Below the pieces are notes generated by a model that saw only the letters and a list, made by a program, of their open reading frames with translations, was not told where the DNA came from and ran no database searches. From positions 17,031 to 81,030 of the forward strand of contig JACPJP010000012.1 in the NCBI GenBank assembly GCA_016187495.1: 64,000 nucleotides of DNA, written 5' to 3'. The stretch is from Candidatus Woesearchaeota archaeon (lineage in GTDB: Archaea; Nanobdellota; Nanobdellia; Woesearchaeales; GW2011-AR4). Below, one piece after another: positions 1 through 64,000 of the stretch. Each line of letters starts with the position of its first letter. Within the stretch, counting starts at the first letter, position 1. The position numbers and the translations under genes were made by a program.

Positions 1-59
1 TTAGAGTTCCTTTTTCCAATGGGGATAAATAACAAATCCACAACTGTAGAAATTTTTAA

Positions 60-548
60 TTGTGGAAACCCACAAAAGTGTATGCAGATTTTTTGGCTAT
101 TTCTTCAAATCGTACTACATTAAGACTATCTCAATTTTCAAGAGAGTTAAATAAGGATGAAAATATAAAAATAGCCATTAAATTTAAAATGAATATTCAA
201 CCTAGTGGAATTTTTGCATTTCGTCATTATGAAAACAAAATAATATCTGATAGGTATACATTGAACCTAAAGTTTGGAGATAATTATGCCTGTTCATTTA
301 ATTGTTTTGAACCTATAAAGGCAATTGACCTTTATTGGAATAGTACACTTGATAGAAATATTTTACTAAAATTTAATGATGCGGAACAAAGCCATATATT
401 TAAACTACAGTCAATTAATAGTGATAACATATTCAAAAAAGATAGAGATTTAGCATTAGGTGTTTCATTACTTGTTTCATTTATTACATTATTAATTCAG
501 CAAATAATTAAAGATATTGAGGAGTGCATTAAAAATAAATCACCCTAA
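60..548 (+). CDS. hypothetical protein (162 aa), no recognisable motifs
   Basis: Intact ORF in six-frame track; Lys/Asn-rich; no conserved motif recognised. Confidence 0.35.
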   Translation: MWKPTKVYADFLAISSNRTTLRLSQFSRELNKDENIKIAIKFKMNIQPSGIFAFRHYENKIISDRYTLNLKFGDNYACSFNCFEPIKAIDLYWNSTLDRNILLKFNDAEQSHIFKLQSINSDNIFKKDRDLALGVSLLVSFITLLIQQIIKDIEECIKNKSP

Positions 549-772
549 TATTTGTCTATACCTATCTAAGAGAGTTTACTCTTTCAGCCTCTCCTTCAGC
601 CCCCTATGCTCCTCTGCTATCTCCAAAGCAGCCTATCCCCAAAATTTCTTAATGTCATTCTTCAGCAGGCGTCTTAATCTGCACTAAACTTCCAAAACAT
701 CCGTAGAAATAGTATCGGAAATCAAAAGTTTTATATATGTGTATTCACATAGTACGCATAGGGTGATGAAAA

Positions 773-991
773 ATGCCGAACATGACATTGTCTATTCCGG
801 AAGAATTGCATACTATAGTAAAGAAGCATGCTGAAATCAAGTGGAGCGAGATAGCAAGAAGAGCAATGTGGATGCAAGCCAGAAAGCTTCAGCTAATGGA
901 TACATTAGCCAGCAAAAGCAAATTTACCGAAAAGGATGTTGAAGAGCTGGACCACAAAATAAAAGCGGGGCTGCTAAAGAGGTTTGCTTAA
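773..991 (+). CDS. ribbon-helix-helix antitoxin (VapB-like)
   Basis: 72-aa ORF; N-terminal beta-strand 'MTLSIP' followed by two helices (EELHTIVKKHAE / SEIARRAMW) typical of RHH/CopG antitoxins; its stop overlaps the downstream PIN gene start (ATGA at 988-991). Confidence 0.55.
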   Translation: MPNMTLSIPEELHTIVKKHAEIKWSEIARRAMWMQARKLQLMDTLASKSKFTEKDVEELDHKIKAGLLKRFA

Positions 992-1374
992 TGAGGCTGG
1001 TTGTTGACTCAAATAGAATTATCTCTGCGCTGATAAAAGAAGGTGTAAGCAGGAAAATACTTAGCTCCAAAAACATAGAATTTTTTACTGTTGGTTATAT
1101 AAAAGAAGAAATCAGCAAATACAAAGCAGTGATTATTGAGAAATCTGCTATGTCTGCCGAGGCAATTGACGCATTATTCAGTTTGGTAATGGAAAACATA
1201 AATGTTGTTCCAGAAGAAGATGTTAAATTGAAGATGAAAGAGGCTCTTAATATCATGAAAGGCATCGATGCAAAAGATGCTCCGTTTATAGCGGCTGCTT
1301 TGGCAATGCCCAATGATGGAATATGGTCGCATGACAGGCATTTTGAAATGCAAAACAAAAGTATGGTTAGCTAA
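991..1374 (+). CDS. PIN-domain ribonuclease toxin (VapC-like)
   Basis: 127 aa; N-terminal 'LVVDSN' acidic motif plus later conserved D/E residues typical of the PIN fold; translationally coupled to the upstream small RHH ORF. Confidence 0.65.
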   Translation: MRLVVDSNRIISALIKEGVSRKILSSKNIEFFTVGYIKEEISKYKAVIIEKSAMSAEAIDALFSLVMENINVVPEEDVKLKMKEALNIMKGIDAKDAPFIAAALAMPNDGIWSHDRHFEMQNKSMVS

Positions 1375-1392
1375 AGACCTAATTAAATATAT

Positions 1393-3183
1393 TTAATTCA
1401 ACCTTTCTTTCAAGCCAGCATGCTCCTCTAAAATCTCCTTGGGCATCTTATCCCCAAACTTCTTAAAGAATTCTTCCTGTTTTTTTACTTCTTCATTCCA
1501 CTCTTCTTTGTCTATGCTCAACAGCTCTTCAATGTTATTCTCAGTCAGATTTATGCCCCCCATATGCATATCTTTTGCATGAGGCACATACCCAATCGCA
1601 GTTTTATTAGCATCTACTTCTTCCTTTACGCGCTGGATTATCCACTTTATTACCCTCAAATTCTCTCTAAAGCCCGGCCATAAGAAGTTTCCATTGTTAT
1701 CCGTCCTAAACCAGTTGACATGGAAAATTTTTGGCTGCTTATGGAGATTCTTTCCCATCTCTAGCCAGTGCTTAAAATAGTCCCCCATGTGATAGCCGCA
1801 GAAAGGCAGCATTGCCATTGGGTCATGCCTTATTTCCCCCACTTTTCCTTCGGCAGCGGCTGTTTTCTCTGATGCCATTGTTGCTCCAATAAAAGTCCCG
1901 TGCTGCCAGTCAAAAGACTCGTAAATCAATGGAGCAACTTTAGCTCTCCTCCCCCCAAACACTATCGCGCTTATTGGGACTCCATTTGGATTATCCCATT
2001 CGGCTGATGCGGAAGGGCATTGGCTTACATGTGCAGTAAATCTTGAGTTAGGGTGCGCTCCTTTTTCCATAGAGTCTGATTGCCAAATTTCGCCTCTCCA
2101 GTCTATGGCTTTTTTTGGCCTTTCTTCTCCACAGCCTTCCCACCAAACTGTTCCGTCTTCTTTAAGAACAACATTCGTAAAAATAGTGTTGCTTTGTAGT
2201 GTTTTCATCGCATTTGGATTTGTTTTCATGCTTGTCCCAGGCACAACTCCAAAAAATCCCGCTTCAGGATTTACTGCATATAATCTGCCGTCTTTTCCAA
2301 TGTGTATCCATGCTATATCATCCCCTACAGTCCATACCTCCCATCCTGGCATAGAATCTGGAGGTATTAGCATAGCCAAATTTGTCTTTCCGCATGCGCT
2401 TGGAAATGCTGCTGCTATGTAATAAGTTTCATTTTCGGGGGTTTTAACTCCCATTATTAGCATATGTTCCGCTAACCATCCCTCTTTCTTTCCCAAAAAG
2501 CTTGCTATCCTCAAAGCAAGGCATTTTTTGCCTAACAAAGCATTGCCTCCATAACCTGAGCCAACTGACCAAACAGCATTGTCTTCCGGGAAATGGCATA
2601 TGAATCTTCTTTTTATGTCTAAATCAGATTTGCTATGCAAACATCTCGTAAAATTATTAGTATTGCCTAGTTCTTCCCACGCTATCTTGCCCATCCTCGT
2701 CATCTTTTTCATATTTAATGCAACATAAACGCTGTCGGTCAATTGCGCCCCAACCTTACAGAACATAGAGCCTTTTGGCCCCATTAGGAATGGCACGACA
2801 TACATCGTTCTTTCTCTCATAGAGCCGTTAAATATGCCAGAAAGCTTTTCATAAGCCTCTTTCGGTGCCATCCAGTTATTTGTCGGGCCTGCATCTTCCT
2901 TGTTTTCAGTGCAGATAAATGTTAATTCCTCGGTCCTAGCAACATCATTAAGCGCTGACCTATGCAAATAGCAGCCAGGCATTTTTTTCTGGTTAAGCTC
3001 TATTAAATCCCCAACTCTTAATGCTTCCTTTACCAGCTCTTTTTCTTCCTTTTCAGAGCCGTTAAGCCATTGTATTTTATCCGGCTTGCACATGGCAGCC
3101 ATCTCATTTACCCATTTGATGACGTGCTCATTAGAAGGCATGTTTTCTTTTTCAATAAATTTTCCATTACGGATTTGTTCCAT
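1393..3183 (-). CDS. pckG: phosphoenolpyruvate carboxykinase (GTP)
   Basis: 596 aa; strong full-length similarity to GTP-dependent PEPCK (P-loop 'GSGYGGNALLGKKC', 'CGKTN' kinase-1a motif, C-terminal nucleotide-binding region). Confidence 0.93.
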   Translation of the reverse strand: MEQIRNGKFIEKENMPSNEHVIKWVNEMAAMCKPDKIQWLNGSEKEEKELVKEALRVGDLIELNQKKMPGCYLHRSALNDVARTEELTFICTENKEDAGPTNNWMAPKEAYEKLSGIFNGSMRERTMYVVPFLMGPKGSMFCKVGAQLTDSVYVALNMKKMTRMGKIAWEELGNTNNFTRCLHSKSDLDIKRRFICHFPEDNAVWSVGSGYGGNALLGKKCLALRIASFLGKKEGWLAEHMLIMGVKTPENETYYIAAAFPSACGKTNLAMLIPPDSMPGWEVWTVGDDIAWIHIGKDGRLYAVNPEAGFFGVVPGTSMKTNPNAMKTLQSNTIFTNVVLKEDGTVWWEGCGEERPKKAIDWRGEIWQSDSMEKGAHPNSRFTAHVSQCPSASAEWDNPNGVPISAIVFGGRRAKVAPLIYESFDWQHGTFIGATMASEKTAAAEGKVGEIRHDPMAMLPFCGYHMGDYFKHWLEMGKNLHKQPKIFHVNWFRTDNNGNFLWPGFRENLRVIKWIIQRVKEEVDANKTAIGYVPHAKDMHMGGINLTENNIEELLSIDKEEWNEEVKKQEEFFKKFGDKMPKEILEEHAGLKERLN

Positions 3184-3227
3184 TTTATTGATATGTTTTA
3201 TTAGTTTTAAATTATAATGAAATAAAA

Positions 3228-4418
3228 TTATAGTAATCTCCCCTTAACCCATCTTTCCATCCTGTCCATTCCTTGCTCTATGTCTTCCATAGAAGAGGCA
3301 TAGCTCAGTCTTATATGCTTGTCAGAACCGAAAGCGCTGCCAGGAACTACCGCAACCAAAGCCTCTTCCAGCAGCTTGGAAGCAAATTCCATTGAGCTCA
3401 TTTTTGTTTCGCTTATATCTGGAAAAGCATAGAAAGCCCCTTCAGGCTCTACACAACTTACCCCATTCATCTCATTTAGCCTTTTATGCATGAATTTTCT
3501 CCTTTCGTCAAATGCCATTATCATTTCCTTGACGCTGTCTTGCGGCCCATTCAAAGCCTCTAAAGCAGCCATCTGCGCTATATTGGAGATATTGCTTGTT
3601 GAATGGCTCTGCAAATTCTCTGTGCCCTTGATTATTTCCTTATTTGCGCCGCAATATCCTACCCTCCAACCAGTCATGGCATATGTCTTTGAAAAGGAAT
3701 TTGCAGTCACTGTCAGATTTTTAATTTTATCATTCAATGATGCTATGCTTACTCTATCTTTTTTGCCGTAAACGAAATACTCATAAACCTCATCAGCCAC
3801 AACGTAAAAATTATGCTCGACAGCGAGTTTTGCAATCTTCTCAATTTCATTTTTGTCTACTATCGCTCCGCTTGGATTGCTTGGGCTGTTTAAAATCAGC
3901 ATTTTTGTCTTAGGAGTTATTTTTTCCTCAACATCTTTGGCTGTTAATTTAAAGTGGCTATCGGTATTGCAGAAAACAGCCTTTGCCCCAGTCAGCTTGA
4001 TTATTTCCTCAAAGCTTACCCAATACGGCACTGGCAGAATAGCTTCATCATCTTCGTTAAGTATCGCCATTGCGATGTTATACAGCACATGTTTTCCACC
4101 GGCGCATACAACAACTTCAGAAGCGTCATATTTTATTTTGTTTACTTCCCTAAATTTTTTTGCAATGGCTTCCCTCAGCTCTGGAATTCCCCCTATAGGG
4201 GTGTATCTTGTGATATTTTTGTCAATTGCTTTCTTTGCGGCCTCTTTTATGTTCTCGGGTGTATTAAAATCCGGCTCCCCAGCCCCGAAATTAAGCACAT
4301 TTTTGCCTTCTTTCTTGAGTTGCTTGGCTTTTGCATCTACAGCCAGCGTAGCGCTTGGCGCAATATTACCTACCCTTTCAGATATCAATCGAACCACCTG
4401 TTTTTCGGGAAATTTCAC
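3228..4418 (-). CDS. aspartate/aromatic aminotransferase (PLP fold type I)
   Basis: 396 aa; 'SFSKTYAMTGWRVGY' PLP-lysine motif and overall AAT class I architecture. Confidence 0.88.
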   Translation of the reverse strand: MKFPEKQVVRLISERVGNIAPSATLAVDAKAKQLKKEGKNVLNFGAGEPDFNTPENIKEAAKKAIDKNITRYTPIGGIPELREAIAKKFREVNKIKYDASEVVVCAGGKHVLYNIAMAILNEDDEAILPVPYWVSFEEIIKLTGAKAVFCNTDSHFKLTAKDVEEKITPKTKMLILNSPSNPSGAIVDKNEIEKIAKLAVEHNFYVVADEVYEYFVYGKKDRVSIASLNDKIKNLTVTANSFSKTYAMTGWRVGYCGANKEIIKGTENLQSHSTSNISNIAQMAALEALNGPQDSVKEMIMAFDERRKFMHKRLNEMNGVSCVEPEGAFYAFPDISETKMSSMEFASKLLEEALVAVVPGSAFGSDKHIRLSYASSMEDIEQGMDRMERWVKGRLL

Positions 4419-4980
4419 CTATATTAATACCTTTTGTCGTATTTATAACAATTGCCCTATGCACCCTTTCCTTAGCCTCATTTAAGCAGATGTCAAATAT
4501 CTCAGCATCAAGGTTTTCCCTTATTTTTTGTTTAGAATAATTTTTCTTCTTTAGTCTCCTTTCAAGCTCCTTTAGGTCGCACTTCGTTATAATGCATAGA
4601 TTGACATACTTTTTCGGCAAATAATGGGAAAGGTGGGAGTCAATAATTATGCCATTTTTTACATTTTTGTTATTTTTAACAGATTTAGTTTTATTGTTCT
4701 TTTTTATTGGTTTTTTAATATTGTAAAAGATTTTTATTGGATCGCCTTTAATTGAATTCTTATTTTTTTTAATATTGCTTATTTCTTTAATCAATGCCCT
4801 ATTCAGCTTTTTAACATCAACAATCTTCGTCTTTCTTTTTTTGTCATAGCCCTCGGACAATCTGTATTTTTTAATTGTCTCGTTGACATCTAAATAGTAA
4901 AAGTTGAGTTTTTTTGCCAGTTTTTTTGATAATGTTGTTTTTCCAGTTCCAGGTGTTCCACTAACAATTACGACTTTCAT
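4378..4980 (-). CDS. P-loop nucleoside/adenylate kinase, Fap7/AK6-like, with ~45-aa Lys/Asn-rich insertion
   Basis: Walker A 'GTPGTGKTT' at N-terminus and a short kinase core; large low-complexity K/N-rich internal insert; overlaps the aspartate aminotransferase 3' end by 41 nt. Confidence 0.55.
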   Translation of the reverse strand: MKVVIVSGTPGTGKTTLSKKLAKKLNFYYLDVNETIKKYRLSEGYDKKRKTKIVDVKKLNRALIKEISNIKKNKNSIKGDPIKIFYNIKKPIKKNNKTKSVKNNKNVKNGIIIDSHLSHYLPKKYVNLCIITKCDLKELERRLKKKNYSKQKIRENLDAEIFDICLNEAKERVHRAIVINTTKGINIGEISRKTGGSIDI

Positions 4981-5073
4981 AATATAAGGTTAATACTGGC
5001 AATTTTTAAGTGTTGCTCATTTTTAAGCCAAAAACAAAAATATTTTTAAATCAAATAATATTAAGTTTCCCTG

Positions 5074-5475
5074 ATGCAGGAAGTAATCTCTATATCTACG
5101 TCTAAAAGGCAGGAATTGATTGACATAACCAACAAGGTTGAGGCAGTAGTAAAAAAATCTAAGGTAAAAGAAGGTTTATGCAGTATCTTTGCAATGCACG
5201 CTACCGCTGCAATAATAATAAATGAGAATGCCGACCCTAATATATGCCTTGATCTCATAGACTCCTTAAATGGGCTTATTCCAAGAGGGAAATGGATGCA
5301 TGATAAATTGGATGGAAATGCAGATGCACACATAAAATCGTCAATATTAGGCCCTTCTGAAACTGTACCAATAAAAGATAATCGGCTGCAATTGGGAACG
5401 TGGCAAGCTATCATGTTTTGCGAGAATGACGGACCGAGAGACAGGAAAGTTATTGTAAGCATAATCGGTGATTAA
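5074..5475 (+). CDS. YjbQ/UPF0047 family protein (secondary thiamine-phosphate synthase-like)
   Basis: 133 aa; characteristic YjbQ length and motifs (CSIFAMHATAAIIINENADP...HIKSSILGPS). Confidence 0.75.
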   Translation: MQEVISISTSKRQELIDITNKVEAVVKKSKVKEGLCSIFAMHATAAIIINENADPNICLDLIDSLNGLIPRGKWMHDKLDGNADAHIKSSILGPSETVPIKDNRLQLGTWQAIMFCENDGPRDRKVIVSIIGD

Positions 5476-5931
5476 ATGCTGTGCGACATGTGCGGAAATC
5501 CGGGAAAGCTGTTTAAGACAATAGTTGAAGGTACAGAGTTAAGTGTGTGCCAAGAATGCAGCAGATTTGGCAAGGTTATCAGTGTCATAGAGCCTAGTGC
5601 TGCCAAGCCATCAGCAAAAACCGAAAGTGAAGAGCCTGAAACTGAGATTATGGACATTTTGGTTGAGGATTACGCTGAAAAAATAAGGAAAAAAAGGGAA
5701 AGCTTAGGCCTTAACCAGGAAGAATTTGCAAAAAAGCTAAACGAGAAAGAGTCTGTCGTGCAGAAGATAGAATCAGGCCATTTTGAGCCCCCCATAGGCC
5801 TTGCAAAAAAAATTTCAAGGATACTGCAGATTAAGCTTGTTGAGGAGTATGAAGAAAGGCATGAGAAGCAGCCTAGGCCCAAAGTTGAGGGCTTTACATT
5901 AGGGGACTTCATCAAAATAAAGGAAAAATAA
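5476..5931 (+). CDS. MBF1-type transcription factor (N-terminal Zn ribbon + HTH_XRE)
   Basis: CxxC...CxxC ribbon (CDMCG...CQEC) followed by an HTH 'LGLNQEEFAKKLNEKESVVQKIESG'; archaeal MBF1 architecture; start overlaps the YjbQ stop. Confidence 0.78.
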   Translation: MLCDMCGNPGKLFKTIVEGTELSVCQECSRFGKVISVIEPSAAKPSAKTESEEPETEIMDILVEDYAEKIRKKRESLGLNQEEFAKKLNEKESVVQKIESGHFEPPIGLAKKISRILQIKLVEEYEERHEKQPRPKVEGFTLGDFIKIKEK

Positions 5932-5975
5932 TATAAAGCTTTAAATATGCTTATTTCTTAAAGAAAGTTAGGAAA

Positions 5976-7214
5976 ATGATGCTTGGGTACTCTATACTGG
6001 TGCATATAGTATGGTTTCTTTCAACCTATTTTATTGTAGTTTTCTTGCTAACATTGCTGAAAAACAAGAGCAATCTTTACAAATCCCCGGAATTCAGCAA
6101 AAATGATGCGCTACCAAAGGTAAGCATAGTTATTTCAGCATACAATGAGGAGGAGAAGATAGCAGAGTCCATAGAATCCCTGAAGACCATAGACTACCCT
6201 AAAGAGATGTATGAGGTAATTATCGTAAATGACGGCAGCGAAGACAATACAAAGAATATTGTACTTAAATATGCAGATGGGAAAAACATCACATTTATTG
6301 ATAACACGGAAAATAAGGGAAAGGCCGCGTGCCTTAATCAGGGCATTAAAATAGCAAAAGGGGACTATGTTGCATGCATGGATGCCGATTCCACAGTTTC
6401 AAAAGATATCCTTAGGAAAACAACCCCATATTTCAAAGACAGTAAAACAGGCGCAGTCACAGTGTCTGTGGAAGTTAAGAATGCGAATAATTTCTTGCAG
6501 AGAATAATACAGATGGAATACATGCTGGGCCTTTCGCTTTTTTTAAAGGTCTTTTCGTCTTTTAACTGCGTGCACGTTACCCCAGGGCCGTTTTCCATAT
6601 ACAGGAAATCCGTGCTTGAGAAGATAGGCTATTTTGATAAAGGCAATATAACTGAGGACCTTGAGATAGCATATAGAATTCATAAATCTGGGTTTAATAT
6701 AAGGAATTGCATGAGCACGCACGTTAAGACTGTAACCCCGGACAACGTAAAATCGCTCTACAGGCAGAGAAGAAGATGGTATTCTGGGGCTTTAATTACG
6801 CTATGGCAGCACAAGGATATTTTGCTTAAGAGAAATGCTGGCTTGTTTGGATACTTTATCCCTTATAACTATTCCTTGATAACGTTTGGGTTAGGGCTTT
6901 TTTTATTATCCACTTACCTTACTATTTCCAATGCAATAAAAAACATATCATTATATGCTTTTACAAACTATAATTTCTTTTCTAACCTTAGCCTGAATTT
7001 TGATCTGCTTTCATTAAGCATATTTGGAATTTTCGGCTTGTCAGGGATAATAGGTATGATTATGTTGGTTACAGTCGGACTAAAGACCATAAGAAACAGC
7101 CCAAGAAAAAACCCTTCATTATACTTTGGATATTTTCTGCTTTTCTTCATGTATCAGGCTTTCTGGCTTGCCTCATTTTTCCTTGTCCTGTTCAGGAGAA
7201 AGGTAAAATGGTGA
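5976..7214 (+). CDS. processive family-2 glycosyltransferase (synthase type, QxxRW motif)
   Basis: N-terminal TM helix, GT-A core (VSIVISAYNEE, NDGSEDNT, DADS), 'QRRRW' processivity motif and C-terminal multi-TM region, as in chitin/cellulose/NodC-type synthases. Confidence 0.8.
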   Translation: MMLGYSILVHIVWFLSTYFIVVFLLTLLKNKSNLYKSPEFSKNDALPKVSIVISAYNEEEKIAESIESLKTIDYPKEMYEVIIVNDGSEDNTKNIVLKYADGKNITFIDNTENKGKAACLNQGIKIAKGDYVACMDADSTVSKDILRKTTPYFKDSKTGAVTVSVEVKNANNFLQRIIQMEYMLGLSLFLKVFSSFNCVHVTPGPFSIYRKSVLEKIGYFDKGNITEDLEIAYRIHKSGFNIRNCMSTHVKTVTPDNVKSLYRQRRRWYSGALITLWQHKDILLKRNAGLFGYFIPYNYSLITFGLGLFLLSTYLTISNAIKNISLYAFTNYNFFSNLSLNFDLLSLSIFGIFGLSGIIGMIMLVTVGLKTIRNSPRKNPSLYFGYFLLFFMYQAFWLASFFLVLFRRKVKW

Positions 7215-7888
7215 CTAACAAGGGAATTTTTATCATAGCCGCTGTCATTACTGTAATGCTTTTTATCTCCATTTATTCGTTCAACCTATTTCTTAACACA
7301 CAAAGAGAGCGCGTTGTTGTAGAGAGAATGAAAGACGTGCTTGAGGAATACCAGGAGATACAAGCCCTTTCACTTATGTCAGATGTTTTTGGAAAAGATA
7401 TGACGTGCCTGTCTCTGGAAAGCAGGCTAGCCCAGATGGACAAGACATTATGGGATACGGGAGTAAAGATAGACCGCTATAGGGAAGCAACGGAGAAATT
7501 CATAACAGACCCGTTCTATCTCGACCAAAAAAGGAAGTTCAACAGGAATGAAATAATATATTTTTCATTATTGCAAAACATGAAGCAGTGGTGCACCTTC
7601 AACCAGACAACTATACTCTATTTTTACAAGAAGAAGGAAGAATGCCCTTGGTGTGATGCGCAAGCATTTGTTTTGACTGACTTAAACAAGGAAATTGACT
7701 CTGAGATAGCTATATTCTCCTTTGATTCTGATTTAGGGCTTCCTTCCATAAGGACCCTTGAGCTGTTTTATAAGATAGATTCCTACCCATGCACAGTCAT
7801 AGAAGACAGCACTTACTGCGGCTTACACGACAAGAATGAAATGATTGACCTTCTTTGCAAGCATGAGGATATTTCGTTATGCTCCTAG
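7208..7888 (+). CDS. hypothetical membrane-anchored protein with Cys-rich C-terminal region
   Basis: 226 aa; single N-terminal TM helix; translationally coupled to the upstream GT2 synthase; several conserved-looking Cys residues (CPWCD, CGLHD, CKHEDISLC). Confidence 0.45.
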   Translation: MVTNKGIFIIAAVITVMLFISIYSFNLFLNTQRERVVVERMKDVLEEYQEIQALSLMSDVFGKDMTCLSLESRLAQMDKTLWDTGVKIDRYREATEKFITDPFYLDQKRKFNRNEIIYFSLLQNMKQWCTFNQTTILYFYKKKEECPWCDAQAFVLTDLNKEIDSEIAIFSFDSDLGLPSIRTLELFYKIDSYPCTVIEDSTYCGLHDKNEMIDLLCKHEDISLCS

Positions 7889-7924
7889 AAACAATTAAAA
7901 AAGAATGTTCTTTCATATTATGAT

Positions 7925-9301
7925 ATGGTATCTTTACTGAAAAACCATAATGCATTCCTATTCCTTTTCTTTATCTTCCTTATCATAAAATTATTTTCTC
8001 TTTTTGTTGTTGCCGACGTATGGTGGGACTCTGCCGTTTATCTTGGCATGGGAAAATATATCTATTCCCTTGGAGAAATTGGTTTGTGGGAAGACTCAAG
8101 GCCATTAATATGGCCATTGATTTTGGGCTTTTTCTGGAAAATTGGATTAGATGCGATATTTTTTGGCAAATTATTGGTTGTATTGTTCAGCCTTGGAATA
8201 TTGACCATTACATACCTCATTGCTCTTGACGTTTTTAACAAAAAAGTTGCGATTATTTCTGCATTATTTCTTGCTTTTTCCCAAACATTCTTTTTGTTTA
8301 GCAATATCTTGCATGCGGAAATTCCTTCCACATTCTTCATTCTGTTAGGATTCTATTGTTTTTTAAGGAAAAAATACAGCTTATCAGGATTGTTTTTGGG
8401 TATAGCCTTCATGGCAAGGTTTTTCCAGCTATTTGCCTTTATCCCCCTTGCTTTGATTTTATTTTATTTGTTTATCAGAAAGAAAATGTCTTATAAGGGA
8501 TTATTTTATTTCTCATTGTTCTTTCTTATTCCAACTATTCCTTATTTTATCTTAAACCAGTTCCTTTACGGGAATATATTACATCCATTTTTGTTGCAGT
8601 CTTTCATGACTAAATATACTGGGTGGGTATTCTACCAGCCGTTTTATTTTTATTTCGTTAGCCTAGTCAAGGAAAACGTTTTGGTTTTGTTCTCGATAAT
8701 CGCATTAGTATTTATTTTTAAGAGGCCTTCATTAAAGTCGTTTTCATTGGCATTGTTGTTTTTATTCCTTTTCGTTCCATATAATTTAGTTGCCCACAAG
8801 GAAATGAGGCTGTTGATACCTGCACTACCTTTTTTGTATATTTTAACCGGTTACGGCTTATTTTATTTCATAAATGCGTTTAAGAAAAATAAAAATTTGC
8901 TATTGTCGTTGTTATTGGTTATTTTTTTAGTGCTGAGCATCCCTAATGTAAAATTTGATAAATATGAAGATAACCTTGATTTGTTTTATAATTATATGAA
9001 TAATGAAGAAATAAAAGATGGCCTTTGGATATCAAATCCCTCTTTCATAGCTTACTCCAACAAAAAGGCAGAGCTAATTTATTATCCGTTGTATAATTCG
9101 GAGAAAATTGATGATTTGGCTACTGATTTAAATAATGCGAATCGCGTTTTGATAAATACCTGCGACATTCCATGCCCCCCGTATGATTTATCTTGCGAAC
9201 AAAAACATATGGGTTTTCTTAATCTCCTCAAAAAAGAGTTTATGTTAATATTGCAAGAAAAACACGGTTCCTGCGAGTATTACATTTTTGGACAAAATTA
9301 A
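7925..9301 (+). CDS. GT-C family membrane glycosyltransferase (ArnT/PMT-like)
   Basis: 458 aa; >10 predicted TM helices with an N-terminal acidic 'DSAVY' loop motif typical of GT-C enzymes; soluble C-terminal domain. Confidence 0.55.
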   Translation: MVSLLKNHNAFLFLFFIFLIIKLFSLFVVADVWWDSAVYLGMGKYIYSLGEIGLWEDSRPLIWPLILGFFWKIGLDAIFFGKLLVVLFSLGILTITYLIALDVFNKKVAIISALFLAFSQTFFLFSNILHAEIPSTFFILLGFYCFLRKKYSLSGLFLGIAFMARFFQLFAFIPLALILFYLFIRKKMSYKGLFYFSLFFLIPTIPYFILNQFLYGNILHPFLLQSFMTKYTGWVFYQPFYFYFVSLVKENVLVLFSIIALVFIFKRPSLKSFSLALLFLFLFVPYNLVAHKEMRLLIPALPFLYILTGYGLFYFINAFKKNKNLLLSLLLVIFLVLSIPNVKFDKYEDNLDLFYNYMNNEEIKDGLWISNPSFIAYSNKKAELIYYPLYNSEKIDDLATDLNNANRVLINTCDIPCPPYDLSCEQKHMGFLNLLKKEFMLILQEKHGSCEYYIFGQN

Positions 9302-9327
9302 TAAATTGTTCTTTATTTCCTTGGAAT

Positions 9328-10041
9328 ATGGAAAAGCTACCTACTGGCAGCAGAATACTGGACAATTTACTCGATGGAGGCTATGAAAATGATATAGTCA
9401 CTACAATTTATGGTCCTGCCGGCAGTGGAAAGACAAATTTGTGCCTTCTTTGCGCTATGAATACAGCAAGGGGAAGAAAAAAAGTTATATATATTGACAC
9501 TGAAAACAATTTTTCAATTGAGAGGTTTAAGCAGATTTGCGAGTCTATAAGCCAAAATTATGCCAAATTGCTTAATAACATTGTTTTTTTAAGGCCTGCG
9601 ACTTTTGACGAGCAAAAAAAGACATTTGAGAAGCTGAAGGATATAGTAAATGACAAAATAGGATTGATTATATTTGATTCTGTTGCAATGCTTTATCGCT
9701 TGGAGATTGGAAAAAATGAGGATGTCTATGAAGTAAACAAAGCTTTGGGGATGCAGCTTGCTTACTTGAAAGAAATAGCCTCAAAAAAGCACATTCCTAT
9801 CTTAATAACCAACCAGGTCTATGCGGATTTCGAGAATAAGGACAAGGTAAATATTGTTGGAGGGGATTTATTGAAATACAGCAGCAAATGCTTATTGGAA
9901 TTGCAAATAACCCCTTCTGGAAACAGGCGCTGCATAATTAAAAAACACAGGCATTTGCCAGAAAACAGTGAGATAACATTCAAGATTGTTGAAGGAGGCA
10001 TTATAGGCACAAAGGAAGGGAAAGGGTTTAGGCTGTTCTAA
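9328..10041 (+). CDS. radB: DNA repair and recombination protein RadB
   Basis: 237 aa RecA-core-only protein with Walker A 'GPAGSGKTNLCL'; size and architecture match the archaeal RadB paralog rather than RadA. Confidence 0.82.
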   Translation: MEKLPTGSRILDNLLDGGYENDIVTTIYGPAGSGKTNLCLLCAMNTARGRKKVIYIDTENNFSIERFKQICESISQNYAKLLNNIVFLRPATFDEQKKTFEKLKDIVNDKIGLIIFDSVAMLYRLEIGKNEDVYEVNKALGMQLAYLKEIASKKHIPILITNQVYADFENKDKVNIVGGDLLKYSSKCLLELQITPSGNRRCIIKKHRHLPENSEITFKIVEGGIIGTKEGKGFRLF

Positions 10042-10117
10042 ACCATATATAACCTATTATGAATTATACACCGTTTTTCACTCCCCATCAGCATAATAAA
10101 CCGATTTTCCATAATCT

Positions 10118-10160
10118 TTTTAAAGCAGTATAGCTAACTCAAAGGCAGCGAGGGTGGTTA
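10118..10160 (+). promoter_or_regulatory. putative archaeal TATA-like box plus Shine-Dalgarno upstream of the carboxyltransferase gene
   Basis: 'ttttaaag' A/T box ~45 nt upstream of the ATG, and 'gagggtgg' 7-14 nt upstream of the ATG at 10167. Confidence 0.3.
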
Positions 10161-10166
10161 TATAAT

Positions 10167-11669
10167 ATGCCAAATGACTATAAAATAGACAAGGAAGCAA
10201 TAAAAACCCAGCATGCTAAGGGCAAGTTAACGGCAAGGGAAAGATTGGAAGTTCTATTGGATAAAGGCTCTTTTACAGAGGTTAATGCAGACATGGAGCT
10301 TACAAGCACTAATTTTGACCTGCAGCAAAAGAAAGTGCCTGGAGATGGCGTCATAACAGGCTACGGAAGGATAAATGGAAAGTCAGTATGCGTATTTGCC
10401 CAGGATTTTATCTTCATGGGCGGCTCTATGGGAGAATCTCATAATAAAAAAATAGTTTCTATACAGGAACATGCATTAAAAATTGGCTGTCCAATAGTAG
10501 GATTATTTGATAGCGGTGGAGCAAGAATCCAGGAAGGCGTTAATTCCCTTGATTCTGGGGGCAGAATATTCAAGAACAACACTTTGGCCTCTGGAGTTAT
10601 ACCTCAAATTTCTGTTATTTTGGGGCCATGTGCTGGTATTGCAGTGTACAGCCCAGCTTTAACTGATTTTATTTTCATGACAAAAAAAATCAGCTATATG
10701 TTCATTACAGGTCCTGACGTGATTAAGACAATAACTGGCGAAAATATTGATTTTGAGGGATTAGGCGGGGCAATGCCCCATAATGAAAAGAGTGGTGTTG
10801 CAAGCTTCATAGAGGAAAGTGAAAAATCATGCTTTGAAACGCTAAAATTATTGCTAAGCTATTTGCCGCAAAACAATATGGAAAATCCTCCTTATATAAA
10901 CACAAATGACCGCCCAAACAGGTTAAACAACCTGAAAAATATTGTCCCTAAGGAAGACAAGAAAACCTATGATGTAAAAAATGTGATAGAGGAAATAGCC
11001 GATAAAAACACCTTCCTTGAAATCCAGCCATTATACGCGCAAAATGCAGTCATAGGATTAGCAAGATTAAATAGCTATACGGTCGGCATAGTGGCAAACC
11101 AGCCAAAAATACTTGCTGGCTGCCTCGACATAAACAGCTCTGATAAGATTGCAAAATTTGTAAGGTTTTGTGATGCCTTCAACATACCAATAATAAACCT
11201 TGTTGATGTTACAGGCTATCTTCCTGGCGTAAACCAAGAGCATAACGGAATAATAAGGCACGGGGCAAAAATACTTTATGCTTACTCTGAAGCTACTGTC
11301 CCAAAAATAAGCCTGGTAATGAGAAAAGCTTACGGTGGAGCTTACATTGCTTTAGCTTCCAAAGAAATGGGCTATGACAAAGTGATTGCATGGCCTTCTT
11401 CAGAGATAGCAGTCATGGGCGCTGAGCAAGCAGTCAATATAATACATAGGAAAGAGCTTGCAGGTAAAAATTCTGAAAGAATAAAGCAGCAAAAAATAAA
11501 TGAATACAAAGAGAAATTCATGAATCCCTATGAGGCAGCGAAACACGGAAAAGTGGATATAATAACAGAGCCGAAAAACACAAGAAAGGCCTTAATCAGT
11601 TGTTTAGAGATGCTATTAAGCAAAAGGGAGAGAAGGCCTGCAAAAAAGCATGGCAATATTCCATTATAA
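10167..11669 (+). CDS. acyl-CoA carboxylase carboxyltransferase subunit (PccB/methylmalonyl-CoA carboxyltransferase family)
   Basis: 500 aa; tandem crotonase-like CT domains with conserved motifs (GGARIQEG..., AYGGAY); adjacent to BCCP and biotin genes. Confidence 0.9.
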   Translation: MPNDYKIDKEAIKTQHAKGKLTARERLEVLLDKGSFTEVNADMELTSTNFDLQQKKVPGDGVITGYGRINGKSVCVFAQDFIFMGGSMGESHNKKIVSIQEHALKIGCPIVGLFDSGGARIQEGVNSLDSGGRIFKNNTLASGVIPQISVILGPCAGIAVYSPALTDFIFMTKKISYMFITGPDVIKTITGENIDFEGLGGAMPHNEKSGVASFIEESEKSCFETLKLLLSYLPQNNMENPPYINTNDRPNRLNNLKNIVPKEDKKTYDVKNVIEEIADKNTFLEIQPLYAQNAVIGLARLNSYTVGIVANQPKILAGCLDINSSDKIAKFVRFCDAFNIPIINLVDVTGYLPGVNQEHNGIIRHGAKILYAYSEATVPKISLVMRKAYGGAYIALASKEMGYDKVIAWPSSEIAVMGAEQAVNIIHRKELAGKNSERIKQQKINEYKEKFMNPYEAAKHGKVDIITEPKNTRKALISCLEMLLSKRERRPAKKHGNIPL

Positions 11670-11697
11670 GTGATAGGCATTACAAGTTTAATGAATA

Positions 11698-11768
11698 GAT
11701 AGGCGAGGCAAAAATTCGATGGCAGAAGAATTTTTGCCGAGCAGTAAAATTTGTCGCGAAGCGACGGA
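11698..11768 (+). ncRNA. conserved structured intergenic element, copy A (candidate small RNA/regulatory repeat)
   Basis: Hairpin ggcaaaaattc/gaatttttgcc (11707-11738), then 'gagcagtaaaatt' and a GCGAAGC mini-hairpin; ~85% identical over ~58 nt to the element at 25681-25738. Confidence 0.4.
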
Positions 11769-11801
11769 ATAAAAATCAACTTACTCAAAATTTTATCACA
11801 A

Positions 11802-12191
11802 ATGGAAGATATAACCATTAAAGTCGATGGCAAAGAATATGATGTCAAGGTTGAGGAAACAGAAGACGGAAAAATACTTGTTCATTGCAACGGGGATGTT
11901 TATGAGGTAGAAAGCCCTTATGACAAGAAGGCTGCTATCTTCAGCCGAGCAAAAAAAGAGGAGATAGAGCAAAAAGGAAAAGCTGCTGTTACCGCTCCAT
12001 TGCCGGGAATAATATATGACATAAAAGTTAAAAAGAGGGATAAGGTAAAAGAAGGCCAGTCTTTAATCAAGCTCATAGCAATGAAGATGGAAAATGACAT
12101 TGTTGCTCCTCGCTCAGGTACAGTAAAGGAGATAAAGGCAAAAAAGAATGCTCAGGTAAACAAGGATGATATTTTGATTGTCATAGAATAA
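11802..12191 (+). CDS. biotin carboxyl carrier protein (biotin/lipoyl attachment domain)
   Basis: 'AMKMEN' biotinylation motif near the C-terminus. The six-frame ORF starts at 11751 with TTG, inside the conserved intergenic element. ATG at 11802 (MEDITIKVDG...) is the more plausible start. Confidence 0.8.
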   Translation: MEDITIKVDGKEYDVKVEETEDGKILVHCNGDVYEVESPYDKKAAIFSRAKKEEIEQKGKAAVTAPLPGIIYDIKVKKRDKVKEGQSLIKLIAMKMENDIVAPRSGTVKEIKAKKNAQVNKDDILIVIE

Positions 12192-12221
12192 ATGTAGCAA
12201 ATATAGAACAAAGGTGGCAAC

Positions 12222-12851
12222 ATGGCAAAAAAAACAACAAGAAAATCCGGGAAAAAAACCATCAAATCAGATAAAAAATCTGAAAGTATTGCTGAAACAA
12301 AAAACATTGAGAAAGCAAATAACTTAAAGCCTTTGGTTTTTGCAGCGTTGTTTGCAGCTTTGACTGCAGCAGTCTCTCCATTAAAGATACCTTTAGGATT
12401 TACACCAGTCCCAATTACATTGCAAACCTTAGTCGTGTTAATGTCAGGCGCAATGCTTGGCCCTATTTATGGAGCTTTAGCCATGATTTTATATGTAGTT
12501 GTCGGAACTTTAGGGCTTCCAGTATTTGCCGGCGGTGGTTCAGGAATAGGAGCAGTTCTAGGCCCAACCGGAGGTTATCTAATAAGCTATTTCATAGCGG
12601 CATTTGCTATAGGAAAAACGTTGCAATTGAGAAAGCGGCCAAAATACCTGGATTATGTAGTCGCAATGATAATAGGCACAATAATAATCTATGTGCTGGG
12701 AGCTGGCTGGGCATTAGTAGTTGTTCCGAACCTTACATTCTTAACAGTTATGGTAGGATGGGTATTACCTTTCATAATAGGCGACACGATAAAGCTGTTG
12801 ATAGCTGCTTATATAGCAAAAACGGCAAATATCAAAAGATACCTGAAATGA
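12222..12851 (+). CDS. bioY: biotin transporter BioY (ECF S component) with Lys-rich N-terminal extension
   Basis: 209 aa; multi-TM with the BioY-type fold, preceded by a ~35-aa K-rich leader. Confidence 0.82.
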   Translation: MAKKTTRKSGKKTIKSDKKSESIAETKNIEKANNLKPLVFAALFAALTAAVSPLKIPLGFTPVPITLQTLVVLMSGAMLGPIYGALAMILYVVVGTLGLPVFAGGGSGIGAVLGPTGGYLISYFIAAFAIGKTLQLRKRPKYLDYVVAMIIGTIIIYVLGAGWALVVVPNLTFLTVMVGWVLPFIIGDTIKLLIAAYIAKTANIKRYLK

Positions 12852-13606
12852 CTGCAAAAGAACTTTTTTTATTTGACATTTTTTCTTATTCTTGCATGAA
12901 TTGCTTGAGATCATTAGATTATATTAAAAAATTAGACAATAAATATAAGAGATATGGGTTAAAAACAGTTTTAATACATCCTTCTGAATGGGATTTTGAG
13001 AAAGACAGCAATAATATAATCAGAGCAGCAAAAAAATATAGGATAAGGATGCCTATACTCCTCGATAAAAACAAAAAAATTATAAAAAACCTGAAAATAA
13101 ATTTCTGGCCGACTCAGATATTAATTAAGAACAAAAAAACTGTATACAAGCACATTGGAGAAGGGGATTACAAAGCATTGGAAAATAGTATAATCGAGGC
13201 ATTAAAAATCAAAACCAAGAAGATATTTAATAAAGAGCCGAAATACACAAAATTCCCAACAGTCTATGCAGGCAAGAGAAAAAAGGATAAGCTCTCAGAA
13301 CTAAAAGGCAAATTAAAGTGTGGTATCATATACAAAAAAGGGGCTTGGAAGCAGAATAACGAGTCCTTAATTGGAAAAGGCTTGTTGGTAATAAAAACGA
13401 AAGGGAAGGTAGTAAGTATGGTGGCAAGCTCAATTAAGAAAAAACCAGTAAAAATCAATATAATGTTAAATAATAAAACCAGTAAGAATATGATTATTAA
13501 TGAGCCTCAGTTATATGATATCATGAGATTAAAAACCGATAAAACAAACATACTAAATTTAAAAACAAAAAGTGCCATATCGATCTACTCTTTTGCATTC
13601 CAATGA
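12848..13606 (+). CDS. thioredoxin-fold (redoxin/TlpA-like) protein with Lys-rich C-terminal tail
   Basis: 'SYSCMNC' CxxC motif in the thioredoxin-fold position. Likely start is ATG at 12848; the long ORF from 12758 would overlap bioY. Translationally coupled to ecfA (ATGA at 13603). Confidence 0.55.
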   Translation: MTAKELFLFDIFSYSCMNCLRSLDYIKKLDNKYKRYGLKTVLIHPSEWDFEKDSNNIIRAAKKYRIRMPILLDKNKKIIKNLKINFWPTQILIKNKKTVYKHIGEGDYKALENSIIEALKIKTKKIFNKEPKYTKFPTVYAGKRKKDKLSELKGKLKCGIIYKKGAWKQNNESLIGKGLLVIKTKGKVVSMVASSIKKKPVKINIMLNNKTSKNMIINEPQLYDIMRLKTDKTNILNLKTKSAISIYSFAFQ

Positions 13607-14301
13607 TACAAATAAAAAACCTTGATTTTAAGTACGAAGATGAGCTTATTCTCAAAAATATAAATCTAGAGCTAAAAGATGGCTGCTATACTGCTATAAT
13701 TGGGGCAAACGGCTCAGGGAAAACAACGCTTGCGAAGCACCTTAATGCATTGCTTATGCCAACAAAAGGGTCTGTAACCATTGATGAGATTGATACGAAA
13801 AAGGACCAGATTAGCGTAAGAAAAAAAGTTGGTTTTGTGTTCCAGAATCCTGAAGATCAGTTGGTATATTCGATTGTCGAGGAGGACATTGCATTTGGGC
13901 TGGAAAATCTTGGGATGAGAACAGAAGAAATGAAGACTAAGGTCAATAGTACAATTAAAGGGTTAGACATCGAATACCTTGCAAAGAAGAATGTAAACAT
14001 ACTCTCTGCTGGGCAGAAACAGCTAACTGCTTTGGCTGGAATCCTTGCAATGAGCCCGAAATACATCGTCTTTGACGAACCAACCACGTTATTGGACAAC
14101 AAAAACAAGAAAAATATAATGGATGTAGTAAACACGTTAAACAAGGAAAATAAAATTGGAATTATATTGGTGACTAATCTCCTAAATGATATAAAATATG
14201 CCAAAAATGTCATTGTAATCTGCAATGGAAGAATAATATTCAACGATAAAAAATCAAAATTGAATAACAAAATACTGAAAAAGGCTGGTTTGGATGCTTA
14301 A
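13603..14301 (+). CDS. ecfA: ECF transporter ATPase component (EcfA-like ABC ATPase)
   Basis: Walker A 'GANGSGKTT', ABC signature 'LSAGQKQ', Walker B 'IVFDEPT'; a single ATPase gene only. Confidence 0.85.
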   Translation: MIQIKNLDFKYEDELILKNINLELKDGCYTAIIGANGSGKTTLAKHLNALLMPTKGSVTIDEIDTKKDQISVRKKVGFVFQNPEDQLVYSIVEEDIAFGLENLGMRTEEMKTKVNSTIKGLDIEYLAKKNVNILSAGQKQLTALAGILAMSPKYIVFDEPTTLLDNKNKKNIMDVVNTLNKENKIGIILVTNLLNDIKYAKNVIVICNGRIIFNDKKSKLNNKILKKAGLDA

Positions 14302-15019
14302 GAAGCTGACTTTTGGGCAATATGCGCACAAAGATTCCATAACGCACAAATTAGACCCAAGAATAAAGATTCTTGCCGTTATTTTGCTGAGCGCAACGGC
14401 ATTTTTACTGGAAACTTACTATAAGTTTGCTATATTCTCATTATTTGTTTTTTTATTAATAATGCTGTCAAAAATAAATTTCTCTTCGTTGATAAGGAAC
14501 TTAAGGCCTTTCTTTTTTATTTTTGCATTTATACTAATGATGTATATTTTGTTCTCTAGAAATGAGCTTGACAAAGGCATACAGGCGATATGGAAATTTG
14601 TTTTGTTAATAATAATAGCCTCGATACTTACATTTACAACTACAATAACTAATTTAGTAACAGGAATAGAAAAGTTATCAGCTCCATTAAAATTAATAAA
14701 AATTAATTCTAGGACAATTGCACTGTTAATAGCTTTGACAATAAGGTTCGTCCCAGCATTATTCCTGTATGCCGAGAGAATAAAAGATGCAAGGCTTGCA
14801 AGATTAGGAAGCTTAAAGAGTCCAAAGCACGTTAAATTATTATTTTTGCCATTGCTTGACAGGATATTCAAAAGCGCATCAACACTAAGCGATGCAATGC
14901 TTGCAAGGAACTACACAGAAAAAAGAATTTCTTATTTCAGTGCCATTGGATTAAAAAATTATGACTATATTTCCTTTACTGTACTGTTGGCGTTTATATT
15001 CTTAGTTCTATTGATGTAG
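14294..15019 (+). CDS. ecfT: ECF transporter transmembrane component (EcfT/CbiQ family)
   Basis: 241 aa, ~5 TM helices; overlaps the ecfA stop; position after BioY and EcfA. Confidence 0.8.
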   Translation: MLKKLTFGQYAHKDSITHKLDPRIKILAVILLSATAFLLETYYKFAIFSLFVFLLIMLSKINFSSLIRNLRPFFFIFAFILMMYILFSRNELDKGIQAIWKFVLLIIIASILTFTTTITNLVTGIEKLSAPLKLIKINSRTIALLIALTIRFVPALFLYAERIKDARLARLGSLKSPKHVKLLFLPLLDRIFKSASTLSDAMLARNYTEKRISYFSAIGLKNYDYISFTVLLAFIFLVLLM

Positions 15020-15066
15020 AAATGAGTTTTTGTATTGGATACCTGTTATATTCTTCCTTAATGAGT

Positions 15067-15300
15067 TTACTTACTCCCTGTTGGAGTCTTCTGCCCGAAC
15101 AAAATTCCAGCTAAAACATTCAAAGCCCATGCCTGCCATACATTTATGCTATGAATACTGCCAAACACAAAGTTCCATAAAATCTTTACTGGAAATGCCA
15201 ATATCAAGCCGACAATGCCGCTTATTAATACAACCAAGGCTATAGTATAACCCATCTCTAGCATCCTTTTCAAAAAAGGCACATCATCTAAAAATCCCAT
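15067..15300 (-). CDS. small predicted two-TM membrane protein (77 aa)
   Basis: Two clear hydrophobic helices; it is the more plausible of two mutually exclusive ORFs in this 300-bp gap. Confidence 0.3.
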   Translation of the reverse strand: MGFLDDVPFLKRMLEMGYTIALVVLISGIVGLILAFPVKILWNFVFGSIHSINVWQAWALNVLAGILFGQKTPTGSK

Positions 15301-15321
15301 GTTAATCAGGAAGAATATAGC

Positions 15322-16032
15322 ATGTTGTTTTTAAAGATTTTGCATTTCAATAACTTTATATATAAAATACTAATGAATTGTATTATGAAACAGAAACTCA
15401 ATTACAGTGCCATAAAGAAGCGCTTTAGGGTTGCTATTTTTGGTTCTGCGCGCATAAAAAGAAATGATGCGAGATACAAGCTCATCTACACACTAGCAAA
15501 GATGCTGGCTAAGGAAGGCATCGATATAGTTACTGGCGGGGGTCCTGGACTGATGGATGCTGCCTCTCGCGGTCATCATGCAGGAAGGCACAAAAAAAAT
15601 CATGCTTACACTTTAGGCCTTACAATACACCTCCCAAAAGAGCAAAAGGAAAGCTACCATCTTGACTTGAAAAAAGATTTCCACAAGTTCTCAAACAGGC
15701 TGGATAATTTTATCCACCTCTCAAATGTTGTTATTGTAGCACCTGGCGGCGTAGGCACCACTTTGGAGCTTATGTATGTCTGGCAGCTTGTGCAGGTAAA
15801 GCATTCCTGCGAAATACCGATAATACTATTCGGGGATGTGTGGGGAGGTTTTGTAAAGTGGATAAAAGGCGGACCCTTAAAAAACGAATTTTTGGAGGAA
15901 GATGACCTTGAGCTGTTATACCATGCAAGAACCTGCACTCAGGCAATGAAGATAATAAATCTTGCATACGAAGAATACAAAAAAGGCAGAAAGAATATAT
16001 GTCTAAACATTGATAAATACAAAGTCAAATGA
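15322..16032 (+). CDS. LOG-family Rossmann-fold protein (cytokinin riboside 5'-monophosphate phosphoribohydrolase / nucleotide N-glycosidase family)
   Basis: 'GGGPGLMDAASRG' and 'PGGVGTTLEL' LOG signature motifs. The true start may be the internal ATG at 15373 or 15385. Confidence 0.75.
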   Translation: MLFLKILHFNNFIYKILMNCIMKQKLNYSAIKKRFRVAIFGSARIKRNDARYKLIYTLAKMLAKEGIDIVTGGGPGLMDAASRGHHAGRHKKNHAYTLGLTIHLPKEQKESYHLDLKKDFHKFSNRLDNFIHLSNVVIVAPGGVGTTLELMYVWQLVQVKHSCEIPIILFGDVWGGFVKWIKGGPLKNEFLEEDDLELLYHARTCTQAMKIINLAYEEYKKGRKNICLNIDKYKVK

Positions 16033-16048
16033 AAAATAATTACAATCC

Positions 16049-16771
16049 CTAAATAACAAATATATCTGCTTCCACTATCTTCTTAATGCTCCCGTCATTT
16101 AATTTCAATATAAGATTGCATTCTTCGTCAACATCAACAGCTTTTCCAGTATAATTCCCGCTAAGCGTCTTTGCTTTTGTCATCTTCCCCAAGGTATGCG
16201 AATATTCTTTCCATATATCAACTATTTTTTTATAATTTTTTTTATTATAATAATCATATAATCTATTGAATTCGTTTATTATTGTTTTTGCTATTTTTTC
16301 TATGTCGTAGTTACTATTGGACTCTATCATTATTGACGTTGAGTTTCTCATAATGGACCTTGGAAATTTCTTCTGATTTACATTTAGCCCTATTCCAACT
16401 AGTGCGTAATTTACATTTGTGCATACATTTTCAGTCAATATTCCACATACTTTTTTATGATTAATTAAGATGTCATTCGGCCATTTTACTTTTGCGTCCA
16501 AACCAGCAATCTTGCGAATAGCTTTTGCAACTGACACTGCAGCAATAAAAGTAAGATACTTTGCTTTATCCAAACCCTTTTCCTTCAAGATTATAGTCAT
16601 ATACAATCCTCCTGGGCTAGAACTCCATTTACGCCCAAATCTTCCCCTACCTTTTTCTTGTTTCTTAGCAACTACAACAAGGTTTGCTTTTCGTTCTTTT
16701 GCAAATTCCCTAGCCTTGTCATTAGTAGAGCTAAGAACATCAAAATTATAAAAAGAAAAGTCAGGTTTCAT
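16049..16771 (-). CDS. birA: biotin--[acetyl-CoA-carboxylase] ligase BirA (no N-terminal HTH)
   Basis: 240 aa; 'GRGRFGRKWSSSPGG' biotin-binding loop motif typical of BirA/BPL catalytic domains. Confidence 0.85.
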   Translation of the reverse strand: MKPDFSFYNFDVLSSTNDKAREFAKERKANLVVVAKKQEKGRGRFGRKWSSSPGGLYMTIILKEKGLDKAKYLTFIAAVSVAKAIRKIAGLDAKVKWPNDILINHKKVCGILTENVCTNVNYALVGIGLNVNQKKFPRSIMRNSTSIMIESNSNYDIEKIAKTIINEFNRLYDYYNKKNYKKIVDIWKEYSHTLGKMTKAKTLSGNYTGKAVDVDEECNLILKLNDGSIKKIVEADIFVI

Positions 16772-18656
16772 TCTCCATTAATTCCTGTCTTCCGGACAGG
16801 ACCCAAGGGTTTGCTTTATTGTTGCCGTTCTTCTTTTCCATGTATTTAGCAACTGCCGTGCTCACTATAATGACTTTCTTTTCGTTCGTAAGCTCTTGTT
16901 TTTTATGCTCGTAATATTTCTTTACCTCATCCAGTATGTTATTCTTTTCTATAAAGTTAGTAGTGACTCTTCCCCTGTAGAAGTTCTTGTTGTGCAAAAC
17001 AGCTAAATGAAAAGGTATTGTGGTTTTTACTCCGCCAATAATGTATTCGTGCAGTGCTCTCATCATCCTCACTATAGCTTCCTGCCTGTTGCTGCCATGG
17101 CATATTAGTAGTGATAATAATGAGTCATAATCTGGCAAGACTTTATAGCCCTGGTGGCATATGCTGTTTATTCTTATTCCAGGCCCTCCTGGCGGCAAGT
17201 AGCTAGTTATTGTTCCTATGGAAGGGGCAAAGTTATTACTTGGGTCTTCTGCATTTATCCTGCATTCAATTGCCCATCCATCCACTTTGATGTCTTCTTG
17301 CTTAAACGCAAGCTTTGCCCCTGATGCCAGATTTATCTGCTCCTTAACCAGGTCAACACCTGTAACCATCTCAGTAACTCCATGCTCTACCTGTATTCTC
17401 GTATTCATTTCAATGAAATAGAAATTCTTGCTCTTGTCCAAAAGAAATTCGACAGTTCCAGCGCCCTCATATTTTGCAGCCGATACAGCTTTTACCGCAG
17501 CTTCCCCCATCTTTTCCCTCAACTCTTCGTTTAAAGCGGGGCTTGGGCTTTCCTCGACAAGCTTCTGGTGCTTCCTCTGTATGCTGCAGTCTCTTTCCCC
17601 AAGATGGACAACATTTTTGTATTGATCCGCTAATATTTGAAACTCTATATGCCTGGGCTCCTCAACATATTTCTCCATAAATAGCCTTTTATCATTAAAA
17701 GACAGAAATGCTTCTGCCTGTGCGCCTTCATATGCCTTTTCCAGTTCATCAATATCCCTTACGATCCTCATTCCCTTACCCCCACCGCCTGCAGCAGCTT
17801 TCAATATAACCGGAAATCCTATCTTTCTCGCAAACTTAAGTGCCTCTTTTCTGTTCTTCAGGGGCTTTGCAGTTCCCTCTAGTATAGGGACACCTGCCTT
17901 TTTTACAGTCTTTTTTGCTTTTATCTTGTCCCCTAAAAGCCCTATTGTCATGGAAGACGGCCCTATGAACTTGATTTTATTTTTCTCGCATAGCTTTGCA
18001 AATTTCGGGTTTTCCGCAAGAAATCCGTAACCGGGATGTATTCCATCAGCTTTTATCTTTTTTGCAATATTAATGATTTTCTTGATATCAAGGTAGCTTG
18101 CGCTAGGACCTATACAATAAGCCTTGTTGGCAAACTTAACTGCAAGCGTATCCTTATCCTGCCTTGAATAAACCAGGGCAGTTTCTATGCCTAACTCACG
18201 GCATGCTCTAATTACCCTTAAAGCTATTTCCCCCCTATTGGCTATCAAAACCTTGTTAAGCTTCTTTTCTTTTGATAGGACAGTATATTCTTTCTCATTA
18301 AAACTGCCTAACCCTTTTGCGAGCATGCCAATAAAAGATTGTGAGGATCTTGCCTTCACTATTTTCCTTAGCTCAGTTTCATGAATGCTCGGTATTTTCT
18401 TCATAAGATTGAAGGTTATCACATCTCCAAGCTTTGCTAAATTGTCTTTCTTAAAACCTCTTTTTTCAATCTGTATAACATTGCTCTTAATCAACCTGTC
18501 TATTTCCCCATAAACCAGCGGAGCTGCTTTTTTCATCTCGTTAAATGCCTTCTTTAAGGCTTTGTATGAATATTCCGCTGGAATTAAGCCTTTGTTTAGT
18601 ACCGAGACTATGCCATTCTTAATCCTTTTTGAGATGCTGTTTTTTCTCTTTCCCAT
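16761..18656 (-). CDS. biotin carboxylase (AccC/PccA-type ATP-grasp) with ~125-aa N-terminal extension of unknown function
   Basis: The core from 'KVLIANRGEIALRVIRACRELGIE' onward is canonical biotin carboxylase (ATP-grasp, BC C-terminal domain). The upstream 125 aa (Lys-rich, no match) may be real or due to a late internal start at Met 18326. Confidence 0.85.
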   Translation of the reverse strand: MGKRKNSISKRIKNGIVSVLNKGLIPAEYSYKALKKAFNEMKKAAPLVYGEIDRLIKSNVIQIEKRGFKKDNLAKLGDVITFNLMKKIPSIHETELRKIVKARSSQSFIGMLAKGLGSFNEKEYTVLSKEKKLNKVLIANRGEIALRVIRACRELGIETALVYSRQDKDTLAVKFANKAYCIGPSASYLDIKKIINIAKKIKADGIHPGYGFLAENPKFAKLCEKNKIKFIGPSSMTIGLLGDKIKAKKTVKKAGVPILEGTAKPLKNRKEALKFARKIGFPVILKAAAGGGGKGMRIVRDIDELEKAYEGAQAEAFLSFNDKRLFMEKYVEEPRHIEFQILADQYKNVVHLGERDCSIQRKHQKLVEESPSPALNEELREKMGEAAVKAVSAAKYEGAGTVEFLLDKSKNFYFIEMNTRIQVEHGVTEMVTGVDLVKEQINLASGAKLAFKQEDIKVDGWAIECRINAEDPSNNFAPSIGTITSYLPPGGPGIRINSICHQGYKVLPDYDSLLSLLICHGSNRQEAIVRMMRALHEYIIGGVKTTIPFHLAVLHNKNFYRGRVTTNFIEKNNILDEVKKYYEHKKQELTNEKKVIIVSTAVAKYMEKKNGNNKANPWVLSGRQELMENET

Positions 18657-18731
18657 AACTCTAATGTATTGATTTTCGGTTTATAAAAGTTACTGAAATC
18701 CTAAAAACCCGCACTAACTTAGCAGCACAAA

Positions 18732-18748
18732 AAAGAAAGGTATATAAA
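18732..18748 (+). promoter_or_regulatory. putative archaeal BRE/TATA promoter
   Basis: 'aaagaaagg' + 'tatataaa' ~47 nt upstream of the ATG at 18795. Confidence 0.35.
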
Positions 18749-18788
18749 CTAGAATATAGGCATAAGATATACACCCATAAAAAAGAGT

Positions 18789-19589
18789 GTGAAAATGAAG
18801 AAAGAAACAAATATAAAAAAGGTTAAACAAAATAAATCTAACTATATTTTTCTCATTTTGCTTATTTTAGCAGCTATCATAGTTGTAACTAACAATGCCT
18901 TTTTTTCAGGAACTGGGGCTGCAGTGCGTGGGGAAGGAACAAAAAAATCTAGCTTACCTGATTTGATAGCTTCAGGAGCAACTTTGCAAAATGTACAAAA
19001 AAAATTAATAGAGGGTAAACTACTTTTTCATATACAAGAAGGTGTGGGTGTTGCAAATATTGGCGGTGCAAGATCAAAAGCATCTGTTCTTCGTGCTGGT
19101 ATAATAGGTAATTCACTACAGAACGTTAGAGCAACGGTGTTTTATGTAGATTCGACTGGAAGACTTGTTACAAGCGCTACAACACAATACTTCACCTTAA
19201 CTAATAACGGTGCATATATTGATATTCCTGTGGATCCTCTAATGCCATATGATAAATATAAATGGGGCGACAATTACGCTGTCCTTTTCTTAGACGTTCC
19301 TATAAACATGCCGCCTACTAATGGAACAGTTGTTGAAACAAAATATGCTCTTTTCAGTGACGCTGATGTAACTAAACTTGTAACTGAATCAGATGAAATT
19401 AATAACTATATGGAAAAAGGTTATATTTTCCGCTGTGCTTTTCAGGATGACGATCTTTCTGTTTATCCTTATGCCCCTACTTGTTGCTTGCACAGAGTTG
19501 ATCCTTCATCACCTAGGTATATCATGTATGGAACATATTACTGCGAAGATTTTCCTCCTTATAATCCATTATACTTACCTGCTGGATGA
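18789..19589 (+). CDS. hypothetical exported/membrane-anchored protein with Cys-rich C-terminus
   Basis: 266 aa; N-terminal TM/signal anchor (IFLILLILAAIIVVT); C-terminal CC...C...C cluster; probable ATG start at 18795. Confidence 0.5.
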   Translation: MKMKKETNIKKVKQNKSNYIFLILLILAAIIVVTNNAFFSGTGAAVRGEGTKKSSLPDLIASGATLQNVQKKLIEGKLLFHIQEGVGVANIGGARSKASVLRAGIIGNSLQNVRATVFYVDSTGRLVTSATTQYFTLTNNGAYIDIPVDPLMPYDKYKWGDNYAVLFLDVPINMPPTNGTVVETKYALFSDADVTKLVTESDEINNYMEKGYIFRCAFQDDDLSVYPYAPTCCLHRVDPSSPRYIMYGTYYCEDFPPYNPLYLPAG

Positions 19590-19673
19590 TTTACTTCCAT
19601 ATATTTTCTCAACTGAAAATTCCCATTTACCTTCTAACGAAAGTTTTTTAAAAGCCCAGACATTAGTTTAGAC

Positions 19674-20168
19674 ATGGATTTGATAGACCAATTTAAGGAC
19701 CCCAATGGAGAAATAAGCAGGGAAAACATCAAGCAGATAATACCTTATGACGATGATTTTTTGTTTATTGATCGGGTTTTAAAGCTGGATAAAAAAAATA
19801 TCGTTGCTGTAAAAGAAGTCAAGGCTGATGAGCCGTATTTTAAGGGACATTTCAAGGGTTTCCCAATAATGCCAGGAGCCTTAATAGTAGAGGGCTTGGG
19901 CCAGGCAGCTACATTGCTTGTGAGGTACAACATACATAACCATGAAGAAAAAGATATACTTGCGTATAAGATAAGGGGCGCTAAATTTTTCAGGCCCACT
20001 TTCCCAGGCCAGACCTTGAGGTTTGAAGCCAGACTTTTTTTCATGTTCAAAAAAATAGCATTTGTAAATGGCAGTGTTTTCAGAAATGACAAGCTCACTG
20101 CAAAGGTAAATATGGTCTTGGCCATAGTTGATAAAAAATCGTTTAGGGAAAAGTACACAAAAAAATAA
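19674..20168 (+). CDS. FabZ-like beta-hydroxyacyl dehydratase (hotdog fold)
   Basis: 'FLFIDRV' and 'HFKGFPIMPGALIVEGLGQAA' match the FabZ/FabA catalytic His and hotdog motifs. Confidence 0.78.
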   Translation: MDLIDQFKDPNGEISRENIKQIIPYDDDFLFIDRVLKLDKKNIVAVKEVKADEPYFKGHFKGFPIMPGALIVEGLGQAATLLVRYNIHNHEEKDILAYKIRGAKFFRPTFPGQTLRFEARLFFMFKKIAFVNGSVFRNDKLTAKVNMVLAIVDKKSFREKYTKK

Positions 20169-20180
20169 TGGAGAGGAAGA

Positions 20181-21238
20181 ATGTACATCAAAGGCGCTGG
20201 AATGACGAAGTTCGGGATACGTGCAGAAACAACACATGAGCTGTGTTATGAGGCTATTATGGAAGCTCTGGAAGATGCAGATATGCCCTTATCAGAAATA
20301 GATGAAATAATAATCTCAAAAGGGGGTTCAAGAAATGATGGGGAGAGGCAAAAGCTCTTTCCGGGTATGTTGAGCAGCATGCTCCAGGACCAGGATATAC
20401 CTATCATAAGGGTCATGGCTGCTTGCAGCGGGGGAGGAGCGGCAATATGGGATGCGGTGAATTCCAAAGATGGAAATATCCTTGTAGTTGGTGTTGATAA
20501 GCTCTCAACTGAGCCAACCAGCCTCATGACGGACGATTTGATGATGGCTTCAGAAAGGATTCACGAGCAGACGGAAGGCCTAAACTTTCCGGCCCAGAAC
20601 GCGCTCATTGCGCAGCAATATATGCTCAAGTATGGGGTATCAACTGATGACCTCGCATTAGTCGCACTAAAAAACCATGAGAATGCCTTCCTTAACCCCA
20701 AAGCAAGATTTTATGGAAAGAAAGTTACATTGGATATGATACCGCCATATTAAGCAATGAAAAAAGCGACATAGAGATAATAGGCTCCTCATTATACACT
20801 GACAGGCTCTCAGTATTTGAATCAAAAGATATGACGTCATGGGCAGCCACAAGACTGGCAGCTCAGTCCGCTTACCAGCAAGCTGGAATAACCCAGAAAG
20901 ATATTGATTTTGTTGAGCTGCATGATGCTTTTACGTCCGTTGAATTGATGGCTTACGAGGATCTGGGTTTCGCTGAAAGAGGGGAAGGCAAGAAGCTGAT
21001 AAAGAAAGGCATAACAAAAATGAATGGAAAACTCCCGGTAAACGCCTCAGGAGGATTAAAAGCAAAGGGGCATCCCATCAGTGCTACAGGGGTGAGCCAG
21101 ATATATGAGATAGTGAGGCAAATGAGAAAGCAAGCTGGCAAAAGGCAACTTGATAATATTGGAATAGGCTTAGCCCACAATGTAGGGGGAGTAGGCAGCA
21201 CTGTTACGGTACATATAATAAAGCATGTTGGTGGTTAA
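20181..21238 (+). pseudogene. thiolase (acetyl-CoA C-acetyltransferase family) paralog 1, interrupted by an out-of-frame ~67-nt deletion
   Basis: The N-terminal part (20181-20753, active-site 'AACSGGG') ends 'LDMIPPY*'. The C-terminal part continues in another frame (…TAILSNEKSDIEIIG…, ORF 20831-21238). About 22 codons present in paralog 2 (RKSPVVASPLRLFDCSIPCNGA) are missing. The break lies exactly at the end of the 141-bp tract shared with paralog 2. Confidence 0.6.
20601..20741 (+). repeat. 141-bp perfect direct repeat, copy 1 (inside thiolase paralog 1)
   Basis: Identical to 23144-23284 by direct comparison, whereas flanking coding sequence of the two paralogs diverges at synonymous sites. 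Confidence 0.85.
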
Positions 21239-21240
21239 TA

Positions 21241-22692
21241 ATGATAATAAGATGGGTTTGTGAAAAAGACAACAAAAAATGGATGTATCCCATCCAAAAA
21301 TGCATTTACTGCAAAGGACCCGTAAAGAAACAGGTAAGCAGAAAAGCAAGAGTTATAGGTATAACGAAAGTAAACATACCTTCCCCAATGCATCCGATTA
21401 TACCCTACAATGTTATTCTGCTTGAGGACGAGCATGGCAACAAGATGCCAAAAAAGACTATGAAGGACTATAAGATAGGGGATGAATACAAAATTGAAAA
21501 GGCGAAATCTGACAGTGGCGTTATTGCAACAAAAATAAAGTATGACTTGTACGAGGCTTTAAAATCATCCTTGGAGTTACTAAACTCTTTTGATGTAATG
21601 GAAAATGATAAAGTGCTGATAAAGCCGAGCATAATAGAGCCAGCTTACAGCTATTCAGCAGTAAATACTAACCCAAAAATACTTGATGCCCTAATAACTT
21701 TCCTGAAAGAAAAGAATGTAAATGATATAATTGTAGCTGAGCAGGCAATGGTTGGCAATGATACCTTAGACTCTGCAAAAAAATCTGGAATGTTAGAAGT
21801 ATGTGAAAAGCATAATGTGGGTTTCGTTGACCTTAAAAAGGCAGAGTATGCAGAAAAAGAAGCTGAAGGGTTTAAATTTGAGGTTGCCAAATATTTCTTC
21901 GAAAGAAAAGTTATAAATATTCCTGTTATGAAAACCAACTCCCAGATTGGTATTTCTGGAGCAGTTGAAAATATGGTAAGATGCGCGCATAAGGATACGC
22001 AAAAAAATATGTTTAAGCACGATATAGAAAAGACCTTGCCCAAGCTGATTAAAACCCTGCCTCATTTCATAACCATAGGGGATGCTACAATAGGCATGCA
22101 TGGCCAAGGCCCGACCTCTCTGGGAGAGCCTGCATTTTTGAATATGCTTTTTGCGAGCAAGGATCCTGTTGCTTTAGATGCAGTTTTCGTGGAAATGGGA
22201 ATGATGGAGATGCCTCAATACCTAAAAGAATGCGGTTCTTTAGGATTAGGGAACTGCGACTCAAAAACAATCGAAGTAGTAGGAGACGAATTGGAGGCTA
22301 TAAAGTTCTCTCTCAAGCCTGCTAAAAAAAATGAAAGCGCGCACCCAAAAATAAAGCTTATCGATGGTAAAGCAGATCCTTATATTTTTAATTCGGCAAT
22401 AAAATCAACAGCTAAGCTTATTGGATTATCAGGACAGGAGATTAACCTTGCCATAGGCTCGCAACTGACAAAAGATATGATAGCAGATAAAAACCGCTTG
22501 GTTGCATATGGAAATGATGCGATTGAAAAAATAAAATCGTTAGGAATAACTCCAATTGCAGAAATACCTGAAGGTATAGACGATCTTGAAAAGATTATAT
22601 TGCTAAAAAGTATCCTGGAGAACCCTGAAAAGGAAGGCATTACTATTGCAGATAAAATAAAATCAAAATTTTTAAGTTGGGTGCAAAAATAA
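21241..22692 (+). CDS. fusion protein: N-terminal DUF35-like Zn-ribbon/OB-fold domain (thiolase/HMGCS scaffold family) + large C-terminal domain of uncertain family (possibly DUF362-like)
   Basis: N-terminus 'CEKDNKKWMYPIQKCIYCKG' is a rubredoxin-like ribbon followed by an OB-like segment as in archaeal DUF35 proteins. The remaining ~380 aa are conserved-looking but unassigned. The gene sits between two thiolase paralogs. Confidence 0.65.
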   Translation: MIIRWVCEKDNKKWMYPIQKCIYCKGPVKKQVSRKARVIGITKVNIPSPMHPIIPYNVILLEDEHGNKMPKKTMKDYKIGDEYKIEKAKSDSGVIATKIKYDLYEALKSSLELLNSFDVMENDKVLIKPSIIEPAYSYSAVNTNPKILDALITFLKEKNVNDIIVAEQAMVGNDTLDSAKKSGMLEVCEKHNVGFVDLKKAEYAEKEAEGFKFEVAKYFFERKVINIPVMKTNSQIGISGAVENMVRCAHKDTQKNMFKHDIEKTLPKLIKTLPHFITIGDATIGMHGQGPTSLGEPAFLNMLFASKDPVALDAVFVEMGMMEMPQYLKECGSLGLGNCDSKTIEVVGDELEAIKFSLKPAKKNESAHPKIKLIDGKADPYIFNSAIKSTAKLIGLSGQEINLAIGSQLTKDMIADKNRLVAYGNDAIEKIKSLGITPIAEIPEGIDDLEKIILLKSILENPEKEGITIADKIKSKFLSWVQK

Positions 22693-23143
22693 AAAAATAG
22701 ATTCTAAGATGGCCATTTACATAAAAGGTGCAGGAATGACGAAATTTGATGTTGACCAGAGAAATTCTTACGAGCGCATATATGAATGTGTAAACGAGGC
22801 TCTTGATTCAGGGAATGTGAGTATGAAAGATATAGAGGCCGTTTTCGTCTCAAACTGCGAGCCTGAAACCAATGGCGAAAGGCAAAGGCATACTGGCCCA
22901 ATGATAAGCAGCATGTTCCAGAAAAAAATGCCCATAATAACAGTCCCTGCCGGATGCGGTGGTGGAGGAACAGCATTATGGAATGCTGCAGAATTCCAAA
23001 AAAAAAATAATATGAAAAACATACTTGTTATTGGGTTTGAGAAACTTGTTGCAAATTTATCAGAAAACATAACTGATGAGATGTTCATGGGCGGTGAGCG
23101 TATTTATGAGCAAGCAGAAGGTGTCATTTTTCCTGCCCAAAAT

Positions 23144-23284
23144 GCGCTCATTGCGCAGCAATATATGCTCAAGTATGGGGTATCAACTGATGACCTCGCA
23201 TTAGTCGCACTAAAAAACCATGAGAATGCCTTCCTTAACCCCAAAGCAAGATTTTATGGAAAGAAAGTTACATTGGATATGATA
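23144..23284 (+). repeat. 141-bp perfect direct repeat, copy 2 (inside thiolase paralog 2)
   Basis: Identical to 20601-20741. Confidence 0.85.
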
Positions 23285-23298
23285 ATTGGATATGATAA
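23273..23298 (+). repeat. 13-bp tandem duplication (ttggatatgataa x2) that frameshifts thiolase paralog 2
   Basis: Read directly from the sequence; the first unit is the last 13 nt of the 141-bp shared tract. Confidence 0.85.
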
Positions 23299-24127
23299 GA
23301 AAATCTCCTGTAGTTGCTTCTCCGTTAAGGCTGTTTGACTGTAGCATACCATGCAACGGCGCGGCTGCTGTTATAATAGGCAGGGGCAAAACGGAGGTTG
23401 AGCTTGCTGGCTCTGGGTTAAGCACGAGCAAGTTGGCGAGCTTTGAAAGGGAAGACATGACCTCTTGGGACTCAACAATAAATGCTGCAAAAATAGCATA
23501 CAAAGAAGCAAATATAACTCCAAATGATATAGACATAGCAGAGGTTCATGACGCATTTACCCCTGTTGAGCTTATTTCTTATGAAGATTTGGGATTCTGC
23601 AAAAAAGGCGAGGGTCCTTACCTTATCAGGCAAGGGGCAACAAAAATTAATGGCAAGCTTCCTGTAAATACCTCTGGAGGATTGAAAGCAAAGGGTCATC
23701 CTATCAGCGCTACCGGAGTAAGCCAGATATATGAGCTTTTTCTGCAGCTGACAGGAAATGCAAAAGGCAGGCAGGTGGATAATGCCAATTATGGCTTGGC
23801 GCACAATACTGGTGGCGCAGGCAGCATGACCAGCGTGCATATACTAAAGAAAGCTATGTGATGGTTAGAGTATGTCTAAAAATCGCTTCGCGGGTTAGCC
23901 CACGATAATTGGAATGATGTTCTTGTTTGACATTTTCATTGTTTGACTGACCATAAAAACCAACCTTACGATGCTCGTCCATTTTGACTTTCATTTGTTT
24001 ATTTAATCATATTTCCTTTTTCATTAAAAATTCATATGGATAAAACCCTATTATTATTAATTTTTATTGAATAAATACTATGTTGCAATTAATGCTAACC
24101 TTTGTTTTTTAGACACGCCCGTGATGG

Positions 24128-25531
24128 CTATTTTGGATTCAATATATGTATAGCCTTTCCCATTGTCGCTTCCGCAGCTTCCATTAAGCTTTCGCTCAAT
24201 GTAGGATGAGGGTGTATTGTCAAAGCTAAATCATCCAAAGTAGCATTCATCTTTATTGCCAAAGCTGCTTCGCTTATAAGATCAGAAGCTTCGCTTCCGA
24301 CAATTTGAACACCAAGAAGTTTATTGCTTTTTTCGTCTGCAATTACCTTGACAAATCCGTCTGTCGCATTTCTTGTCATTGCCCTGCTTGACGCCCTAAA
24401 AGGGAACTTTCCAGTTTTTATCTTAATCCCATTATCTTTAGCTTCTTTCTCATCCATTCCGACTGTAGCAATCTCTAGATCTGTAAATATTACTGCAGGC
24501 ACGACAATATTTTCATATGCGCCTTTATTTCCTGCTATTGCCTCTGCAACAAATTTTCCTTGGCTTGAAGCCTTGTGCGCTAGCATTGGTCCTGTAGAAA
24601 CGTCCCCAATAGCATAAATATTCCCATCAGTTGTCCTCAAAGTTTGGTCTACTTTTATAAACCCCTTATCATTTAACTTTACTTTTGTATTTTCAAGCCC
24701 TATACTATTTGTCGCTGGGATTCTTCCAACAGCTACAAGCAAGGTATCGGCATTAATTGCCAGATTGCCTTTGTCTTTTGATTCTATTGTTACTTTTCCA
24801 TTCTCAAACTTGCTGGCTTTTGAATTGAGGAATATATTAATACCTAGCTTATCCAAATTTTTTTGCAGCACATTAACTATTTCATTATCAAAACCAGGAA
24901 GAATCTGGCTTTCCATCTCTATAACATTGACTTTGCTTCCGAGTTTTGCATACACAATGCCCAATTCCATGCCTATATAACCTCCACCTATAACTGCAAG
25001 ATTTTTTGGAATTTGGTTAAGGTATAATGCTTCTGTTGAACTTATTATCCTCTTTCCATCAAACTTAAATCCTGGCAATTCAACAGGCTTTGAGCCGACT
25101 GCAATTATTGCCTTTTCGAATTCAATATGATTAATATTCTTGCCATCTGCAACTTTTAATTTATTCGAGCCTTCAAAATATGCTTCTCCCCTAACAACCC
25201 TTATTTTGTTCTGTTTGCATAATAATTCAATGCCGTTATTTAACTTGGATATTATCCCATCCTTCCACTCTTGCATTTTATTGAAGTTCATTGTAACCTT
25301 GCCAACACTAATGCCCATATTTTCTGATTTTTTTATCTTGTCAAGAAATTCAGCTGCGTAGATCATTGCCTTTGATGGAATGCATCCGTAATTAAGGCAT
25401 ATCCCACCTAATTTATCCTTGTCAACTAAAACTACATTTTTCCCGAGCTGCGCCAGCCTTATTGCTGCTACATAGCCTCCTGGCCCTGCGCCTATTACAG
25501 CTACTTCCGTGCTTAATATGTTCGAATCCAT
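24128..25531 (-). CDS. lpdA: dihydrolipoyl dehydrogenase (E3, pyridine nucleotide-disulfide oxidoreductase)
   Basis: FAD motif 'VIGAGPGGY', redox-active 'CLNYGCIPSK' disulfide, NAD motif and C-terminal dimerisation His-Pro; likely start 'MDSNILSTEVAVIGAGPGG' at 25531. The six-frame ORF extends to 25594. Confidence 0.9.
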   Translation of the reverse strand: MDSNILSTEVAVIGAGPGGYVAAIRLAQLGKNVVLVDKDKLGGICLNYGCIPSKAMIYAAEFLDKIKKSENMGISVGKVTMNFNKMQEWKDGIISKLNNGIELLCKQNKIRVVRGEAYFEGSNKLKVADGKNINHIEFEKAIIAVGSKPVELPGFKFDGKRIISSTEALYLNQIPKNLAVIGGGYIGMELGIVYAKLGSKVNVIEMESQILPGFDNEIVNVLQKNLDKLGINIFLNSKASKFENGKVTIESKDKGNLAINADTLLVAVGRIPATNSIGLENTKVKLNDKGFIKVDQTLRTTDGNIYAIGDVSTGPMLAHKASSQGKFVAEAIAGNKGAYENIVVPAVIFTDLEIATVGMDEKEAKDNGIKIKTGKFPFRASSRAMTRNATDGFVKVIADEKSNKLLGVQIVGSEASDLISEAALAIKMNATLDDLALTIHPHPTLSESLMEAAEATMGKAIHILNPK

Positions 25532-25628
25532 GATATATAGATGAGGTATACCATTAATAAATCTAACGCTTATTTGCAATAATTCTAGCTTCATGAATTG
25601 AAACCATTTGATTTTATTATTATGCTCC

Positions 25629-25760
25629 CGGCAATTTTACTGCTCGCTTAATAATCATAATAAAACTATTGTTATGATTAGGCGAGGCAAAATTTATTGG
25701 CAGGAAAAATTTTGCCGAGCAGTAAAATTCGGCTGAGCGTAGCGAAGCCAAATTGAAATT
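25629..25760 (+). ncRNA. conserved structured intergenic element, copy B (nested hairpins)
   Basis: Outer 14-bp stem aattttactgctcg (25633-25646) / cgagcagtaaaatt (25716-25729) encloses an inner hairpin ggcaaaattt/aaaattttgcc (25687-25715). The core 25681-25738 is ~85% identical to 11701-11752. Confidence 0.4.
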
Positions 25761-25873
25761 TAATAAAAAATCAATTTCAAAAGGCAGAATAAATTTAATT
25801 AATTTCCCCTTACTAAATAGCCCTTTAAAAAGACAAGATTTAAAAAGTTCTTGCTCATTCTTGATAGTGTAAA

Positions 25874-26851
25874 ATGTCTATTGCGGTGATTATAAAAGAG
25901 CCAGAATCGTGGAAGCCTGACAGGCCTGCCTCTAGCGGTGCGATTGCATTTCATAATGCGGTTATTAACGCTTCTTGGCTGCATGATTGTGTAGATAAGT
26001 TGACAGAATTTGCTGCTCCGAGAATCAAGGAAAATGACATCGTAGTTGATTTCGGGGCAGGAACTGGAACGTCTTCTGCCAGGATACTAAAAAGATTTGA
26101 TAACAGGATAAGGTTGTGGCTTGTAGACAATTCTCCAGCATGGCTCGGTAAAGCTTACGAGTACTTACATTCTAGGCAAAATGTAAAATTCTTTGTCTTG
26201 GAAAAGAAAAATGATCATTACTCGACTTTATCTGAAACCGTTGGCAAAGAGTCCGTTAACCAAGTATTATCTGCCAATACCATCCATTTGATTCCAAACC
26301 TCAAGGAAACTTTTAGGGGTATTTTTGATTCCTTAAAGCCGAATGGCTCTTTTATTTTCAACAGTGGGAATATTGAGAGAGAAGGTAAGCCGAAAGGTGC
26401 TTTGATGCTGGATTCCACTGTTTATAGAGTACATGACATTGCAATAGACTTAATAAAAAAAATGCCAAAATTCAAAGAATATAGGGAAGGCCTTGACAAG
26501 CGGATAAAAGAATTTTTGCCCCAAAGAAAATTTATTTTTCCTTACCCTAAGGACATTAAAGATTATTTAGGGGCTGTTAAGGATGCTGGATTCCGGCAAA
26601 TAAAGGAATATTATTCATGCTTCAGAGTAAAATATTCTGATTATCTTGACTTTTTGAAGGTAAAAAGGTTGCAGGCAGGAATGCTGCCAGAAGTAGGCGG
26701 TTTAGAGCCAAATAAGAAGGAAATTCAGGATAGGGATGAATTAATAACCCTAGCTTCGTTGCAGCTTTTTGACGAGCTTAGGAAAAATAATCCCTTGGCA
26801 GACGATAAAGCCTGGCAATGTGAATGGGCATATATTGCTGGAGTTAAATAA
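25874..26851 (+). CDS. class I SAM-dependent methyltransferase family protein
   Basis: 'IVVDFGAGTGTSS' glycine-rich SAM-binding motif I followed by an acidic motif II (LWLVDNS). Confidence 0.55.
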   Translation: MSIAVIIKEPESWKPDRPASSGAIAFHNAVINASWLHDCVDKLTEFAAPRIKENDIVVDFGAGTGTSSARILKRFDNRIRLWLVDNSPAWLGKAYEYLHSRQNVKFFVLEKKNDHYSTLSETVGKESVNQVLSANTIHLIPNLKETFRGIFDSLKPNGSFIFNSGNIEREGKPKGALMLDSTVYRVHDIAIDLIKKMPKFKEYREGLDKRIKEFLPQRKFIFPYPKDIKDYLGAVKDAGFRQIKEYYSCFRVKYSDYLDFLKVKRLQAGMLPEVGGLEPNKKEIQDRDELITLASLQLFDELRKNNPLADDKAWQCEWAYIAGVK

Positions 26852-26852
26852 T

Positions 26853-27587
26853 ATGCTGAAGGGAAAAGTAGCGTTAGTTACCGGAGCTTCTAGAGGCATT
26901 GGAAGCTCCATAGCTTTTGAGATGGCAAAGGAGGGTGCAGATATTATTGTTAATTATGCCAGCAGCAGCAAAAATGCCGAAGAAGTGGTCGATAAAATAA
27001 AAAAAATGGGGAATAAGGCTATATCTATAAAAGCCGATGTTTCTAATTATAATGAAGTGGCTAAAATGTTTGAACTCGTTAAATCAGAATTTAAAAAAAT
27101 TGACATACTGGTAAATAATGCAGGCATTGTCAGGGACAGGACATTAAGGAATATGTCGCAGGAAGAATGGAACAATGTCCTAAATACCAATTTAAGCAGT
27201 GTATTTAATGTTACCAAGCAAGCCCTCCAGTTAATGGGAGACGGTGGCAGGATAATTAACATATCCTCTATTGTAGGGCAGTATGGCAATTTTGGCCAGA
27301 CCAACTACGCGGCTGCAAAGGCAGGAATAATAGGGCTTACTAAATCACTAGCAAAAGAGCTTGGCAAGAGGAAGATAACGGTAAATGCTATTGCTCCTGG
27401 ATTCATAAAAACGGATATAATAAAAGATATGCCTTTTTTCAAAAGGAAGATTATCAGGTATATGATACCATTGAAGGAAGAAGGCAATCCAGAGGATGTG
27501 GCAAATGCTGTTGTTTTCCTTGCATCAGAAAAATCACGCTATATCACTGGTTCTGTAATTAATGTTGATGGCGGCTTAGCTTTTTGA
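26853..27587 (+). CDS. FabG-like short-chain dehydrogenase/reductase (3-oxoacyl reductase family)
   Basis: 'GKVALVTGASRGIGSSIA' TGxxxGxG, 'NNAG', catalytic 'YAAAKAG' YxxxK; classical SDR of ~245 aa from the ATG at 26853. The long ORF from 26769 overlaps the upstream gene. Confidence 0.85.
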   Translation: MLKGKVALVTGASRGIGSSIAFEMAKEGADIIVNYASSSKNAEEVVDKIKKMGNKAISIKADVSNYNEVAKMFELVKSEFKKIDILVNNAGIVRDRTLRNMSQEEWNNVLNTNLSSVFNVTKQALQLMGDGGRIINISSIVGQYGNFGQTNYAAAKAGIIGLTKSLAKELGKRKITVNAIAPGFIKTDIIKDMPFFKRKIIRYMIPLKEEGNPEDVANAVVFLASEKSRYITGSVINVDGGLAF

Positions 27588-27645
27588 CACAATAAGCATG
27601 GTTAGTGCGAAGCAATTCTGAGAAGTCAAGTCAGCAAGCAGAAAA

Positions 27646-28539
27646 TCAATCAAATTTTTCTTGTGCGTCTACTATTTCTTTTTTAAATTCGGCGTTAGGA
27701 TAATCAGAAGGGTTTATCTCAAATTCAGAATCTGCTATATCCTCATCAAAATAGAATCCTTCATAAACCCTTTCTATTTTATTTTCAATTTCTATACAAT
27801 TCCCTTGTGAACTTTCACCGCCAATTTCCGCAGAAACCTCACATTGAGTCGAGTAACTTTGAGATTCTTCTTTTAAAATTGCAAAATTATCGGTATCAAA
27901 CCAATAAGTAACAACTGTTTCTCTTGGCGTTTTCCCAATAGCTGTTTGTTTCTGCTTTGCTTCCTCGCTCATCAAAATTGTGACAACCGCTTTTATTGCA
28001 TCTTTTCCATTGTAATTCACTTTGGATGTTTCAACCTTGTATTTTGTCTCGTCAGTTATTTCCATAGGAACTTTCCATTTTTCTGCGCCTTTATTTATGA
28101 AATAACCACAATAAGTTGTCATTTCTGGAGGAAGATCAACATACTCGTATACACTCATTAAATCCGGGGTTATTTGAGAGTATGCTATATATCCATTACA
28201 TATATAGAAATTTTGTGAATTTTGACCATAAGCAAGACCAAAAACCTGCTTTATTTTATCTGGCTTTTTGAACATTTCAGTATATTCTTGTTTTTGATTC
28301 ATTGTTCCGTCTTCGTAACGCAATTCGGTTATAGTATATTTCAAGGTTGAAAAGGAGTTATATCTATCTTCGATTTTTTGATTGATTTCTTTCACAGATT
28401 CTTCTGTTACCGCACATCCGCTTACAAAAATAACCAAAGTTAATGTAAGCCCTATCAAAATTATTGGATTTGACAAGAATTTCGCACCAACCCCCGAACA
28501 AAAACCGTATGTGTTTAGCAGCCTTGAGGTCGAGCCCAT
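27646..28539 (-). CDS. hypothetical lipoprotein-like secreted protein
   Basis: Signal peptide ending 'VIFVSGC' (lipobox-like). The annotated N-terminal 20 codons fall in a palindromic region. An internal TTG start (~28475) giving 'MSNPIILIGL…' is plausible. Confidence 0.5.
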   Translation of the reverse strand: MGSTSRLLNTYGFCSGVGAKFLSNPIILIGLTLTLVIFVSGCAVTEESVKEINQKIEDRYNSFSTLKYTITELRYEDGTMNQKQEYTEMFKKPDKIKQVFGLAYGQNSQNFYICNGYIAYSQITPDLMSVYEYVDLPPEMTTYCGYFINKGAEKWKVPMEITDETKYKVETSKVNYNGKDAIKAVVTILMSEEAKQKQTAIGKTPRETVVTYWFDTDNFAILKEESQSYSTQCEVSAEIGGESSQGNCIEIENKIERVYEGFYFDEDIADSEFEINPSDYPNAEFKKEIVDAQEKFD

Positions 28540-28637
28540 TTGCTAAACACATTGAAGGAGGTCAGAGGGTTGGCTCCTACGGAGCATGACCGATACTTTT
28601 AGTAAACATGTACTGGGCTCGAAGCTGCTAAACACAT
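28509..28637. promoter_or_regulatory. 129-bp imperfect palindrome with three copies of GCTAAACACAT in a divergent intergenic region
   Basis: Left arm atgtgtttagcagccttgaggtcgagccc (28509-28537) is the reverse complement of the right arm gggctcgaa--gctgctaaacacat (28615-28637) apart from a short indel. A third copy of 'gctaaacacat' lies at 28542-28552. Confidence 0.4.
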
Positions 28638-28685
28638 ACATTTTTAGTAATGCTTTTTAAATAATGGCATTTTTCCTAAGGTGGG

Positions 28686-30563
28686 ATGAAGGTTAAAGAC
28701 AATATAAAACTTGCAGCATTTGCCGGATTATCGGTAGGAATATTACATGGCCTAGTTGATATTACAGCCAGGCTTTCTGTCTGGAGCTTTGAATGGTTTG
28801 AGTTTTATCAGGCATTGCTACTGTCAATAACTGCTTTTACAGTTGGCTTTGTCATATTGGGAATTATAACTCAAATTGCTGTTAAATTATTGAAGCTGAA
28901 GTTCAACAAAGGAGCATACCTATCTTTTTACTTCAGCATAGCTATTATTGTCTTAGCACTATTTTATGTTGGCGTTATTGTTAATCGCATCCTACTTGTA
29001 GAGTATAGTATATTGAGCCCAATTAAACTTGCAGTCAACATACTTATTATAACCATTATGGGATTGATATTTACTCTTTCTTTAACTAAGGGGAGGAGTT
29101 TAGTTAATAACTTTATTTCCTTTTTCGGAAGGAAAAAAATTAGAACAGTAGTAAATGAACTGGTGTTCGGCGTGATTATTTTTATCGCCGTTTCATTATT
29201 CCTGGACATCTATTTGTTGAATTACATGCCTATAGGAAAAGATAACAATCAGTTGATGGAGCAGCCCAACATCGTGCTGGTCTCGCTAGATGCAGTAAGG
29301 GCAGACCATCTAAATATCTATGGCTACGAAGCAAATACCTCTCCAAACATAGACGCACTTGCGCAAAATTCCATAGTTTTTGAGAATGCAATAACTGTGA
29401 ATGTATGGTCCCTTTTATCCCATGCATCAATGTTAACGGGGAAATACGTATCTAATATTGATCCAGAGCATACGAACCAGGGCATAAATCCTGGGGAAAA
29501 TTCGCTTTCTGAAATATTAAGGAATAATGGCTATAATACTGCGGCCTTCGTATCCATTGGATGGATCAAGGCAAAATACGGATTTGGCCAGGGCTTTGAT
29601 ATATATAATGACAGAATGGATTTCTTTGAATATGTGCAGACATTTGACAGGTTTAGCATCAGAGAAGTAATCTTTGCCTTTTTCCCCCCGTATAAAAAGT
29701 TTTTTGATACTGATAAGGAAAGGACTGCAGAATCCACCAACAAATTAGCGTTTAAGTGGCTCGAAAAAAATAAGGACAAGCGTTTTTTTATGTTTTTGCA
29801 TTATGCTGATGCCCATTCGCTTTATGCTCCTATTGAAAAATTCAGAAAATTATTCACAAATGACTCACGCACTCATGAGGAGCTACAAGGCGAGATGGAG
29901 GGGGCAATCAAAAAAGTTGGGTACGGCCAAGTTGATAGAAATTTAGTTGATTCCGTGATAAAACTTTATGATGCTGAGATTTATAACGCTGATTTTGAAT
30001 TAAATAGGTTTATTAACAAGCTGGAAGAATTGGGTATTCAGGATAATACTATTGTTATTATTGTTGCAGATCATGGCGAAGAGTTTTATGAGCATGGATT
30101 ATTTAAGAAGCATGGAAGCACCTTGTATCAGGCAGCTGTGAATGTACCCTTAATAATCTATTACCCCAAGGAATTCGAGCCGAAGAGAGTTTCTGAGACT
30201 GTTGGGACTATTGATATTGTCCCTACAATTTTAGACATCTTAAATATTGATATTCCAGAGGACTTGGATGGTGTTAGCTTGCTGCCCTTAATTACCAATG
30301 AGGGGCAGTATAAAAGAGAATTCATTAAATCAGAGATCTTTGAAGCGCCAGGCACAGCATCAAAGGAACAAACAGCAGTTTATTATGGGACTTGGAAGCT
30401 GATAGAAGTCGAGGAAGAGTCAGAGGCATTGCCTTCCGGATTATATAACCTAAGGACAGACCCAAATGAGCAGAAAAATATGTATGATGTTTTTCCAAAT
30501 AAGAGGAAGGAATTGCAAAAATTTTTATATGAAAATCAGAATGGTCGGGAGGATATAAAATAA
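28686..30563 (+). CDS. membrane-anchored sulfatase/alkaline-phosphatase-superfamily protein (LtaS/EptA-like phosphotransferase candidate)
   Basis: Five N-terminal TM helices, then a sulfatase-fold domain (IVLVSLDAVRADHL…, …IVADHGEEF). The canonical C/S-x-P-x-R formylglycine motif is absent (sequence SLLSHASMLTG). Confidence 0.7.
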   Translation: MKVKDNIKLAAFAGLSVGILHGLVDITARLSVWSFEWFEFYQALLLSITAFTVGFVILGIITQIAVKLLKLKFNKGAYLSFYFSIAIIVLALFYVGVIVNRILLVEYSILSPIKLAVNILIITIMGLIFTLSLTKGRSLVNNFISFFGRKKIRTVVNELVFGVIIFIAVSLFLDIYLLNYMPIGKDNNQLMEQPNIVLVSLDAVRADHLNIYGYEANTSPNIDALAQNSIVFENAITVNVWSLLSHASMLTGKYVSNIDPEHTNQGINPGENSLSEILRNNGYNTAAFVSIGWIKAKYGFGQGFDIYNDRMDFFEYVQTFDRFSIREVIFAFFPPYKKFFDTDKERTAESTNKLAFKWLEKNKDKRFFMFLHYADAHSLYAPIEKFRKLFTNDSRTHEELQGEMEGAIKKVGYGQVDRNLVDSVIKLYDAEIYNADFELNRFINKLEELGIQDNTIVIIVADHGEEFYEHGLFKKHGSTLYQAAVNVPLIIYYPKEFEPKRVSETVGTIDIVPTILDILNIDIPEDLDGVSLLPLITNEGQYKREFIKSEIFEAPGTASKEQTAVYYGTWKLIEVEEESEALPSGLYNLRTDPNEQKNMYDVFPNKRKELQKFLYENQNGREDIK

Positions 30564-30584
30564 TTATAAACTCCCTTTTTATAC

Positions 30585-31529
30585 TTATTTAATGTTGCTT
30601 ATTATATAAAAATCATCTGGAACGTTTCCATCTATATCTTTGAAGTAGCAATAAGCTTTGTTTTTGGTTTTATTTATGTCGAATATACAAAACAACGCGC
30701 CATAATTTACATCCTGCTCAGAGGTATAAACAGCCGCCCACCATGGTTTGGAAGCAATCTCATCAACTTGGTTGCGTATGCTTTTGCCCCCTAGGCCGGA
30801 TACAAATGCAAAGGTCTTGCCTTTTTCAATTTCCAAAGTATTTGAGGTAGAAGCAACAATTTGCTCCTCAAAATTTTCCATTAAATACGTTCTTGAGTAG
30901 GAATGCTCATGGCCTGTGGCTATTATTGCACCCCCTTTTCTGCATTCCTCATAAACATTCCATCCGGTCCCGTCAAGCTTACCTCCAACCTGCATTAATC
31001 TCTGGTTTTTATGCCAAGAGCATATTCTCCAACTAGAGTTATCTTTGGCAAGTTGCCTTTTGATGTAGAGGCTATGAAGAAACTGGGAAGGCAATACATT
31101 GAACCAATACCTCAATCTCCATGGAATAACCTCTGAAAGATTTTTTGGATACCCATATCTTTTAGTGCCAACACCGGATAAAATAAAAAACAAGCCCTTG
31201 TAAGTGCATGCAGAACTTACGCCCAAATCATCAAAGCATTCTGCGCCTTCTATTTTATCTAGCCTGTCCAATAATTTTTTTTGATATTGAGGCCAAGCAG
31301 CGAAATCATGATTCCCTATTGAGGCAAAATATGGAAAATTCGGGCCTAGAATCTCGTTAATCTGCTGATTCCATTTTTCCGGGTTATCTTCATAATCAAA
31401 ATCGCCTTGATGCATGACCATATCCACATTTTCATCTTTAATCAAATTAAGAACGGCTCTAGCATCGTTTCCTAATCCTTGGTCCCCTATGAAAGCAACT
31501 TTGAAGTTTGGCGATTTTTTTATTTCTCA
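30585..31529 (-). CDS. calcineurin-like metallophosphoesterase; N-terminus restored only by assuming a +1 frameshift in an A8 run
   Basis: Motifs GDFDY and GNHDF are in the ORF 30585-31445 (TTG start). Motif I (KVAFIGDQGLG) is encoded in-frame just upstream but is separated from the only ATG (31527-31529, MRNKK…) by a frame change at the homopolymer at 31513-31520. Confidence 0.7.
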
Positions 31530-31546
31530 TTTCATCCTGATATTCT

Positions 31547-33034
31547 TCATCTCGATATTCTATTGTATATTATTTTTAACTCATCAATATCAACCACTTT
31601 CAATAGAAATAATAAGGCGAGATATGCAAGACCAGCTATGGCTAATACAAGGACGGCCTCGATCCAGGCATTTAACGCCAAAACCCACTTTAAGAATAAT
31701 ATTACAAAGACGAAAATTACCCCAGCTATTGATGTCTTTACCCATATTTTTACTGGAAATTTTATTTTAATATATTTTCTTATTTTAGCCACTCCAATGG
31801 CCATCATAATGAAATAGCTTACTGTCGTGGATATTGCAGCGCCCATGATGCCCCATACCGGTATCATAATAAAGTTAGCCACTAAATTGAATAATGCTGC
31901 TGAGTACACTATTAGGCTATTTACTTCAGGCTTTCCTATGCCCAAAAAGAAATCAATATTTACCGCATAGAGGACTGCAAATATCATGCCTATGCTCAAT
32001 ACCTTTAAGGCATTACTTGCAAGCACATACTCCTCTCCAAAAAGAATGTTTATAATCAAGTCTGAAAATGACAGAATCATGAAAACAAGAGGTATTATGA
32101 TAATTATTGTATACTTATAGAGAGACTCTATGCCTTCCCTGATTAATGCCTTTTCCTTCTTTGCCCAGAGTTCAGAGATCAATGGAAGCAGTATGCCTGT
32201 AATAGACCTTGGAAAATACATGAGGACTTTTGCTGTGGGCAGCGCCACATTATACAAAGCAACAGACGTTAGTCCGGAAAAATAAGTAAGGAGTATGGTG
32301 TCCGTGTATCCCAATATGACCATGCCTACTCCTCCTGACATTGCAAAAATGCTGTATCTTGAAATTTCCTTCATCAGTTTTCCTTCATAAACAAATTTTG
32401 ACTTCAGAAAACTCGGAAAAATTTTTTTTATTAATATGAACCCAAAAACTAATATTATAATTATCGTTGATATGACATACGCTATAACAGGGCCTAATAT
32501 GCCATAATTCATGCCTACCCCTACAAGTGTTATTGCTATTACAAGCAGCATCTTCACAGCATCAATGCCTGCAAAATATGCCATTTTTTTAAAGCCCTGG
32601 AACGCGAATTTCAGCACCAAAGCAAAGCTGTCCAAGAAAAAAGCTATTGCCATCAGCTTAAGGACAATGCCTGCCTGCGGGCTGCGGAAAAAATTTTGGC
32701 TTAAATAAGCAGAAAATAGATATATGCCAATTATTACTATTGTGTTTGTTAGCAGCTGTATGGCAGATACGTAAATAATCGAGCTTTTTATCTGGTCATA
32801 ATTTTTTTTATGCACAAATTCTGGAATAAACTTTGCCAGAGCCCTGTCAAACCCTAAGCTTTTGAAGACGCCAAACATACCAAGGAATGCGAAAACAGAA
32901 TAAAACAGCCCAAACTCTTCTAAAGTGAGGTTTCTGGCCAGAATGAATCTTGCAACATAGCCTAAAAATGCAGCCAGTATTGATATTATAAATACTGTTG
33001 CCGCCCCCTTGACTGCTAATTTTGTGTAGCTCAT
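31547..33034 (-). CDS. MOP-superfamily polysaccharide flippase (Wzx-like)
   Basis: 495 aa, ~14 TM helices, typical 'polysaccharide biosynthesis protein' topology. Confidence 0.78.
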   Translation of the reverse strand: MSYTKLAVKGAATVFIISILAAFLGYVARFILARNLTLEEFGLFYSVFAFLGMFGVFKSLGFDRALAKFIPEFVHKKNYDQIKSSIIYVSAIQLLTNTIVIIGIYLFSAYLSQNFFRSPQAGIVLKLMAIAFFLDSFALVLKFAFQGFKKMAYFAGIDAVKMLLVIAITLVGVGMNYGILGPVIAYVISTIIIILVFGFILIKKIFPSFLKSKFVYEGKLMKEISRYSIFAMSGGVGMVILGYTDTILLTYFSGLTSVALYNVALPTAKVLMYFPRSITGILLPLISELWAKKEKALIREGIESLYKYTIIIIIPLVFMILSFSDLIINILFGEEYVLASNALKVLSIGMIFAVLYAVNIDFFLGIGKPEVNSLIVYSAALFNLVANFIMIPVWGIMGAAISTTVSYFIMMAIGVAKIRKYIKIKFPVKIWVKTSIAGVIFVFVILFLKWVLALNAWIEAVLVLAIAGLAYLALLFLLKVVDIDELKIIYNRISR

Positions 33035-33046
33035 TTTAACGGGAAT

Positions 33047-34513
33047 TTACGGGATTTGGTATATTACAATTTTGTCTTTTTCTGAACTTCCAAGCTCTTT
33101 TATTACTTCCCATTCTTTGGGTATACTCTTAATTTCATCGGGAAATTTTATATTTTTATTCGCTTCTTTCAGGTTCCTTATCATGTGTCGGTTTACCATA
33201 ACATATGAATCTTCAATTGCATCAAAATTTTCCGGGAATTCTTTCAGGCCCAGCAAATTTTTGAATCCTGAAATATAATTTAAGGCTTGTATCGACCTCG
33301 AGTCCGTATAAACCGTTTTGTTTAGGCTTTCCAATTCAGGATATGCCTGCCTTAAATTTGCCAATAGATTCCTGTCTTCCCTTAAATAAACAGTAACGAT
33401 GGATATTGACAGTAGCAATATCACAAGTATCGGGGCTAATCTTTTTACCATTGGCTTTTTCTCAGAAAGCAAAAATGACAACAGTAGTATTGCAGGCGTG
33501 GTTATGATTGAAGTGTACCGGTCCTTTGCGATGAATGGAATATAGTGAGCAAGGCTTGTTGAGCCGAAGCTTATATACGATAAAAGGGGTATTATCCACA
33601 TGATAGTTATGTATGCATCCCTTTTCTTTTTTATAATAGCATAAATTAGGGCTATGAAAATTGGGATGTAAAAATAAACAAGCAGGCTATTTGTCAAAAA
33701 CAGCCATGGGTAATGGAATAATCCTGTCGGAAAATCCAGCCTTCCGAAATAGTTATATTTGGCAACTGCATCTGCAAGGTATTGCTGGGAAGCGTGGAAC
33801 CTGAATAATTGGTTGCCAGTCAGGTTCAGAAATATTAAAGATTCCGTAATGATGACAGCCAAGACGCCTAATGGAACCAGAAGATGCGCTTTTCTTATTT
33901 TTCCTTTATAGAAAACAAGATATACAATAAAAAACAATGCTATCAAAAGTGCGGTTTCTCTTATCAAGTAGCCAATGCCTATAGAGATTCCTGCAAGAAA
34001 ATAGCCAATGCCGTATCTTATCTTCTTTATTTCGGAGTAGAGGAAAGCATAGACTCCTAAAGCCATGAAAAACGCTGAAGGAATGTCGGAATTCAGTTTT
34101 GTGGCATAAACAACATCCAGCGGGAAAAATGACAATAGGAAAGCTGCCATCAATCCTGTTTTTTCATTAAACAATAATTTCCCGAAATAGAATATTAGCA
34201 CAATATTTCCAATGGATGCCATTAAGACAAATAAAACCGAAGAAAAGTTATTTATTCCGAATAATTTGTAGGAAAATATTATAGGGTATATTAAGCCAAG
34301 CCTTGTTGATAAGGTTAAAGTGCTGTTTGGATCAATCCCTCTTCCTTCCAGAATGCTATATGCCGCTTTGCTATAAGCCAAGTCATCGGAGATTCCCATG
34401 CCTGAGAAAAATATTAAGCGCAAAATTAACCCAAAAATTACTATAAAGAAGAGCATAAGCTTGGCATTTTCCAATAATTTGCCTATTTTTTCATTTAACC
34501 CCATTTTCATCAA
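33047..34513 (-). CDS. GT-C family membrane glycosyltransferase (ArnT/PMT-like)
   Basis: 488 aa, polytopic; N-terminal acidic loop 'GISDDLAY' like the GT-C DxD/ExD motif. Confidence 0.55.
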   Translation of the reverse strand: MMKMGLNEKIGKLLENAKLMLFFIVIFGLILRLIFFSGMGISDDLAYSKAAYSILEGRGIDPNSTLTLSTRLGLIYPIIFSYKLFGINNFSSVLFVLMASIGNIVLIFYFGKLLFNEKTGLMAAFLLSFFPLDVVYATKLNSDIPSAFFMALGVYAFLYSEIKKIRYGIGYFLAGISIGIGYLIRETALLIALFFIVYLVFYKGKIRKAHLLVPLGVLAVIITESLIFLNLTGNQLFRFHASQQYLADAVAKYNYFGRLDFPTGLFHYPWLFLTNSLLVYFYIPIFIALIYAIIKKKRDAYITIMWIIPLLSYISFGSTSLAHYIPFIAKDRYTSIITTPAILLLSFLLSEKKPMVKRLAPILVILLLSISIVTVYLREDRNLLANLRQAYPELESLNKTVYTDSRSIQALNYISGFKNLLGLKEFPENFDAIEDSYVMVNRHMIRNLKEANKNIKFPDEIKSIPKEWEVIKELGSSEKDKIVIYQIP

Positions 34514-35484
34514 ACTCTAAATAGGTATTTTTCACTAAACAATTTAAATAATGCTTTATCTTCAACTTTTCTTATTTTTTGGACTGCCTTCCTTTTTTTA
34601 ATTATTAAATTAAAATTAAAAATTACCCATAATATTGAATATATTCTTGCAAATGCTTCCATAAACTTTAAAGTTAATGTATCCCTTACTATGGCAATAA
34701 ACCGCATTAATAAAGCATACGGAAGCAGTAAAACTATATCCTTTATTTCCAATGTTGTAAAAAATGTCCTTAACAGGTTCCTTTCCATCAAGAATGTAAG
34801 GTAATAAGGCTTGTGTATGCTTCTTGACGCTGATCCTAAATGGTACGCAATTGAGTCTGGAATGTAAAACACCTTATAGCCCAGCATCCTGAGCCTAAGC
34901 CCAAGATCAACATCCTCCCCATAGAAAAAATAGTCGTTGTCAAACAAATAGCCAAATTTGTCTATGACGTTTTTCCTTATAAGCCCTGTTCCAATATATG
35001 GAATCTCTATGTTCTTATTGCCTAATGCATCATCCTTGAAAGTTCCGGAATAAAAGGATCTTGAGAGCCATGTGCCGCCCAAATCTGCCTTATTTCTTTT
35101 GTAAAAATTTATATATTTGGGAGTAGCTTGCGCTACTTCTAAATTTGTGTCGAGAAAATCTACAAGCTTGTCGAGCATGTCTTTTTTTAATTCAACATCA
35201 CCGCCAGTAAAGAATATATATTCTGCTTTTGACTGCTTTATTGCGTGGTCATAGGCCGCAGTTCCAACATTCTTTTTTAGCTTAATTACTTTGATATTTT
35301 TGAATTTTTTCTTAACTTTTTCAGGGCTTCCATCTGTGGAGCCATTATCCACCAGAAATATGTCAAATTTATATTTTGTTTTTAGGCTTTTTATAGATCC
35401 AACTGTTTTAACAACAATATCGCCCCCATTAAGGGAAATAATGACAAAGGACACTTTAATTGTCATTTTTAAGTTCCTTTCCAA
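34510..35484 (-). CDS. family-2 glycosyltransferase
   Basis: GT-A N-terminus (SFVIISLNGG…DNGSTDGS), DxD-like 'GED'. Confidence 0.8.
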   Translation of the reverse strand: MERNLKMTIKVSFVIISLNGGDIVVKTVGSIKSLKTKYKFDIFLVDNGSTDGSPEKVKKKFKNIKVIKLKKNVGTAAYDHAIKQSKAEYIFFTGGDVELKKDMLDKLVDFLDTNLEVAQATPKYINFYKRNKADLGGTWLSRSFYSGTFKDDALGNKNIEIPYIGTGLIRKNVIDKFGYLFDNDYFFYGEDVDLGLRLRMLGYKVFYIPDSIAYHLGSASRSIHKPYYLTFLMERNLLRTFFTTLEIKDIVLLLPYALLMRFIAIVRDTLTLKFMEAFARIYSILWVIFNFNLIIKKRKAVQKIRKVEDKALFKLFSEKYLFRV

Positions 35485-36376
35485 ATTCCTTTATGCCCTG
35501 CTCAAAAGAATAATCTGGCTTAAAGCCAAAAATTTTATTGAAATCCGGGTCGTATGTAAACGTTATGTATTTCTGCTCCTTAAGCTTAGGCAGGTGCCTT
35601 ATTTTTACTTTTTTCCCAAACACCTTAGATACCCTTTCCACTGCTTCTTTTATGGTCATGTTTTCGAGCGCCAGATTGCATACAATATTGGATTTTTTTG
35701 ATTTTAAGCATGCAATCAGGGCTTTTATTGTATCTTTTATATACATCACATTAATGAGGTTGGTCCCATCGCCATATATTTCAATTTCTTTCTTGTGGTA
35801 CATGCAGACATCCTTTACCAGCTTTGTCATGAACTTGTTTTTAGAATATTTCCCAAAAGCGCCCCCGAACCTCAGGATTGCATAATCATCCACTCTGCCT
35901 ATTGAACGGTAGAACTTGACATACTGCTCTGCCATGAGCTTTGAAATGCAGTATGGAACAATAGGATGGAGCTTTGCATTTGCATCAACCTTCCCTTTCA
36001 ACCCATCATAAACGCCTGCAGTAGACATATACACAAGCCTTTTTATTTTACAGTTTTGCAGGGTGTTGAGTAAAGAGCCTATAGTAATTTCTATATCTTT
36101 CATAGGGTCTTTTTTTGATAATGGCACGTTAACATTTCCAGCCAGGAAAATGCAATACTCAAAATTATTTCCAATATTTTTGAATAATTCTTTTGCTTCA
36201 TTTCCATTAGTCAGATCACATTTATACAACTTTACATTTTCCAGCTTTTTCTCTTTGGCAAAATTTATTATATCCTTGGAGTTATTATAACTGCCAATTA
36301 TTTCAACGTCTTTTGGCGCGAGTTCAAGAAAATTTTTTCCAATAAATCCGGAAGCACCTGTAAGCAAAAGTTTCAT
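35456..36376 (-). CDS. NAD-dependent epimerase/dehydratase family protein
   Basis: 'LLTGASGFIGKNF' Rossmann motif; ~306-aa SDR-extended fold. Confidence 0.8.
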   Translation of the reverse strand: MKLLLTGASGFIGKNFLELAPKDVEIIGSYNNSKDIINFAKEKKLENVKLYKCDLTNGNEAKELFKNIGNNFEYCIFLAGNVNVPLSKKDPMKDIEITIGSLLNTLQNCKIKRLVYMSTAGVYDGLKGKVDANAKLHPIVPYCISKLMAEQYVKFYRSIGRVDDYAILRFGGAFGKYSKNKFMTKLVKDVCMYHKKEIEIYGDGTNLINVMYIKDTIKALIACLKSKKSNIVCNLALENMTIKEAVERVSKVFGKKVKIRHLPKLKEQKYITFTYDPDFNKIFGFKPDYSFEQGIKEFGKELKNDN

Positions 36377-36389
36377 TTTGATGATTATT

Positions 36390-37340
36390 CTAATGAGTCT
36401 TATACCAGTCTATAGTTTTTCCTATTCCCAGTTCCAGGGAAACTTTAGGGCTAAAGCCAAGAATTCTTTTTGCCTTTTCTATGCTTGGAACCCTTATGTT
36501 GACTTCAGGATACTTTAACTCCTTGAATTCTATTTTTGACTTTGAATTTGATATCCTTTTTACAGTTTCAGCAGTCTGCAGGGTAGTGGACGTCGCTTCA
36601 GGATTGCCTATATTAAAGACTTCGCCTTCTGACTTATCAGTTTCGAGTATTTTTTCAACAGCGTCAACAGCATCATCAACATAGCACCAAGACCTTATCT
36701 GGCTTCCAGGTTCGTGTATTATAATGGGCTCGTTTTTCAATGCCCTGACAATAAAGTTATGTATTGCGCCTTCTCCTATCTGCCTGGGTCCATAGACATT
36801 AAACGGCCTTACAGAAGTAAAATTGATGCCATATTCCCTTGAATAGCTGTCAGCAAGAAACTCAGAAGCAAGCTTTGACATCGCATATACCCATCTTGGC
36901 TTTCCTATCGGACCTAAAGTGGTCATGCCCGCTTCGTCTGCTTGGTAGACATTTGGACCATAGACTTCACTTGTTGAGAATACAATAAACCTTTTGATAT
37001 CTTTTTTCCTGCATGCTTCCAATGCATTGTAGCTCCCAAATAAGTTTATCTTTAATGTCGTAGAGGGCTTGCTTACAACAGTGGAAACCCCAGCTATCGC
37101 AGCCATATGGATGAAAACGTCTATCTCATCTATGCCTTTTTCCAGCGCATCAATATCAAGCACATCCCCCTTAATTAATTTAAGGTTTTTATTGTCCTTG
37201 TTTTTGCTGTATTCAAGGGCATTCCTGCTTAATGTATCAAATACTATAACCTCATTCTTGTCTATTATCTTGTCTATAAGATGGCTTCCTATAAAACCGG
37301 CTCCTCCGGTTATGAAAATTTTCTTTCCTTTAAGGGTCAT
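36390..37340 (-). CDS. NAD-dependent nucleotide-sugar epimerase/dehydratase (UDP-glucuronate decarboxylase/UXS-like)
   Basis: 'IFITGGAGFIGSHL', catalytic YxxxK (YAMSKLASE); sits immediately downstream of a UDP-sugar 6-dehydrogenase. Confidence 0.78.
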   Translation of the reverse strand: MTLKGKKIFITGGAGFIGSHLIDKIIDKNEVIVFDTLSRNALEYSKNKDNKNLKLIKGDVLDIDALEKGIDEIDVFIHMAAIAGVSTVVSKPSTTLKINLFGSYNALEACRKKDIKRFIVFSTSEVYGPNVYQADEAGMTTLGPIGKPRWVYAMSKLASEFLADSYSREYGINFTSVRPFNVYGPRQIGEGAIHNFIVRALKNEPIIIHEPGSQIRSWCYVDDAVDAVEKILETDKSEGEVFNIGNPEATSTTLQTAETVKRISNSKSKIEFKELKYPEVNIRVPSIEKAKRILGFSPKVSLELGIGKTIDWYKTH

Positions 37341-38527
37341 TTTAGCATGTTTTTTACATCAACAACCTTATTTTTAATTTTCATTAATTTGCTTTTGTAT
37401 TCTGGCAATTTGTTCATAACCATTATAGCATCCATTTTTCCGAAATCGTTTAAATACTTTACATTAAAATTATTCTCAATTTCTTCTTTTGAATACAATG
37501 GATCTAGTCCATAGACATCATATCCATTCTTCTTCAGCAAGCTTATCATTGCAATTGACCTTGAATACGCCTTTTCCTTTACCCCTTCCCTATAGCTTAG
37601 GCCAATAACCCCTATTTTTGCATTCACTTTTTTTCCAACAATATTTTTTATCTTTTTAAAATAATAATTAATCATATCGTCATTTAATTCCCTTGCAGTT
37701 TTTATTAATGGAACGTCAAGTTCATTGATTAAAAACCATGGATAAACACCAATGCAATGCCCACCGACATTTCCAGGCTCTAAAATATTGCAGTACTGGT
37801 GCTTTGCAGCCTCTTTCATCTCCCAGAAATTGACATTATAATGCTCTGCAACCTTGTGCAATTCATTAGCCAAGGCTATATTGGCATCCCTATAGACGCC
37901 TTCTGCAACTTTTGCAAGTTCTGCAGTCCTTGCGTTGCTTACCTTTACTGGCTTTGAAAATTTTTTATAAACTTCAAATGCCTTTTCCGTGCTTTCCTTG
38001 TTTATTCCGCCTACAAGCTTCGGGAATTCTTTGTAGCGGGAGATTGAATAGCCAGTCATAATGCGTTCAGGGCTGTAGGCAAGGTAAAAGTCAATTCCTG
38101 CTTTCAATTTAGAGTTTCTTTCAAGCGTATTTTTTACTAGGTTTTCCGTGGTTCCTACAGGAACTGTAGTTTCAAGAACAACTATATCCTTTTTCTTCAA
38201 TCCTTTTGACAGCGATTCCAGGGCTTTTTTAATTATGGAAAAATCTGGCTTTTTGTTTTCGTCAATGAACAACGGCACAATGACAATATGGACATTACAC
38301 TGCTTTGCAGCACCGATTGCATCACTAGTTGCCTTAAGTTTTTTGTTTCCATGCTTTTTTATAAGCTCTTTAAGCCCGGGCTCTTCTTCTATTGGGTTAA
38401 TGCCATTGTCTATCATATCAACTTTATTTTTATCTAAATCAACTCCAAGTACACCAATTCCTTTGTCTGCTATTACTGCTGCAAGAGGCAAACCTGCTTT
38501 TCCAAGGCCTATAACACTTATTTTCAT
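37337..38527 (-). CDS. nucleotide-sugar 6-dehydrogenase (UDP-glucose/UDP-ManNAc dehydrogenase family)
   Basis: 'MKISVIGLGKAGLPLA' NAD motif, catalytic Cys region 'GGHCIGVYP'. Confidence 0.85.
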   Translation of the reverse strand: MKISVIGLGKAGLPLAAVIADKGIGVLGVDLDKNKVDMIDNGINPIEEEPGLKELIKKHGNKKLKATSDAIGAAKQCNVHIVIVPLFIDENKKPDFSIIKKALESLSKGLKKKDIVVLETTVPVGTTENLVKNTLERNSKLKAGIDFYLAYSPERIMTGYSISRYKEFPKLVGGINKESTEKAFEVYKKFSKPVKVSNARTAELAKVAEGVYRDANIALANELHKVAEHYNVNFWEMKEAAKHQYCNILEPGNVGGHCIGVYPWFLINELDVPLIKTARELNDDMINYYFKKIKNIVGKKVNAKIGVIGLSYREGVKEKAYSRSIAMISLLKKNGYDVYGLDPLYSKEEIENNFNVKYLNDFGKMDAIMVMNKLPEYKSKLMKIKNKVVDVKNMLK

Positions 38528-39519
38528 AGGTTCATTACCTCATTCTTTCTTGAGGATTCCAAAAACTTCTGGGCTATTTTAAGAGTTTCTAAACCATCCT
38601 CGCCTCTAACAGGAGGTTCTTTATTCTTTTTAATGCATTCAACAAAAGCTTCCAGCTCGTTTTTCAGAGGTTCGCTTTTCTTTATTTCTATCTTTATTTT
38701 TTTTCCCTCCTTGCCTTTTATGAATGCATCATTGTAATTAACAGATTTTGCTGCAAATTCCTTCTCGTAGAAATAAAGCTCCTGCGTAAGGTAATTGGCA
38801 AGAAACATACCCCTTTCCCCTGTCACTTTTATCTGTCTAACTTTTTTTGGAGTAAGCCAGTTAGCGCTTATAACCCCTAACACATTGTTATCAAACCTTA
38901 TAGTCCCTATAAGCAGGTCTTCATGCGAGGAGTGGAATCTTTGCGCGGTTTCTGCATATACCCTCTTGACTTTCGAATCTATCAGATATTCAAGCACATA
39001 GATTTCATGTATTGCTAAATCTATTATCACCCCTACATCTATTATGCGCTGCGGAAAGAGGCTTAGGCGCTGGCAGTGCACCTGCAGTATGTTCCCAAGC
39101 TCATTGTTTTTTATCCTTTTTTTCAGCTCAACGACAACAGGATTAAACTGCTCTATATGGCCCACCATTAATTTTACCTCGTTTTTTTGAGCTGCGTCTA
39201 TAACTTCTCCAGCTTCTTGCGTTGTTGTTGCAATAGGTTTTTCCATCAAAATGTTTATTTTGTTTTTTATTATGTCCAAAGCTACACTTTTGTGCAATTT
39301 AGTTGGAACACATATAGAGACAGCATCAAGCTTTTCTTTATTTAACATTTCTTTATAGCTTTTGTAGTATTTTGCATTGAAATCGTCAGCAACTTCTTTT
39401 GATTCGTTACTGACATCACATACTGCTACTAATTCTACACCTTTAATGCTGGAATATATCCTTGCGTGGTTCTTTCCCATTGAGCCGGCGCCTATTACAG
39501 CGACATTAAGATTTTCCAT
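38524..39519 (-). CDS. Gfo/Idh/MocA-family NAD-dependent oxidoreductase (sugar 3-dehydrogenase, WbpB-like)
   Basis: 'VAVIGAGSMGKNHAR' N-terminal Rossmann fold and MocA-type C-terminal domain. Confidence 0.82.
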   Translation of the reverse strand: MENLNVAVIGAGSMGKNHARIYSSIKGVELVAVCDVSNESKEVADDFNAKYYKSYKEMLNKEKLDAVSICVPTKLHKSVALDIIKNKINILMEKPIATTTQEAGEVIDAAQKNEVKLMVGHIEQFNPVVVELKKRIKNNELGNILQVHCQRLSLFPQRIIDVGVIIDLAIHEIYVLEYLIDSKVKRVYAETAQRFHSSHEDLLIGTIRFDNNVLGVISANWLTPKKVRQIKVTGERGMFLANYLTQELYFYEKEFAAKSVNYNDAFIKGKEGKKIKIEIKKSEPLKNELEAFVECIKKNKEPPVRGEDGLETLKIAQKFLESSRKNEVMNL

Positions 39520-39534
39520 TTTAGCCCATTACTT

Positions 39535-40635
39535 TTATTCCAATTCCTCGAATGCATTAATTATATAATCCAACTGCTCTTTTGTAAGGTTGGGGTGAAC
39601 TGGTAACGATATTACCTCATTGCTTAATTTCTCTGCTATTGGAAAATCACCTTCCTTGTAGCCGAATTTTTTAAAGTGGGGCAATAAATGCAGAGGTTTT
39701 GGATAATAGATTCCAGTCCCTATGCCCTTTTTGTTCAAGTGTTCATTTAACTCGTCCCTGCTCAGCTTGAAATCTTCCAAAACCCTCATTGTATACTGAT
39801 GGAATACATGGCTCCCATCCTTTTTAACATCCGGGACTTTTATACCACTTATTTTACCAAGGTTTTCGCTCAAATAAGAGGCATTCTCAATTCTTTTTTT
39901 TGTTATAACACTTATTTTCTTTAATTGCTCTAATAGGATTGCGGCGCTTATGTCTGTTGCCCTGTAGTTGTATCCTAATCCTCTATACTCATAAGAAGTC
40001 ATTTTTGAGCGGCCATGCTGCCTGAAGAGCTTGGCATTCTCAGCATACTCTTCGCTATTTGTTGTGAGCATGCCACCTTCTCCTGATGTGATGTTTTTTG
40101 TCCCGTAGAACGAGAACGCAGATATATTTCCAAAATTCCCTGCTTTTTTCCCATTTAGTTCTGCATCAACAGATTGACATGCATCTTCTACAACTATCAG
40201 GTTATTATCCTCAGCAATTTTACCGATCTTATCATATTTACATAGTTTTCCATACAAATCAACTGTAACTATAGCTTTAGTTTTTTTATTTATCCTTTCC
40301 TGTATTTTTTCCGGGTCTATATTGAACATTTCCTCGTCAATGTCTACAAAACCAGGTTTAGCCTGCTGCATAAGTATTGTGTTAGCGGTTGCTATAAATG
40401 TAAATGGGGTTGTAACGACTTCATCATTTTTTTTTATTCCAGCAACATGCAATGAGGTATGCAATGCTGCTGTACCGCTGTTTACAGCTACAGCATATTT
40501 TGTTCCGCATAATCTAGCAAATTTCTCTTCCAGTTCCCTTACTTTCGGCCCTTGTGCAATTGTCCCTGACTTTAGCACTTCAGAAACGGCTTTTATTTCA
40601 TTATCATCAAGAAAAGGCTTTGCTATCGGTATCAT
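39535..40635 (-). CDS. DegT/DnrJ/EryC1/StrS-family PLP-dependent sugar aminotransferase
   Basis: 366 aa; conserved 'SFYGTKNITSGEGG' PLP-lysine region. Confidence 0.88.
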   Translation of the reverse strand: MIPIAKPFLDDNEIKAVSEVLKSGTIAQGPKVRELEEKFARLCGTKYAVAVNSGTAALHTSLHVAGIKKNDEVVTTPFTFIATANTILMQQAKPGFVDIDEEMFNIDPEKIQERINKKTKAIVTVDLYGKLCKYDKIGKIAEDNNLIVVEDACQSVDAELNGKKAGNFGNISAFSFYGTKNITSGEGGMLTTNSEEYAENAKLFRQHGRSKMTSYEYRGLGYNYRATDISAAILLEQLKKISVITKKRIENASYLSENLGKISGIKVPDVKKDGSHVFHQYTMRVLEDFKLSRDELNEHLNKKGIGTGIYYPKPLHLLPHFKKFGYKEGDFPIAEKLSNEVISLPVHPNLTKEQLDYIINAFEELE

Positions 40636-40636
40636 T

Positions 40637-41338
40637 TTACTTTAATTTTGAATAGTTTCTTTTATATTCTCCAAATTTTTTAAACAAATCTTTTTCCAGA
40701 TCAGGTGGAACAGCCTTAAAATAATTTCCTTCCTCAACTTCCTCAAAATCCCTTTTTCCGCTTCCAAGTATTTTCAACGATTCAATCATCAGGTCTTGCT
40801 CTTTGTTCTGGATTCTTAGAAAGATATCGAGGAGCGTATCGTCCTCATATACATCTATCTCTTCTTTTACTATCAGCCGTCCTTTATCCACCTCCCTGCT
40901 TATTAGGTGACATGATACGCCCTGCTTGAAGTCCTTTAAAATGGCCCATTTGATGTTGTCCAAGCCGCGATTTTGCGGCAATATAGCGGGGTGCAAATTA
41001 AGCACCCCAATTTTGAACTGTTTTATTATATTCTCTTTCAATATTCTCGCTCCTGCTATAATCCCGACGTCAAGACTATACTTTTTAATTAAGTCTTCAC
41101 ATTCACTGCCGTTGTGCTTGACAACATAGTAAGGTATGCCTAGATTTTTCGCTATTTCCATTGGATGCATATAGTTCAAGCCTTTAGGCGCTATCCTTAT
41201 CTTAGACTGGTAAAAATGAAGTTCAACTGGGTCTGCTGCAAAGATACATGAGATTTTATAACCATGCATAAACAAATTCAGCAGCGTTTCCTGAGTCTTT
41301 TTGTGCTTGAAGTTATAAGCAAAAACCCCTATTTTCAT
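40637..41338 (-). CDS. sugar N-formyltransferase (formyl_trans_N family)
   Basis: 'NLHPAILPQNRGLD' catalytic HxSLLPxxRG-type motif; 233 aa; adjacent to the aminotransferase. Confidence 0.78.
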   Translation of the reverse strand: MKIGVFAYNFKHKKTQETLLNLFMHGYKISCIFAADPVELHFYQSKIRIAPKGLNYMHPMEIAKNLGIPYYVVKHNGSECEDLIKKYSLDVGIIAGARILKENIIKQFKIGVLNLHPAILPQNRGLDNIKWAILKDFKQGVSCHLISREVDKGRLIVKEEIDVYEDDTLLDIFLRIQNKEQDLMIESLKILGSGKRDFEEVEEGNYFKAVPPDLEKDLFKKFGEYKRNYSKLK

Positions 41339-41418
41339 TGCTATTTTTCATCCCCCTAATTAAAGGCTTTTAGAATATATAATCATTTATAAAGGTATCT
41401 GATGCATATTCTCTCACT

Positions 41419-42546
41419 TTATTGCGTAAAAGCCTTGTAAAATTTCTCTGCTACAACTTTTATTGAGAAATTGCCTAGGACCCTCTTCCTTCCATTTTCA
41501 GCTATTTTAGCAGCTAATTTTTGGTTTTTTATGAGAAGTACAATTTTTTCAGCCATATCTTCCATGTCAAATTTTCTTGATACAAGACCGTAGTTTTCAT
41601 TTGGTATTACCAAATCCCTTCCACCGCATTCCATCACAACAACGGGTTTTTCGCATGCTAAAGCTTCGTTTACTGCAGGCGTTATTTCCTGATAGTTGGC
41701 TAAAACAAAGATATCAGACATATTATATATTTTTGCAAGCTCATCATGGCCTTTGCTTCCAAGGAATTTAACATTTTTTTCTATACCTAGTTTATTTGCT
41801 AGATTTTTCAAATAATCTTCATAATATCCTTTTCCAACAATCCACAGCTCAATATTTTTATGGCCTTTATCTATGATACTTTTAAATGCCTTGATTATTA
41901 TACCATGCCCTTTTATCTTGTATAAGCCGCCGACAGACAGCAAAACTGTCTTTTTAGATTTTTTAATTTTTATTGGTTTAAATGTTTTAGTATCCGTAGC
42001 ATGGCCAGTTATGATGCTTTTTTTCTTGTTGTCTATAAGGCATAGCTTTAAACACCTTTCCTCTGCCTGGGGGTTTGTGAAAATCAGATAAGAGGCATAG
42101 CCATAGGCTTTTTTTACAATTGGATTTATGAGGTATTTTGTCAGCTTATACAGGAAAAATCCTTCTACTGTTTGCGATGTTCTAAGCACAAACCTTATGT
42201 TGTATTTTTTCGCTGCTTTGTAAGCTTGGTAGGCATAAGCATAGAATTCCGGGTTATTTGCAGTTATAACATCATAACCCTTTAATCTTTCTGCAAGACC
42301 TTTGTAATAAAATCTTGGAATCCCCAATATAAACAATATTTTTTCGAAAATGGTATTATAATCTAAACCATTGATTTTTTGTATTTTGAAGCTTTTGACC
42401 TTTACATCATTTTTCATATCAGTAAATAAAGTTACCTCTACATTTTTGCTTTTTATGAGGTATTGGTAGGTCTTGATGAAATTATTCAATGACGAGTTTA
42501 TGTCAAAATGATTAGGCATTACCAGCGCTACTTTCAGGGCTTTCAT
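41419..42546 (-). CDS. family-4 (GT-B) glycosyltransferase
   Basis: 375 aa; C-terminal GT-B donor-binding region (…EITPAVNEALACEKPVV…). Confidence 0.8.
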   Translation of the reverse strand: MKALKVALVMPNHFDINSSLNNFIKTYQYLIKSKNVEVTLFTDMKNDVKVKSFKIQKINGLDYNTIFEKILFILGIPRFYYKGLAERLKGYDVITANNPEFYAYAYQAYKAAKKYNIRFVLRTSQTVEGFFLYKLTKYLINPIVKKAYGYASYLIFTNPQAEERCLKLCLIDNKKKSIITGHATDTKTFKPIKIKKSKKTVLLSVGGLYKIKGHGIIIKAFKSIIDKGHKNIELWIVGKGYYEDYLKNLANKLGIEKNVKFLGSKGHDELAKIYNMSDIFVLANYQEITPAVNEALACEKPVVVMECGGRDLVIPNENYGLVSRKFDMEDMAEKIVLLIKNQKLAAKIAENGRKRVLGNFSIKVVAEKFYKAFTQ

Positions 42547-42551
42547 GTGTT

Positions 42552-43685
42552 TTGGCTATAGGAAACTATTTAAATAAATTTGGGTTTCTTGAAGGCATGA
42601 AAATTTTAAGTGTAGTTGGGACAAGACCTAATTTCATGAAGATTGCTCCACTGGTAAACGAGTTCAAGAAGCATAATGTAGACCATGTACTTGTACATAC
42701 AGGCCAGCATTATGATAAGGAAATGTATAAACTGTTTTTTGACGACCTTAAGATACCTAAACCGGATTTTGACCTTGGAGTTGGCTCTGGAACAAGAGAA
42801 CAGCAGATTAAATCGATAAAGGCAAAGTTAACACCTATACTCAAAAAAGAGGAGCCAGACGCGGTTATGGTGGTTGGCGATGTAAATTCAACTCTTGCCG
42901 CTGCGCAAACTGCAAGTAACCTTGGCATTAAGGTAGCGCATGTCGAAGCAGGTTTAAGGAGCTTTGACAATACAATGCCTGAAGAGCTTAACAGAATCGA
43001 AACGGATAAAATAAGCGATTTTTTGTTTACTACGGAAAAAAGTGGAGACATCAATCTGGAAAAAGAAGGAATTAGTAAAGATAATATTTTTTTTGTCGGC
43101 AATGTAATGATAGACACCTTATTAGACCACAAAGAAAAAGCCGAGCAATCAAAAATACTGAAAAAATTAATTTTAGAAAAAAAAGATTACTGCACTTTGA
43201 CGTTGCATAGGCCAAGCAACGTAGACAACAAGGTAGATTTTGAAAATATTCTTTCTATTTTAGTGGAAATCCAAGAAAAAATAAGAGTAGTCTTCCCAGT
43301 CCATCCGAGAGCAAGAAAAAACATGCACTCCTTTAATCTTGACGGTAAAATAAAAAATATGAAAAATTTGATAATTACTGAGCCGCTGGGCTACCTGGAT
43401 TTTTTATGCTTAATGTCAAACAGCAAATTTGTGCTTACCGACTCTGGTGGCATTCAGGAGGAAACCACTGTTTTAGGAATTCCTTGCATTACACTGAGGA
43501 AAAATACGGAGAGGCCTGTAACTGTCGAACAGGGGACTAATTTATTGGTAAGCATTGACAATGGAAAGGTTGTGAGCAAAGCCATGGAAGTTATAGGCAA
43601 TAAAATTAAATTGAAAAACAAAATACCTGAGCTGTGGGATGGCATGGCTGCTGAAAGAATAGTTAAAATATTGCTAAATAACTGA
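42552..43685 (+). CDS. wecB: UDP-N-acetylglucosamine 2-epimerase (non-hydrolysing, WecB family)
   Basis: 377 aa; 'GTRPNFMKIAPL', 'VVGDVNSTLAAA', 'DSGGIQEE' motifs. Confidence 0.88.
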   Translation: MAIGNYLNKFGFLEGMKILSVVGTRPNFMKIAPLVNEFKKHNVDHVLVHTGQHYDKEMYKLFFDDLKIPKPDFDLGVGSGTREQQIKSIKAKLTPILKKEEPDAVMVVGDVNSTLAAAQTASNLGIKVAHVEAGLRSFDNTMPEELNRIETDKISDFLFTTEKSGDINLEKEGISKDNIFFVGNVMIDTLLDHKEKAEQSKILKKLILEKKDYCTLTLHRPSNVDNKVDFENILSILVEIQEKIRVVFPVHPRARKNMHSFNLDGKIKNMKNLIITEPLGYLDFLCLMSNSKFVLTDSGGIQEETTVLGIPCITLRKNTERPVTVEQGTNLLVSIDNGKVVSKAMEVIGNKIKLKNKIPELWDGMAAERIVKILLNN

Positions 43686-43691
43686 TTAACA

Positions 43692-44066
43692 ATGCAAGAA
43701 CTCAAAAATTTAGGAGTCGGGACTGACATAGAAGATATAGGAAGGTTTAGGCGTTTAGATAAGAATAACGACAACATTTTTTTGAATAAAATATTTACCG
43801 AAAAAGAGCTCGACTACAGCTTTTCAAAAGCAAAGCCTTACCAGCATCTGGCTGCAAGATACGCTGGCAAAGAGGCTATTATAAAGGCATTGAGTAGCAT
43901 TGGAAAAAATGGAATAGATTACAAAGAAATTGAAATATTAAATGATGATAATGGAATTCCAAAAGTGAATTTGAATTATGATGGCAGCTTAAAGGTTTGC
44001 ATCAGCCTGTCGCATTCCAACGACAGGGCTTTGGCATTTGCTCTAATATTAAGGCAAAATGAGTAA
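43692..44066 (+). CDS. acpS: holo-[acyl-carrier-protein] synthase (AcpS-type 4'-phosphopantetheinyl transferase)
   Basis: 124 aa; 'GVGTDIEDIGRF' and 'AARYAGKEAIIKAL' AcpS motifs. Confidence 0.8.
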   Translation: MQELKNLGVGTDIEDIGRFRRLDKNNDNIFLNKIFTEKELDYSFSKAKPYQHLAARYAGKEAIIKALSSIGKNGIDYKEIEILNDDNGIPKVNLNYDGSLKVCISLSHSNDRALAFALILRQNE

Positions 44067-45882
44067 AATAAATGAAAAGGAAAAATTAAGCATATCTGAC
44101 TATTTTAATCTGTATAGAAAATTGAAGAATTCTAAGAATTTTGGAAAAAATAAAAAATCCATAAAAATAGCACTGCTCTCCAGCTTCACTGCCAATGGAA
44201 TAAAAGAGGTTTTATTTGTAAAATGCCATGAATTAGGCATATATTGCGATTTCTATGTCGGCAAATATAGCCGGTATTCCCAGGAGATATTGGATAAAAA
44301 TAGTGGATTGCATAAATTTGAGCCTGATTTAATAATCTGGTTTGTAGATATCATGTCAATTTTTGGCAGTAATTACTTTCTTCCTTATAGTCTCAATGAA
44401 AACCAGAGGAAAAAACTTATTGAAGAAAAACTAAATGAAATAAGATCCTTGGCAGAGAAACTAAAATCAGACTCCGATGCAAAAATACTGCTGCACAATT
44501 TTGAAGTCCCGCTATTTTCGCCATTAGGGATACTTGAAAGTAAGCAGAAATTCGGCTTCATCGAGTCTGTAGAAGCACTAAACTCTAAGTTAAGGGATAC
44601 TTTCAAAAATGATGATCAGGTTTTTGTTTTTGATTATAATGCTTTCTGCTCTAAAATCGGGAAGGATAATGCAATGGACTACAAGATGTATTATTTGGGT
44701 GATATAAAATTTGACCTTCAGTATCTCCCGGAGCTTTGCAGCGAGTATATGGTTTATATAAAGCCCATGGTGTCCATTACGAAAAAATGCATCGTCTTAG
44801 ATTTAGACAATACCTTATGGGGCGGCATAATAGGGGAAGATGGTTTAGAGGGCATAAAGCTTGGACCTACACCAGAAGGAAGACCTTTTATGGAGTTTCA
44901 GCAATATTTGCTTTCTCTCTTCAATCGTGGGGTAATACTGGCAATAAATAGCAGGAACAATTACGATGATGCTATGGAAGTTTTTAAGAAGCACCCTAAT
45001 ATGGTCCTAAAAGAGAACAATTTTGCTGCTATGCAGATAAACTGGAATGACAAGATAGCAAACATGAAGGCTATTGCAGAGGAGTTAAATATAGGCACAG
45101 ATAGCTTAGTGTTTATTGACGATGATAAATCCAACAGGCAGATGATAAGGGAGGCTTTTCCTGAGATTAATGTTGTTGAGATGCCAGAAGATCCATCTCT
45201 TTATCTGAAGACCTTAATGGACATGAATGACTTTAATATATTGCAGATAACTGAAGAGGACAAGAAAAGGGGGCGTATGTATGTACAGCAAAGGAAGCGC
45301 ACAGAATTCCAGAAAAGCACTTCAAACCTAACAGAGTTCCTTAAGAGCCTTAATATGGTTGTTACCGCGGAAAGAGCTAATAAGTTCAACATTCCAAGAA
45401 TAGCCCAGCTTACGCAGAAAACAAACCAGTTCAACATGACAACTAAAAGATATATGGAGGAAGACATTAAGAAATTTTCTGAAGACAAAAATTACCATGT
45501 TTTTTCCGTCAGAGTGGAAGACAAGTTTGGGGATAACGGAATTACCGGAGCGGCAATAATAAAAAAAGGCAAGGACATATGGAGCATAGGCACTTTTTTG
45601 TTGAGCTGCAGGATCGTAGGGAGAAAAGTTGAAGAAACGCTGCTTGCTTACATAGCAAAAGAAGCGAAAAAAGCAGGAGCGAAGAGGATAACAGCAGACT
45701 TTATTCCAACCGAGAAAAATTCAGTTGCTAATGATTTTTACAAAAACAGCGGGTTTAGCTTGGTAAAAAAAGAGAAGAGCAAGGAAGTTTGGGAATATAG
45801 CCTTAAGAATGATTACAAATTTCCGAATTTTATTAAGTTTGTCGAAAAGCAGATGAATTCGCTTAAAAATGCAAAATCTTAA
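44059..45882 (+). CDS. FkbH-like protein (HAD-IIIC phosphatase domain + C-terminal GNAT-like domain; candidate glyceryl-ACP loader)
   Basis: 'CIVLDLDNTLWGGIIGEDG' HAD motif I and 'VFIDDD' motif; C-terminal GNAT-like fold; N-terminal ~230-aa domain common in FkbH-family proteins. Confidence 0.7.
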   Translation: MSKINEKEKLSISDYFNLYRKLKNSKNFGKNKKSIKIALLSSFTANGIKEVLFVKCHELGIYCDFYVGKYSRYSQEILDKNSGLHKFEPDLIIWFVDIMSIFGSNYFLPYSLNENQRKKLIEEKLNEIRSLAEKLKSDSDAKILLHNFEVPLFSPLGILESKQKFGFIESVEALNSKLRDTFKNDDQVFVFDYNAFCSKIGKDNAMDYKMYYLGDIKFDLQYLPELCSEYMVYIKPMVSITKKCIVLDLDNTLWGGIIGEDGLEGIKLGPTPEGRPFMEFQQYLLSLFNRGVILAINSRNNYDDAMEVFKKHPNMVLKENNFAAMQINWNDKIANMKAIAEELNIGTDSLVFIDDDKSNRQMIREAFPEINVVEMPEDPSLYLKTLMDMNDFNILQITEEDKKRGRMYVQQRKRTEFQKSTSNLTEFLKSLNMVVTAERANKFNIPRIAQLTQKTNQFNMTTKRYMEEDIKKFSEDKNYHVFSVRVEDKFGDNGITGAAIIKKGKDIWSIGTFLLSCRIVGRKVEETLLAYIAKEAKKAGAKRITADFIPTEKNSVANDFYKNSGFSLVKKEKSKEVWEYSLKNDYKFPNFIKFVEKQMNSLKNAKS

Positions 45883-46093
45883 AAAAATTGTGGCAAAGGT
45901 ATTGGATATTGATGAAATCAAGGTAAATGACAGCCTTACCATGAGCAATGCGGAGCAGTGGGACTCTTTTAACCACTTGCTTCTCATAAGCGAGATTGAA
46001 AAAGAACTTGGAATAACATTTTTCATACAGGAAGTTGAGAAGATAAAATCTTTTAAGGATTTAAGAGAAATAGTTTTAAGCAAGGGCAGATAA
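45869..46093 (+). CDS. acyl carrier protein (PP-binding)
   Basis: 74 aa, acidic four-helix profile, Ser in 'EQWDSFNHL' at the phosphopantetheine attachment position. Confidence 0.7.
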   Translation: MQNLKKIVAKVLDIDEIKVNDSLTMSNAEQWDSFNHLLLISEIEKELGITFFIQEVEKIKSFKDLREIVLSKGR

Positions 46094-46094
46094 A

Positions 46095-46523
46095 ATGAAG
46101 CATAGAAACAAGGCAAAATCATTTTCAGATGTAAACATAGGGGAAAGGGCTGAATTTGAGATTATTATAGATGAAAATGTGCATAATAACTTCTCAAAAA
46201 TATCCGGAGATTATAGCCCTATACATTGCGATGATGCATTTTCGGAAAAAACAAAATTCGGCAAGAGGATAGGGTACGCATTTTTGCTTACATCATTTCT
46301 TTCCAGGCTTTATGGCGAGTATTTGCCGGGAGGAAGCTCTGTGTGCATAAAGCAGGAAGCAAATTTTTTAAGACCATATTTCATAGGCGACAAAATAAAG
46401 GTCGTAGGGGAAGTTGTAAACAAAATAAAATCAACAAAATTTATTGAAATTAAATCGGAAATGTACAGAAATAGCAAAGAATGCATTTTTAGAGGCAATG
46501 GAACAGTCCAAATACTATACTGA
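46095..46523 (+). CDS. MaoC-like (R)-specific hydratase/dehydratase (hotdog fold)
   Basis: 'DYSPIHCDDAFSEKTKFGKRIGYAF' MaoC catalytic motif. Confidence 0.75.
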   Translation: MKHRNKAKSFSDVNIGERAEFEIIIDENVHNNFSKISGDYSPIHCDDAFSEKTKFGKRIGYAFLLTSFLSRLYGEYLPGGSSVCIKQEANFLRPYFIGDKIKVVGEVVNKIKSTKFIEIKSEMYRNSKECIFRGNGTVQILY

Positions 46524-47418
46524 AAAAAAGGCATACGAACCTTTATACGAGCATGAAGACCAAAAGATTTACCCTTCTCATTTTGTTAAGGCACTAAAAG
46601 ACGCAGGCATAAATGAGGGGGATACAGTTTTTGTGCATTCAAGAGTTTCCGCTTTTGGCAAGCTGCTTGCACTAGATAAACATTTTCTTATGCAGTCTTT
46701 AATAGGCTCAATTAAAGATGCTGTAGGAATAGATGGAACGATAATCATGCCCACTTTTTCCTACAGCTTCGACAAGAATGAGGCTTTTGATGCTGATAAG
46801 ACTCAATCCACGGTGGGTTCTTTGACGGAGTTTTTCAGAAAGCAAGATGACGTAGTTCGTACAAGGCATCCGAACCATTCAGTTGCCATATGGGGCGCAA
46901 ATAAATATGATTTATCAAATATAGGGGAAGATACATTTGACGAGAACTCCATTTTTGGAAAATTGCATAAGCTTAATAGCAAAATAATATTTTTTGGAGC
47001 ACCTTTTCAGTCATGCACCTTTATCCATTATATCGAGCAGATGCATCAGGTTCCGTATAGACATATGAAGAAGTTTAGTGGAAAGATTACAGTTAATGGC
47101 AATGAGCATGATGAAGAAATAACCTTCTACAACAAGTATAGCGTTTTTTTCAGCTCATTTTCAAGGCTTGAAAAGCATCTGCTAGAAAAAGGAATTATGA
47201 AAAATGCAAAAGTCGGCGCGGGCAATATCATGGCAGTAAAGTGCAAGGACTTGTTTGACGAAGGCTACAATCTTCTGGATAAGGACATTTTTTTCTTCTT
47301 GAAGAACAAGCCAATAATATTTGATCTGTTCAATAAACTTTCTTATCCGTTTTTGAGATATTTTCCTTTGCCTATTAAAATTCTAGATAAATTAGTCTCA
47401 AAATTCTTATTAAGATAG
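46498..47418 (+). CDS. AAC(3)-family N-acyltransferase-like protein (candidate aminosugar N-acyltransferase)
   Basis: 'GDTVFVHSRVSAFGKL…GTIIMPTFS' matches the aminoglycoside 3-N-acetyltransferase fold signature. Start chosen at ATG 46498; the longer ORF from 46444 overlaps maoC. Confidence 0.65.
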   Translation: MEQSKYYTEKKAYEPLYEHEDQKIYPSHFVKALKDAGINEGDTVFVHSRVSAFGKLLALDKHFLMQSLIGSIKDAVGIDGTIIMPTFSYSFDKNEAFDADKTQSTVGSLTEFFRKQDDVVRTRHPNHSVAIWGANKYDLSNIGEDTFDENSIFGKLHKLNSKIIFFGAPFQSCTFIHYIEQMHQVPYRHMKKFSGKITVNGNEHDEEITFYNKYSVFFSSFSRLEKHLLEKGIMKNAKVGAGNIMAVKCKDLFDEGYNLLDKDIFFFLKNKPIIFDLFNKLSYPFLRYFPLPIKILDKLVSKFLLR

Positions 47419-48585
47419 CTTGTCTGCTATTCCCCAATCATCTTCCAGCATTAAAGAATCTATAAAGAATTTTGCAGCCCAGTTCGGATAGCAGAAGGGA
47501 GCGTACCAGCCATATATCGGGAAAGCGCCCTTTATGCCACCCCTTATGCCTTTATTTAAGGATTTTATGTCTTGAGCAGATTTCATATATTGATTTGTTT
47601 TTTTTGCAGCATCAAAATAGGTTTTTTCTTTGGTAAGATAATATAACCTGAGCCATATTATCGAGGTTTGCGAGTTTCCGGTCAGGCAGCTCCACGATAC
47701 AGAACTTTTCCAGTCTTTGTCAAAGCTTCCTGGCAATGAACTATTTTTTCTTTGCTTTTTTAATAAGGTATCTGCAGCTCTTTTTGCAGCGTTAATATAT
47801 TTTTTATTTTTTAGATTTATACCTACTTCAAGAATTCCTTGCATTGAATATGCGATTGTATGCAGCAAAGGCTCTTGCTTTTCATGGAATGCATTATGCT
47901 TAAACCAGCCATTCTCCTGCTGCTTTAATGCCCATTCTATGTTTTTTATTGCAGCTTTTTTGTATTTGATGTTTTTTGTTATTTCATTCACTTTTAATAA
48001 TGCCCATGCAGTCCTTGTATTGTATGTGTGCACTTGGTTAAGGTAGGTAAATTTGTCCCAGCAGCCGTTCTTGTTTTGTATTTTTACAAGCCAGTTTGCG
48101 GCCTTAATTGAGGCATTTTTGTATTTTTCATTTTTTGTTTCCTGATATGCCCTAACCATTCCAAATATTACTTGGCCAGTGTTGAATACTATTGGCAGTT
48201 CTTTTCCATTTTTTTCTCCGCCTGGGAAAGCACCTTCTTCTAATTGCTTTGTAAGCTCCCAGTCTGCCATCCTAATTGCGCTTTCTTTGATTTTTTCGCC
48301 TTTAGCCTTATGATAATAATTGAACATAGTCGGGATTATGTAGCCGGTGGTTTCAGAATAAGATGAATGCCAGCCCTGATACAGTGAATACATTGCAGAA
48401 ACTCCACCATCATTGTTGGCTTTTTGGGCATTGAGTAGCCAATTAATAGCTGCCTTTATGTGCATCTCATTGCTGTAATCCTTATTTTTAAAATTTAGCG
48501 AGTCTTTTATTGCTTCTTTTAATAGGTAATAAGGAGAGCCTTTTGTTATTAATGATACAAAATACTTTAGATATTTTGATGCCAT
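47410..48585 (-). CDS. Trp-rich alpha/alpha-toroid repeat protein (prenyltransferase/terpene-cyclase-like or glycoside-hydrolase-like)
   Basis: 391 aa; periodic aromatic-rich repeats (…QNKNGCWDKF…, …QQENGWFKHN…) resembling (alpha/alpha)6 barrel repeats. Confidence 0.4.
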   Translation of the reverse strand: MASKYLKYFVSLITKGSPYYLLKEAIKDSLNFKNKDYSNEMHIKAAINWLLNAQKANNDGGVSAMYSLYQGWHSSYSETTGYIIPTMFNYYHKAKGEKIKESAIRMADWELTKQLEEGAFPGGEKNGKELPIVFNTGQVIFGMVRAYQETKNEKYKNASIKAANWLVKIQNKNGCWDKFTYLNQVHTYNTRTAWALLKVNEITKNIKYKKAAIKNIEWALKQQENGWFKHNAFHEKQEPLLHTIAYSMQGILEVGINLKNKKYINAAKRAADTLLKKQRKNSSLPGSFDKDWKSSVSWSCLTGNSQTSIIWLRLYYLTKEKTYFDAAKKTNQYMKSAQDIKSLNKGIRGGIKGAFPIYGWYAPFCYPNWAAKFFIDSLMLEDDWGIADKLS

Positions 48586-48586
48586 G

Positions 48587-49447
48587 CTAATTACCTTTCT
48601 TTTTGGCTAAAACTATAATCCTTTCACCTTTTTCTCCCGAAAACGGTTTATAGTTATTCATGCCGAAAAGCATGAGGAAAAACATCATAAGGTAACTTTT
48701 ATGAATCTCGGAATAAGAGCCTAATTTCAATATATTGTAGCCGCTTCTTTCGAACAATTTTCGCATCGAATCTAATGTAAAACTATAAATATGGGGGTGA
48801 TAATTCAAAGAATTATGTAAAATTTTCTTATTCTCGCAGTTAGGAACTTCCAGAAATATTATACCGCCTCTGTTCAAGTTATTTTTTATTTTTTTTAGAA
48901 ATAAGTCTGGCCTTATAAGATGCTCAAAGACGTGGCACAGGTAGATCACACCGAATTTTTCCGTTATCTTTACCTTTTCAACCAAACCGTTAATGCACAC
49001 TTCTTTTTTGAATAATTTGTTGACAATTTTTGTGTTGTTCTTGTCTGGCTCGATGCCTCTAACATCAAACCCCATTTTCGAGAAAAACAGCATGAAATCT
49101 CCCTTTGCGCATCCTATATCCAGCAACTTTTCCGATTTTGATGGAGAGGCACATTTCTTTATCACATTATAGTGCCACACCTGCTGCAACGGCTCTGTTT
49201 TAACCTTTCTTAAGATTTTTATTATTATGTTCAGGAACTTTCTTTTCTCATCCCACCTTCTCCTTATTGTGTTCCAATAGGTTTTTTTATAATACTCATC
49301 GCATTTTCTTTCCATTCCTTTATCATCGGAGTAGAAGAAGCATAATCCGCATTTATTGCACCTGTAAACTGGGCACTCAAGGAAAGATTTTTTCTGATAT
49401 ATCCTTATATTCTTATCTGAGCCGCATGAAATGCAGGTTTTTGCCAT
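48587..49447 (-). CDS. class I SAM-dependent methyltransferase with N-terminal Zn ribbon
   Basis: 'CISCG…CNKCG' ribbon; 'LLDIGCAKGDFM' motif I. Confidence 0.75.
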   Translation of the reverse strand: MAKTCISCGSDKNIRIYQKKSFLECPVYRCNKCGLCFFYSDDKGMERKCDEYYKKTYWNTIRRRWDEKRKFLNIIIKILRKVKTEPLQQVWHYNVIKKCASPSKSEKLLDIGCAKGDFMLFFSKMGFDVRGIEPDKNNTKIVNKLFKKEVCINGLVEKVKITEKFGVIYLCHVFEHLIRPDLFLKKIKNNLNRGGIIFLEVPNCENKKILHNSLNYHPHIYSFTLDSMRKLFERSGYNILKLGSYSEIHKSYLMMFFLMLFGMNNYKPFSGEKGERIIVLAKKKGN

Positions 49448-49486
49448 TTCCAGAAGTACTGAAATTATTTTTATAAATCTTTGTGT

Positions 49487-50758
49487 TTAATGTCTTCCTA
49501 CGCCATGGTATAAAATTCCCATGTTTTTTATCTTTTCCTTATCCAGGCGATTCCTTCCATCTATCACAATCTTAATATCGTTTTCTTTTAATTTACTTAG
49601 GTCCATATTTCTGAATTCATTATGGTCTGTTGCAAGAATTAGATAATCAGATTTTTCCAAAAGCTCATTCAAATCCTTAACATTTGATTGTTTTTTAACA
49701 TAAGGATCAAAAACAAAGATGTCAGCTTTCATGCTTTTAAGTATGTCAATTATCTTTAATGCGGGACTTTCCCTTACATCATCGACATTTGCTTTGTATG
49801 CCAATCCAAGCACCCCAACTTTCGCATTTTCAATCTTTTTATTGATTTTTTTCAATTCCTGCTCAAGAAGCTCTATTGTATATGATGGCATGCTTTCATT
49901 TATTTCCCTGGCCAATGACAGGAATCTATGATTAAAACCCAATTGTTTTGCTTTAGATATAAGGTAATAAGGATCTACGGCGATGCAGTGCCCACCCACC
50001 CCAGCACCAGGATAATGAGGCATAAAAGAAAATGGCTTTGTGGATGCTGCCTTAATCACTTCAGTTATATCTATCCCAGCCTTGTCAAAGCTCTTTGCCA
50101 TCTCATTTACAAACGCTATGTTTATGTCCCTAAATGTGTTTTCCATTATTTTAGTGGCTTCCGCAGCTTTAACTGAGCCAAGCTCTGTTATTTCAGCATC
50201 AATAATATCCCTATAGAATTCTGCTGCCTTTTTTGTTGATTCCTTGTCTATGCCTGCGACAACCCTAGGAATGTTTTTTATTGTAAATTTTTTATTTCCC
50301 GGGTCTATCCTTTCTGGGCAGTGGGCAAGATAGAAACTTACATTTGATTTTTTCAGTATCGGAACGACGATTTCTTCTACTGTTCCGGGAAATATTGTTG
50401 ACTCTACGACTACAATCGCGTCCTTTTGAAGACCTTTTGAAATGCCCTCGCATGCACTTTTCAGGGCACTCAGCTCAGGCATGTGATTTTTGTCTACTGG
50501 CGTAGGGACGCACACTATTATGGCTGAAGATTTTTTTGCGGCGTCTGCTATGCTATTTGTGAGATTTATCTTCCCCTTTATATTACTGATTTCCTTATTT
50601 AGATAGGGGTCATCAATCGGGCTTATGCCCTTACCTATTAATTCCAGCTTTTTGCCATCTGCATCTGCCCCATAAACATCCATGCCTTTTTCTATGCACA
50701 AGCAGGCTACTGGCAGGCCCACATACCCCAGACCTATAACTGCAACAGTTCTTTTCAT
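49487..50758 (-). CDS. nucleotide-sugar dehydrogenase (UDP-N-acetyl-D-mannosamine dehydrogenase WecC-like)
   Basis: 'VAVIGLGYVGLPVA', 'GGHCIAVDPYY'; partner WecB at 42552. Confidence 0.85.
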   Translation of the reverse strand: MKRTVAVIGLGYVGLPVACLCIEKGMDVYGADADGKKLELIGKGISPIDDPYLNKEISNIKGKINLTNSIADAAKKSSAIIVCVPTPVDKNHMPELSALKSACEGISKGLQKDAIVVVESTIFPGTVEEIVVPILKKSNVSFYLAHCPERIDPGNKKFTIKNIPRVVAGIDKESTKKAAEFYRDIIDAEITELGSVKAAEATKIMENTFRDINIAFVNEMAKSFDKAGIDITEVIKAASTKPFSFMPHYPGAGVGGHCIAVDPYYLISKAKQLGFNHRFLSLAREINESMPSYTIELLEQELKKINKKIENAKVGVLGLAYKANVDDVRESPALKIIDILKSMKADIFVFDPYVKKQSNVKDLNELLEKSDYLILATDHNEFRNMDLSKLKENDIKIVIDGRNRLDKEKIKNMGILYHGVGRH

Positions 50759-50889
50759 ACCATGCTAAAAGATTATACCTCTGATTAAAAGCCTTTCGCC
50801 TCTATTTATAAAATCAGTAAACTTTTTAAACCTGCTAGCATGAGCTATGATGATAAAAACCAGATAAAAAGTAGGTTTAGGGGCGGATA

Positions 50890-52083
50890 ATGGGGAATAA
50901 TACAAATTATGAATTTGATGTGGCTATAGTTGGCGGACTGGGTCATGTCGGACTACCTTTGGGAGTAGTTTTTGCAAATAAAGGGCTTAAAGTCTGTTTA
51001 TGCGATATTGATAAGAAAACAGCAGATATTGTCAAAAAAGGCAAAATGCCTTTTATTGAGTATGGTGCTGAGCCTATACTGAAGAAAGTTTTGCAAAACG
51101 GCAATTTAACAATTTCGCTTGATGACCATTTTATTTCAAAAGCAAAAAATGTCATTGTGGCTATAGGGACGCCTGTTGATGAGTATTTAAACCCAAAGAC
51201 AAGGCAATTTCTTGAGTTCTTTGGAGGCATCAAGAAAAATTTGCGTAAGGACCAGCTTATTGTAATAAGAAGCACAGTTTATCCGCATACATGCAAACAG
51301 GTGCTTAATTTGCTGGGAGAAGGATGGAAAGTTGCTTATTGTCCTGAGCGCATTGTACAGGGTTATGCAATAAAGGAATTAAAAGAGCTGCCACAGATTG
51401 CGGCGGGCTTAAGCGACAAAGCGGTTGAGGAAGCTTCTGAACTGTTTAGCAAAATAGCACCAAACATAATAAAGACAGCAATGGGAGAAGCAGAGCTTGT
51501 AAAGCTTTTTTCCAATGCGTGGCGATACATACAGTTTGCTGTAGCAAACCAGTTCTACATGATAGCCAATAATTTTGATGTTGATTACGAAAAGGTAAGG
51601 CATGTCATGAGAGAAGGCTACGAGAGAGCACATTCATTGCCCAGCGCAGGCTTTGCAGCTGGTCCGTGCCTGCTTAAGGATACTATGCAGCTAAGCGCTT
51701 TCAACAGCAACAATTTTCTTCTAGGTCATGCTGCAATGATGATTAATGAAGGATTACCAAATTTTATTGTGGATCGCTTAAGGAAGAAATACGATTTAGG
51801 AAAGACAAAAGTAGGAATTTTGGGCATGGCTTTTAAGGCAGATATAGATGATGTCCGAGACTCTTTATCATTCAAACTTGGGAAAATACTCAGGTTTCAT
51901 GGAGCTGGGGTTTATTACTCAGATGAGTATTCAAAAAACCCGAATTTTGTCTCAAAGGAGGAATTAATCAGGCAAAGTGAGGTCATTATTGTTGCTGTAC
52001 CGCATTCTGCATATAAGGGCATGAAAATTCCCAATAACAAGGAAGTTGTTGACCTTTGGAATGTAACCAAGAAAAAAAAATAA
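50890..52083 (+). CDS. nucleotide-sugar dehydrogenase (third paralog in window)
   Basis: 'VAIVGGLGHVGLPLG', catalytic 'AAGPCLLKD'. Confidence 0.83.
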   Translation: MGNNTNYEFDVAIVGGLGHVGLPLGVVFANKGLKVCLCDIDKKTADIVKKGKMPFIEYGAEPILKKVLQNGNLTISLDDHFISKAKNVIVAIGTPVDEYLNPKTRQFLEFFGGIKKNLRKDQLIVIRSTVYPHTCKQVLNLLGEGWKVAYCPERIVQGYAIKELKELPQIAAGLSDKAVEEASELFSKIAPNIIKTAMGEAELVKLFSNAWRYIQFAVANQFYMIANNFDVDYEKVRHVMREGYERAHSLPSAGFAAGPCLLKDTMQLSAFNSNNFLLGHAAMMINEGLPNFIVDRLRKKYDLGKTKVGILGMAFKADIDDVRDSLSFKLGKILRFHGAGVYYSDEYSKNPNFVSKEELIRQSEVIIVAVPHSAYKGMKIPNNKEVVDLWNVTKKKK

Positions 52084-52104
52084 TTTTATCTTTATCTTGC
52101 TCAT

Positions 52105-52872
52105 ATGAAATACAAAAACATACTTTTGACCGGAGCATCCGGTAAACTAGGGAAAGCAATAGCAACTTTCCATATTTTTCCTTCTCTCTTGACTCCATCA
52201 AGGGAAATACTTGATATAACTCAACAGGATACAATCAAGAAGTTCTTTGATAATAACAATTTTGATGCAGTTGTTCATTGCGCGGCCCTGGCGAGGATGA
52301 GGGAATGTGAGGAAAACCCTACAAAAGCGATAGAGACAAATATTATTGGGACGAGTAATCTAGTTAATGCAGTTATTAGCAAGGAAAGGAAATCAGGAAA
52401 AAAAATAAGGTTTGTACATATATCCACGGATGGCGTTTACCCGGGAATAAAAGGGAATTACTCTGAAAAAGATGAAACCGTGCCTTACAACACCTACGGC
52501 TGGACAAAGCTCGGCGCTGAATGTGCTGCGAATTCGCTTTCAAATTTTTGCATAATAAGGACGAGCTTTTTTGATCCTGAGAACATAAAGTTTGATGATG
52601 CATCTACTGATGCTTATTCTTCTAAAGCTCCAATTAGTTATGTTGTCAAAGCGATCTTAACATTACTAAATAGCAGTTTTATAGGCACAATAAATGTCGG
52701 AAGGGAAAGAAGGACTGATTATGAGCACTACAAGGAATTTAAGCCTAAAATTAAGAAATGCAAGCTATTAGATATAAAAAAAACAATATCATTTAGGATG
52801 TACAAAGACGCTTCAATGGATATAAGCCTGTGGAAGAAAATAGAAAAGAAAAATGAAACAAACAAAAAATAA
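52105..52872 (+). CDS. short NAD(P)-dependent sugar reductase/epimerase (RmlD-like)
   Basis: 'ILLTGASGKLGKAI'; YxxxK (YGWTKLGAE). Confidence 0.7.
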   Translation: MKYKNILLTGASGKLGKAIATFHIFPSLLTPSREILDITQQDTIKKFFDNNNFDAVVHCAALARMRECEENPTKAIETNIIGTSNLVNAVISKERKSGKKIRFVHISTDGVYPGIKGNYSEKDETVPYNTYGWTKLGAECAANSLSNFCIIRTSFFDPENIKFDDASTDAYSSKAPISYVVKAILTLLNSSFIGTINVGRERRTDYEHYKEFKPKIKKCKLLDIKKTISFRMYKDASMDISLWKKIEKKNETNKK

Positions 52873-53632
52873 AATAAAGTTATCTGTCATAGTCCCTGTG
52901 CTTAATGAGGGCACTAATCTTAGGATGCTCTTACCCATACTAAATGGGGTGATCCATGTCGCGCATGAAGTTCTTATTGTTCACGACATTCCAAATGATG
53001 ATAGCATTCCTGTAGTAAAGACTATGCAGAGGGACTACCCAAGGCTAAGATTAGTTCATAACCGATTAGGGAGAGGCGTTATAAACGCCATTAAGTCTGG
53101 TGCAAATAATGCCATGGGCGATTACGCCCTCATAATAGCAGCAGACGACTTCGGCTCCATATTTGCCATAAACGATATGGTCTCTTTAATGGATGACGGT
53201 TGCGATTTAGTTAATGGAACAAGGTATGCTTATGGAGGTAAGAATATAACTGGTTCTTTGACCAGTAAACTTCTTTCTATAATTGCAAATAAATTATTCT
53301 ACACATTATCCGGGTCGGCATTAACAGACCCTACCCTCGGCGTTAAGATATTCAAGCATTCGAAATTTAATGAGATAAATCTTGAGTCAAAGCCGGTTGG
53401 GTGGGCAGTATCCTTCGAATTTGCTATCAAGGCCCAACTTGCTGGATGGAAGCTTGGTGAAGTACCGTTAATCTCTTTAAATAGGATTTACGGGGGGAAA
53501 TCCAGCTTTAAGCTAGGATCATGGTTAGCAGAGTACACAAAATGGTTTTTGTGGGGTTTGACAAGACTCCCCCACCTAAAAATGAAAAAGAAAGTGTCAC
53601 TTAGGATACCATTCAACATAAAACAAAAATAA
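52853..53632 (+). CDS. family-2 glycosyltransferase (dolichyl-phosphate sugar synthase-like)
   Basis: 'LSVIVPVLNEGTNL', 'AADDFG' DxD. Confidence 0.8.
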   Translation: MKQTKNKIKLSVIVPVLNEGTNLRMLLPILNGVIHVAHEVLIVHDIPNDDSIPVVKTMQRDYPRLRLVHNRLGRGVINAIKSGANNAMGDYALIIAADDFGSIFAINDMVSLMDDGCDLVNGTRYAYGGKNITGSLTSKLLSIIANKLFYTLSGSALTDPTLGVKIFKHSKFNEINLESKPVGWAVSFEFAIKAQLAGWKLGEVPLISLNRIYGGKSSFKLGSWLAEYTKWFLWGLTRLPHLKMKKKVSLRIPFNIKQK

Positions 53633-53659
53633 GATGAAAATAACATAATTAACCAACAA

Positions 53660-54397
53660 TTATTTTTCCCCTTTTGATATAAGAAATGACCCGTAGTATC
53701 TTGCAAAAGGAGTTTTGTCTATTGCCCATTCAATGATATTATAAGCAGGCAAAAAAAGTTTCCCTATATTGCTTTTGACATATTTAAACCCTACATCCGA
53801 AATGCCGCGTACAATCACATCATGAAACCCAGCTTTTATTAATACCTTGTGAATCTCCTCTACAGTCAACAATCTTTCATTCTTGGTTTTGCCCTTTGTA
53901 GAATGTATTGGGGACTTTCTATCCCGGTACATCCACATTATAGGGTTCTTTTTATTTGGATCATAGGCAAAGACCCTTCCACCCTTCCTTAAAACCCTAT
54001 ATGCTTCTTTAACAGTAACTGAAAAATCCTGAAAATGATGTAAAACACCGGAGAAAACGACTATATCTACGCTATTGCTTCTTAAGCCGGTTTTTTCAAT
54101 ATCCCTTATCCCGAATTTTATACCTTTATACTTTTTTCTTGCATACTCTATACATCCTTTAGATATATCGATACCCCTTATTTTAAGCCTGAACCTCCTG
54201 AGCTTACTGGTAAAAGCTCCCGTGCCACAACCAAAATCAATTGCAATCTCCCCTGGCATGGGATTAACAAGCGTTTGAAACTCATGTAATATCCTATTGT
54301 AACCCCTCTTAGCGAATACGTCATAGCCATCGCTTTCAAAGCTGTCAAAAAAACTTATTTCCTCCCGTTTATCCTGCATTTTATAGATGGCCAACAA
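53660..54397 (-). CDS. class I SAM-dependent methyltransferase
   Basis: 'AIDFGCGTGAFTS' motif I, 'VFSGVLHH' motif. Confidence 0.8.
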   Translation of the reverse strand: MLAIYKMQDKREEISFFDSFESDGYDVFAKRGYNRILHEFQTLVNPMPGEIAIDFGCGTGAFTSKLRRFRLKIRGIDISKGCIEYARKKYKGIKFGIRDIEKTGLRSNSVDIVVFSGVLHHFQDFSVTVKEAYRVLRKGGRVFAYDPNKKNPIMWMYRDRKSPIHSTKGKTKNERLLTVEEIHKVLIKAGFHDVIVRGISDVGFKYVKSNIGKLFLPAYNIIEWAIDKTPFARYYGSFLISKGEK

Positions 54398-54506
54398 AGG
54401 GATAATATTTAAATATTGTGTCAGATTCTATCGAAAGCATGGACGTTTTAAGTTGGGGTAAAGTACATTCTTTATTGTATTTTATAGGTTATTATTATAA
54501 TAAAAA

Positions 54507-55496
54507 ATGAAAAATAAAAAATATTTGATTACTGGCGGAACAGGATTCATAGGCTCTGCACTGGTAAAGCGATTGGTTAAAGATGGATATGCCATTAGGG
54601 TTTTGGACAATGATATTAGGGGAGCTAAAGATCGCTTGAAAGATGTTTATGATAAAATCGAATTTATAGGGGCAGATATAAGAGATGCCAATGCAGTAAG
54701 AAAGGCATGTGCTGGCATGGATAGTGTAACACATCTTGCTTATATAAACGGTACGGAGTATTTCTATAAAATGCCAGAGCTGGTATTGGAAGTCGGTGTT
54801 AAGGGAATTATGAATGTTATAGATGGCTGCATCAAGGAGAATGTAAAAGAGCTGATATTGGCATCAAGCTCAGAAGTTTATCAGACAGCCGAAAAAATAC
54901 CAACTGATGAAACTGCTTCCTTGGCAATTCCAGATCCTGTAAATCCAAGATATTCCTACGGCGCTGGAAAGATAATAAGTGAGCTATTGGCCTTAAATTA
55001 TGGCAGGAAACATTTTAACCGCGTGCTTATATTCAGGCCGCATAATATTTACGGTCCTGATATGGGGTGGGAGCATGTAGTACCTCAGTTTGTTTTAAGA
55101 ATGAAAGAACTGAGCAAAAGCAAGGACAGAAATATAAAATTCCCGATACAAGGCACTGGAAAGCAGACGAGGGCTTTTTGCTTTATCGATGATTTTATCA
55201 ATGGATTGATGCTTGTGCTGGAAAGAGGAGAGCATATGAACATTTATAACATAGGAACAATGGAGGAAATGTCTATAGAAAAGGTTGCTGAAGAAGTAGG
55301 AAAATATTTTGGCAAAAAAGTTGAGATAGCTCCAGAAAAGCCTGCAGAAGGAAGCACATTGAGGAGATGCCCAGACATAGCAAAATTAGAAAAGCTCGGC
55401 TACAAGCCAAAAATCTCGTTTAAAGAAGGTTTGAGGGTTACAGCAGAATGGTATGATAAAAATTCAGATAAAATCAAAAAAATAAAGGTAAAATAA
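54507..55496 (+). CDS. NAD-dependent nucleotide-sugar epimerase/dehydratase
   Basis: 'YLITGGTGFIGSAL', 'YGAGKIISE' YxxxK. Confidence 0.85.
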   Translation: MKNKKYLITGGTGFIGSALVKRLVKDGYAIRVLDNDIRGAKDRLKDVYDKIEFIGADIRDANAVRKACAGMDSVTHLAYINGTEYFYKMPELVLEVGVKGIMNVIDGCIKENVKELILASSSEVYQTAEKIPTDETASLAIPDPVNPRYSYGAGKIISELLALNYGRKHFNRVLIFRPHNIYGPDMGWEHVVPQFVLRMKELSKSKDRNIKFPIQGTGKQTRAFCFIDDFINGLMLVLERGEHMNIYNIGTMEEMSIEKVAEEVGKYFGKKVEIAPEKPAEGSTLRRCPDIAKLEKLGYKPKISFKEGLRVTAEWYDKNSDKIKKIKVK

Positions 55497-55566
55497 ACAG
55501 AACAATGAAAGAAACAATAAAAATCTCTGATTTTCATGAAATCCCTAACATCAATTATATTTTAAA

Positions 55567-56799
55567 ATGAAAACAAGCAAAGTTGTGGAAAAATGTCAAA
55601 TATGCGGCAATGAAAAGCTGGAGCCAATACTATTTCTAGGGTATCTCCCCCCAGTAAACCAAATGCATAAGGTGGGGGAGAAACCGCATGAGCAACCCAG
55701 CTATCCTGCGCAATTGCTATATTGCGAAAAATGCCATCTCGTCCAATTGGGGTTAATTGTAAATCCAAAGATATTATTTCCTCCAGAATACCCGTACACG
55801 AGCAGCACGACAAAAATATTGAGGGAGAATTTCGCAGAGCTTTATAAGGAATGCAAAACTATCATTAATTTGGGCAAAGACGACTTGGTCATTGATATTG
55901 GCAGTAATGACGGCAATTTGTTGAGCAATTATAAGGATAACCATAAAGTGCTTGGCATTACGCCAGAAGAGATAGGAAAAATAGCTATAGAAAGAGGCAT
56001 ACAGACAATAATTGATTATTTCAGCAAAGATGTTGTTGAAAAAGTGAAAAAAGAGCATGGAAAGGCTAAAATTATTACAGCTACAAATGTTTTTGCCCAC
56101 ATAGATAATATAAATGAAATCACAAAATTAATTTTGGAATTATTGGAAAATGACGGGGTTTTTATTTCAGAATCGCATTATTTATTGAAACTTATAGAGA
56201 CATTGCAGTATGATACAATATACCATGAGCATTTGAGATATTATTCTTTACATAGCCTTAAGTACTTGCTAGAAATGCATGGCTTTGAGATAATACATGC
56301 AAAAGAAATTCCAACTCATGGGGGCTCAATAAGGGTTTATGCTGCCAGGAAAGGCAAGTATAAAGTAAAGGATACTGTCGGGAAACAGCTTGATAGGGAA
56401 AAAAATACTGTCTTGAGCAAGGAAAAGCTTTTGGAATTTAAGAACGGGGTTGTTATTTCAAAATTGGAGCTGTATTCCTTAATGAAAGATATTATAAAGC
56501 AAAACAAAAAAATTTATGGCATAGGAGCGCCGTCAAGAGCAAGCACATTGATTAATTATGCTGGCATTGATGAAGGCATAATGAATTATGTTATGGAAGC
56601 CAAGGGATCGCATAAGATTGGGAGATATATGCCGGGCACATTGATTCCTATTGTTGATGAGTCAAGATTGTATGAGGACCAGCCGGATTACGCATTATTG
56701 CTGTCATGGCATATTGCAGAAGAGCTCGCGCCTAAGATTAGGGAAAAAGGATTTAAAGGGGATTTTATCGTGCCTTTGCCAAAGCCACGCATATTATGA
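55567..56799 (+). CDS. NDP-hexose C-methyltransferase (TylCIII-like: Zn ribbon + Methyltransf_13/14)
   Basis: 'CQICGNEKL…CEKCHLVQL' ribbon, SAM motif 'VIDIGSNDGNLL', conserved C-terminal C-methyltransferase domain. Confidence 0.78.
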   Translation: MKTSKVVEKCQICGNEKLEPILFLGYLPPVNQMHKVGEKPHEQPSYPAQLLYCEKCHLVQLGLIVNPKILFPPEYPYTSSTTKILRENFAELYKECKTIINLGKDDLVIDIGSNDGNLLSNYKDNHKVLGITPEEIGKIAIERGIQTIIDYFSKDVVEKVKKEHGKAKIITATNVFAHIDNINEITKLILELLENDGVFISESHYLLKLIETLQYDTIYHEHLRYYSLHSLKYLLEMHGFEIIHAKEIPTHGGSIRVYAARKGKYKVKDTVGKQLDREKNTVLSKEKLLEFKNGVVISKLELYSLMKDIIKQNKKIYGIGAPSRASTLINYAGIDEGIMNYVMEAKGSHKIGRYMPGTLIPIVDESRLYEDQPDYALLLSWHIAEELAPKIREKGFKGDFIVPLPKPRIL

Positions 56800-56838
56800 T
56801 ATTATAATATCCTAATATACATGTAAGAATAAATTAAA

Positions 56839-57909
56839 ATGAAAATTGCAGTTGTTGGAGGAGGAATTTTTGGAGTGTCAGTAGCATGGCTGCTAGCAAA
56901 AAATAACTACTCTGTAGATTTGTATGAAAAAGAAAGAGACATCCTTTTGGCTGCTTCCGGAATAAACCAATACAGGCTACATCGGGGATACCATTACCCC
57001 AGAAGCAAAGAAACAGCCTTGCTGTCCATTGAAGGCGAAAAAAGTTTTAGGAGAGAATACAATAAGGCGTTATTTGGAGACAAACTTGAGCATTACTATA
57101 GCATTGCAAAAAGGAACAGCTTTGTCACTGCAGATCAATGCCTGAAATTCTGGGACAGCTGTAATCTTAAATACGAGAAGGTCAATCTGGACCTAATTAA
57201 TAAGGAAAAAGTTGAAGTGAATGTTAAAGTAGAAGAAGATATTTTTGATCCTGAAGCTTTAAGGAAAATATGCTGGGACAAGCTTAAGATGTATAAGGTT
57301 AACGTTATGTTGAATACTAAGGCAAAAGAAAGCGATCTGGAGAATTATGATTTAACTATTATTGCAACTTATTCCTTAAATAACTCCTTATTGCATAACT
57401 ATCCTTATGCCCAGCGAGAGTATCAATTTGAATTATGCGAAAAACCAGTTTTAAAGCTACCAGAGAAATTCAATAACAAAAGCTTTGTTGTGATAGATGG
57501 ACCATTTATGTGCATTGCCCCTTTTGGGAGATCTGGGATGTTTGTGATGGGCCATGTTGTTCACGCACTGCACCACATATCGGTAGGGAAATTGCCCGAG
57601 GTACCACAAGAATATAGGGGATTAATGAATAAGGGCGTAGTGAAAAACCCCACGATAACAAATATAGAAAAATTTATTGAATCCGGCAGTGAATTCTTCC
57701 CAGATTTAAAGTTCGCAGAACATGTAGGATCTATGTTTACAGTTAGAACTGTCCCCCCTTACAGGGAATATGATGATGCACGCCCGACTTTTGTTGAAAA
57801 AGTAAGCGAGAAGGTGGTATCTGTATTTTCGGGGAAAATCGGTACATGCATTGATGTTGCAGAGCAGGTTATTAGAATAGCCAACAACATCAACAAAGGG
57901 GGTAATTGA
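56839..57909 (+). CDS. FAD/NAD(P)-binding oxidoreductase
   Basis: 'KIAVVGGGIFGVSVAWLLAK' dinucleotide-binding motif followed by E (YEKE). Confidence 0.6.
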   Translation: MKIAVVGGGIFGVSVAWLLAKNNYSVDLYEKERDILLAASGINQYRLHRGYHYPRSKETALLSIEGEKSFRREYNKALFGDKLEHYYSIAKRNSFVTADQCLKFWDSCNLKYEKVNLDLINKEKVEVNVKVEEDIFDPEALRKICWDKLKMYKVNVMLNTKAKESDLENYDLTIIATYSLNNSLLHNYPYAQREYQFELCEKPVLKLPEKFNNKSFVVIDGPFMCIAPFGRSGMFVMGHVVHALHHISVGKLPEVPQEYRGLMNKGVVKNPTITNIEKFIESGSEFFPDLKFAEHVGSMFTVRTVPPYREYDDARPTFVEKVSEKVVSVFSGKIGTCIDVAEQVIRIANNINKGGN

Positions 57910-57954
57910 TGCGCTTGATTATTATGCTAAAGGTATGGAGGTTTTTGAAGCGAA

Positions 57955-59064
57955 ATGAACGAAATCCAATTAGTGAATCTAAAAAAGCAATATGAATTGC
58001 TGAGGGAGGAAATAAACACTGCAATTTCTAGCACGCTAGAAAATTCAAAATTCATTTTAGGCCCTGAGACATGCAAATTTGAAAAGGATTTTGCTGCTTT
58101 TTGCGACGCAAAATATAGCGTCGCCCTTAGTTCTGGTACAGACGCTTTAAAACTCGCATTAAGCACATTGGGCGTAAAGCGGGGTGATGAGGTTATTACA
58201 GTCCCAAATACTTTTATTGCCACAGTTGAGGCAATTATCGGGGTGGGGGCAAAACCCGTTTTTTGCGAAATTGAGGAGCAGACATTTACCCTCGATGTCA
58301 AAAAGTTAAATGGGTTGATCACAGAGAAGACCAAGGCCATTTTGCCCGTTGACTTATACGGGCACCCTTGCGATTTGTCCCCAATAATGGATTTGGCCGA
58401 AAAGCATGACTTTAGTGTGGTAGAAGATGCTTGTCAGGCTCACGGTGCAAAGTATGGGGGCAAAATGATTGGGGGGATTGCACACGCAACAGTATTCAGC
58501 TTTTACCCCAGCAAAAATTTGGGATCTTATGGCGATGGGGGGGCTATTACCACTAATGATGAAGAATTGGCTGGAAAGATTTCGGCATTGCGCGACCATG
58601 GAAGGCTTACCCATGAAAAATATAAGCACGACTACATTGGTGGCAATTATCGTATGGACGAGCTGCAAGCTGCAATTCTCAATGTAAAATTAAAATATCT
58701 GGAAAAATGGATTGAGGCAAGAAGAAATTTGGCTTCGTTATATAGCAAGCTGATCGATTCAAAACATGTAAGGCATCCTGAGGAAGCAAGCTATGCGAGA
58801 CATGCCTATTACCTATATGTCATAAGATCAAAAAAAAGAGACATGTTAAAAAAATTTTTGCTTTCTGAAAAAATATGCTGCGAGGTCCATTATCCGCTAC
58901 CACTCCATTTGCAGCCCGCACTTAAATTTCTGGGCCGTAAAAAAGGAGATTTTGAAATCACCGAGCAATGTTCCGATACTGTATTGTCGCTACCCCTATA
59001 TCCTGAGCTGGAAGAGAAAGAAATAATGTACATATCAGACAAAATAAATAAGTTTTTTAAATGA
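57955..59064 (+). CDS. DegT/DnrJ/EryC1/StrS-family sugar aminotransferase (second copy)
   Basis: 'SFYPSKNLGSYGDGG' PLP-lysine region; 369 aa. Confidence 0.88.
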   Translation: MNEIQLVNLKKQYELLREEINTAISSTLENSKFILGPETCKFEKDFAAFCDAKYSVALSSGTDALKLALSTLGVKRGDEVITVPNTFIATVEAIIGVGAKPVFCEIEEQTFTLDVKKLNGLITEKTKAILPVDLYGHPCDLSPIMDLAEKHDFSVVEDACQAHGAKYGGKMIGGIAHATVFSFYPSKNLGSYGDGGAITTNDEELAGKISALRDHGRLTHEKYKHDYIGGNYRMDELQAAILNVKLKYLEKWIEARRNLASLYSKLIDSKHVRHPEEASYARHAYYLYVIRSKKRDMLKKFLLSEKICCEVHYPLPLHLQPALKFLGRKKGDFEITEQCSDTVLSLPLYPELEEKEIMYISDKINKFFK

Positions 59065-59088
59065 AATTCAGATACTTACAATCTTAAA

Positions 59089-59520
59089 ATGAATAAAATT
59101 GTAAAAGACTGCAAAATAGGGGATAACACAAAGATCTGGGATTATACTAACCTCTATGGGTGTGAAATTGGAAAAAATTGCATGATAGGGGCTTTTGTCG
59201 AGATACAAAAAGGAGTAAAGATTGGAAATAATGTAAGGATTCAAAGCCATACCTTTATATGCGAGGGGGTGACCATCGGAGATGATGTTTTTATTGGCCA
59301 TGGCGTTATTTTTACAAATATTAAAAAACCTTCTATGAAAACGTACCCCCATAAATCCCTGCTGAAAACCAATGTAGGGAAAGGTGCTATTATAGGCTCG
59401 AATGCCACAATATTGCCGGTTAAAATAGGGGAGAACTCAATTGTCGGCGCTGGCGCTGTTGTAACAAAAGATGTCCCTCCAAATTCAACTGTTGCGGGGA
59501 ATCCTGCGATAATAATCTGA
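59089..59520 (+). CDS. left-handed beta-helix (hexapeptide) sugar N-acetyltransferase (WbpD/PglD-like)
   Basis: Tandem hexapeptide repeats ([LIV]GxxxxI); 143 aa. Confidence 0.8.
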   Translation: MNKIVKDCKIGDNTKIWDYTNLYGCEIGKNCMIGAFVEIQKGVKIGNNVRIQSHTFICEGVTIGDDVFIGHGVIFTNIKKPSMKTYPHKSLLKTNVGKGAIIGSNATILPVKIGENSIVGAGAVVTKDVPPNSTVAGNPAIII

Positions 59521-59521
59521 A

Positions 59522-60469
59522 ATGGCAAATAATAAAAGAGTGAAAAGGGTTTCTGTAGTAAGCCCTGCACGCAATGAGGAAGGGAATATTAAAGAGTTTG
59601 TAGCAAGAACAGCAGCAGCTTTAGAAAAATTAAATTGCGAATACCAGATAATAGTCGTGGATGATGCCAGCACAGACAAAACGCCCGCTATACTTGAAAA
59701 ACTGAAATCAAGGTACAAGGAGCTTAAGGTCGTACACAATAAAAAGGCTAAGGGCATTACCAACTCGCTTAACGTCGGCTTTAAATATACCTCTTACCCA
59801 ACTATAATATTTTTGCCTTCTGATTTGGAATCAAATCCTAGTGAAGACATACCAGACCTATTAGAATCATATGAACAGGGCAATGATTTTGTTATCGGGT
59901 GGAGGTATAATAAAAGGGACAATAGGATAAAGAGAGCTACCACATTCCTATTCAATAAACTGGTCGGTGCCTTGTTTAAGGACGTTAAATTGCATGATTT
60001 GGGATGGGTCAAATGCTTTGACAGGGAGATATTGGATAATATAGAGCCCCTGCGATCGGATTGGCACCGCTTTTTGGCTGTTTTGGCAATAACAGAGGGT
60101 TATAGGGTAAAAGAGATAAAAACCAAGTATTATCCAAGAAAAAGAGGGGTATCAAAATTCGGAAAATTTGGATTAGGGAGGATACAAGGGGCATTTTTTG
60201 ATTTGTTGGCTATAAAATTCTTTTCAATATTTTCAAAGAAGCCTATGCATATGTTTGGACTTATGGGGCTAATTTTTACCCTTATAGGGCTTATTTTTGG
60301 AGTCTATTTGCTGTACCTTCATTTCATATCCTTCTCGGAAGTTGATAAAAAAATACCCTTCGTAATTTTAACATCCTTATTTATTTTGGTCGGTACGGTT
60401 TTTTTCAGCATTGGGATCTTGGCAGAGTACTTAGTTTCTATAATGGAGAAATTGAAAAAAATCAAATAA
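59522..60469 (+). CDS. family-2 glycosyltransferase with C-terminal TM anchor (polyprenyl-phosphate sugar synthase, DPM1/ArnC-like)
   Basis: 'VSVVSPARNEEGNI', 'VDDAS', DxD; two C-terminal TM helices. Confidence 0.8.
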   Translation: MANNKRVKRVSVVSPARNEEGNIKEFVARTAAALEKLNCEYQIIVVDDASTDKTPAILEKLKSRYKELKVVHNKKAKGITNSLNVGFKYTSYPTIIFLPSDLESNPSEDIPDLLESYEQGNDFVIGWRYNKRDNRIKRATTFLFNKLVGALFKDVKLHDLGWVKCFDREILDNIEPLRSDWHRFLAVLAITEGYRVKEIKTKYYPRKRGVSKFGKFGLGRIQGAFFDLLAIKFFSIFSKKPMHMFGLMGLIFTLIGLIFGVYLLYLHFISFSEVDKKIPFVILTSLFILVGTVFFSIGILAEYLVSIMEKLKKIK

Positions 60470-60471
60470 AA

Positions 60472-62217
60472 ATGAAAATATTTGCCCATGCAATGAAAGG
60501 ACTTAAAGATACGGTCATGTGGATACTTACAAAAAAAAATTTAGTAATCATATTGTTCATAGTTTTTCTATATTTAAGGCTATTTATTAGCGATTCTTCA
60601 CTGCTTTTATCCAGCGATTCATTGAAATTCATCGAAACCTCAAAACGATTCCCAAATTATACTCTCTATAATGATGAGATTTACCTGCATCACCCCCCAC
60701 TTTATCCATATACAATCCGCTTTTTTTCCTTGTTTTTTCAGGATCATACCGCGGCAATATTCGTTAGCTTAATCTCGTCTATTGCCTCCTTTTTTGTATT
60801 GTACAACTTCTTGATGCTACTTACAAAAAATTTCGATATTGTTTTCTTCGTTATGGTTTTTTACACCATGTCTGCAACATTCATAGAAGCAGCCGGAGCA
60901 ATTTTAAGGGAAACATTTGTTGTTTTATTAATCCTTTTAGCACTTTATTATTATGTCAAGGGGGTTAAATTCAATAATAAAAAATCGCTTATTGCTGCCA
61001 CAATATTCGGAAGCTTATTGGCGATTACTTCAGATCACGTCGTCTTTATTCTTCCGGCATTCGCCCTTTCCTATATAATTTTTAATAAGGAAAAAATAAA
61101 TTTGAAAGCAGCGGAAGTTCAAAGAACTTCAAGGTTTGCTTTCAGCAAACGGTTAAAGCTGCCAAATTTAAAATACGCAATTATGCCGTTATTAATAACA
61201 TTGATTGTTTATGGCTCTTGGTTAGGAATAAAAGCTTTTCAATACTCAAATAGCTACTACTACCCTATAGGAATCGAAGGCATCCCTATAGATGTCAGAA
61301 ATTTTGGAATTTTTGAACTTTTAAGCCCACAACTTTTTGAGGATTATAGCGATGCCAGGCTGGTTTCTTCAGGCATTCCGGCAGTAAAGAGAGTTGCATT
61401 CAATATTGGATATATGTTTAATATGGCCCCATTTTCAATACCTGATGGCCTGAATTTTACTACTATGAAATATCTCCTATTCACCAGGCATATTATCTAT
61501 ATAATTTTAATCTATGTTCCCCTTGCGATGCTTGCAATTTTTGGCTTGTACACAATAGCTAAGGAATTTATCAGAACAAAAAAAATATACCAAAATGTTA
61601 ATCTTTATATGATAGGCATATTCCTCATCTTTATTTTTCCAATAACCCAAAAATTTGTTTCCCCAAGATACATCTATACATCGTACATTTTCTTATATTT
61701 TATAATGGGTTATGGATTGACAACTTTGCTTAAAAAAAGAGGAGTAGCGCAAATCCGCCCTATAATTTTTCCGCTCATAGCAATCTTGCTTTTGCTATTG
61801 ATCCCCATTTGGTACTATAGCCATCCTTATGTCGTACTTTTCAGCAAAAAAGTCATTTCGTCGCAAAAAACGGGAGATTTTATAGCTAATAACATACCCT
61901 CTGAAGCAGTTATAATGGCCCAGCCAGGATATGGCGTCAAATTAATTTATCTTACCGGCAACAGGGTTGTAGGCTTGCATCCTCAACCGGAGAAATTGCC
62001 TGAGCTGATAGACTATTATAATATCAGCTATATTGTTTTCGGCAGGCGATATACTTCGGATGCCTATTATGTCAGCACAAAATCCGTTGAATTTGTTAGG
62101 GATAATCCTGATAAATTTGAGCTAATTGCAGCTATCCAAGAGGATTATAGGGATTTTTATAATGAAGAGGATCCTGCAAGTACGGATGAAGTGTACATTT
62201 ATAAAATAATAAATTAA
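60472..62217 (+). CDS. large polytopic membrane protein, GT-C-like glycosyltransferase candidate
   Basis: 581 aa, ~12 TM helices, soluble C-terminal domain; organisation like ArnT/oligosaccharyltransferase-type enzymes, but no WWDYG motif seen. Confidence 0.5.
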   Translation: MKIFAHAMKGLKDTVMWILTKKNLVIILFIVFLYLRLFISDSSLLLSSDSLKFIETSKRFPNYTLYNDEIYLHHPPLYPYTIRFFSLFFQDHTAAIFVSLISSIASFFVLYNFLMLLTKNFDIVFFVMVFYTMSATFIEAAGAILRETFVVLLILLALYYYVKGVKFNNKKSLIAATIFGSLLAITSDHVVFILPAFALSYIIFNKEKINLKAAEVQRTSRFAFSKRLKLPNLKYAIMPLLITLIVYGSWLGIKAFQYSNSYYYPIGIEGIPIDVRNFGIFELLSPQLFEDYSDARLVSSGIPAVKRVAFNIGYMFNMAPFSIPDGLNFTTMKYLLFTRHIIYIILIYVPLAMLAIFGLYTIAKEFIRTKKIYQNVNLYMIGIFLIFIFPITQKFVSPRYIYTSYIFLYFIMGYGLTTLLKKRGVAQIRPIIFPLIAILLLLLIPIWYYSHPYVVLFSKKVISSQKTGDFIANNIPSEAVIMAQPGYGVKLIYLTGNRVVGLHPQPEKLPELIDYYNISYIVFGRRYTSDAYYVSTKSVEFVRDNPDKFELIAAIQEDYRDFYNEEDPASTDEVYIYKIIN

Positions 62218-62255
62218 CCTATGGCACTTCCTTAAATATATCTTCCTTAAATAGA

Positions 62256-63161
62256 ATGAAACTTTTAAAATCCAGCGGATTTAAGGTCTTATTAAGTGTT
62301 ATTCTGCTGTTCTTGGTATTTAGGTTAATTGGATTTCAAGAAATTTATGCTGTGCTTTTAAGCGTGAATCTTAGTTATATCCTGATCTCTTTCGTATTTG
62401 TATTATTGCTTATACTGCTTAAGGCTGTAAGATGGAGGAATATTGCTGCGGCGTTTAAGGCTAATATAAGCTTAGCAGACTCTATAAACTACACGCTCAT
62501 ATCGTTTACATTCGGATTTGTAACGCCTGGAAGGGTTGGAGAATTTATTAAAGGCAAATACCTTGCAGATAAGACTAAAGCAGGATATTTCAAGTCTTTC
62601 CTTACAGCAGTGATTGATAAGGCCTTTGATATAGCATCATTGTTTGGATCGGCATTGCTCGGGATTGCTTTTTTGGATATAAACCTGCCCTTTTCTGATC
62701 TGTTTATCTATCTATTTATATCATATATAATCATTTTGATACTAATATTCTTATTTTTCGATAAATCACTCAAGTTTGCTAAGTTTTTCCTTCCTAAGAA
62801 ATACCGGGATGATTTGGAGCCACTTAGCATTACAAGAAAAATTTATCTCTCTTCACTAGGCATATCATTTTTGATATGGATTTTTCTGAGCGCAGCAGCA
62901 TTTTTCATTTTAAAATCTATGGACATTCCAGCAGTATCCTTGCTCATAGTGATGATTGCAGTTCCTTTGATGGCGCTTTCCTCACAACTTCCAATATCCT
63001 TTGGGGGCATAGGTGTTAGGGAATTAGTGGCCGTATATCTCTTCTCTACTATAGGAATCGCTGCTGAGAAGTCCGCAGCCTTTTCATTGATTTATACATT
63101 TGTGAGCTTCATAGTGCCTGCAATTATAGGTGCATTCCTATACCTTAAATTAAAGCGTTAG
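62256..63161 (+). CDS. UPF0104/lysylphosphatidylglycerol-synthase-TM-region-like (flippase-like) membrane protein
   Basis: 301 aa, ~8 TM helices; family commonly found next to polyprenyl-phosphate glycosyltransferases. Confidence 0.55.
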   Translation: MKLLKSSGFKVLLSVILLFLVFRLIGFQEIYAVLLSVNLSYILISFVFVLLLILLKAVRWRNIAAAFKANISLADSINYTLISFTFGFVTPGRVGEFIKGKYLADKTKAGYFKSFLTAVIDKAFDIASLFGSALLGIAFLDINLPFSDLFIYLFISYIIILILIFLFFDKSLKFAKFFLPKKYRDDLEPLSITRKIYLSSLGISFLIWIFLSAAAFFILKSMDIPAVSLLIVMIAVPLMALSSQLPISFGGIGVRELVAVYLFSTIGIAAEKSAAFSLIYTFVSFIVPAIIGAFLYLKLKR

Positions 63162-64000
63162 ACTTATTTTGTTGCTCTTAAACCACTCCGTAAAACTCTT
63201 TATTCCTTGTTTAAAATCGATTTCCGGAGACCATCCCAGCAGTTTTTTGGCTTTGCTTATGTTAGCATAAGTCACTTCCATATCTCCCTGCTGCTTTTCT
63301 GCCATTTTTATTTTTGCCTTTTTATCAAGATTGTTCTCTATTAGGCGGATTACATCTTTTAATATTACTGGATTATTGTCTCCCAGGTTTATTATTTCAA
63401 AGCCCTTATTTTTTTCCAATGCCAGCAAGATGCCTTTAACTATGTCGCTTACGTAAGTATAGTCCCTCTTGGAAGTTCCATTTCCATAAACCTCAATTTT
63501 TTTTTCCTCATTTATCATTTTTGCGAACTTGTAGATCGCCATATCCGGCCTTCCCCTGGGGCCGTAAACTGTAAAGAACCTTAAACATGCTATATTCATG
63601 CCGTAGAGGTTGTGGTATGTGTTGCATAATAATTCACATGACCTCTTGGTAAAGCCGTAAGGCGATATCTGGCTGTTTACTTCGTCATTCTCGCTGAAAG
63701 GTATTTTTTTATTGCCTCCGTAAACAGAGCTTGATGAGCCGAAAACAAAATTTTTTATGCTGTTTTCCCTTGCAAGCTCCAGCAGGTTCAATGTTCCCTG
63801 TATGTTGTCCTGAACATAGGCATCTGGCATGGAAATAGATGGTCTTACGCCAACCCTCGCTGCAAGATGAATTATTTTTTCTATTTTGCTGTTTTTAAAA
63901 ATATTTTTTAATCCATCAATGTTTTTTATATCTTCCCTATACAAAGAAAAATTTTTATTTTTATTTAGGGCTTCAATGTTGCTTTCTTTTATCTTTGGGC
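63150..64000 (-). CDS. NAD-dependent epimerase/dehydratase (UDP-glucose 4-epimerase-like), 5' end beyond window
   Basis: C-terminal two-thirds of the SDR-extended fold (YGFTKRSCE YxxxK). The N-terminal Rossmann GxxGxxG is missing, so the gene must continue past position 64000. Confidence 0.78.
   Translation of the reverse strand, partial: PKIKESNIEALNKNKNFSLYREDIKNIDGLKNIFKNSKIEKIIHLAARVGVRPSISMPDAYVQDNIQGTLNLLELARENSIKNFVFGSSSSVYGGNKKIPFSENDEVNSQISPYGFTKRSCELLCNTYHNLYGMNIACLRFFTVYGPRGRPDMAIYKFAKMINEEKKIEVYGNGTSKRDYTYVSDIVKGILLALEKNKGFEIINLGDNNPVILKDVIRLIENNLDKKAKIKMAEKQQGDMEVTYANISKAKKLLGWSPEIDFKQGIKSFTEWFKSNKISLTL

Follow-up and report, generated by a model that had tools for sequence, protein, structure and literature searches.

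A conserved Woesearchaeota gene cluster that most likely encodes thiolase-based synthesis of fatty-acyl chains on CoA

A gene cluster that is widely conserved in Woesearchaeota (DPANN) most likely builds fatty-acyl chains on CoA via thiolases, as judged from its genomics. We analysed a window of 64,000 nt from a Candidatus Woesearchaeota archaeon (GCA_016187495.1, contig JACPJP010000012.1, positions 17,031-81,030 of the forward strand). The reading that we favour on genomic grounds, with a probability of roughly 60%, is a CoA-based, thiolase-driven fatty-acid pathway, with an acyl-CoA carboxylase as its supplier and glycerol-3-phosphate ester lipids as its recipients. An earlier note on this DNA had joined the carboxylase, biotin salvage and thiolase/DUF35-type/SDR/hotdog genes into one fatty-acid-type pathway, and this proposal is supported by the conservation of the arrangement, by gene fusions and by linkage to lipid genes in relatives.

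Gene content and conservation of the cluster

Genes were identified by Pfam and NCBIfam profile matches, with bit scores read against the model cutoffs (Table 1). Biotin auxotrophy, which the earlier note took the salvage genes to imply, is no more than a possibility on the evidence of 64 kb. The profile matches agree with that note on the identity and position of the carboxyltransferase (CT), biotin carboxyl carrier protein (BCCP), BioY, EcfA, EcfT, BirA, biotin carboxylase (BC), FabZ-type and FabG-type genes; the genes that it named are real, but three were missed, namely those for the dihydrolipoyl-dehydrogenase-like flavoprotein, the methyltransferase and the small membrane protein. Operon-like gaps of 1-16 nt separate FabZ, THL1, D362 and THL2 from one another and the methyltransferase from the SDR. 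Collinearity with relatives stops at 27589, where a glycan island starts.

Table 1. Features of the cluster (window positions; scores in bits against model cutoffs)
Feature	Position	Strand	Match or remark
CT subunit of acyl-CoA carboxylase (PccB/AccD5/MmdA type)	10167..11669	+	PF01039 Carboxyl_trans, 625 bits
BCCP, 129 aa	11802..12191	+	PF00364 Biotin_lipoyl; AMKM biotinylation motif
BioY, biotin-specific S component of ECF transporter	12222..12851	+	PF02632, 134 bits
Thioredoxin/redoxin-like protein within transporter operon	12848..13606	+	PF17991, PF08534
EcfA-type ABC ATPase	13603..14301	+	PF00005
EcfT/CbiQ transmembrane component	14294..15019	+	PF02361
Small membrane protein, ~72 aa, adjoins BirA	15085..15300	-	tblastn 62% identity to conserved family
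Biotin-protein ligase BirA, catalytic type without HTH	16049..16771	-	TIGR00121, 194 vs 83
BC	16761..18656	-	passes TIGR00514 accC (656 vs 626) and NF006367
FabZ-type 3-hydroxyacyl dehydratase (hotdog)	19674..20168	+	PF07977
Thiolase paralog 1 (THL1), archaeal/SCP2 type	20181..21238	+	repaired product 375 aa
D362, 483 aa, three domains	21241..22692	+	predicted DUF35-like Zn-ribbon/OB, 1-~100; LarA-like DUF362, ~120-330; flavodoxin-like C-terminal, ~370-483
Thiolase paralog 2 (THL2)	22709..23861	+	repaired product 379 aa
Dihydrolipoyl-dehydrogenase-like flavoprotein	24128..25594	-	TIGR01350, 559 vs 409
Class I SAM methyltransferase, family-specific, coupled to SDR	25874..26851	+	1-nt spacing to SDR
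FabG-type 3-ketoacyl reductase (SDR)	26853..27587	+	passes TIGR01830 (303.7 vs 297.75)

The CT belongs to the TIGR01117 subfamily (NCBIfam, 759 bits), and its best PDB matches are the PccB structures 1vrg and 1xnw (E 1e-186 to 1e-175). The BCCP gene is also called in contig L002, and the thioredoxin/redoxin-like gene keeps the same position in 9 loci. The BC carries a conserved N-terminal extension of ~130 aa (family median length, 636 aa); neither this extension nor the small membrane protein, whose family occurs in 32 related loci, had a match in the Pfam search.

Synteny was followed in 61 Woesearchaeota species-level loci, each gene being counted only over loci with enough flank. It is conserved at 40-80% amino acid identity across these loci, and the co-localisation is thus beyond chance. 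FabZ was present in all 47 loci counted and the SDR in 34 of 36, while BC was found in 38/46, BirA in 34/43 and CT in 26/39. The sequence of the FabZ-type protein shows its catalytic residues, His in GHF and Glu in IVEGLGQ, and the SDR carries the TGASRGIG, NNAG and YAAAK motifs. In several lineages the methyltransferase is fused to the SDR. The dihydrolipoyl-dehydrogenase-like gene occupies its position only in the window's clade (9 loci); a family III CoA-transferase takes that place in other clades.

Two thiolase paralogs flank a multidomain protein

Both thiolase genes, which are 60% identical in product, are split in the window into ORFs in different frames (20181-20753 and 20831-21238 for THL1; 22709-23338 and 23286-23861 for THL2). 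In THL1, 70 nt are absent after 20741, and two Logan contigs (L005 and L001) read through the break and supply them; the THL2 frame is broken by 13 nt duplicated in tandem (23285-23297). Both breaks fall in a 191-nt tract common to the two paralogs. Close relatives carry intact thiolases of exactly 375 and 379 aa, including THL2 homologs of 379 aa at 91-92% identity, and THL2 is intact in loci L080-L082. The breaks are assembly errors. The two thiolases described earlier are both real, one on each side of the DUF35-type protein, but both are broken in the window's assembly. The catalytic Cys/His/His/Asn residues are kept in both paralogs (98 sequences), and the best PDB matches of THL1 are 7yvy (1e-66) and 6esq (1e-52). 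Source annotations call the two proteins acetyl-CoA C-acetyltransferase.

The protein between them had been described as a DUF35-domain protein. This holds for its DUF35-like N-terminus, but the whole is a DUF35-like/DUF362 fusion with a flavodoxin-like domain. Pfam did not detect DUF35 in the N-terminal domain, which is predicted to adopt the DUF35 fold (Zn-ribbon/OB) with weak profile-profile sequence support. In locus L056, D362 is fused to the SDR. The central domain shares Pfam clan CL0471, which includes DUF362, with the LarA/DUF2088 nickel-pincer-nucleotide racemases, but only 12-14% identity; no invariant histidine was found in it among 30 homologs, and no Lar cofactor genes were seen.

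Lipid genes in relatives and a version in a CPR bacterium

In sister genomes the cluster lies beside enzymes making bacterial-type membrane lipids. Downstream of the block, relatives encode GpsA, a pair of PlsC-type acyltransferases and often also a 4HBT thioesterase; in the closest relatives (92% amino acid identity) the same block leads into genes for an alpha/beta-hydrolase, GpsA and the PlsC pair. PlsC-type acyltransferases were found in 25 of the 30 Woesearchaeota loci with enough flank and GpsA in 23 of 31; neither is encoded in this window. Some variants add accessory enzymes that depend on CoA (4HBT thioesterase, family III CoA-transferase and crotonase), and the cluster of one clade has an inserted 2-oxoacid:ferredoxin oxidoreductase.

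The whole arrangement recurs in a CPR bacterium (locus L069), which has THL, D362, FabG, a CMAS methyltransferase, two PlsC, BC, BCCP, BirA and CT. Its enoyl reductases are FabK-like NMO proteins, one in a FabZ::FabK-like fusion and a second encoded by its own gene. The 64-kb window contains no enoyl reductase, as the earlier note had observed, and none was found in the ±10 kb around the cluster in the Woesearchaeota loci.

Proposed pathway

We propose that BioY-EcfAT would import biotin, which BirA would attach to BCCP, and that BC and the PccB-type CT would then form malonyl-CoA and possibly methylmalonyl-CoA. The two archaeal-type thiolases, with their catalytic residues intact, would perform the Claisen condensation, tethered by the DUF35-like N-terminal domain of D362, by analogy with the thiolase/HMGCS and Sulfolobus FAS complexes. 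Malonyl-CoA may serve as extender or otherwise pull the condensation, as suggested by the strict linkage of the cluster to the carboxylase; we know of no precedent for malonyl-CoA use by thiolases. The FabG-type SDR would reduce the 3-ketoacyl-CoA, the FabZ-type hotdog protein would dehydrate the product, and the cycle would be closed by an enoyl reductase whose gene lies elsewhere (in the CPR version, a FabK-like one). The SDR-coupled methyltransferase may modify an intermediate or the product. In relatives, the acyl-CoA would pass into glycerol-3-phosphate ester lipids via the two PlsC-type acyltransferases and GpsA.

Carrier proteins and alternative readings

The earlier note had called the pathway ACP-independent, and we likewise read it as one that most likely needs neither a KAS nor a cluster-encoded ACP. 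Neither was found in the cluster, the rest of the window or 71 related loci searched with E. coli probes, and no FabD was found among the window ORFs scanned. However, an AcpS-type PPTase (43692-44066) and a 74-aa PP-binding carrier protein (45869-46093) are encoded 16 kb away, and ACP independence is probable rather than certain. FabG and FabZ might thus act on acyl-ACP with a carrier and PPTase from elsewhere, the thiolases giving only a primer such as acetoacetyl-CoA. We consider this unlikely, with some probability left to it because the SDR scores above the cutoff of the 3-oxoacyl-ACP reductase equivalog, the FabZ-type protein resembles ACP dehydratases (101 bits, close to but below the FabZ equivalog cutoff of 113) and the window encodes AcpS and a carrier. 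The latter two, however, belong to a sugar-modification cassette (FkbH-like, MaoC, N-acetyltransferase-like) within the glycan island, which is absent from relatives at that position, and the accessory genes of the variants encode CoA enzymes.

It is quite improbable that the cluster serves short-chain CoA metabolism, in which thiolase, (R)-specific reductase and dehydratase would yield 3-hydroxybutyryl- or crotonyl-CoA to feed fermentation, redox balancing or a storage polymer, with the carboxylase linked only through a shared biotin/acetyl-CoA supply. The SDR scores 268 bits with an acetoacetyl-CoA reductase model, the cluster lacks an enoyl reductase, Woesearchaeota are predicted fermenters and one clade has the inserted oxidoreductase. 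This explanation, however, leaves several features unaccounted for: the PlsC pair and GpsA that lie immediately downstream and, in one clade, share the operon; the FabK-like reductases and CMAS of the CPR version; the presence of two thiolase paralogs; and the strict carboxylase linkage. Neither a PHA synthase nor Bcd/Etf was seen.

A specialised polyketide-like or methyl-branched lipid pathway in place of ordinary fatty-acid synthesis, in which the SDR-fused methyltransferase would work in the manner of a PKS C-methyltransferase or the chain would be extended with methylmalonyl-CoA, appears very improbable. In its favour, the MT-KR fusion has a domain order like that of PKSs, the methyltransferase finds its best, though weak, PDB sequence match in the DisA PKS C-MT (E 9e-4), the CT falls into the propionyl/acyl-CoA carboxylase type and the FabZ-type protein additionally matches ApeI/ApeP-like models.

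Hardly any weight falls on mevalonate entry (acetoacetyl-CoA from thiolase/DUF35) or degradative beta-oxidation. The thiolases find their closest matches among archaeal acetoacetyl-CoA thiolases, that of the HMGCS complex being one of them, and are annotated accordingly. Mevalonate entry, however, is largely refuted by a separate canonical HMGCS-thiolase-DUF35 operon beside the cluster in six related loci, HMGCS is not in the window, the MEP route is the one reported for Woesearchaeota, and beta-oxidation is opposed by the lack of acyl-CoA dehydrogenase/ETF and (S)-specific hydratase/dehydrogenase and by the biosynthetic types of FabG and FabZ.

Comparison with known systems

The ACP-independent FAS of Sulfolobus acidocaldarius combines a ketothiolase/DUF35 with an SDR ketoacyl-CoA reductase, a MaoC dehydratase and an MDR enoyl-CoA reductase (Schmerling et al., bioRxiv 10.1101/2024.07.05.601840). 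We take this recently described system as the archaeal precedent for our reading. Malonyl-CoA use by its ketothiolase was disproved. The Woesearchaeal cluster likewise has a thiolase-type condensing enzyme with a predicted DUF35-fold module, an SDR ketoreductase and a hotdog dehydratase; it has no KAS, and its implied chemistry is that of CoA rather than ACP. It differs in that its dehydratase is of the FabZ and not the MaoC type, its SDR is a genuine FabG-type enzyme, the DUF35 is diverged and fused to LarA-like DUF362 and flavodoxin-like domains, two thiolase paralogs flank D362 and an MDR enoyl reductase is lacking. The cluster further shows strict linkage to biotin uptake, BirA and an acyl-CoA carboxylase, whereas for Sulfolobus malonyl-CoA is excluded, and it is also linked to PlsC/GpsA and the SDR-coupled methyltransferase.

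With bacterial type II FAS (AccABCD, FabD, FabH/F, FabG, FabZ, FabI/K, AcpP) and PlsC/GpsA phospholipid synthesis, the cluster shares FabG, FabZ and a biotin carboxylase system, as well as PlsC and GpsA in relatives and FabK-like reductases in the CPR version. It lacks AcpP, FabD and KAS, however, with condensation assigned to archaeal-type thiolases, and its CT is of the single-chain PccB type, not AccA/AccD. Unlike the archaeal acetoacetyl-CoA thiolase/HMG-CoA synthase/DUF35 complex (PDB 6ESQ/6ET9), it has no HMGCS partner, and its DUF35 is fused to other domains. DUF35 modules also dock thiolase-like enzymes in ChsH2(DUF35)-Ltp2, BbsAB and PhlABC, sometimes fused to another enzyme, whereas D362 has a different fusion partner (LarA-like DUF362), pathway and host organisms.

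Conservation of the cluster across Woesearchaeota

The earlier note regarded the biotin, acyl-CoA carboxylase, thiolase, FabZ and FabG genes as co-localised and forming a candidate ACP-independent fatty-acid-type pathway. We scanned one genome per GTDB species for the family of D362, the 483-aa protein encoded between the two thiolases, and obtained 71 loci, comprising 61 Woesearchaeota loci encoding D362, three CPR bacterial loci, and seven partial or short N-terminal matches that lie mostly beside a thiolase. Synteny was analyzed by tblastn and blastp with the window proteins and by unbiased clustering of all ORFs in the loci, and both analyses converged on a single conserved architecture. 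Its left half reads RadA-like > CT > BCCP > (BioY, redoxin, EcfA, EcfT) small membrane protein < (4HBT thioesterase >) BirA < BC <, where CT is the carboxyltransferase, BCCP the biotin carboxyl carrier protein and BC the biotin carboxylase. The right half continues as FabZ > thiolase > D362 > (SDR >) thiolase > (dihydrolipoyl-dehydrogenase-like protein, DLD < or family III CoA-transferase >) methyltransferase (MTase) > SDR > [TRAM, LigT, uS2] GpsA, PlsC, PlsC. Counted over loci with enough flank, FabZ was present in 47/47, BC in 38/46, BirA in 34/43, CT in 26/39, SDR in 34/36, a PlsC-type acyltransferase in 25/30, and GpsA in 23/31. One clade has PlsC, PlsC and GpsA directly after the SDR on the same strand, and the closest relatives, whose thiolase 2 is 92% identical, carry DLD, MTase, SDR, TRAM, LigT, uS2, an alpha/beta-hydrolase, GpsA and two PlsC. 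Taken together, the conserved linkage across the 61 Woesearchaeota loci and the gene fusions in several lineages indicate that the co-localisation is highly non-random.

The window is collinear with its relatives from 15350 to 27589 only. Its GC content is uniform (about 36%), Logan assemblies of runs SRR12113390 to SRR12113429 contain near-identical contigs, and the closest named homologs of several window proteins come from Candidatus Woesearchaeota/Nanoarchaeota MAGs, which places the window in a Woesearchaeota (DPANN) MAG. The tRNA and Rfam scans of the window gave no matches. Upstream of the cluster, at ~770-3183, gene calls on the near-identical Logan contig L002 include an RHH/PIN toxin-antitoxin pair and a GTP-dependent PEP carboxykinase.

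Features of the cluster and of the downstream carrier-protein cassette (window coordinates)
Feature	Coordinates	Strand	Evidence or remark
Carboxyltransferase (CT)	10167-11669		Pfam/NCBIfam
BCCP	11802-12191		Pfam; AMKM motif read in sequence
BioY	12222-12851		PF02632
Thioredoxin/redoxin-like	12848-13606		Between BioY and EcfA; position kept in nine loci
EcfA	13603-14301		PF00005
EcfT	14294-15019		PF02361
Small conserved membrane protein	15085-15300	(-)	
BirA	16049-16771	(-)	Pfam/NCBIfam
Biotin carboxylase (BC)	16761-18656	(-)	Passes accC equivalog
FabZ-type hotdog dehydratase	19674-20168		PF07977 (FabA/FabZ-type)
Dihydrolipoyl-dehydrogenase-like (DLD)	24128-25594	(-)	
Methyltransferase (MTase)	25874-26851		Ends 1 nt ahead of SDR
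FabG-type SDR	26853-27587		TIGR01830
AcpS-type PPTase	43692-44066		Glycan island
PP-binding carrier protein	45869-46093		74 aa, WDS motif; glycan island
MaoC hotdog	46095-46523		Sole MaoC gene in window; in glycan cassette

Carboxylase and biotin uptake

Pfam and NCBIfam searches bore out the assignment of CT, BCCP and BC to a multi-subunit acyl-CoA carboxylase, and likewise that of BirA, BioY, EcfA and EcfT. The carboxylase set is complete, with BC, BCCP and a PccB-type CT accompanied by the biotinylation motif and a cognate ligase; its substrate may be acetyl-CoA or propionyl-CoA. The Ile in the GGAYIAL motif of CT occupies what we take to be the position of the PccB specificity determinant D422, and such a residue would fit acetyl-CoA acceptance. 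The three families of an ECF-type biotin transporter (BioMNY) lie in a single co-directional run, with one A subunit. Five genes in the block were absent from the earlier note, namely the redoxin-like, small membrane protein, LOG-like, DLD and MTase genes.

The redoxin-like protein may perhaps contribute to biotin uptake through biotin sulfoxide salvage. BC has an N-terminal extension of ~130 aa (the first ~130 codons, 18267-18656, minus strand) without a Pfam match, and the length of this extension is conserved across ~40 Woesearchaeota loci (median BC 636 aa). About 940 nt of the divergent BC/FabZ intergenic region (18694-19632) are missing from close relatives; this stretch contains an ORF (18789-19589) for a 266-aa protein with no family match beyond a weak one to CARDB.

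The thiolases and their broken gene models

Two thiolases flanking a DUF35 protein had been described: both genes are real, but both models are broken in the window, and a domain of the protein between them was misnamed. Each thiolase is split into two ORFs in different frames. The paralogs share 141 nt of identical DNA (20601-20741 = 23144-23284), or 191 nt after repair, and both breaks fall at the same point of this shared tract. The Logan contig L005 runs from the FabZ gene through thiolase 1 across the break, and a second one, L001, matches window 20742-22765 at 100% identity and adds the missing upstream sequence; together, they restore 70 nt of thiolase 1 that the window lacks. The break in thiolase 2 is a tandem duplication of the 13-mer ATTGGATATGATA at 23285-23297; the contigs retrieved through the neighbouring gene were 1.7 kb long and stopped short of it. 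The repaired proteins are 375 aa and 379 aa long and 60% identical to each other. Thiolase 2 homologs of exactly 379 aa were found at 91-92% identity, and three ENA contigs of close relatives carry intact 375-aa and 379-aa genes and align with the window save for a 72-nt gap at 20741/20744. Because the tract is just 83% identical between the paralogs of those relatives, its identity here points to a recent gene conversion or to the collapse of a repeat. We also considered that the genes might be true pseudogenes or undergo programmed frameshifting, and rejected both, since independent contigs restore both frames and the breaks coincide within the tract. The breaks are thus assembly errors, and the genes are intact in nature.

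Among 98 thiolase sequences, those encoded upstream of D362 and those encoded downstream of it fall into subclades of their own. The nucleophilic Cys is kept in 98/98, and both catalytic His and the Asn in nearly all, with gaps in a few truncated ORFs and two Asn substitutions.

The D362 protein

D362 joins a DUF35-like Zn-ribbon/OB region, a LarA-like DUF362 domain and a flavodoxin-like C-terminal domain; ChsH2 (6ok1) provides a precedent for a DUF35 fused to another enzyme. Its family comprises over 300 proteins about 488 aa long, and all organism-named matches are from Woesearchaeota or Nanoarchaeota. Pfam DUF35 gave no match to D362 even at E ≤ 10, and profile-profile comparison (hhalign) with the canonical DUF35 proteins of related loci was weak (E 0.03), with the CxxC...CxxC ribbon and a PY motif in register; the DUF35 assignment is made at fold level only. 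The ribbon cysteines are lost in some lineages. The LarA-like assignment is a match at the level of the fold, and alignment A1 contains no invariant His in residues 120-330, which would argue against a LarA-type nickel-pincer site.

In one Woesearchaeota clade of alignment A1, the flavodoxin-like domain (~375-425 in window numbering) carries CPAC...GDC cysteines, which are reminiscent of the Fe-S-binding motifs in NuoB and hydrogenase small subunits. These cysteines are lost in the window lineage, and the entire domain is absent in another clade.

Dehydratase, reductase and methyltransferase

The FabZ-type dehydratase was confirmed at 101 bits against a FabZ equivalog cutoff of 113, with the catalytic His and Glu present. 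The FabG-type reductase also held up, scoring 303.7 bits against the 297.75 cutoff of the 3-oxoacyl-ACP reductase equivalog; its TGASRGIG, NNAG and YAAAK motifs are legible in the sequence, and it has the Ser/Tyr/Lys motifs of an SDR. Many lineages have a second SDR, which we considered as a FabI/FabL-type reductase and rejected because its motif is the classical YxxxK and it shares ~60% identity with the FabG-type SDR; the SDR paralogs have Y-x3-K, not the Y-x6-K of FabI.

The predicted structure of MTase (pLDDT 94.8) resembles many small-molecule methyltransferases, with the longest overlaps to OxaG, TmtA, a mycobacterial fatty-acid O-methyltransferase, and SABATH carboxyl methyltransferases. 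A role as BioC in a pimelate/biotin route was dismissed on a score of merely 32 bits against a cutoff of 185 and on the presence of biotin uptake genes. MTase and SDR are fused into a single ORF, about 563-619 aa long and mostly ~570, in L017, L018, L020, L024, L039, L042, L045 and L068, one of these fusions being annotated as FabG by NCBI, and D362 is fused to an SDR in L056 (9950-12181, 743 aa).

Functions sought and not found

Phmmer searches with E. coli FabH and FabF found no ketoacyl-ACP synthase (KAS) in the window, and with E. coli ACP added, neither ACP nor KAS in the cluster or the 71 related loci. The strong FabH matches in related loci were the HMGCS-like genes of six loci, and the weaker ones (E ~1e-5) were the thiolases themselves. 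Consistent with the earlier note, the window ORFs scanned contained no enoyl reductase from any known family: MDR/ADH_zinc gave no match among these ORFs, FabI/K/L/V enzymes were absent from the window, and E. coli FabI matched FabG-type SDRs only. No FabK-like gene was found within +/-10 kb in the Woesearchaeota loci. PlsC, GpsA, thioesterase, CoA-transferase, FabK and crotonase were likewise absent from the window; a crotonase-family protein additionally occurs in four of the loci.

Informative variants

L069, from a MAG labelled Saccharibacteria (CPR), contains a homologous cluster at 8092-21020 with a thiolase, a short D362, a FabG-type SDR, a true CMAS-family methyltransferase, two PlsC, a FabZ fused to an NMO/FabK-like domain, a second FabK-like protein, BC, BCCP, BirA and CT. 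This amounts to a complete elongation cycle including an enoyl reductase, with KAS and ACP still absent, and suggests a pathway common to DPANN and CPR. FabK-like NMO proteins were found only in this CPR locus. D362 as the missing enoyl reductase was downgraded, since FabK-like reductases stand alongside it there. The clade L051-L055 likewise has a short D362; there, a 2-oxoacid:ferredoxin oxidoreductase with three subunits is encoded within the cluster and separates D362 from the second thiolase (L051:11317-13648, with equivalents in L053-L055). This enzyme is a plausible source of acetyl-CoA.

Six loci (L025, L035, L047, L049, L063 and L066, 13311-15916) have a canonical HMGCS-thiolase-DUF35 operon immediately downstream of the cluster, recognised via PF01796 and PF12172. 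Because this operon stands separately, the thiolase/D362 system is distinct from the mevalonate entry complex, and some Woesearchaeota thus also own an archaeal mevalonate entry module. The mevalonate-entry thiolase/HMGCS/DUF35 complex has an adjacent HMG-CoA synthase, whereas none is found in the window.

Comparison with known systems and proposed pathway

An ACP-independent thiolase/DUF35 fatty-acid synthesis (FAS) system was characterised in Sulfolobus in 2024, in a paper without mention of DPANN, DUF362 or a carboxylase link (bioRxiv 10.1101/2024.07.05.601840). The cluster shares with it the pairing of a ketothiolase with a DUF35 protein, here assigned at fold level, and an SDR reductase with a putative preference for CoA over ACP substrates. 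It differs in having a FabA/FabZ-type dehydratase instead of the MaoC-type (R)-hydroxyacyl-CoA dehydratase, and the MDR-family NADPH enoyl-CoA reductase of the Sulfolobus-type system has no counterpart in the window. The Sulfolobus-type condensation with acetyl-CoA is non-decarboxylative, its KT, ACR, HCD and DUF35 proteins form a stable complex, and malonyl-CoA use was experimentally excluded for its ketothiolase (bioRxiv 10.1101/2024.07.05.601840); the carboxylase linkage in Woesearchaeota hints at a difference. Bacterial type II FAS is matched by FabG and FabZ in the cluster, but not by a KAS or an enoyl reductase in the window.

Linkage, fusions and variants support and extend, at the level of comparative genomics, the reading of the cluster as an ACP-independent fatty-acid-type pathway. 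Starting from the observed gene identities, conserved linkage, fusions, DUF35-like fold and intact catalytic residues, we propose that the carboxylase would yield malonyl-CoA, and possibly methylmalonyl-CoA; that condensation would be carried out by the two thiolases, with the DUF35-like domain of D362 as their docking site; that FabG would reduce and FabZ dehydrate; that saturation would fall to a reductase encoded elsewhere; that MTase would provide a modifying step; and that PlsC and GpsA, in relatives, would lead to glycerol-3-phosphate ester lipids. DUF35 is taken as a thiolase-docking scaffold because of the M. thermolithotrophicus thiolase/HMGCS complex and the Sulfolobus FAS complex. 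The weakest step is malonyl-CoA use by the thiolase, for which strict carboxylase linkage is the sole hint. The cluster would appear to be a variant of archaeal ACP-independent FAS, in which the component D362 is new and the implied malonyl-CoA coupling is without precedent. A bolder version, which we consider rather unlikely, is that two thiolases and D362 form a new condensing machine with a decarboxylating malonyl-CoA thiolase, in which DUF362 serves enoyl reduction or holds CoA non-covalently in place of ACP, and with which Woesearchaeota and some CPR make bacterial-type ester lipids de novo, free of KAS and ACP.

It is widely assumed that DPANN archaea cannot produce membrane lipids of their own, and archaeal fatty-acid synthesis is only recently being resolved. 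Published work on Woesearchaeota MAGs has noted FabG, FabI and FabZ fatty-acid genes together with a bacterial G3P dehydrogenase (PMC10936187, PMC8204110); other authors still assume that Woesearchaeota cannot make lipid building blocks (PMC11868695). In a literature search of incomplete coverage, we found no paper describing the thiolase-D362-thiolase/carboxylase/PlsC architecture. In this cluster, thiolase/DUF35 condensation of the archaeal type is joined to a dedicated carboxylase and to bacterial FabG, FabZ, PlsC and GpsA, and this combination, conserved in Woesearchaeota and shared with CPR, would therefore offer a concrete, testable route to de novo ester lipids. It bears on the 'lipid divide', on the host dependence of ultra-small cells, and on the evolutionary relation between thiolases and ketoacyl synthases, and it gives the uncharacterised DUF362 domain family a defined pathway context.

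A glycan island with a carrier-protein cassette

Beyond the SDR, the window (27590-64000) is occupied by a surface-glycan biosynthesis island of >36 kb, with a flippase, PMT_2 and GT2/GT1 transferases, three UDP-sugar dehydrogenases, two DegT aminotransferases, a formyltransferase, C-methyltransferases and a sulfatase-like protein. Its start coincides with the site of TRAM-LigT-uS2-hydrolase-GpsA-PlsC-PlsC in relatives; the island may represent a mis-join, or else an insertion or rearrangement specific to the strain. A cassette at 43692-47418 encodes the AcpS-type PPTase, an FkbH-like protein, the PP-binding carrier, MaoC and an aminoglycoside-3-N-acetyltransferase-like protein, and is probably a carrier-protein-dependent sugar acylation system. 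AcpS and the carrier thus lie 16-18 kb downstream of the cluster in a sugar-modification cassette, and their presence implies that the genome can make a holo-carrier protein, albeit in a sugar-acylation context. Such a cassette is unusual for a DPANN archaeon. At the end of the island, 62256-63161 encodes a protein with a lysyl-phosphatidylglycerol synthase TM-region domain (PF03706, 143 bits).

Follow-up and report, generated by a model that had tools for sequence, protein, structure and literature searches.

The two copies of a structured intergenic element in the 64,000-nucleotide stretch of Candidatus Woesearchaeota archaeon DNA analyzed here (the window) are members of a dispersed, modular, and uncatalogued repeat family, which was found only in low-GC contigs of the Woesearchaeota (DPANN) type. 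We favor, with modest confidence, the explanation that the element is a mobile, promoter-bearing hairpin repeat analogous to the Correia, BOX, and REP elements, in which case it would serve as a portable promoter cassette placed at the 5' ends of genes. The main rival to a promoter cassette is a transcribed RNA, either a 5' leader or a small RNA, that works with a protein partner, and the evidence bearing on each of these readings is given below together with that on several less probable ones.

Anatomy, distribution, and structural constraint

The core of copy A occupies positions 11681-11780 on the plus strand, where it gives a full-length match to the family covariance models (87.3 bits with model R1 and 83.1 bits with model R2), and it lies in an insert (11670-11801) comprising all of the DNA between the stop codon of pccB (11667-11669) and the ATG of the BCCP gene (11802). 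Its P2 module (11702-11744), recognized by its folding z-score, family covariation, and strand-specific purine-purine mismatches, consists of a GGCGAG box, an 11-bp stem, the loop GAUGGCAGAA, and a CGAGCAG box. In the stem, GGCAAAAATTC (11707-11717) is paired to GAATTTTTGCC (11728-11738) across a 10-nt loop, and the base of the helix is formed by a GC/GC step and tandem G.A/A.G pairs (11703-11706 with 11739-11742); the 81-nt region of copy A folds with a z-score of -5.2 relative to shuffled sequences. The P3 mini-hairpin GTCGC-GAA-GCGAC (11753-11765), found by folding and family covariation, possibly continues into two U.G pairs (11751-11752 with 11766-11767), and it is followed by the 3' box GGAATAAAAAT, a degenerate form of CGGATTGAAA, with an A/T-rich spacer (11766-11801).

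Copy B has its core at 25660-25764, also on the plus strand (R1 85.6 bits, R2 77.3 bits), with GGCGAG at 25681-25686, a P2 stem of 25686-25697 with 25705-25716 around the loop UGGCAGG, a CGAGCAG box ending at 25722, P3 at 25730-25749, and the 3' box AAATTGAAAT at 25750-25759. It is not gene-adjacent, the ATG of a methyltransferase gene (25874) being 109 nt past the end of the model. The scores of the two copies (83-87 bits for A and 77-86 bits for B) correspond to E-values of about 1e-17 to 1e-22; both belong to the set from which the models were built and therefore match by construction, the independent support coming from roughly 60 further copies elsewhere. With model R2 and filters off, the window holds three copies in all, of which two are full and one is partial. 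A RadB/Rad51-type protein is also encoded in the window.

The preliminary description had proposed a conserved, structured, non-coding intergenic element of ~60 nt with a second copy of ~85% identity, and the present analysis supports such an element. A repeat search of the window gave 85% ungapped identity between 11711-11751 and 25689-25729, but the conserved unit is longer than had been thought, at ~100 nt, with a linker on its 5' side and a box on its 3' side. When one indel is allowed, the similarity between the two copies extends over ~52 nt, from TAGGCGAGGCAAAA through GCCGAGCAGTAAAATT, with an exact 20-mer and an exact 14-mer inside. The 16-mer GCCGAGCAGTAAAATT itself has exactly two occurrences on the plus strand and a weaker third match on the minus strand (25633-25648), and its observed match count was reached by none of 100 shuffled sequences. 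Substitutions do preserve the 11-bp hairpin, as had been claimed: relative to copy A, copy B has lost one A/T from each arm (a compensated indel) and has changed C/G to T/A, leaving 10 of 11 positions paired and one A.A mismatch. The GCGAAGC mini-hairpin that had been placed after it is real in copy A, whereas in copy B the same letters are merely part of a GGCU...AGCC stem that is longer (25730-25749). That description mentioned neither the promoter-like box at the 3' end nor the optional 5' module, and it overlooked that copy B has a head-to-head partner.

This partner is the partial copy (25595-25669, minus strand; model match 25609-25669, with 32 P2 positions skipped in the model alignment). 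Its P2 is deleted precisely between the two CGAG boxes, so that it contains a linker, GCGAG joined to CAGTAAAATTG, a degenerate P3 (CCGGGAGC), and an A/T-rich tail reaching the ATG (25592-25594) of a Pyr_redox_2 gene on the minus strand. The 5' linkers of the two copies overlap in an A/T-rich palindrome (25648-25680). A three-way junction seen in the fold of 25625-25750 was considered as a possible larger RNA and is explained by the two head-to-head copies and their palindromic linkers. We infer that copy B and its truncated partner form a head-to-head pair within a divergent promoter region.

Across the family, the core runs in the order linker (A/T-rich, consensus UUAUUGAAUAAAUA), GGCGAG, P2, CGAGCA(G/C), UAAAUAUUG, P3, and CGGAUUGAAA, with a conserved AUAG-GCGAG 5' of P2. 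P2 is a stem of 7-12 bp with the loop (A/G)UGGCAG(A/G)A, set between the conserved boxes GGCGAG and CGAGCAG, and its base has the same GC/GC step and tandem G.A/A.G pairs as in copy A; P3 is a GC-rich stem of 4-8 bp with a GAA or GAAG loop, after which comes the consensus 3' box CGGATTGAAA. An additional hairpin module is present at the 5' end of many copies and exists as two variants (ACGAGAGCG..GCUUUUGAU or ACGUCGCUUCCCA..UGGGAACCCAGCUCAGGA..GCCUGA); in these long forms, the module is preceded at a distance of ~45 nt by a TTTAAA-like box. Both copies in the window are short forms without the module. Other modular variants include a second P3-like hairpin (in the locus designated L148), a hairpin nested in the P2 apex (at least 6 copies), and copies with P2 cleanly deleted between both CGAG boxes, among them the minus-strand match at 25609-25669.

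A scan of one genome per GTDB species with the pattern GAGGCAAAA-N12-22-TTTTGCCGAGCAG gave 18 exact-pattern hits, of which 17 are true members located within 7 Woesearchaeota-type MAGs (7 of them in JACPMR01). Two of the element-bearing MAGs are labelled 'Methanosarcinales', yet their sequence is of the same low-GC kind, and the eighteenth hit, in a Gottesmanbacteria MAG, is a chance match. Covariance model R1, which describes a 101-nt core, then found much more divergent copies within the same 8-kb loci. When metagenomes were scanned for the conserved boxes alone (GGCGAG...CGAGCA...CGGATTGAAA), at least 120 stretches matched, and at least about 45 of these belong to the family, every one of them in a contig of 33-43% GC; among the matches listed, the remainder are chance hits in high-GC contigs. 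In total, the further copies that the preliminary description had left to a covariance model amount to 77 hits at E < 1e-4 from 52 sources, the largest number in the loci sampled from a single MAG being 11. Names of the sources of BCCP homologues include Candidatus Woesearchaeota and Nanoarchaeota. A chance or purely local duplication could be read from the presence of only two full copies in the 64-kb window, but that reading is refuted by the dozens of covarying copies spread over at least 7 MAGs and many metagenomes.

Like MITEs, the family elements are short, non-coding, multi-copy, and dispersed, with a core of 100-190 nt. In a census of MITEs, one Woesearchaea genome, with 105 MITEs per Mb, is reported to be among the archaeal genomes of highest density; the MITEs themselves were left uncharacterized there (PMC11602168). 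No description of the element was found in the literature searched, the coverage of which was limited. Rfam 15 gave no hits at the gathering score for the window and 16 loci, permissive scans of copy A, copy B, and one long-form copy returned chance-level hits only (E about 1-10), and there was no match to any curated RNA family in that release (riboswitch, sRNA, ribozyme, CRISPR-DR, or snoRNA). Five pattern hits in viral contigs (IMG/VR) were all chance matches by the model and yielded no copy, and phage and plasmid collections gave no match either; a viral origin was accordingly set aside.

The hairpins are under structural constraint, with base pairs kept through compensatory changes. P2 stem sequences are unrelated between copies (for example GCAAAAAUU, GUUUCGC, UUGUCGC, GCUUUUUUU, GUGUUCC, and CUCCGAAC) while their arms are still complementary. 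In an alignment of 77 sequences, the pairing counts of which are biased because it was fitted to the model, standard pairs fill 91.3% of cells compared to 72.4% after shuffling and 34-53% after sliding, double changes were counted in 237 cells against 69 in the control, and 8 of the 9 P2 pairs show changes on both sides, in agreement with the compensatory changes first suggested from the two copies. An independent count made from the base outward found 459 Watson-Crick pairs among 535 stem positions. The mismatches were 38 G.A and 16 A.A (54 purine-purine) versus 5 pyrimidine-pyrimidine, the G.A mismatches being frequently tandem and located inside both P2 and P3. The P3 stem also covaries, with UA, CG, and GC at one pair and CG, GC, and UA at the adjacent pair.

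Folding is better on the sense strand in 53 of 67 copies, and it seems that the constraint acts on a single-stranded form of that strand, either RNA or single-stranded DNA. The constraint is assigned to either form because neither the pairing counts nor the rarity of G.U and A.C can separate the two: G.U (8) and A.C (9) are equally rare in P2, which is neutral for RNA versus DNA, and the comparison was set aside as a test for RNA. Conserved U.G pairs are present at the P3 base (60-63 of 77 sequences), and G.U pairs also occur in the 5' module. It is possible, though we regard it as fairly unlikely, that the element is a structured cis-acting 5' leader RNA, transcribed with the downstream gene, whose P2 and P3 bind a global protein or RNA partner controlling mRNA stability or translation. 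The strong covariation with conserved unpaired boxes would suit such a leader, as would the agreement in orientation between the element and the downstream gene. The sense-strand specificity of both the purine-purine mismatches and the better folding, the U.G pairs at the P3 base, the G.U pairs of the 5' module, and the TATA-like (TTTAAA-like) box ~45 nt upstream of that module in long forms would likewise fit a role as RNA. A guide-like role of the variable P2 arms was considered and rejected, since there was no excess of matches, with 21 for 8-mers of a copy's own arms in its +/-600-nt flanks and 16 for those of other copies' arms. Compared by eye, the element fits none of the K-turn, C/D box, H/ACA, BHB, hammerhead, and attC structures, as it shows no 3-nt bulge, ACA box, CUGA/UGAUGA pair, or complementary R boxes.

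Insertion and turnover at the pccB-BCCP junction

The junction between pccB and the BCCP gene was compared in relatives found by way of the BCCP protein. In two of them, L150 (BCCP 81% identical to that of the window) and L153 (73%), the junction is empty, reading TAAaATG and TAAaaATG, respectively, while in the window it holds the 132-nt insert with copy A. L148 and L149 (95%) have a 192-nt insert with an extra hairpin, whose P2 and P3 are unrelated to those of copy A and whose P3 is like that of copy B; L152 (75%) has a 116-nt insert in which the element begins directly at the end of the stop codon; and L151 (81%) has a 270-nt insert that is an unrelated small membrane ORF. Because the stop and start codons abut in L150 and L153, this comparison of sequences identifies copy A as a secondary insertion between pccB and BCCP genes that ancestrally abutted. 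The carboxylase-BCCP operon, in which the element had been described, is therefore a secondary context. As expected of a MITE, there are both empty (L150 and L153) and filled orthologous sites, with three different variants in the window, L148/L149, and L152. Orthologous sites elsewhere also carry different P2 stems despite flanking proteins that are 93% identical.

In the MAG CAYTDO01, a 162-bp unit encloses the core (P2, P3, and ATATTGAAT) and has 11-bp TIRs (GGTTAAGTAAG/CTTACTTAACC) and three different 9-bp TSDs (CTTAGAACG, CCATTAAAA, and TGAATTAAG). This unit is present in at least 3 insertions (5 contig ends) that are 99-100% identical, and it breaks the k141 assembly. Judged by these features, the elements of CAYTDO01 constitute a genuine MITE subfamily that has been active recently, and with the core inside a MITE, the element appears to have spread by transposition in at least one lineage; elsewhere, it is likely that spread occurred through recombination or replacement between copies. 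The copies in the window have no convincing TIRs or TSDs, and copy B has none. The insert of copy A starts with GTGATAGG and ends with TTATCAC, a 6-7 nt imperfect match that is possibly due to chance, and it shows no duplication beyond a single A where TAA meets ATG. Among 476 ORFs clustered from ~360 kb of element-bearing loci, there was no transposase or recurrent non-housekeeping protein near the copies; a recurrent adjoining transposase was rejected as a candidate, the clusters being of orthologous housekeeping genes only. Of the four functions put forward in the preliminary description (attenuator, RNA-processing site, small RNA, and MITE remnant), the last comes nearest to these findings, while an attenuator or processing site tied to the operon is not supported.

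The strong upkeep of the hairpins is left unexplained by a pure promoter cassette. If the element is a mobile promoter-bearing repeat, its hairpins would be kept by selection and would most likely serve the propagation of the element itself; alternatively, they might act as 3'-end or insulator structures on upstream transcripts that read into the element, in the manner of the bacterial REP, BOX, and Correia elements. A more specific proposal, which we consider unlikely, is that the element is a self-propagating promoter cassette copied to gene 5' ends through a single-stranded intermediate, with P2 and P3 as cis-signals for an enzyme of the HUH or reverse-transcriptase type. P3 is subterminal, about 10 nt from the constant 3' end. 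Single-stranded copying would explain why that 3' end is constant while the 5' extent varies (long, short, P2-deleted, and beginning at a stop codon), and it would also explain the fast replacement of copies at orthologous sites and the strand-specific structure.

Position relative to genes and the promoter-like 3' box

A co-oriented, ATG-initiated ORF was found within 200 nt of 50 of 78 copies, and at 20-49 nt from the model end in 35 of them; no co-oriented ORF of at least 50 aa lies within 200 nt of 28 copies or within 60 nt of 43, and copy B is one of the copies without such an ORF. No tRNA or other ncRNA genes were found adjoining the copies that have no downstream ORF. The downstream genes, whose names were mostly assigned from N-terminal sequences rather than profile scans, belong to about 45 unrelated families, many of them housekeeping, including a gyrase-like gene, proteasome alpha, ribosomal proteins L39e, S19e, L11, S13, and S3Ae, aIF2-gamma, Sec61-beta, RNR, GlyRS, SufB, transketolase, GuaA, and FolD.

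This distribution bears directly on whether the element is a biotin-specific operon signal, namely the operator of a biotin-responsive regulator or an attenuator between pccB and BCCP-BioY-ECF that is repeated at a second biotin-related locus. Copy A does precede the genes for BCCP, BioY, and ECF components, with biotin ligase and biotin carboxylase genes nearby, and P2 is palindromic like a dimer-binding operator. However, a biotin-regulon operator or riboswitch is refuted by the occurrence of the family before about 45 unrelated genes. In addition, the P2 half-sites are wholly different between copies, so that there is no sequence-specific dimer site, the junction element is missing in relatives, the 240-aa biotin ligase matches only catalytic and C-terminal Pfam domains with no DNA-binding domain detected, and no sense-strand terminator is present. 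We therefore hold a biotin signal to be very improbable. The role in the carboxylase-BCCP operon proposed in the preliminary description (attenuation or operon-specific processing) fails on the same observations, given the unrelated downstream genes, the absence of the element in two relatives, and the lack of a U-run terminator. Neither copy in the window has a terminator-like site on the sense strand, as judged by a consensus that is bacterial while the host is archaeal, and at P3 the sole site of this kind is on the minus strand.

The spacing between the 3' box and the start codon is bimodal. The A of ATTGAA is 34-41 nt upstream of the ATG in 25 genes without an SD sequence and 49-54 nt upstream of it in 8 genes, 6 of which have one; this shift is comparable in length to a short leader. 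Upstream of 210 element-free genes from the same contigs, A/T content is highest at -33 to -24, the TTTA maximum is located at -32 to -29, and an approximately twofold enrichment of GAAA is seen at -40 to -33, a pattern that is the signature of BRE/TATA promoters driving leaderless mRNAs. In the family elements, the BRE-like position of these element-free promoters is occupied by the GAAA of the 3' box, with TATA-like strings after it. The element thus shows the geometry of an archaeal core promoter (a TATA-like string ~24-33 nt and a BRE ~33-40 nt before the start), an agreement of geometry alone, in A/T-rich DNA, which often contains TATA-like strings. For copy A, the candidate BRE/TATA of a leaderless BCCP mRNA is AATAAAAAT, at -34 to -26 relative to the BCCP ATG. 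The start-codon spacing suggests that transcription would start downstream of the hairpins rather than upstream of them, which also speaks against the attenuation or processing role first proposed. According to the mechanism that we propose, copy A would have split the ancestrally coupled pccB and BCCP genes and would now supply the BRE/TATA for a leaderless BCCP-BioY-ECF transcript.

On other contigs, 11 head-to-head pairs of elements occupy divergent intergenic regions, where the 5' linkers overlap and the region is nearly filled, so that there is no room for other promoters. This arrangement, which leaves no upstream promoter space, counts against a 5' leader RNA, as does the finding that the bimodal ATG spacing tracks SD presence and coincides with the leaderless BRE/TATA positions of element-free genes. 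Additional difficulties for a leader are the 28 of 78 copies without a downstream gene, the dispensability of the element at the pccB-BCCP junction of relatives, and the lack of an Rfam family.

It is also conceivable, though in our view quite improbable, that each copy is an independent small RNA gene (~100-190 nt) equipped with a promoter and a terminator and only tending to lie near gene starts. In long forms, the promoter of such a gene could be the TATA-like box, whose distance from the 5' module is fixed, and a T-run of at least 4 directly after the 3' box is commoner in gene-less copies (16 of 43) than in the others (3 of 35; Fisher p = 0.004). These T-runs, however, read TTTTTA or TTTTAA and make equally good TATA boxes; they are ambiguous and were set aside as proof of termination. 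Gene-adjacent copies have no oligo-T ahead of the ATG, the 5' module with its putative promoter is missing from the short forms, to which both window copies belong, and the fixed start-codon spacing is left unexplained by small RNA genes.

Comparison with known repeats and implications

The family matches no curated RNA family, and by analogy its behavior resembles that of Correia, BOX, ERIC, and REP elements and of archaeal MITEs. Correia elements (CREE/NEMIS) of Neisseria are MITEs with outward promoters, hairpins in transcripts, 26-bp TIRs, and a TA duplication. Like them, the present family is short, non-coding, high-copy, and intergenic, located near gene starts, with a promoter-like end, hairpins, and presence/absence polymorphism. 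However, its sequence is unrelated, the window copies have no 26-bp TIRs or TA duplication, the host is archaeal (BRE/TATA rather than sigma-70), and the stems covary extensively, which is untypical of Correia copies. BOX elements of Streptococcus pneumoniae are modular repeats of the form boxA-boxB(n)-boxC, and ERIC- and RUP-type repeats are comparable. The family is similarly modular, intergenic, and strongly structured, as seen in its optional 5' module, the second P3-like hairpin of L148, and the nested P2-apex hairpins; it differs from BOX, ERIC, and RUP in having no sequence similarity to them, in its fixed spacing and orientation to start codons, and in belonging to a different domain of life.

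REP/BIME sequences are imperfect palindromes of ~35 nt at gene 3' ends and are associated with RAYT (Y1 HUH) transposases. The resemblance is partial and covers the imperfect palindrome, a short motif conserved ahead of the stem (here AUAG-GCGAG), inverted pairs (here 11 head to head), and a structure that is better on one strand and contains purine mismatches, whereas at ~100-190 nt with two or three hairpins, the present elements are three to five times longer and are placed at gene 5' ends. Some CRISPR repeats (e.g., of type I-C) end in ...GGAUUGAAAC, and P3 with the 3' box (GUCGC-GAA-GCGAC-GGAUUGAAA) resembles the hairpin-plus-handle 3' part of such repeats; unlike CRISPR, each copy has one P3, the window contains no repeat-spacer array, and there was no meaningful match to a CRISPR-DR model. 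MITEs are known from archaea, for example SM1-4 of Sulfolobus. The 162-bp CAYTDO01 subfamily with its TIRs and TSDs is of this kind, and a high MITE density has been reported in a Woesearchaea genome (PMC11602168). In contrast to archaeal MITEs, the core in CAYTDO01 is internal cargo rather than termini, and most members of the family are without TIRs or TSDs.

DPANN archaea have tiny, gene-dense genomes and are uncultured or hard to culture, and to our knowledge almost nothing is known of how their genes are transcribed. The family offers a sequence handle for promoters and transcription starts in Woesearchaeota MAGs and an explanation for contig breaks in Woesearchaeota assemblies. It also provides a well-covarying hairpin motif (GGCGAG/UGGCAG/CGAGCA) for which a partner, whether a protein, an enzyme, or an RNA, could be sought, as well as a warning for annotation that such hairpins are not to be taken for gene-specific riboswitches or attenuators. 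Should the element indeed be copied through a single-stranded intermediate, no promoter-homing mobile element would have been described in archaea before it, and the transcription units of reduced DPANN genomes would owe much of their shape to it. If it is a mobile, promoter-bearing repeat as we propose, then one repeat family would account for a sizeable share of promoter regions in these genomes (7 exact-pattern copies in one MAG), and it would show how their operons get broken up and re-wired.

Modules in and beside copies of the hairpin element

At least six copies of the element carry a conserved extra hairpin (approximately GGUGAGCGAGGUUCGCC..GAGCUCACCUCGC) nested in the apex of hairpin P2; these are found at L016:2939-3074, L022:736-856, L037:2673-2844, L138:4075-4206, L140:3187-3325 and L100:200-334, loci outside the window. 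The nested hairpin appears to be a small separate module that inserts into the element. In addition, two copies from different samples share a conserved sequence of approximately 60 nt that follows the element (TAAATATGTAGGCTATAATAAATAAAGAAACAACATTAAAGACTTAGTCTA; L037:2929-3000 and L079:9280-9351, minus strand) and contains no ORF.

Genomes labelled Methanosarcinales

Two of the MAGs, CAYTDO01 (loci L012, L013, L017, L020 and L026) and CAZUSQ01 (L027), are titled 'uncultured Methanosarcinales archaeon'. Both the low-GC element and its gene context in these MAGs are of Woesearchaeota type; therefore, the Methanosarcinales label looks doubtful. The CAYTDO01 assembly is fragmented by the 162-bp MITE, which is present at several of its contig ends.

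Biotin, thiolase and sulfatase loci of the window

A compact biotin locus occupies positions 11802-18656, with BCCP, BioY, a thioredoxin-like protein, an ECF ATPase and a CbiQ/EcfT component encoded on one strand, and a biotin ligase (240 aa) and a biotin carboxylase (631 aa, with an N-terminal extension of approximately 130 aa) on the opposite strand. Matches to the ligase covered only the catalytic and C-terminal domains, and a DNA-binding domain was not detected. A 20-nt unit occurs 1.9 times over positions 12183-12220, where the BCCP stop meets the BioY start.

Farther along, two ORFs (20181-20753 and 22709-23338) give matches to the thiolase N-terminal domain alone, and each contains one unit of a direct repeat of 217 nt (20525-20741 and 23068-23284, 87% identity). 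The stretch between the two ORFs has a separate ORF for the thiolase C-terminal domain (20831-21238) and also a DUF362 gene (21241-22692); the arrangement suggests that a thiolase locus (20181-23338) has been duplicated and split. A 31-nt inverted repeat unrelated to the element (28498-28528 and 28618-28648, 84% complementary, arms 89 nt apart) is located where an unannotated ORF of 297 aa on the minus strand and a sulfatase gene diverge.

The pccB-BCCP junction

In one relative, the pccB-BCCP junction contains a 270-nt insert (L151:2231-2500) that differs from the element and seems to encode a small hydrophobic protein. The presence of this different insert indicates that the junction is a recurrent insertion site.

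What the first reader, a model, noticed from the sequence alone, without database searches (positions are those of the whole stretch)
20181..23861. Two thiolase paralogs both broken exactly at the 3' edge of a 141-bp perfectly identical tract
Paralog 1 (20181-21238) and paralog 2 (22709-23861) diverge at synonymous sites. The exception is a 141-bp stretch (20601-20741 = 23144-23284) that is identical base for base. Immediately after this tract, paralog 1 lacks ~22 codons (including the conserved PLRLxDCS region) with a frame change, and paralog 2 carries a 13-bp tandem duplication that shifts frame. That both lesions coincide with the repeat boundary is unlikely by chance. It suggests either recent gene conversion or illegitimate recombination between the paralogs that pseudogenised both, or a collapsed or mis-polished repeat in the assembly.
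Basis: seen in the sequence. Interest (0 to 1): 0.7.

Follow-up and report, generated by a model that had tools for sequence, protein, structure and literature searches.

The report
Assembly artefact at thiolase paralog repeat
The two "broken" thiolase genes are almost certainly intact in the organism: a real 191-base stretch shared by both genes confused the short-read assembler, which joined its pieces wrongly and created a false 70-base deletion in one copy and a false 13-base duplication in the other.

Summary
Bases 20601-20741 equal 23144-23284 exactly (141 nt) in paralogs that are otherwise about 60% identical. Paralog 1 lacks 70 nt right after the tract, and paralog 2 carries a perfect 13-nt tandem duplication there.

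The lesions are not biological. Independent k=31 Logan assemblies of raw reads match the window perfectly on both sides (648 and 2024 nt). They carry the missing 70 nt and restore an intact 375-aa paralog 1. They also show that the true shared tract is 191 nt.

141 is MEGAHIT's default largest k. The window is an NCBI Woesearchaeota MAG that appears to belong to a groundwater project assembled with MEGAHIT and then scaffolded with IDBA-UD. Both joins can be read as a left contig ending exactly at tract base 141 plus a wrongly trimmed right contig. Five other MAGs from that project show lesions at the edges of the same paralog repeat, one of them again with an exactly 141-nt tract. About 35 gene copies from other projects show none.

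Direct read evidence is missing only for the paralog-2 duplication.

What is real is recurrent gene conversion between the two tandem thiolase paralogs, with exact runs of 26-750 nt, mostly 78 nt or longer, across the clade. That is a known kind of process. Interest is low.

The parts
19674..20168 (+). FabZ/FabA-like dehydratase gene directly upstream of paralog 1. It served as the anchor for finding independent read assemblies.
   Evidence: Pfam FabA, E=1e-20. The exact protein is on 12 Logan contigs from several SRR121134xx and SRR12113390 runs.
20181..21238 (+). Thiolase paralog 1 as assembled (1058 nt). The true gene is 1128 nt and 375 aa; 70 nt are missing after position 20741.
   Evidence: Thiolase_N and Thiolase_C_1 hits on the two fragments. 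Logan contigs L014 and L001 supply the missing bases, and the repaired gene is in frame. The orthologs are 375 aa.
20601..20741 (+). Copy 1 of the identical tract: the first 141 nt of the real 191-nt shared tract R.
   Evidence: Exact identity to 23144-23284. L014 continues through R bases 142-191 with no break.
20741..20742 (+). False join in paralog 1. Missing here are R bases 142-191 (50 nt) plus the first 20 paralog-1-specific bases (TTCCATTGATGGGGCGGCTG).
   Evidence: L001 bases 1-50 precede CCGCCATATT, and L001 is then identical to window 20742-22765.
21241..22692 (+). DUF362-domain gene (483 aa) between the two thiolase genes. It has a Cys-rich N-terminal extension.
   Evidence: Pfam DUF362, E=2e-34. 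The gene order is conserved in relatives.
22709..23861 (+). Thiolase paralog 2 as assembled (1153 nt). Removing the 13 spurious bases gives 1140 nt and 379 aa.
   Evidence: Repaired translation. Orthologs at 91-92% identity are 379 aa.
23144..23285 (+). Copy 2 of the tract: R bases 1-142.
23286..23298 (+). Spurious 13-nt tandem duplicate, TTGGATATGATAA. It is equivalent to a left piece ending at R base 141 followed by a right piece starting at R base 129.
   Evidence: Tandem Repeats Finder gives a perfect 2.1-copy array at 23272-23298, the only perfect repeat with a period of 13 nt or more in the window. The duplicate is absent from the same tract in L014 and from all relatives.
23299..23347 (+). 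The rest of the shared tract in paralog 2: R bases 143-191.
   Evidence: The last 30 nt equal the first 30 nt of Logan contig L001, which then continues into paralog-1-specific sequence.

Best explanation
The organism carries two intact tandem thiolase genes, of 375 and 379 aa, flanking a DUF362 gene. A recent gene-conversion event made a central 191-nt segment (R) of the two genes identical.

R is longer than MEGAHIT's largest default k of 141. In the assembly graph, each left-flank contig therefore ended with the first 141-mer of R, and each right-flank contig began with the last 141-mer. The 191-nt repeat unitig itself would fall below MEGAHIT's 200-nt minimum contig length.

The IDBA-UD scaffolder then joined left and right contigs from paired-end distance estimates rather than from their true 91-nt overlap. 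Trimming 78 nt instead of 91 produced the 13-nt duplication in paralog 2. Trimming 161 nt instead of 91 produced the 70-nt deletion in paralog 1.

**Shown:** the tract and the lesions as written; paralog 1 intact in raw-read assemblies; R is 191 nt; the same signature recurs in the same project; conversion is present in relatives.

**Inferred:** the exact scaffolder behaviour, that the paralog-2 duplication has the same origin, and that the window's MAG belongs to this project.
For: 1. **Paralog 1 is intact in raw-read assemblies.** Logan contig L014 (SRR12113390) is 100% identical to the window for 648 nt upstream and through the paralog-1 N-terminus. It then runs through all 191 nt of R with no deletion or duplication. 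Logan contig L001 (SRR12113428) begins 30 nt before the end of R, carries the 20 paralog-1-specific bases missing from the window, and is then identical to window 20742-22765. Together they give an in-frame 1128-nt gene.
2. **R is a two-context repeat in the reads.** Logan contigs L012 and L013 stop exactly 30 nt (k-1) into R, and L001 starts exactly 30 nt before its end. These are the branch points expected for a 191-nt repeat with two contexts.
3. **141 is the assembler's k.** He et al. 2021 assembled with MEGAHIT v1.2.9 at default settings and then used IDBA-UD scaffolding (PMC7906910). ENA contigs of relatives are named k141_. The 141-nt largest k is from my own knowledge of MEGAHIT. Scaffold L021 from the same project has a 141-nt terminal direct repeat.
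4. **The signature recurs in NC_groundwater MAGs.** L039 has an exactly 141-nt tract with deletions (63 and about 107 nt) in both copies at one edge. L019 has both copies deleted (129 and 123 nt) at the 3' edge of a 100-nt tract. L034, L040 and L041 have deletions of 53 to about 101 nt; those in L040 and L041 lie at a tract edge, while the one in L034 lies about 100 nt past its longest exact run. By my count from the and 40 listings, 9 of 12 complete copies in that project are lesioned, against none of about 35 copies from other projects.
5. **The window appears to belong to that project.** Its locus tag HYW19 falls alphabetically between HYU50 and HYX08, which belong to NC_groundwater MAGs.
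6. **The repaired genes look functional.** They equal their orthologs in length (1128 and 1140 nt), and dN/dS is 0.04-0.11 both upstream and downstream of the junction.
7. **This error class is documented.** Chen et al. 2020 describe IDBA-UD local assembly errors and duplicated sequence at scaffold joins (PMC7111523).
8. **Gene conversion is supported.** Within-genome identity of paralog 1 to paralog 2 is 1.00 in R against 0.58 (5' part) and 0.62 (3' part). Window paralog 1 is only 0.86 identical to its ortholog within R.
Against: - I found no independent read-level contig that crosses the paralog-2 junction (look-ups and searches were empty). For the 13-nt duplication the artefact reading therefore rests on analogy, junction position and relatives.
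- The run from which the MAG was assembled is not identified. The link of the window and of the SRR runs to PRJNA640378 is inferred and was not found in the supplement text held.
- The behaviour I attribute to the IDBA-UD scaffolder, trimming by estimated distance without checking the overlap, comes from my memory of its source code. I did not test it.
- In L019 the shared tract is 100 nt rather than 141, so a simple k=141 node model does not fit every case.
Confidence: 0.9

Rival explanations
1. Both lesions are real. Illegitimate recombination or abortive gene conversion between the paralogs pseudogenised both genes in this population.
For: Both lesions sit at the same edge of the identical tract in the deposited sequence. 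Gene conversion does occur between these paralogs.
Against: - Paralog 1 is intact in two independent raw-read assemblies that match the window perfectly on both sides.
- L001 is not cut at the position where a deletion allele would create a branch in the k=31 graph.
- The tract length equals the assembler's k.
- The same pattern appears in five other MAGs from one pipeline and in none from other pipelines.
- There is no sign of relaxed selection and no other lesion.
Confidence: 0.03
2. Mixed case. The paralog-1 deletion is an artefact, but the 13-nt tandem duplication in paralog 2 is a real slippage mutation, fixed or polymorphic in the sampled population.
For: Short tandem duplications are common spontaneous mutations. 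No independent contig across the paralog-2 junction was recovered.
Against: - The junction can be placed exactly at tract base 141, the same position as the demonstrated false join in paralog 1. The chance of a random position in a 1140-nt gene doing so is roughly 14 in 1140.
- The duplication is perfect.
- Both halves of paralog 2 show dN/dS of 0.04-0.11.
- L014 passes through the same 31-mers without a branch.
- All relatives lack the duplication.
Confidence: 0.06
3. The split genes are functional as written, for example through programmed frameshifting or as separately translated N- and C-terminal halves.
For: Each fragment keeps a recognisable thiolase half-domain.
Against: - As written, paralog 1 lacks the conserved SPLRLFDCS segment that is present in every relative.
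- No relative outside the one assembly pipeline has split genes.
- The read assemblies show the unsplit gene.
Confidence: 0.01

Closest known systems
Local assembly and scaffolding errors at repeats in short-read metagenome assemblies (IDBA-UD-type errors described by Chen et al. 2020, Genome Res, PMC7111523)
   Same: Sequence unsupported by reads at a contig join. Duplicated sequence where the flanks really overlap. The error sits at a repeat longer than k and than the read length. The result is truncated or frameshifted genes in deposited MAGs.
   Different: No Ns mark the joins here. Both copies of a two-copy repeat are hit at the same repeat coordinate, which mimics a biological double lesion. 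The specific trimming mechanism is inferred, not shown.
Gene conversion and concerted evolution between tandem or dispersed paralogs in prokaryotes (for example the tufA/tufB genes of Salmonella; from my own knowledge)
   Same: A tract that is identical at synonymous sites inside otherwise diverged paralogs. Paralogs of one genome are closer to each other than to their orthologs within the tract. Tracts recur independently in related lineages.
   Different: Here the conversion is confined mostly to a central segment or the 3' half of the gene, in DPANN archaea, between two thiolase genes separated by a DUF362 gene. No recombination machinery or selective reason has been identified.
Archaeal-type thiolases (acetyl-CoA C-acetyltransferase family; Pfam Thiolase_N and Thiolase_C_1)
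   Same: Domain architecture and a length of about 375-380 aa. Some sources annotate homologues as acetyl-CoA C-acetyltransferase.
   Different: Two paralogs flank a DUF362 fusion gene in a cluster with a FabZ-like dehydratase, biotin carboxylase and a short-chain dehydrogenase. The substrate and the role of each paralog are unknown.

Membership tests
Assembly or scaffolding artefact at a repeat | An independent assembly of the raw reads lacks the lesion | tested here: met
   Paralog 1: Logan contigs L014 and L001 restore the 70 nt and are otherwise 100% identical to the window. Paralog 2: no contig across the junction was recovered.
Assembly or scaffolding artefact at a repeat | The junction geometry is tied to an assembler parameter | tested here: met
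   The tract is exactly 141 nt, and both junctions can be placed at tract base 141. The project used MEGAHIT at default settings plus IDBA-UD scaffolding. Relatives have k141_ contig names. L021 has a 141-nt terminal repeat and L039 a 141-nt tract. That 141 is the default largest k is from my own knowledge.
Assembly or scaffolding artefact at a repeat | Recurs in the same pipeline and is absent in other pipelines | tested here: met
   L019, L034, L039, L040 and L041 (all NC_groundwater MAGs) are lesioned at or close to tract edges. Loci from other projects have no indel of 10 nt or more there.
Assembly or scaffolding artefact at a repeat | No read in the source library spans the junctions | not testable with these tools
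   Raw reads cannot be mapped here. Only Logan contigs built from them are available.
Genuine pseudogene | The lesion is present in the reads or in independent assemblies of the same population | tested here: not met
   Paralog 1 is intact in L014 plus L001. Paralog 2 could not be tested.
Genuine pseudogene | Relaxed selection or accumulation of further lesions | tested here: not met
   dN/dS is 0.04-0.11 on both sides of both junctions against the L002 orthologs, and the repaired lengths are identical to the orthologs. A very recent lesion would look the same, so this is weak evidence on its own.
Gene-conversion tract between paralogs | Identity includes synonymous sites and far exceeds the background divergence of the paralogs | tested here: met
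   191 of 191 nt identical, against 0.58-0.62 identity elsewhere in the genes.
Gene-conversion tract between paralogs | Phylogenetic discordance: within the tract, paralogs of one genome are closer to each other than to their orthologs | tested here: met
   In R, window paralog 1 against window paralog 2 is 1.00. Window paralog 1 against L002 paralog 1 is 0.86. Outside R, orthologs are 0.88-0.90 and paralogs 0.58-0.65.
Gene-conversion tract between paralogs | Both genomic contexts of the tract are supported independently of the questioned assembly | tested here: inconclusive
   The k=31 Logan contigs break exactly at both ends of R, which implies two contexts. Only the paralog-1 contexts were recovered directly. 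The paralog-2 contexts come from the window itself.
Thiolase family (Pfam Thiolase_N / Thiolase_C_1) | Both domains match above the Pfam gathering score in a protein of about 380 aa | tested here: met
   Repaired paralog 2: Thiolase_C_1 160 bits and Thiolase_N 43 bits. The paralog-1 fragments score 55 and 158 bits.
Thiolase family (Pfam Thiolase_N / Thiolase_C_1) | Catalytic Cys and His residues are in place, and acetyl-CoA acetyltransferase activity is present | not tested
   The motifs ACSGGG or AGCGGGG, and GHPISATG, are visible in the translations. No structural or residue-level alignment to a characterised enzyme was made. Activity cannot be tested here.

The most novel reading that the evidence does not exclude
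The recurrent homogenisation of the central segment of the two thiolase paralogs might be maintained by selection rather than being neutral conversion. That segment is roughly ALIAQQYM...SPLRLFDCS, and in some genomes the whole 3' half is homogenised. One possible reason is that both paralogs must present the same surface to a common partner, such as the DUF362 fusion protein encoded between them. The lesions themselves would still be artefacts.
Probability: 0.12. Interest if true: 0.4.

Novelty: not a real feature. Interest (0 to 1): 0.12.

Why it matters
The result has little biological weight. It removes a false report of double pseudogenisation.

Its practical value is as a data-quality warning. 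At least six deposited NCBI Woesearchaeota MAGs that appear to come from one large groundwater study carry false deletions, frameshifts or duplications in a metabolic gene pair. NCBI annotates the pieces in this window as four separate proteins (MBI2523073, MBI2523074, MBI2523076 and MBI2523077). Metabolic reconstructions, pseudogene counts and protein databases inherit these fragments.

The signature should be easy to screen for in other MAGs: an exact repeat whose length equals the assembler's k, with indels at one edge in both copies.

The real biology underneath is frequent gene conversion between tandem thiolase paralogs in DPANN archaea. This is a modest addition to a known phenomenon.

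Tried and rejected
- **Exact-protein look-ups for the paralog-2 side.** I tried the C-terminal part starting at SPLRLFDCS and the downstream lipoamide dehydrogenase. Neither is on record.
- **Exact DNA scans.** A 50-nt piece of the tract was scanned against GTDB species genomes and JGI metagenomes. There were no matches, so this strain is in neither collection.
- **Protein search with the 63-aa tract peptide**. It returned only 3 distant candidates and was uninformative.
- **Protein search with the paralog-2 C-terminal 180 aa**. It found no 100% identical partial protein from read assemblies. It did find more thiolase fragments of 135-228 aa on long Woesearchaeota contigs, some of them the NC_groundwater contigs examined here.
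- **Cluster listings**. The intact 375-aa and 379-aa sequences are not in the collection. Only the four NCBI fragments of this MAG are.
- **Supplement search of He et al. 2021** for the SRR numbers and the locus tag. Nothing was found; the tables are cut in the held copy. The project link therefore rests on locus-tag order and on the relatives.
- **Rfam scan of the window**. It found nothing.
- **Pfam on the N-terminal 123 aa of the DUF362 protein**. There was no hit, so my impression that it resembles a DUF35-like zinc ribbon plus OB fold is unsupported.
- **Programmed frameshift or split-gene readings.** Considered and rejected; see the rival explanations.
Full report
**1. The observation**

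- Window 20601-20741 and 23144-23284 are identical over exactly 141 nt, and mismatches flank the tract on both sides. It is the only exact repeat of 25 nt or more in the 64-kb window.
- The two genes are thiolases (Pfam Thiolase_N and Thiolase_C_1). Outside the tract they are only about 47-75% identical in 60-nt windows, apart from a conserved 3' stretch that reaches 87%. The tract cannot be chance.
- Paralog 2 has a perfect 13-nt tandem duplication, TTGGATATGATAA at 23273-23298. It is the only perfect repeat with a period of 13 nt or more in the window. Removing one copy gives an open 379-aa reading frame.
- Paralog 1 lacks 70 nt after 20741, including the SPLRLFDCS segment, and changes frame.

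**2. Provenance**

The four thiolase fragments are NCBI proteins MBI2523073, MBI2523074, MBI2523076 and MBI2523077. Their locus tags are HYW19_01665, 01670 and 01680; the tag of MBI2523077 was not returned. They lie on a 150,162-nt contig of a Candidatus Woesearchaeota MAG.

The closest genomes in GTDB are NC_groundwater MAGs (accessions JACP...). Two of them carry locus tags HYU50 and HYX08, which bracket HYW19 alphabetically. That data set is from He et al. 2021. It was assembled with MEGAHIT v1.2.9 at default parameters, and the contigs were then scaffolded with the scaffolding function of IDBA-UD (PMC7906910).

I could not find the run numbers or the locus tag in the supplement text held. 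The link to that project is therefore an inference.

From my own knowledge, MEGAHIT's default k list ends at 141 and its default minimum contig length is 200 nt. The k141_ contig names of related ENA assemblies agree with the first point.

**3. Independent assemblies of the raw reads**

Logan contigs are built from single sequencing runs with k=31. Several of them cover this locus.
- **L014** (SRR12113390, 1259 nt) is identical to the window for 648 nt upstream and through the paralog-1 N-terminus. It then reads through the 141-nt tract and continues AGAAAATCTCCTGTAGTTGCTTCTCCGTTAAGGCTGTTTGACTGTAGCAT, with no deletion and no duplication.
- **L001** (SRR12113428, 2074 nt) starts with the last 30 nt of that continuation. 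It continues TTCCATTGATGGGGCGGCTG and is then identical to window 20742-22765 (2024 nt).
- **The two contigs overlap** by k-1 = 30 nt. Together they supply exactly the 70 missing bases and give an in-frame 1128-nt, 375-aa paralog 1.
- **The first 30 nt of L001** equal paralog 2 at 23318-23347. The tract truly shared by the paralogs is therefore 191 nt (R), not 141.
- **L012 and L013** stop exactly 30 nt into R, and L001 starts exactly 30 nt before its end. This is what a k=31 graph does at the borders of a repeat with two contexts.
- **L001 is not cut** at the position where a deletion allele would create a branch. In that sample such an allele is absent or rare.

**4. Geometry of the two joins**

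Because of the 13-nt repeat, the paralog-2 junction can be written as a left piece ending at R base 141 followed by a right piece starting at R base 129. In paralog 1 the left piece ends at R base 141 and the right piece starts 20 nt beyond R. Both left pieces therefore end with exactly the first 141-mer of R. This is what a k=141 graph yields at the entry to a repeat.

The right-hand contigs should begin with the last 141-mer, R bases 51-191, so the true overlap is 91 nt. The observed joins correspond to trimming 78 nt (13 nt duplicated) and 161 nt (70 nt lost).

My recollection of the IDBA source is that a negative estimated distance makes the scaffolder drop that many bases from the next contig without checking the overlap. 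This would produce exactly such errors, but I did not verify it.

Chen et al. [quoted passage not shown] They also report that duplicated sequence occurs at scaffold joins where the flanks really overlap (PMC7111523).

**5. Recurrence in the same project**

A scan of GTDB species genomes with the repaired paralog 2 returned 32 loci. The NC_groundwater MAGs among them show the following.

| Locus | MAG | Shared exact tract | Lesions |
|---|---|---|---|
| L039 | NC_groundwater_560 | exactly 141 nt | 63 nt and about 107 nt deleted, one in each copy, at one edge of the tract; the locus is shown reversed relative to the record |
| L019 | NC_groundwater_302 | 100 nt | 129 nt and 123 nt deleted, one in each copy, at the 3' edge |
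| L041 | NC_groundwater_556 | 81 nt (second copy cut by the contig end) | 74 nt deleted at the tract edge |
| L040 | NC_groundwater_206 | 33 nt (second copy cut by the contig end) | about 101 nt deleted at the tract edge |
| L034 | NC_groundwater_558 | 51 nt | about 53 nt deleted in one copy, about 100 nt past the tract |
| L021 | NC_groundwater_557 | n/a | none; the scaffold has a 141-nt direct repeat at its two ends |

Counting the window, by my count from the and 40 listings 9 of 12 complete thiolase copies in that project are lesioned.

The two-copy loci from other projects are L002-L004, L016, L020, L022, L024-L026, L028-L030 and L032. In these, all copies are full length, and the three that were aligned base by base show no indel of 10 nt or more at this position. 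Many contigs, from several projects, also end inside the thiolase gene. This is expected where a repeat breaks the assembly.

**6. State of the genes**

Close relatives (91-92% protein identity) have the same gene order: FabZ-like gene, thiolase of 375 aa, DUF362 gene of 488 aa, thiolase of 379 aa. Both thiolases are intact.

The repaired window genes have exactly the ortholog lengths, 1128 and 1140 nt. Against the L002 orthologs, dN/dS is 0.04-0.11 both upstream and downstream of each junction. No other lesions are present.

**7. What is real: gene conversion**

- Within R, window paralog 1 is 100% identical to window paralog 2 but only 86% identical to its ortholog in L002. Outside R, orthologs are 88-90% identical and paralogs 58-65%.
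- The relative L002 has its own 85-nt exact run, ending at the same 3' border (...GACTGCAGCAT).
- Across eleven further genomes, within-genome identity in this segment is 0.74-1.00, against 0.58-0.65 in the 5' part. The longest exact runs are 26-750 nt (78 nt or more in eight of the eleven), and in L020 and L022 they cover the whole 3' half.
- This is recurrent gene conversion, or concerted evolution, between tandem paralogs. It is a known kind of process. The longest tracts come from short-read assemblies and need long-read confirmation.

**8. What remains open**

I found no independent contig that crosses the paralog-2 junction (searches gave nothing). That the 13-nt duplication is an artefact rests on five points:
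- Its junction coincides with R base 141, where the paralog-1 join is demonstrably false.
- The duplication is perfect.
- L014 passes through the same sequence without a branch.
- The duplication is absent from all relatives.
- Both halves of the gene are under purifying selection.

I put the probability that it is real at about 6%. The probability that both lesions are real is about 3%.

**9. Verdict**

The double pseudogenisation is not a property of the organism. It is a scaffolding artefact at a real 191-nt gene-conversion tract.

Novelty category: not a real feature. Interest is low. The value of the result lies in the warning about this MAG set and in an easily screened artefact signature.

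Noticed in passing
L019 2950-3049 / 5448-5547; L039 4207-4347 / 6733-6873; L034 ~3027-3042; L040 ~5322-5337; L041 ~5392-5395: Five other deposited NC_groundwater Woesearchaeota MAGs carry deletions or frameshifts of 53-129 nt in the same thiolase pair, at or close to the edges of the tract shared by the paralogs. In L039 the tract is again exactly 141 nt. This points to a systematic pipeline artefact in that public MAG set.
   Followed up: yes
L021 1-141 and 2576-2716: A 2716-nt NC_groundwater scaffold (DUF362 C-terminus, thiolase, DUF362 N-terminus) has an identical 141-nt sequence at both ends. The thiolase/DUF362 unit seems to form a cycle in the k=141 assembly graph of that genome.
   Followed up: partly
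L020 2794-3543 / 5378-6127; L022 2850-3554 / 5425-6129; L018, L025, L029, L032: In other Woesearchaeota genomes the two thiolase paralogs share exact tracts of 149-750 nt, in some cases the whole 3' half, while the 5' parts stay about 60-65% identical. Gene conversion between this pair is recurrent and varies in extent. The long tracts come from short-read assemblies and are unconfirmed.
   Followed up: partly
window 12222-27587: The thiolase pair sits in a cluster with BioY, a biotin-protein ligase, a biotin carboxylase with a roughly 130-aa N-terminal extension, a FabZ-like dehydratase, a lipoamide-dehydrogenase-like flavoprotein, a methyltransferase and a FabG-like short-chain dehydrogenase. 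This looks like a set of genes for fatty-acid-type chain building in a DPANN archaeon, but the function was not examined.
   Followed up: no
window 21241-21610: The DUF362 protein between the thiolases has a Cys-rich N-terminal extension of about 120 aa (CEK...C..C). It reminded me of the DUF35 zinc-ribbon plus OB-fold partners of archaeal thiolases, but Pfam gave no hit even at E=1.
   Followed up: partly
L010 2074-3213; L005 1051-2516: Two MEGAHIT contigs of related species in ENA have single-base lesions. One is an in-frame stop in paralog 2 (L010). The other is a 1-nt deletion that splits the DUF362 gene (L005). Their sister assemblies are intact, so these may be sequencing or strain-consensus errors, or real variants.
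   Followed up: partly
L012 and L015, position 54 of paralog 1 (window about 20234); L013 upstream region: Logan contigs from different runs differ from the window by single SNPs (one in paralog 1, six in the 824 nt upstream in L013). Several closely related strains therefore coexist in these samples. This probably explains why the read-level contigs are short.
   Followed up: no
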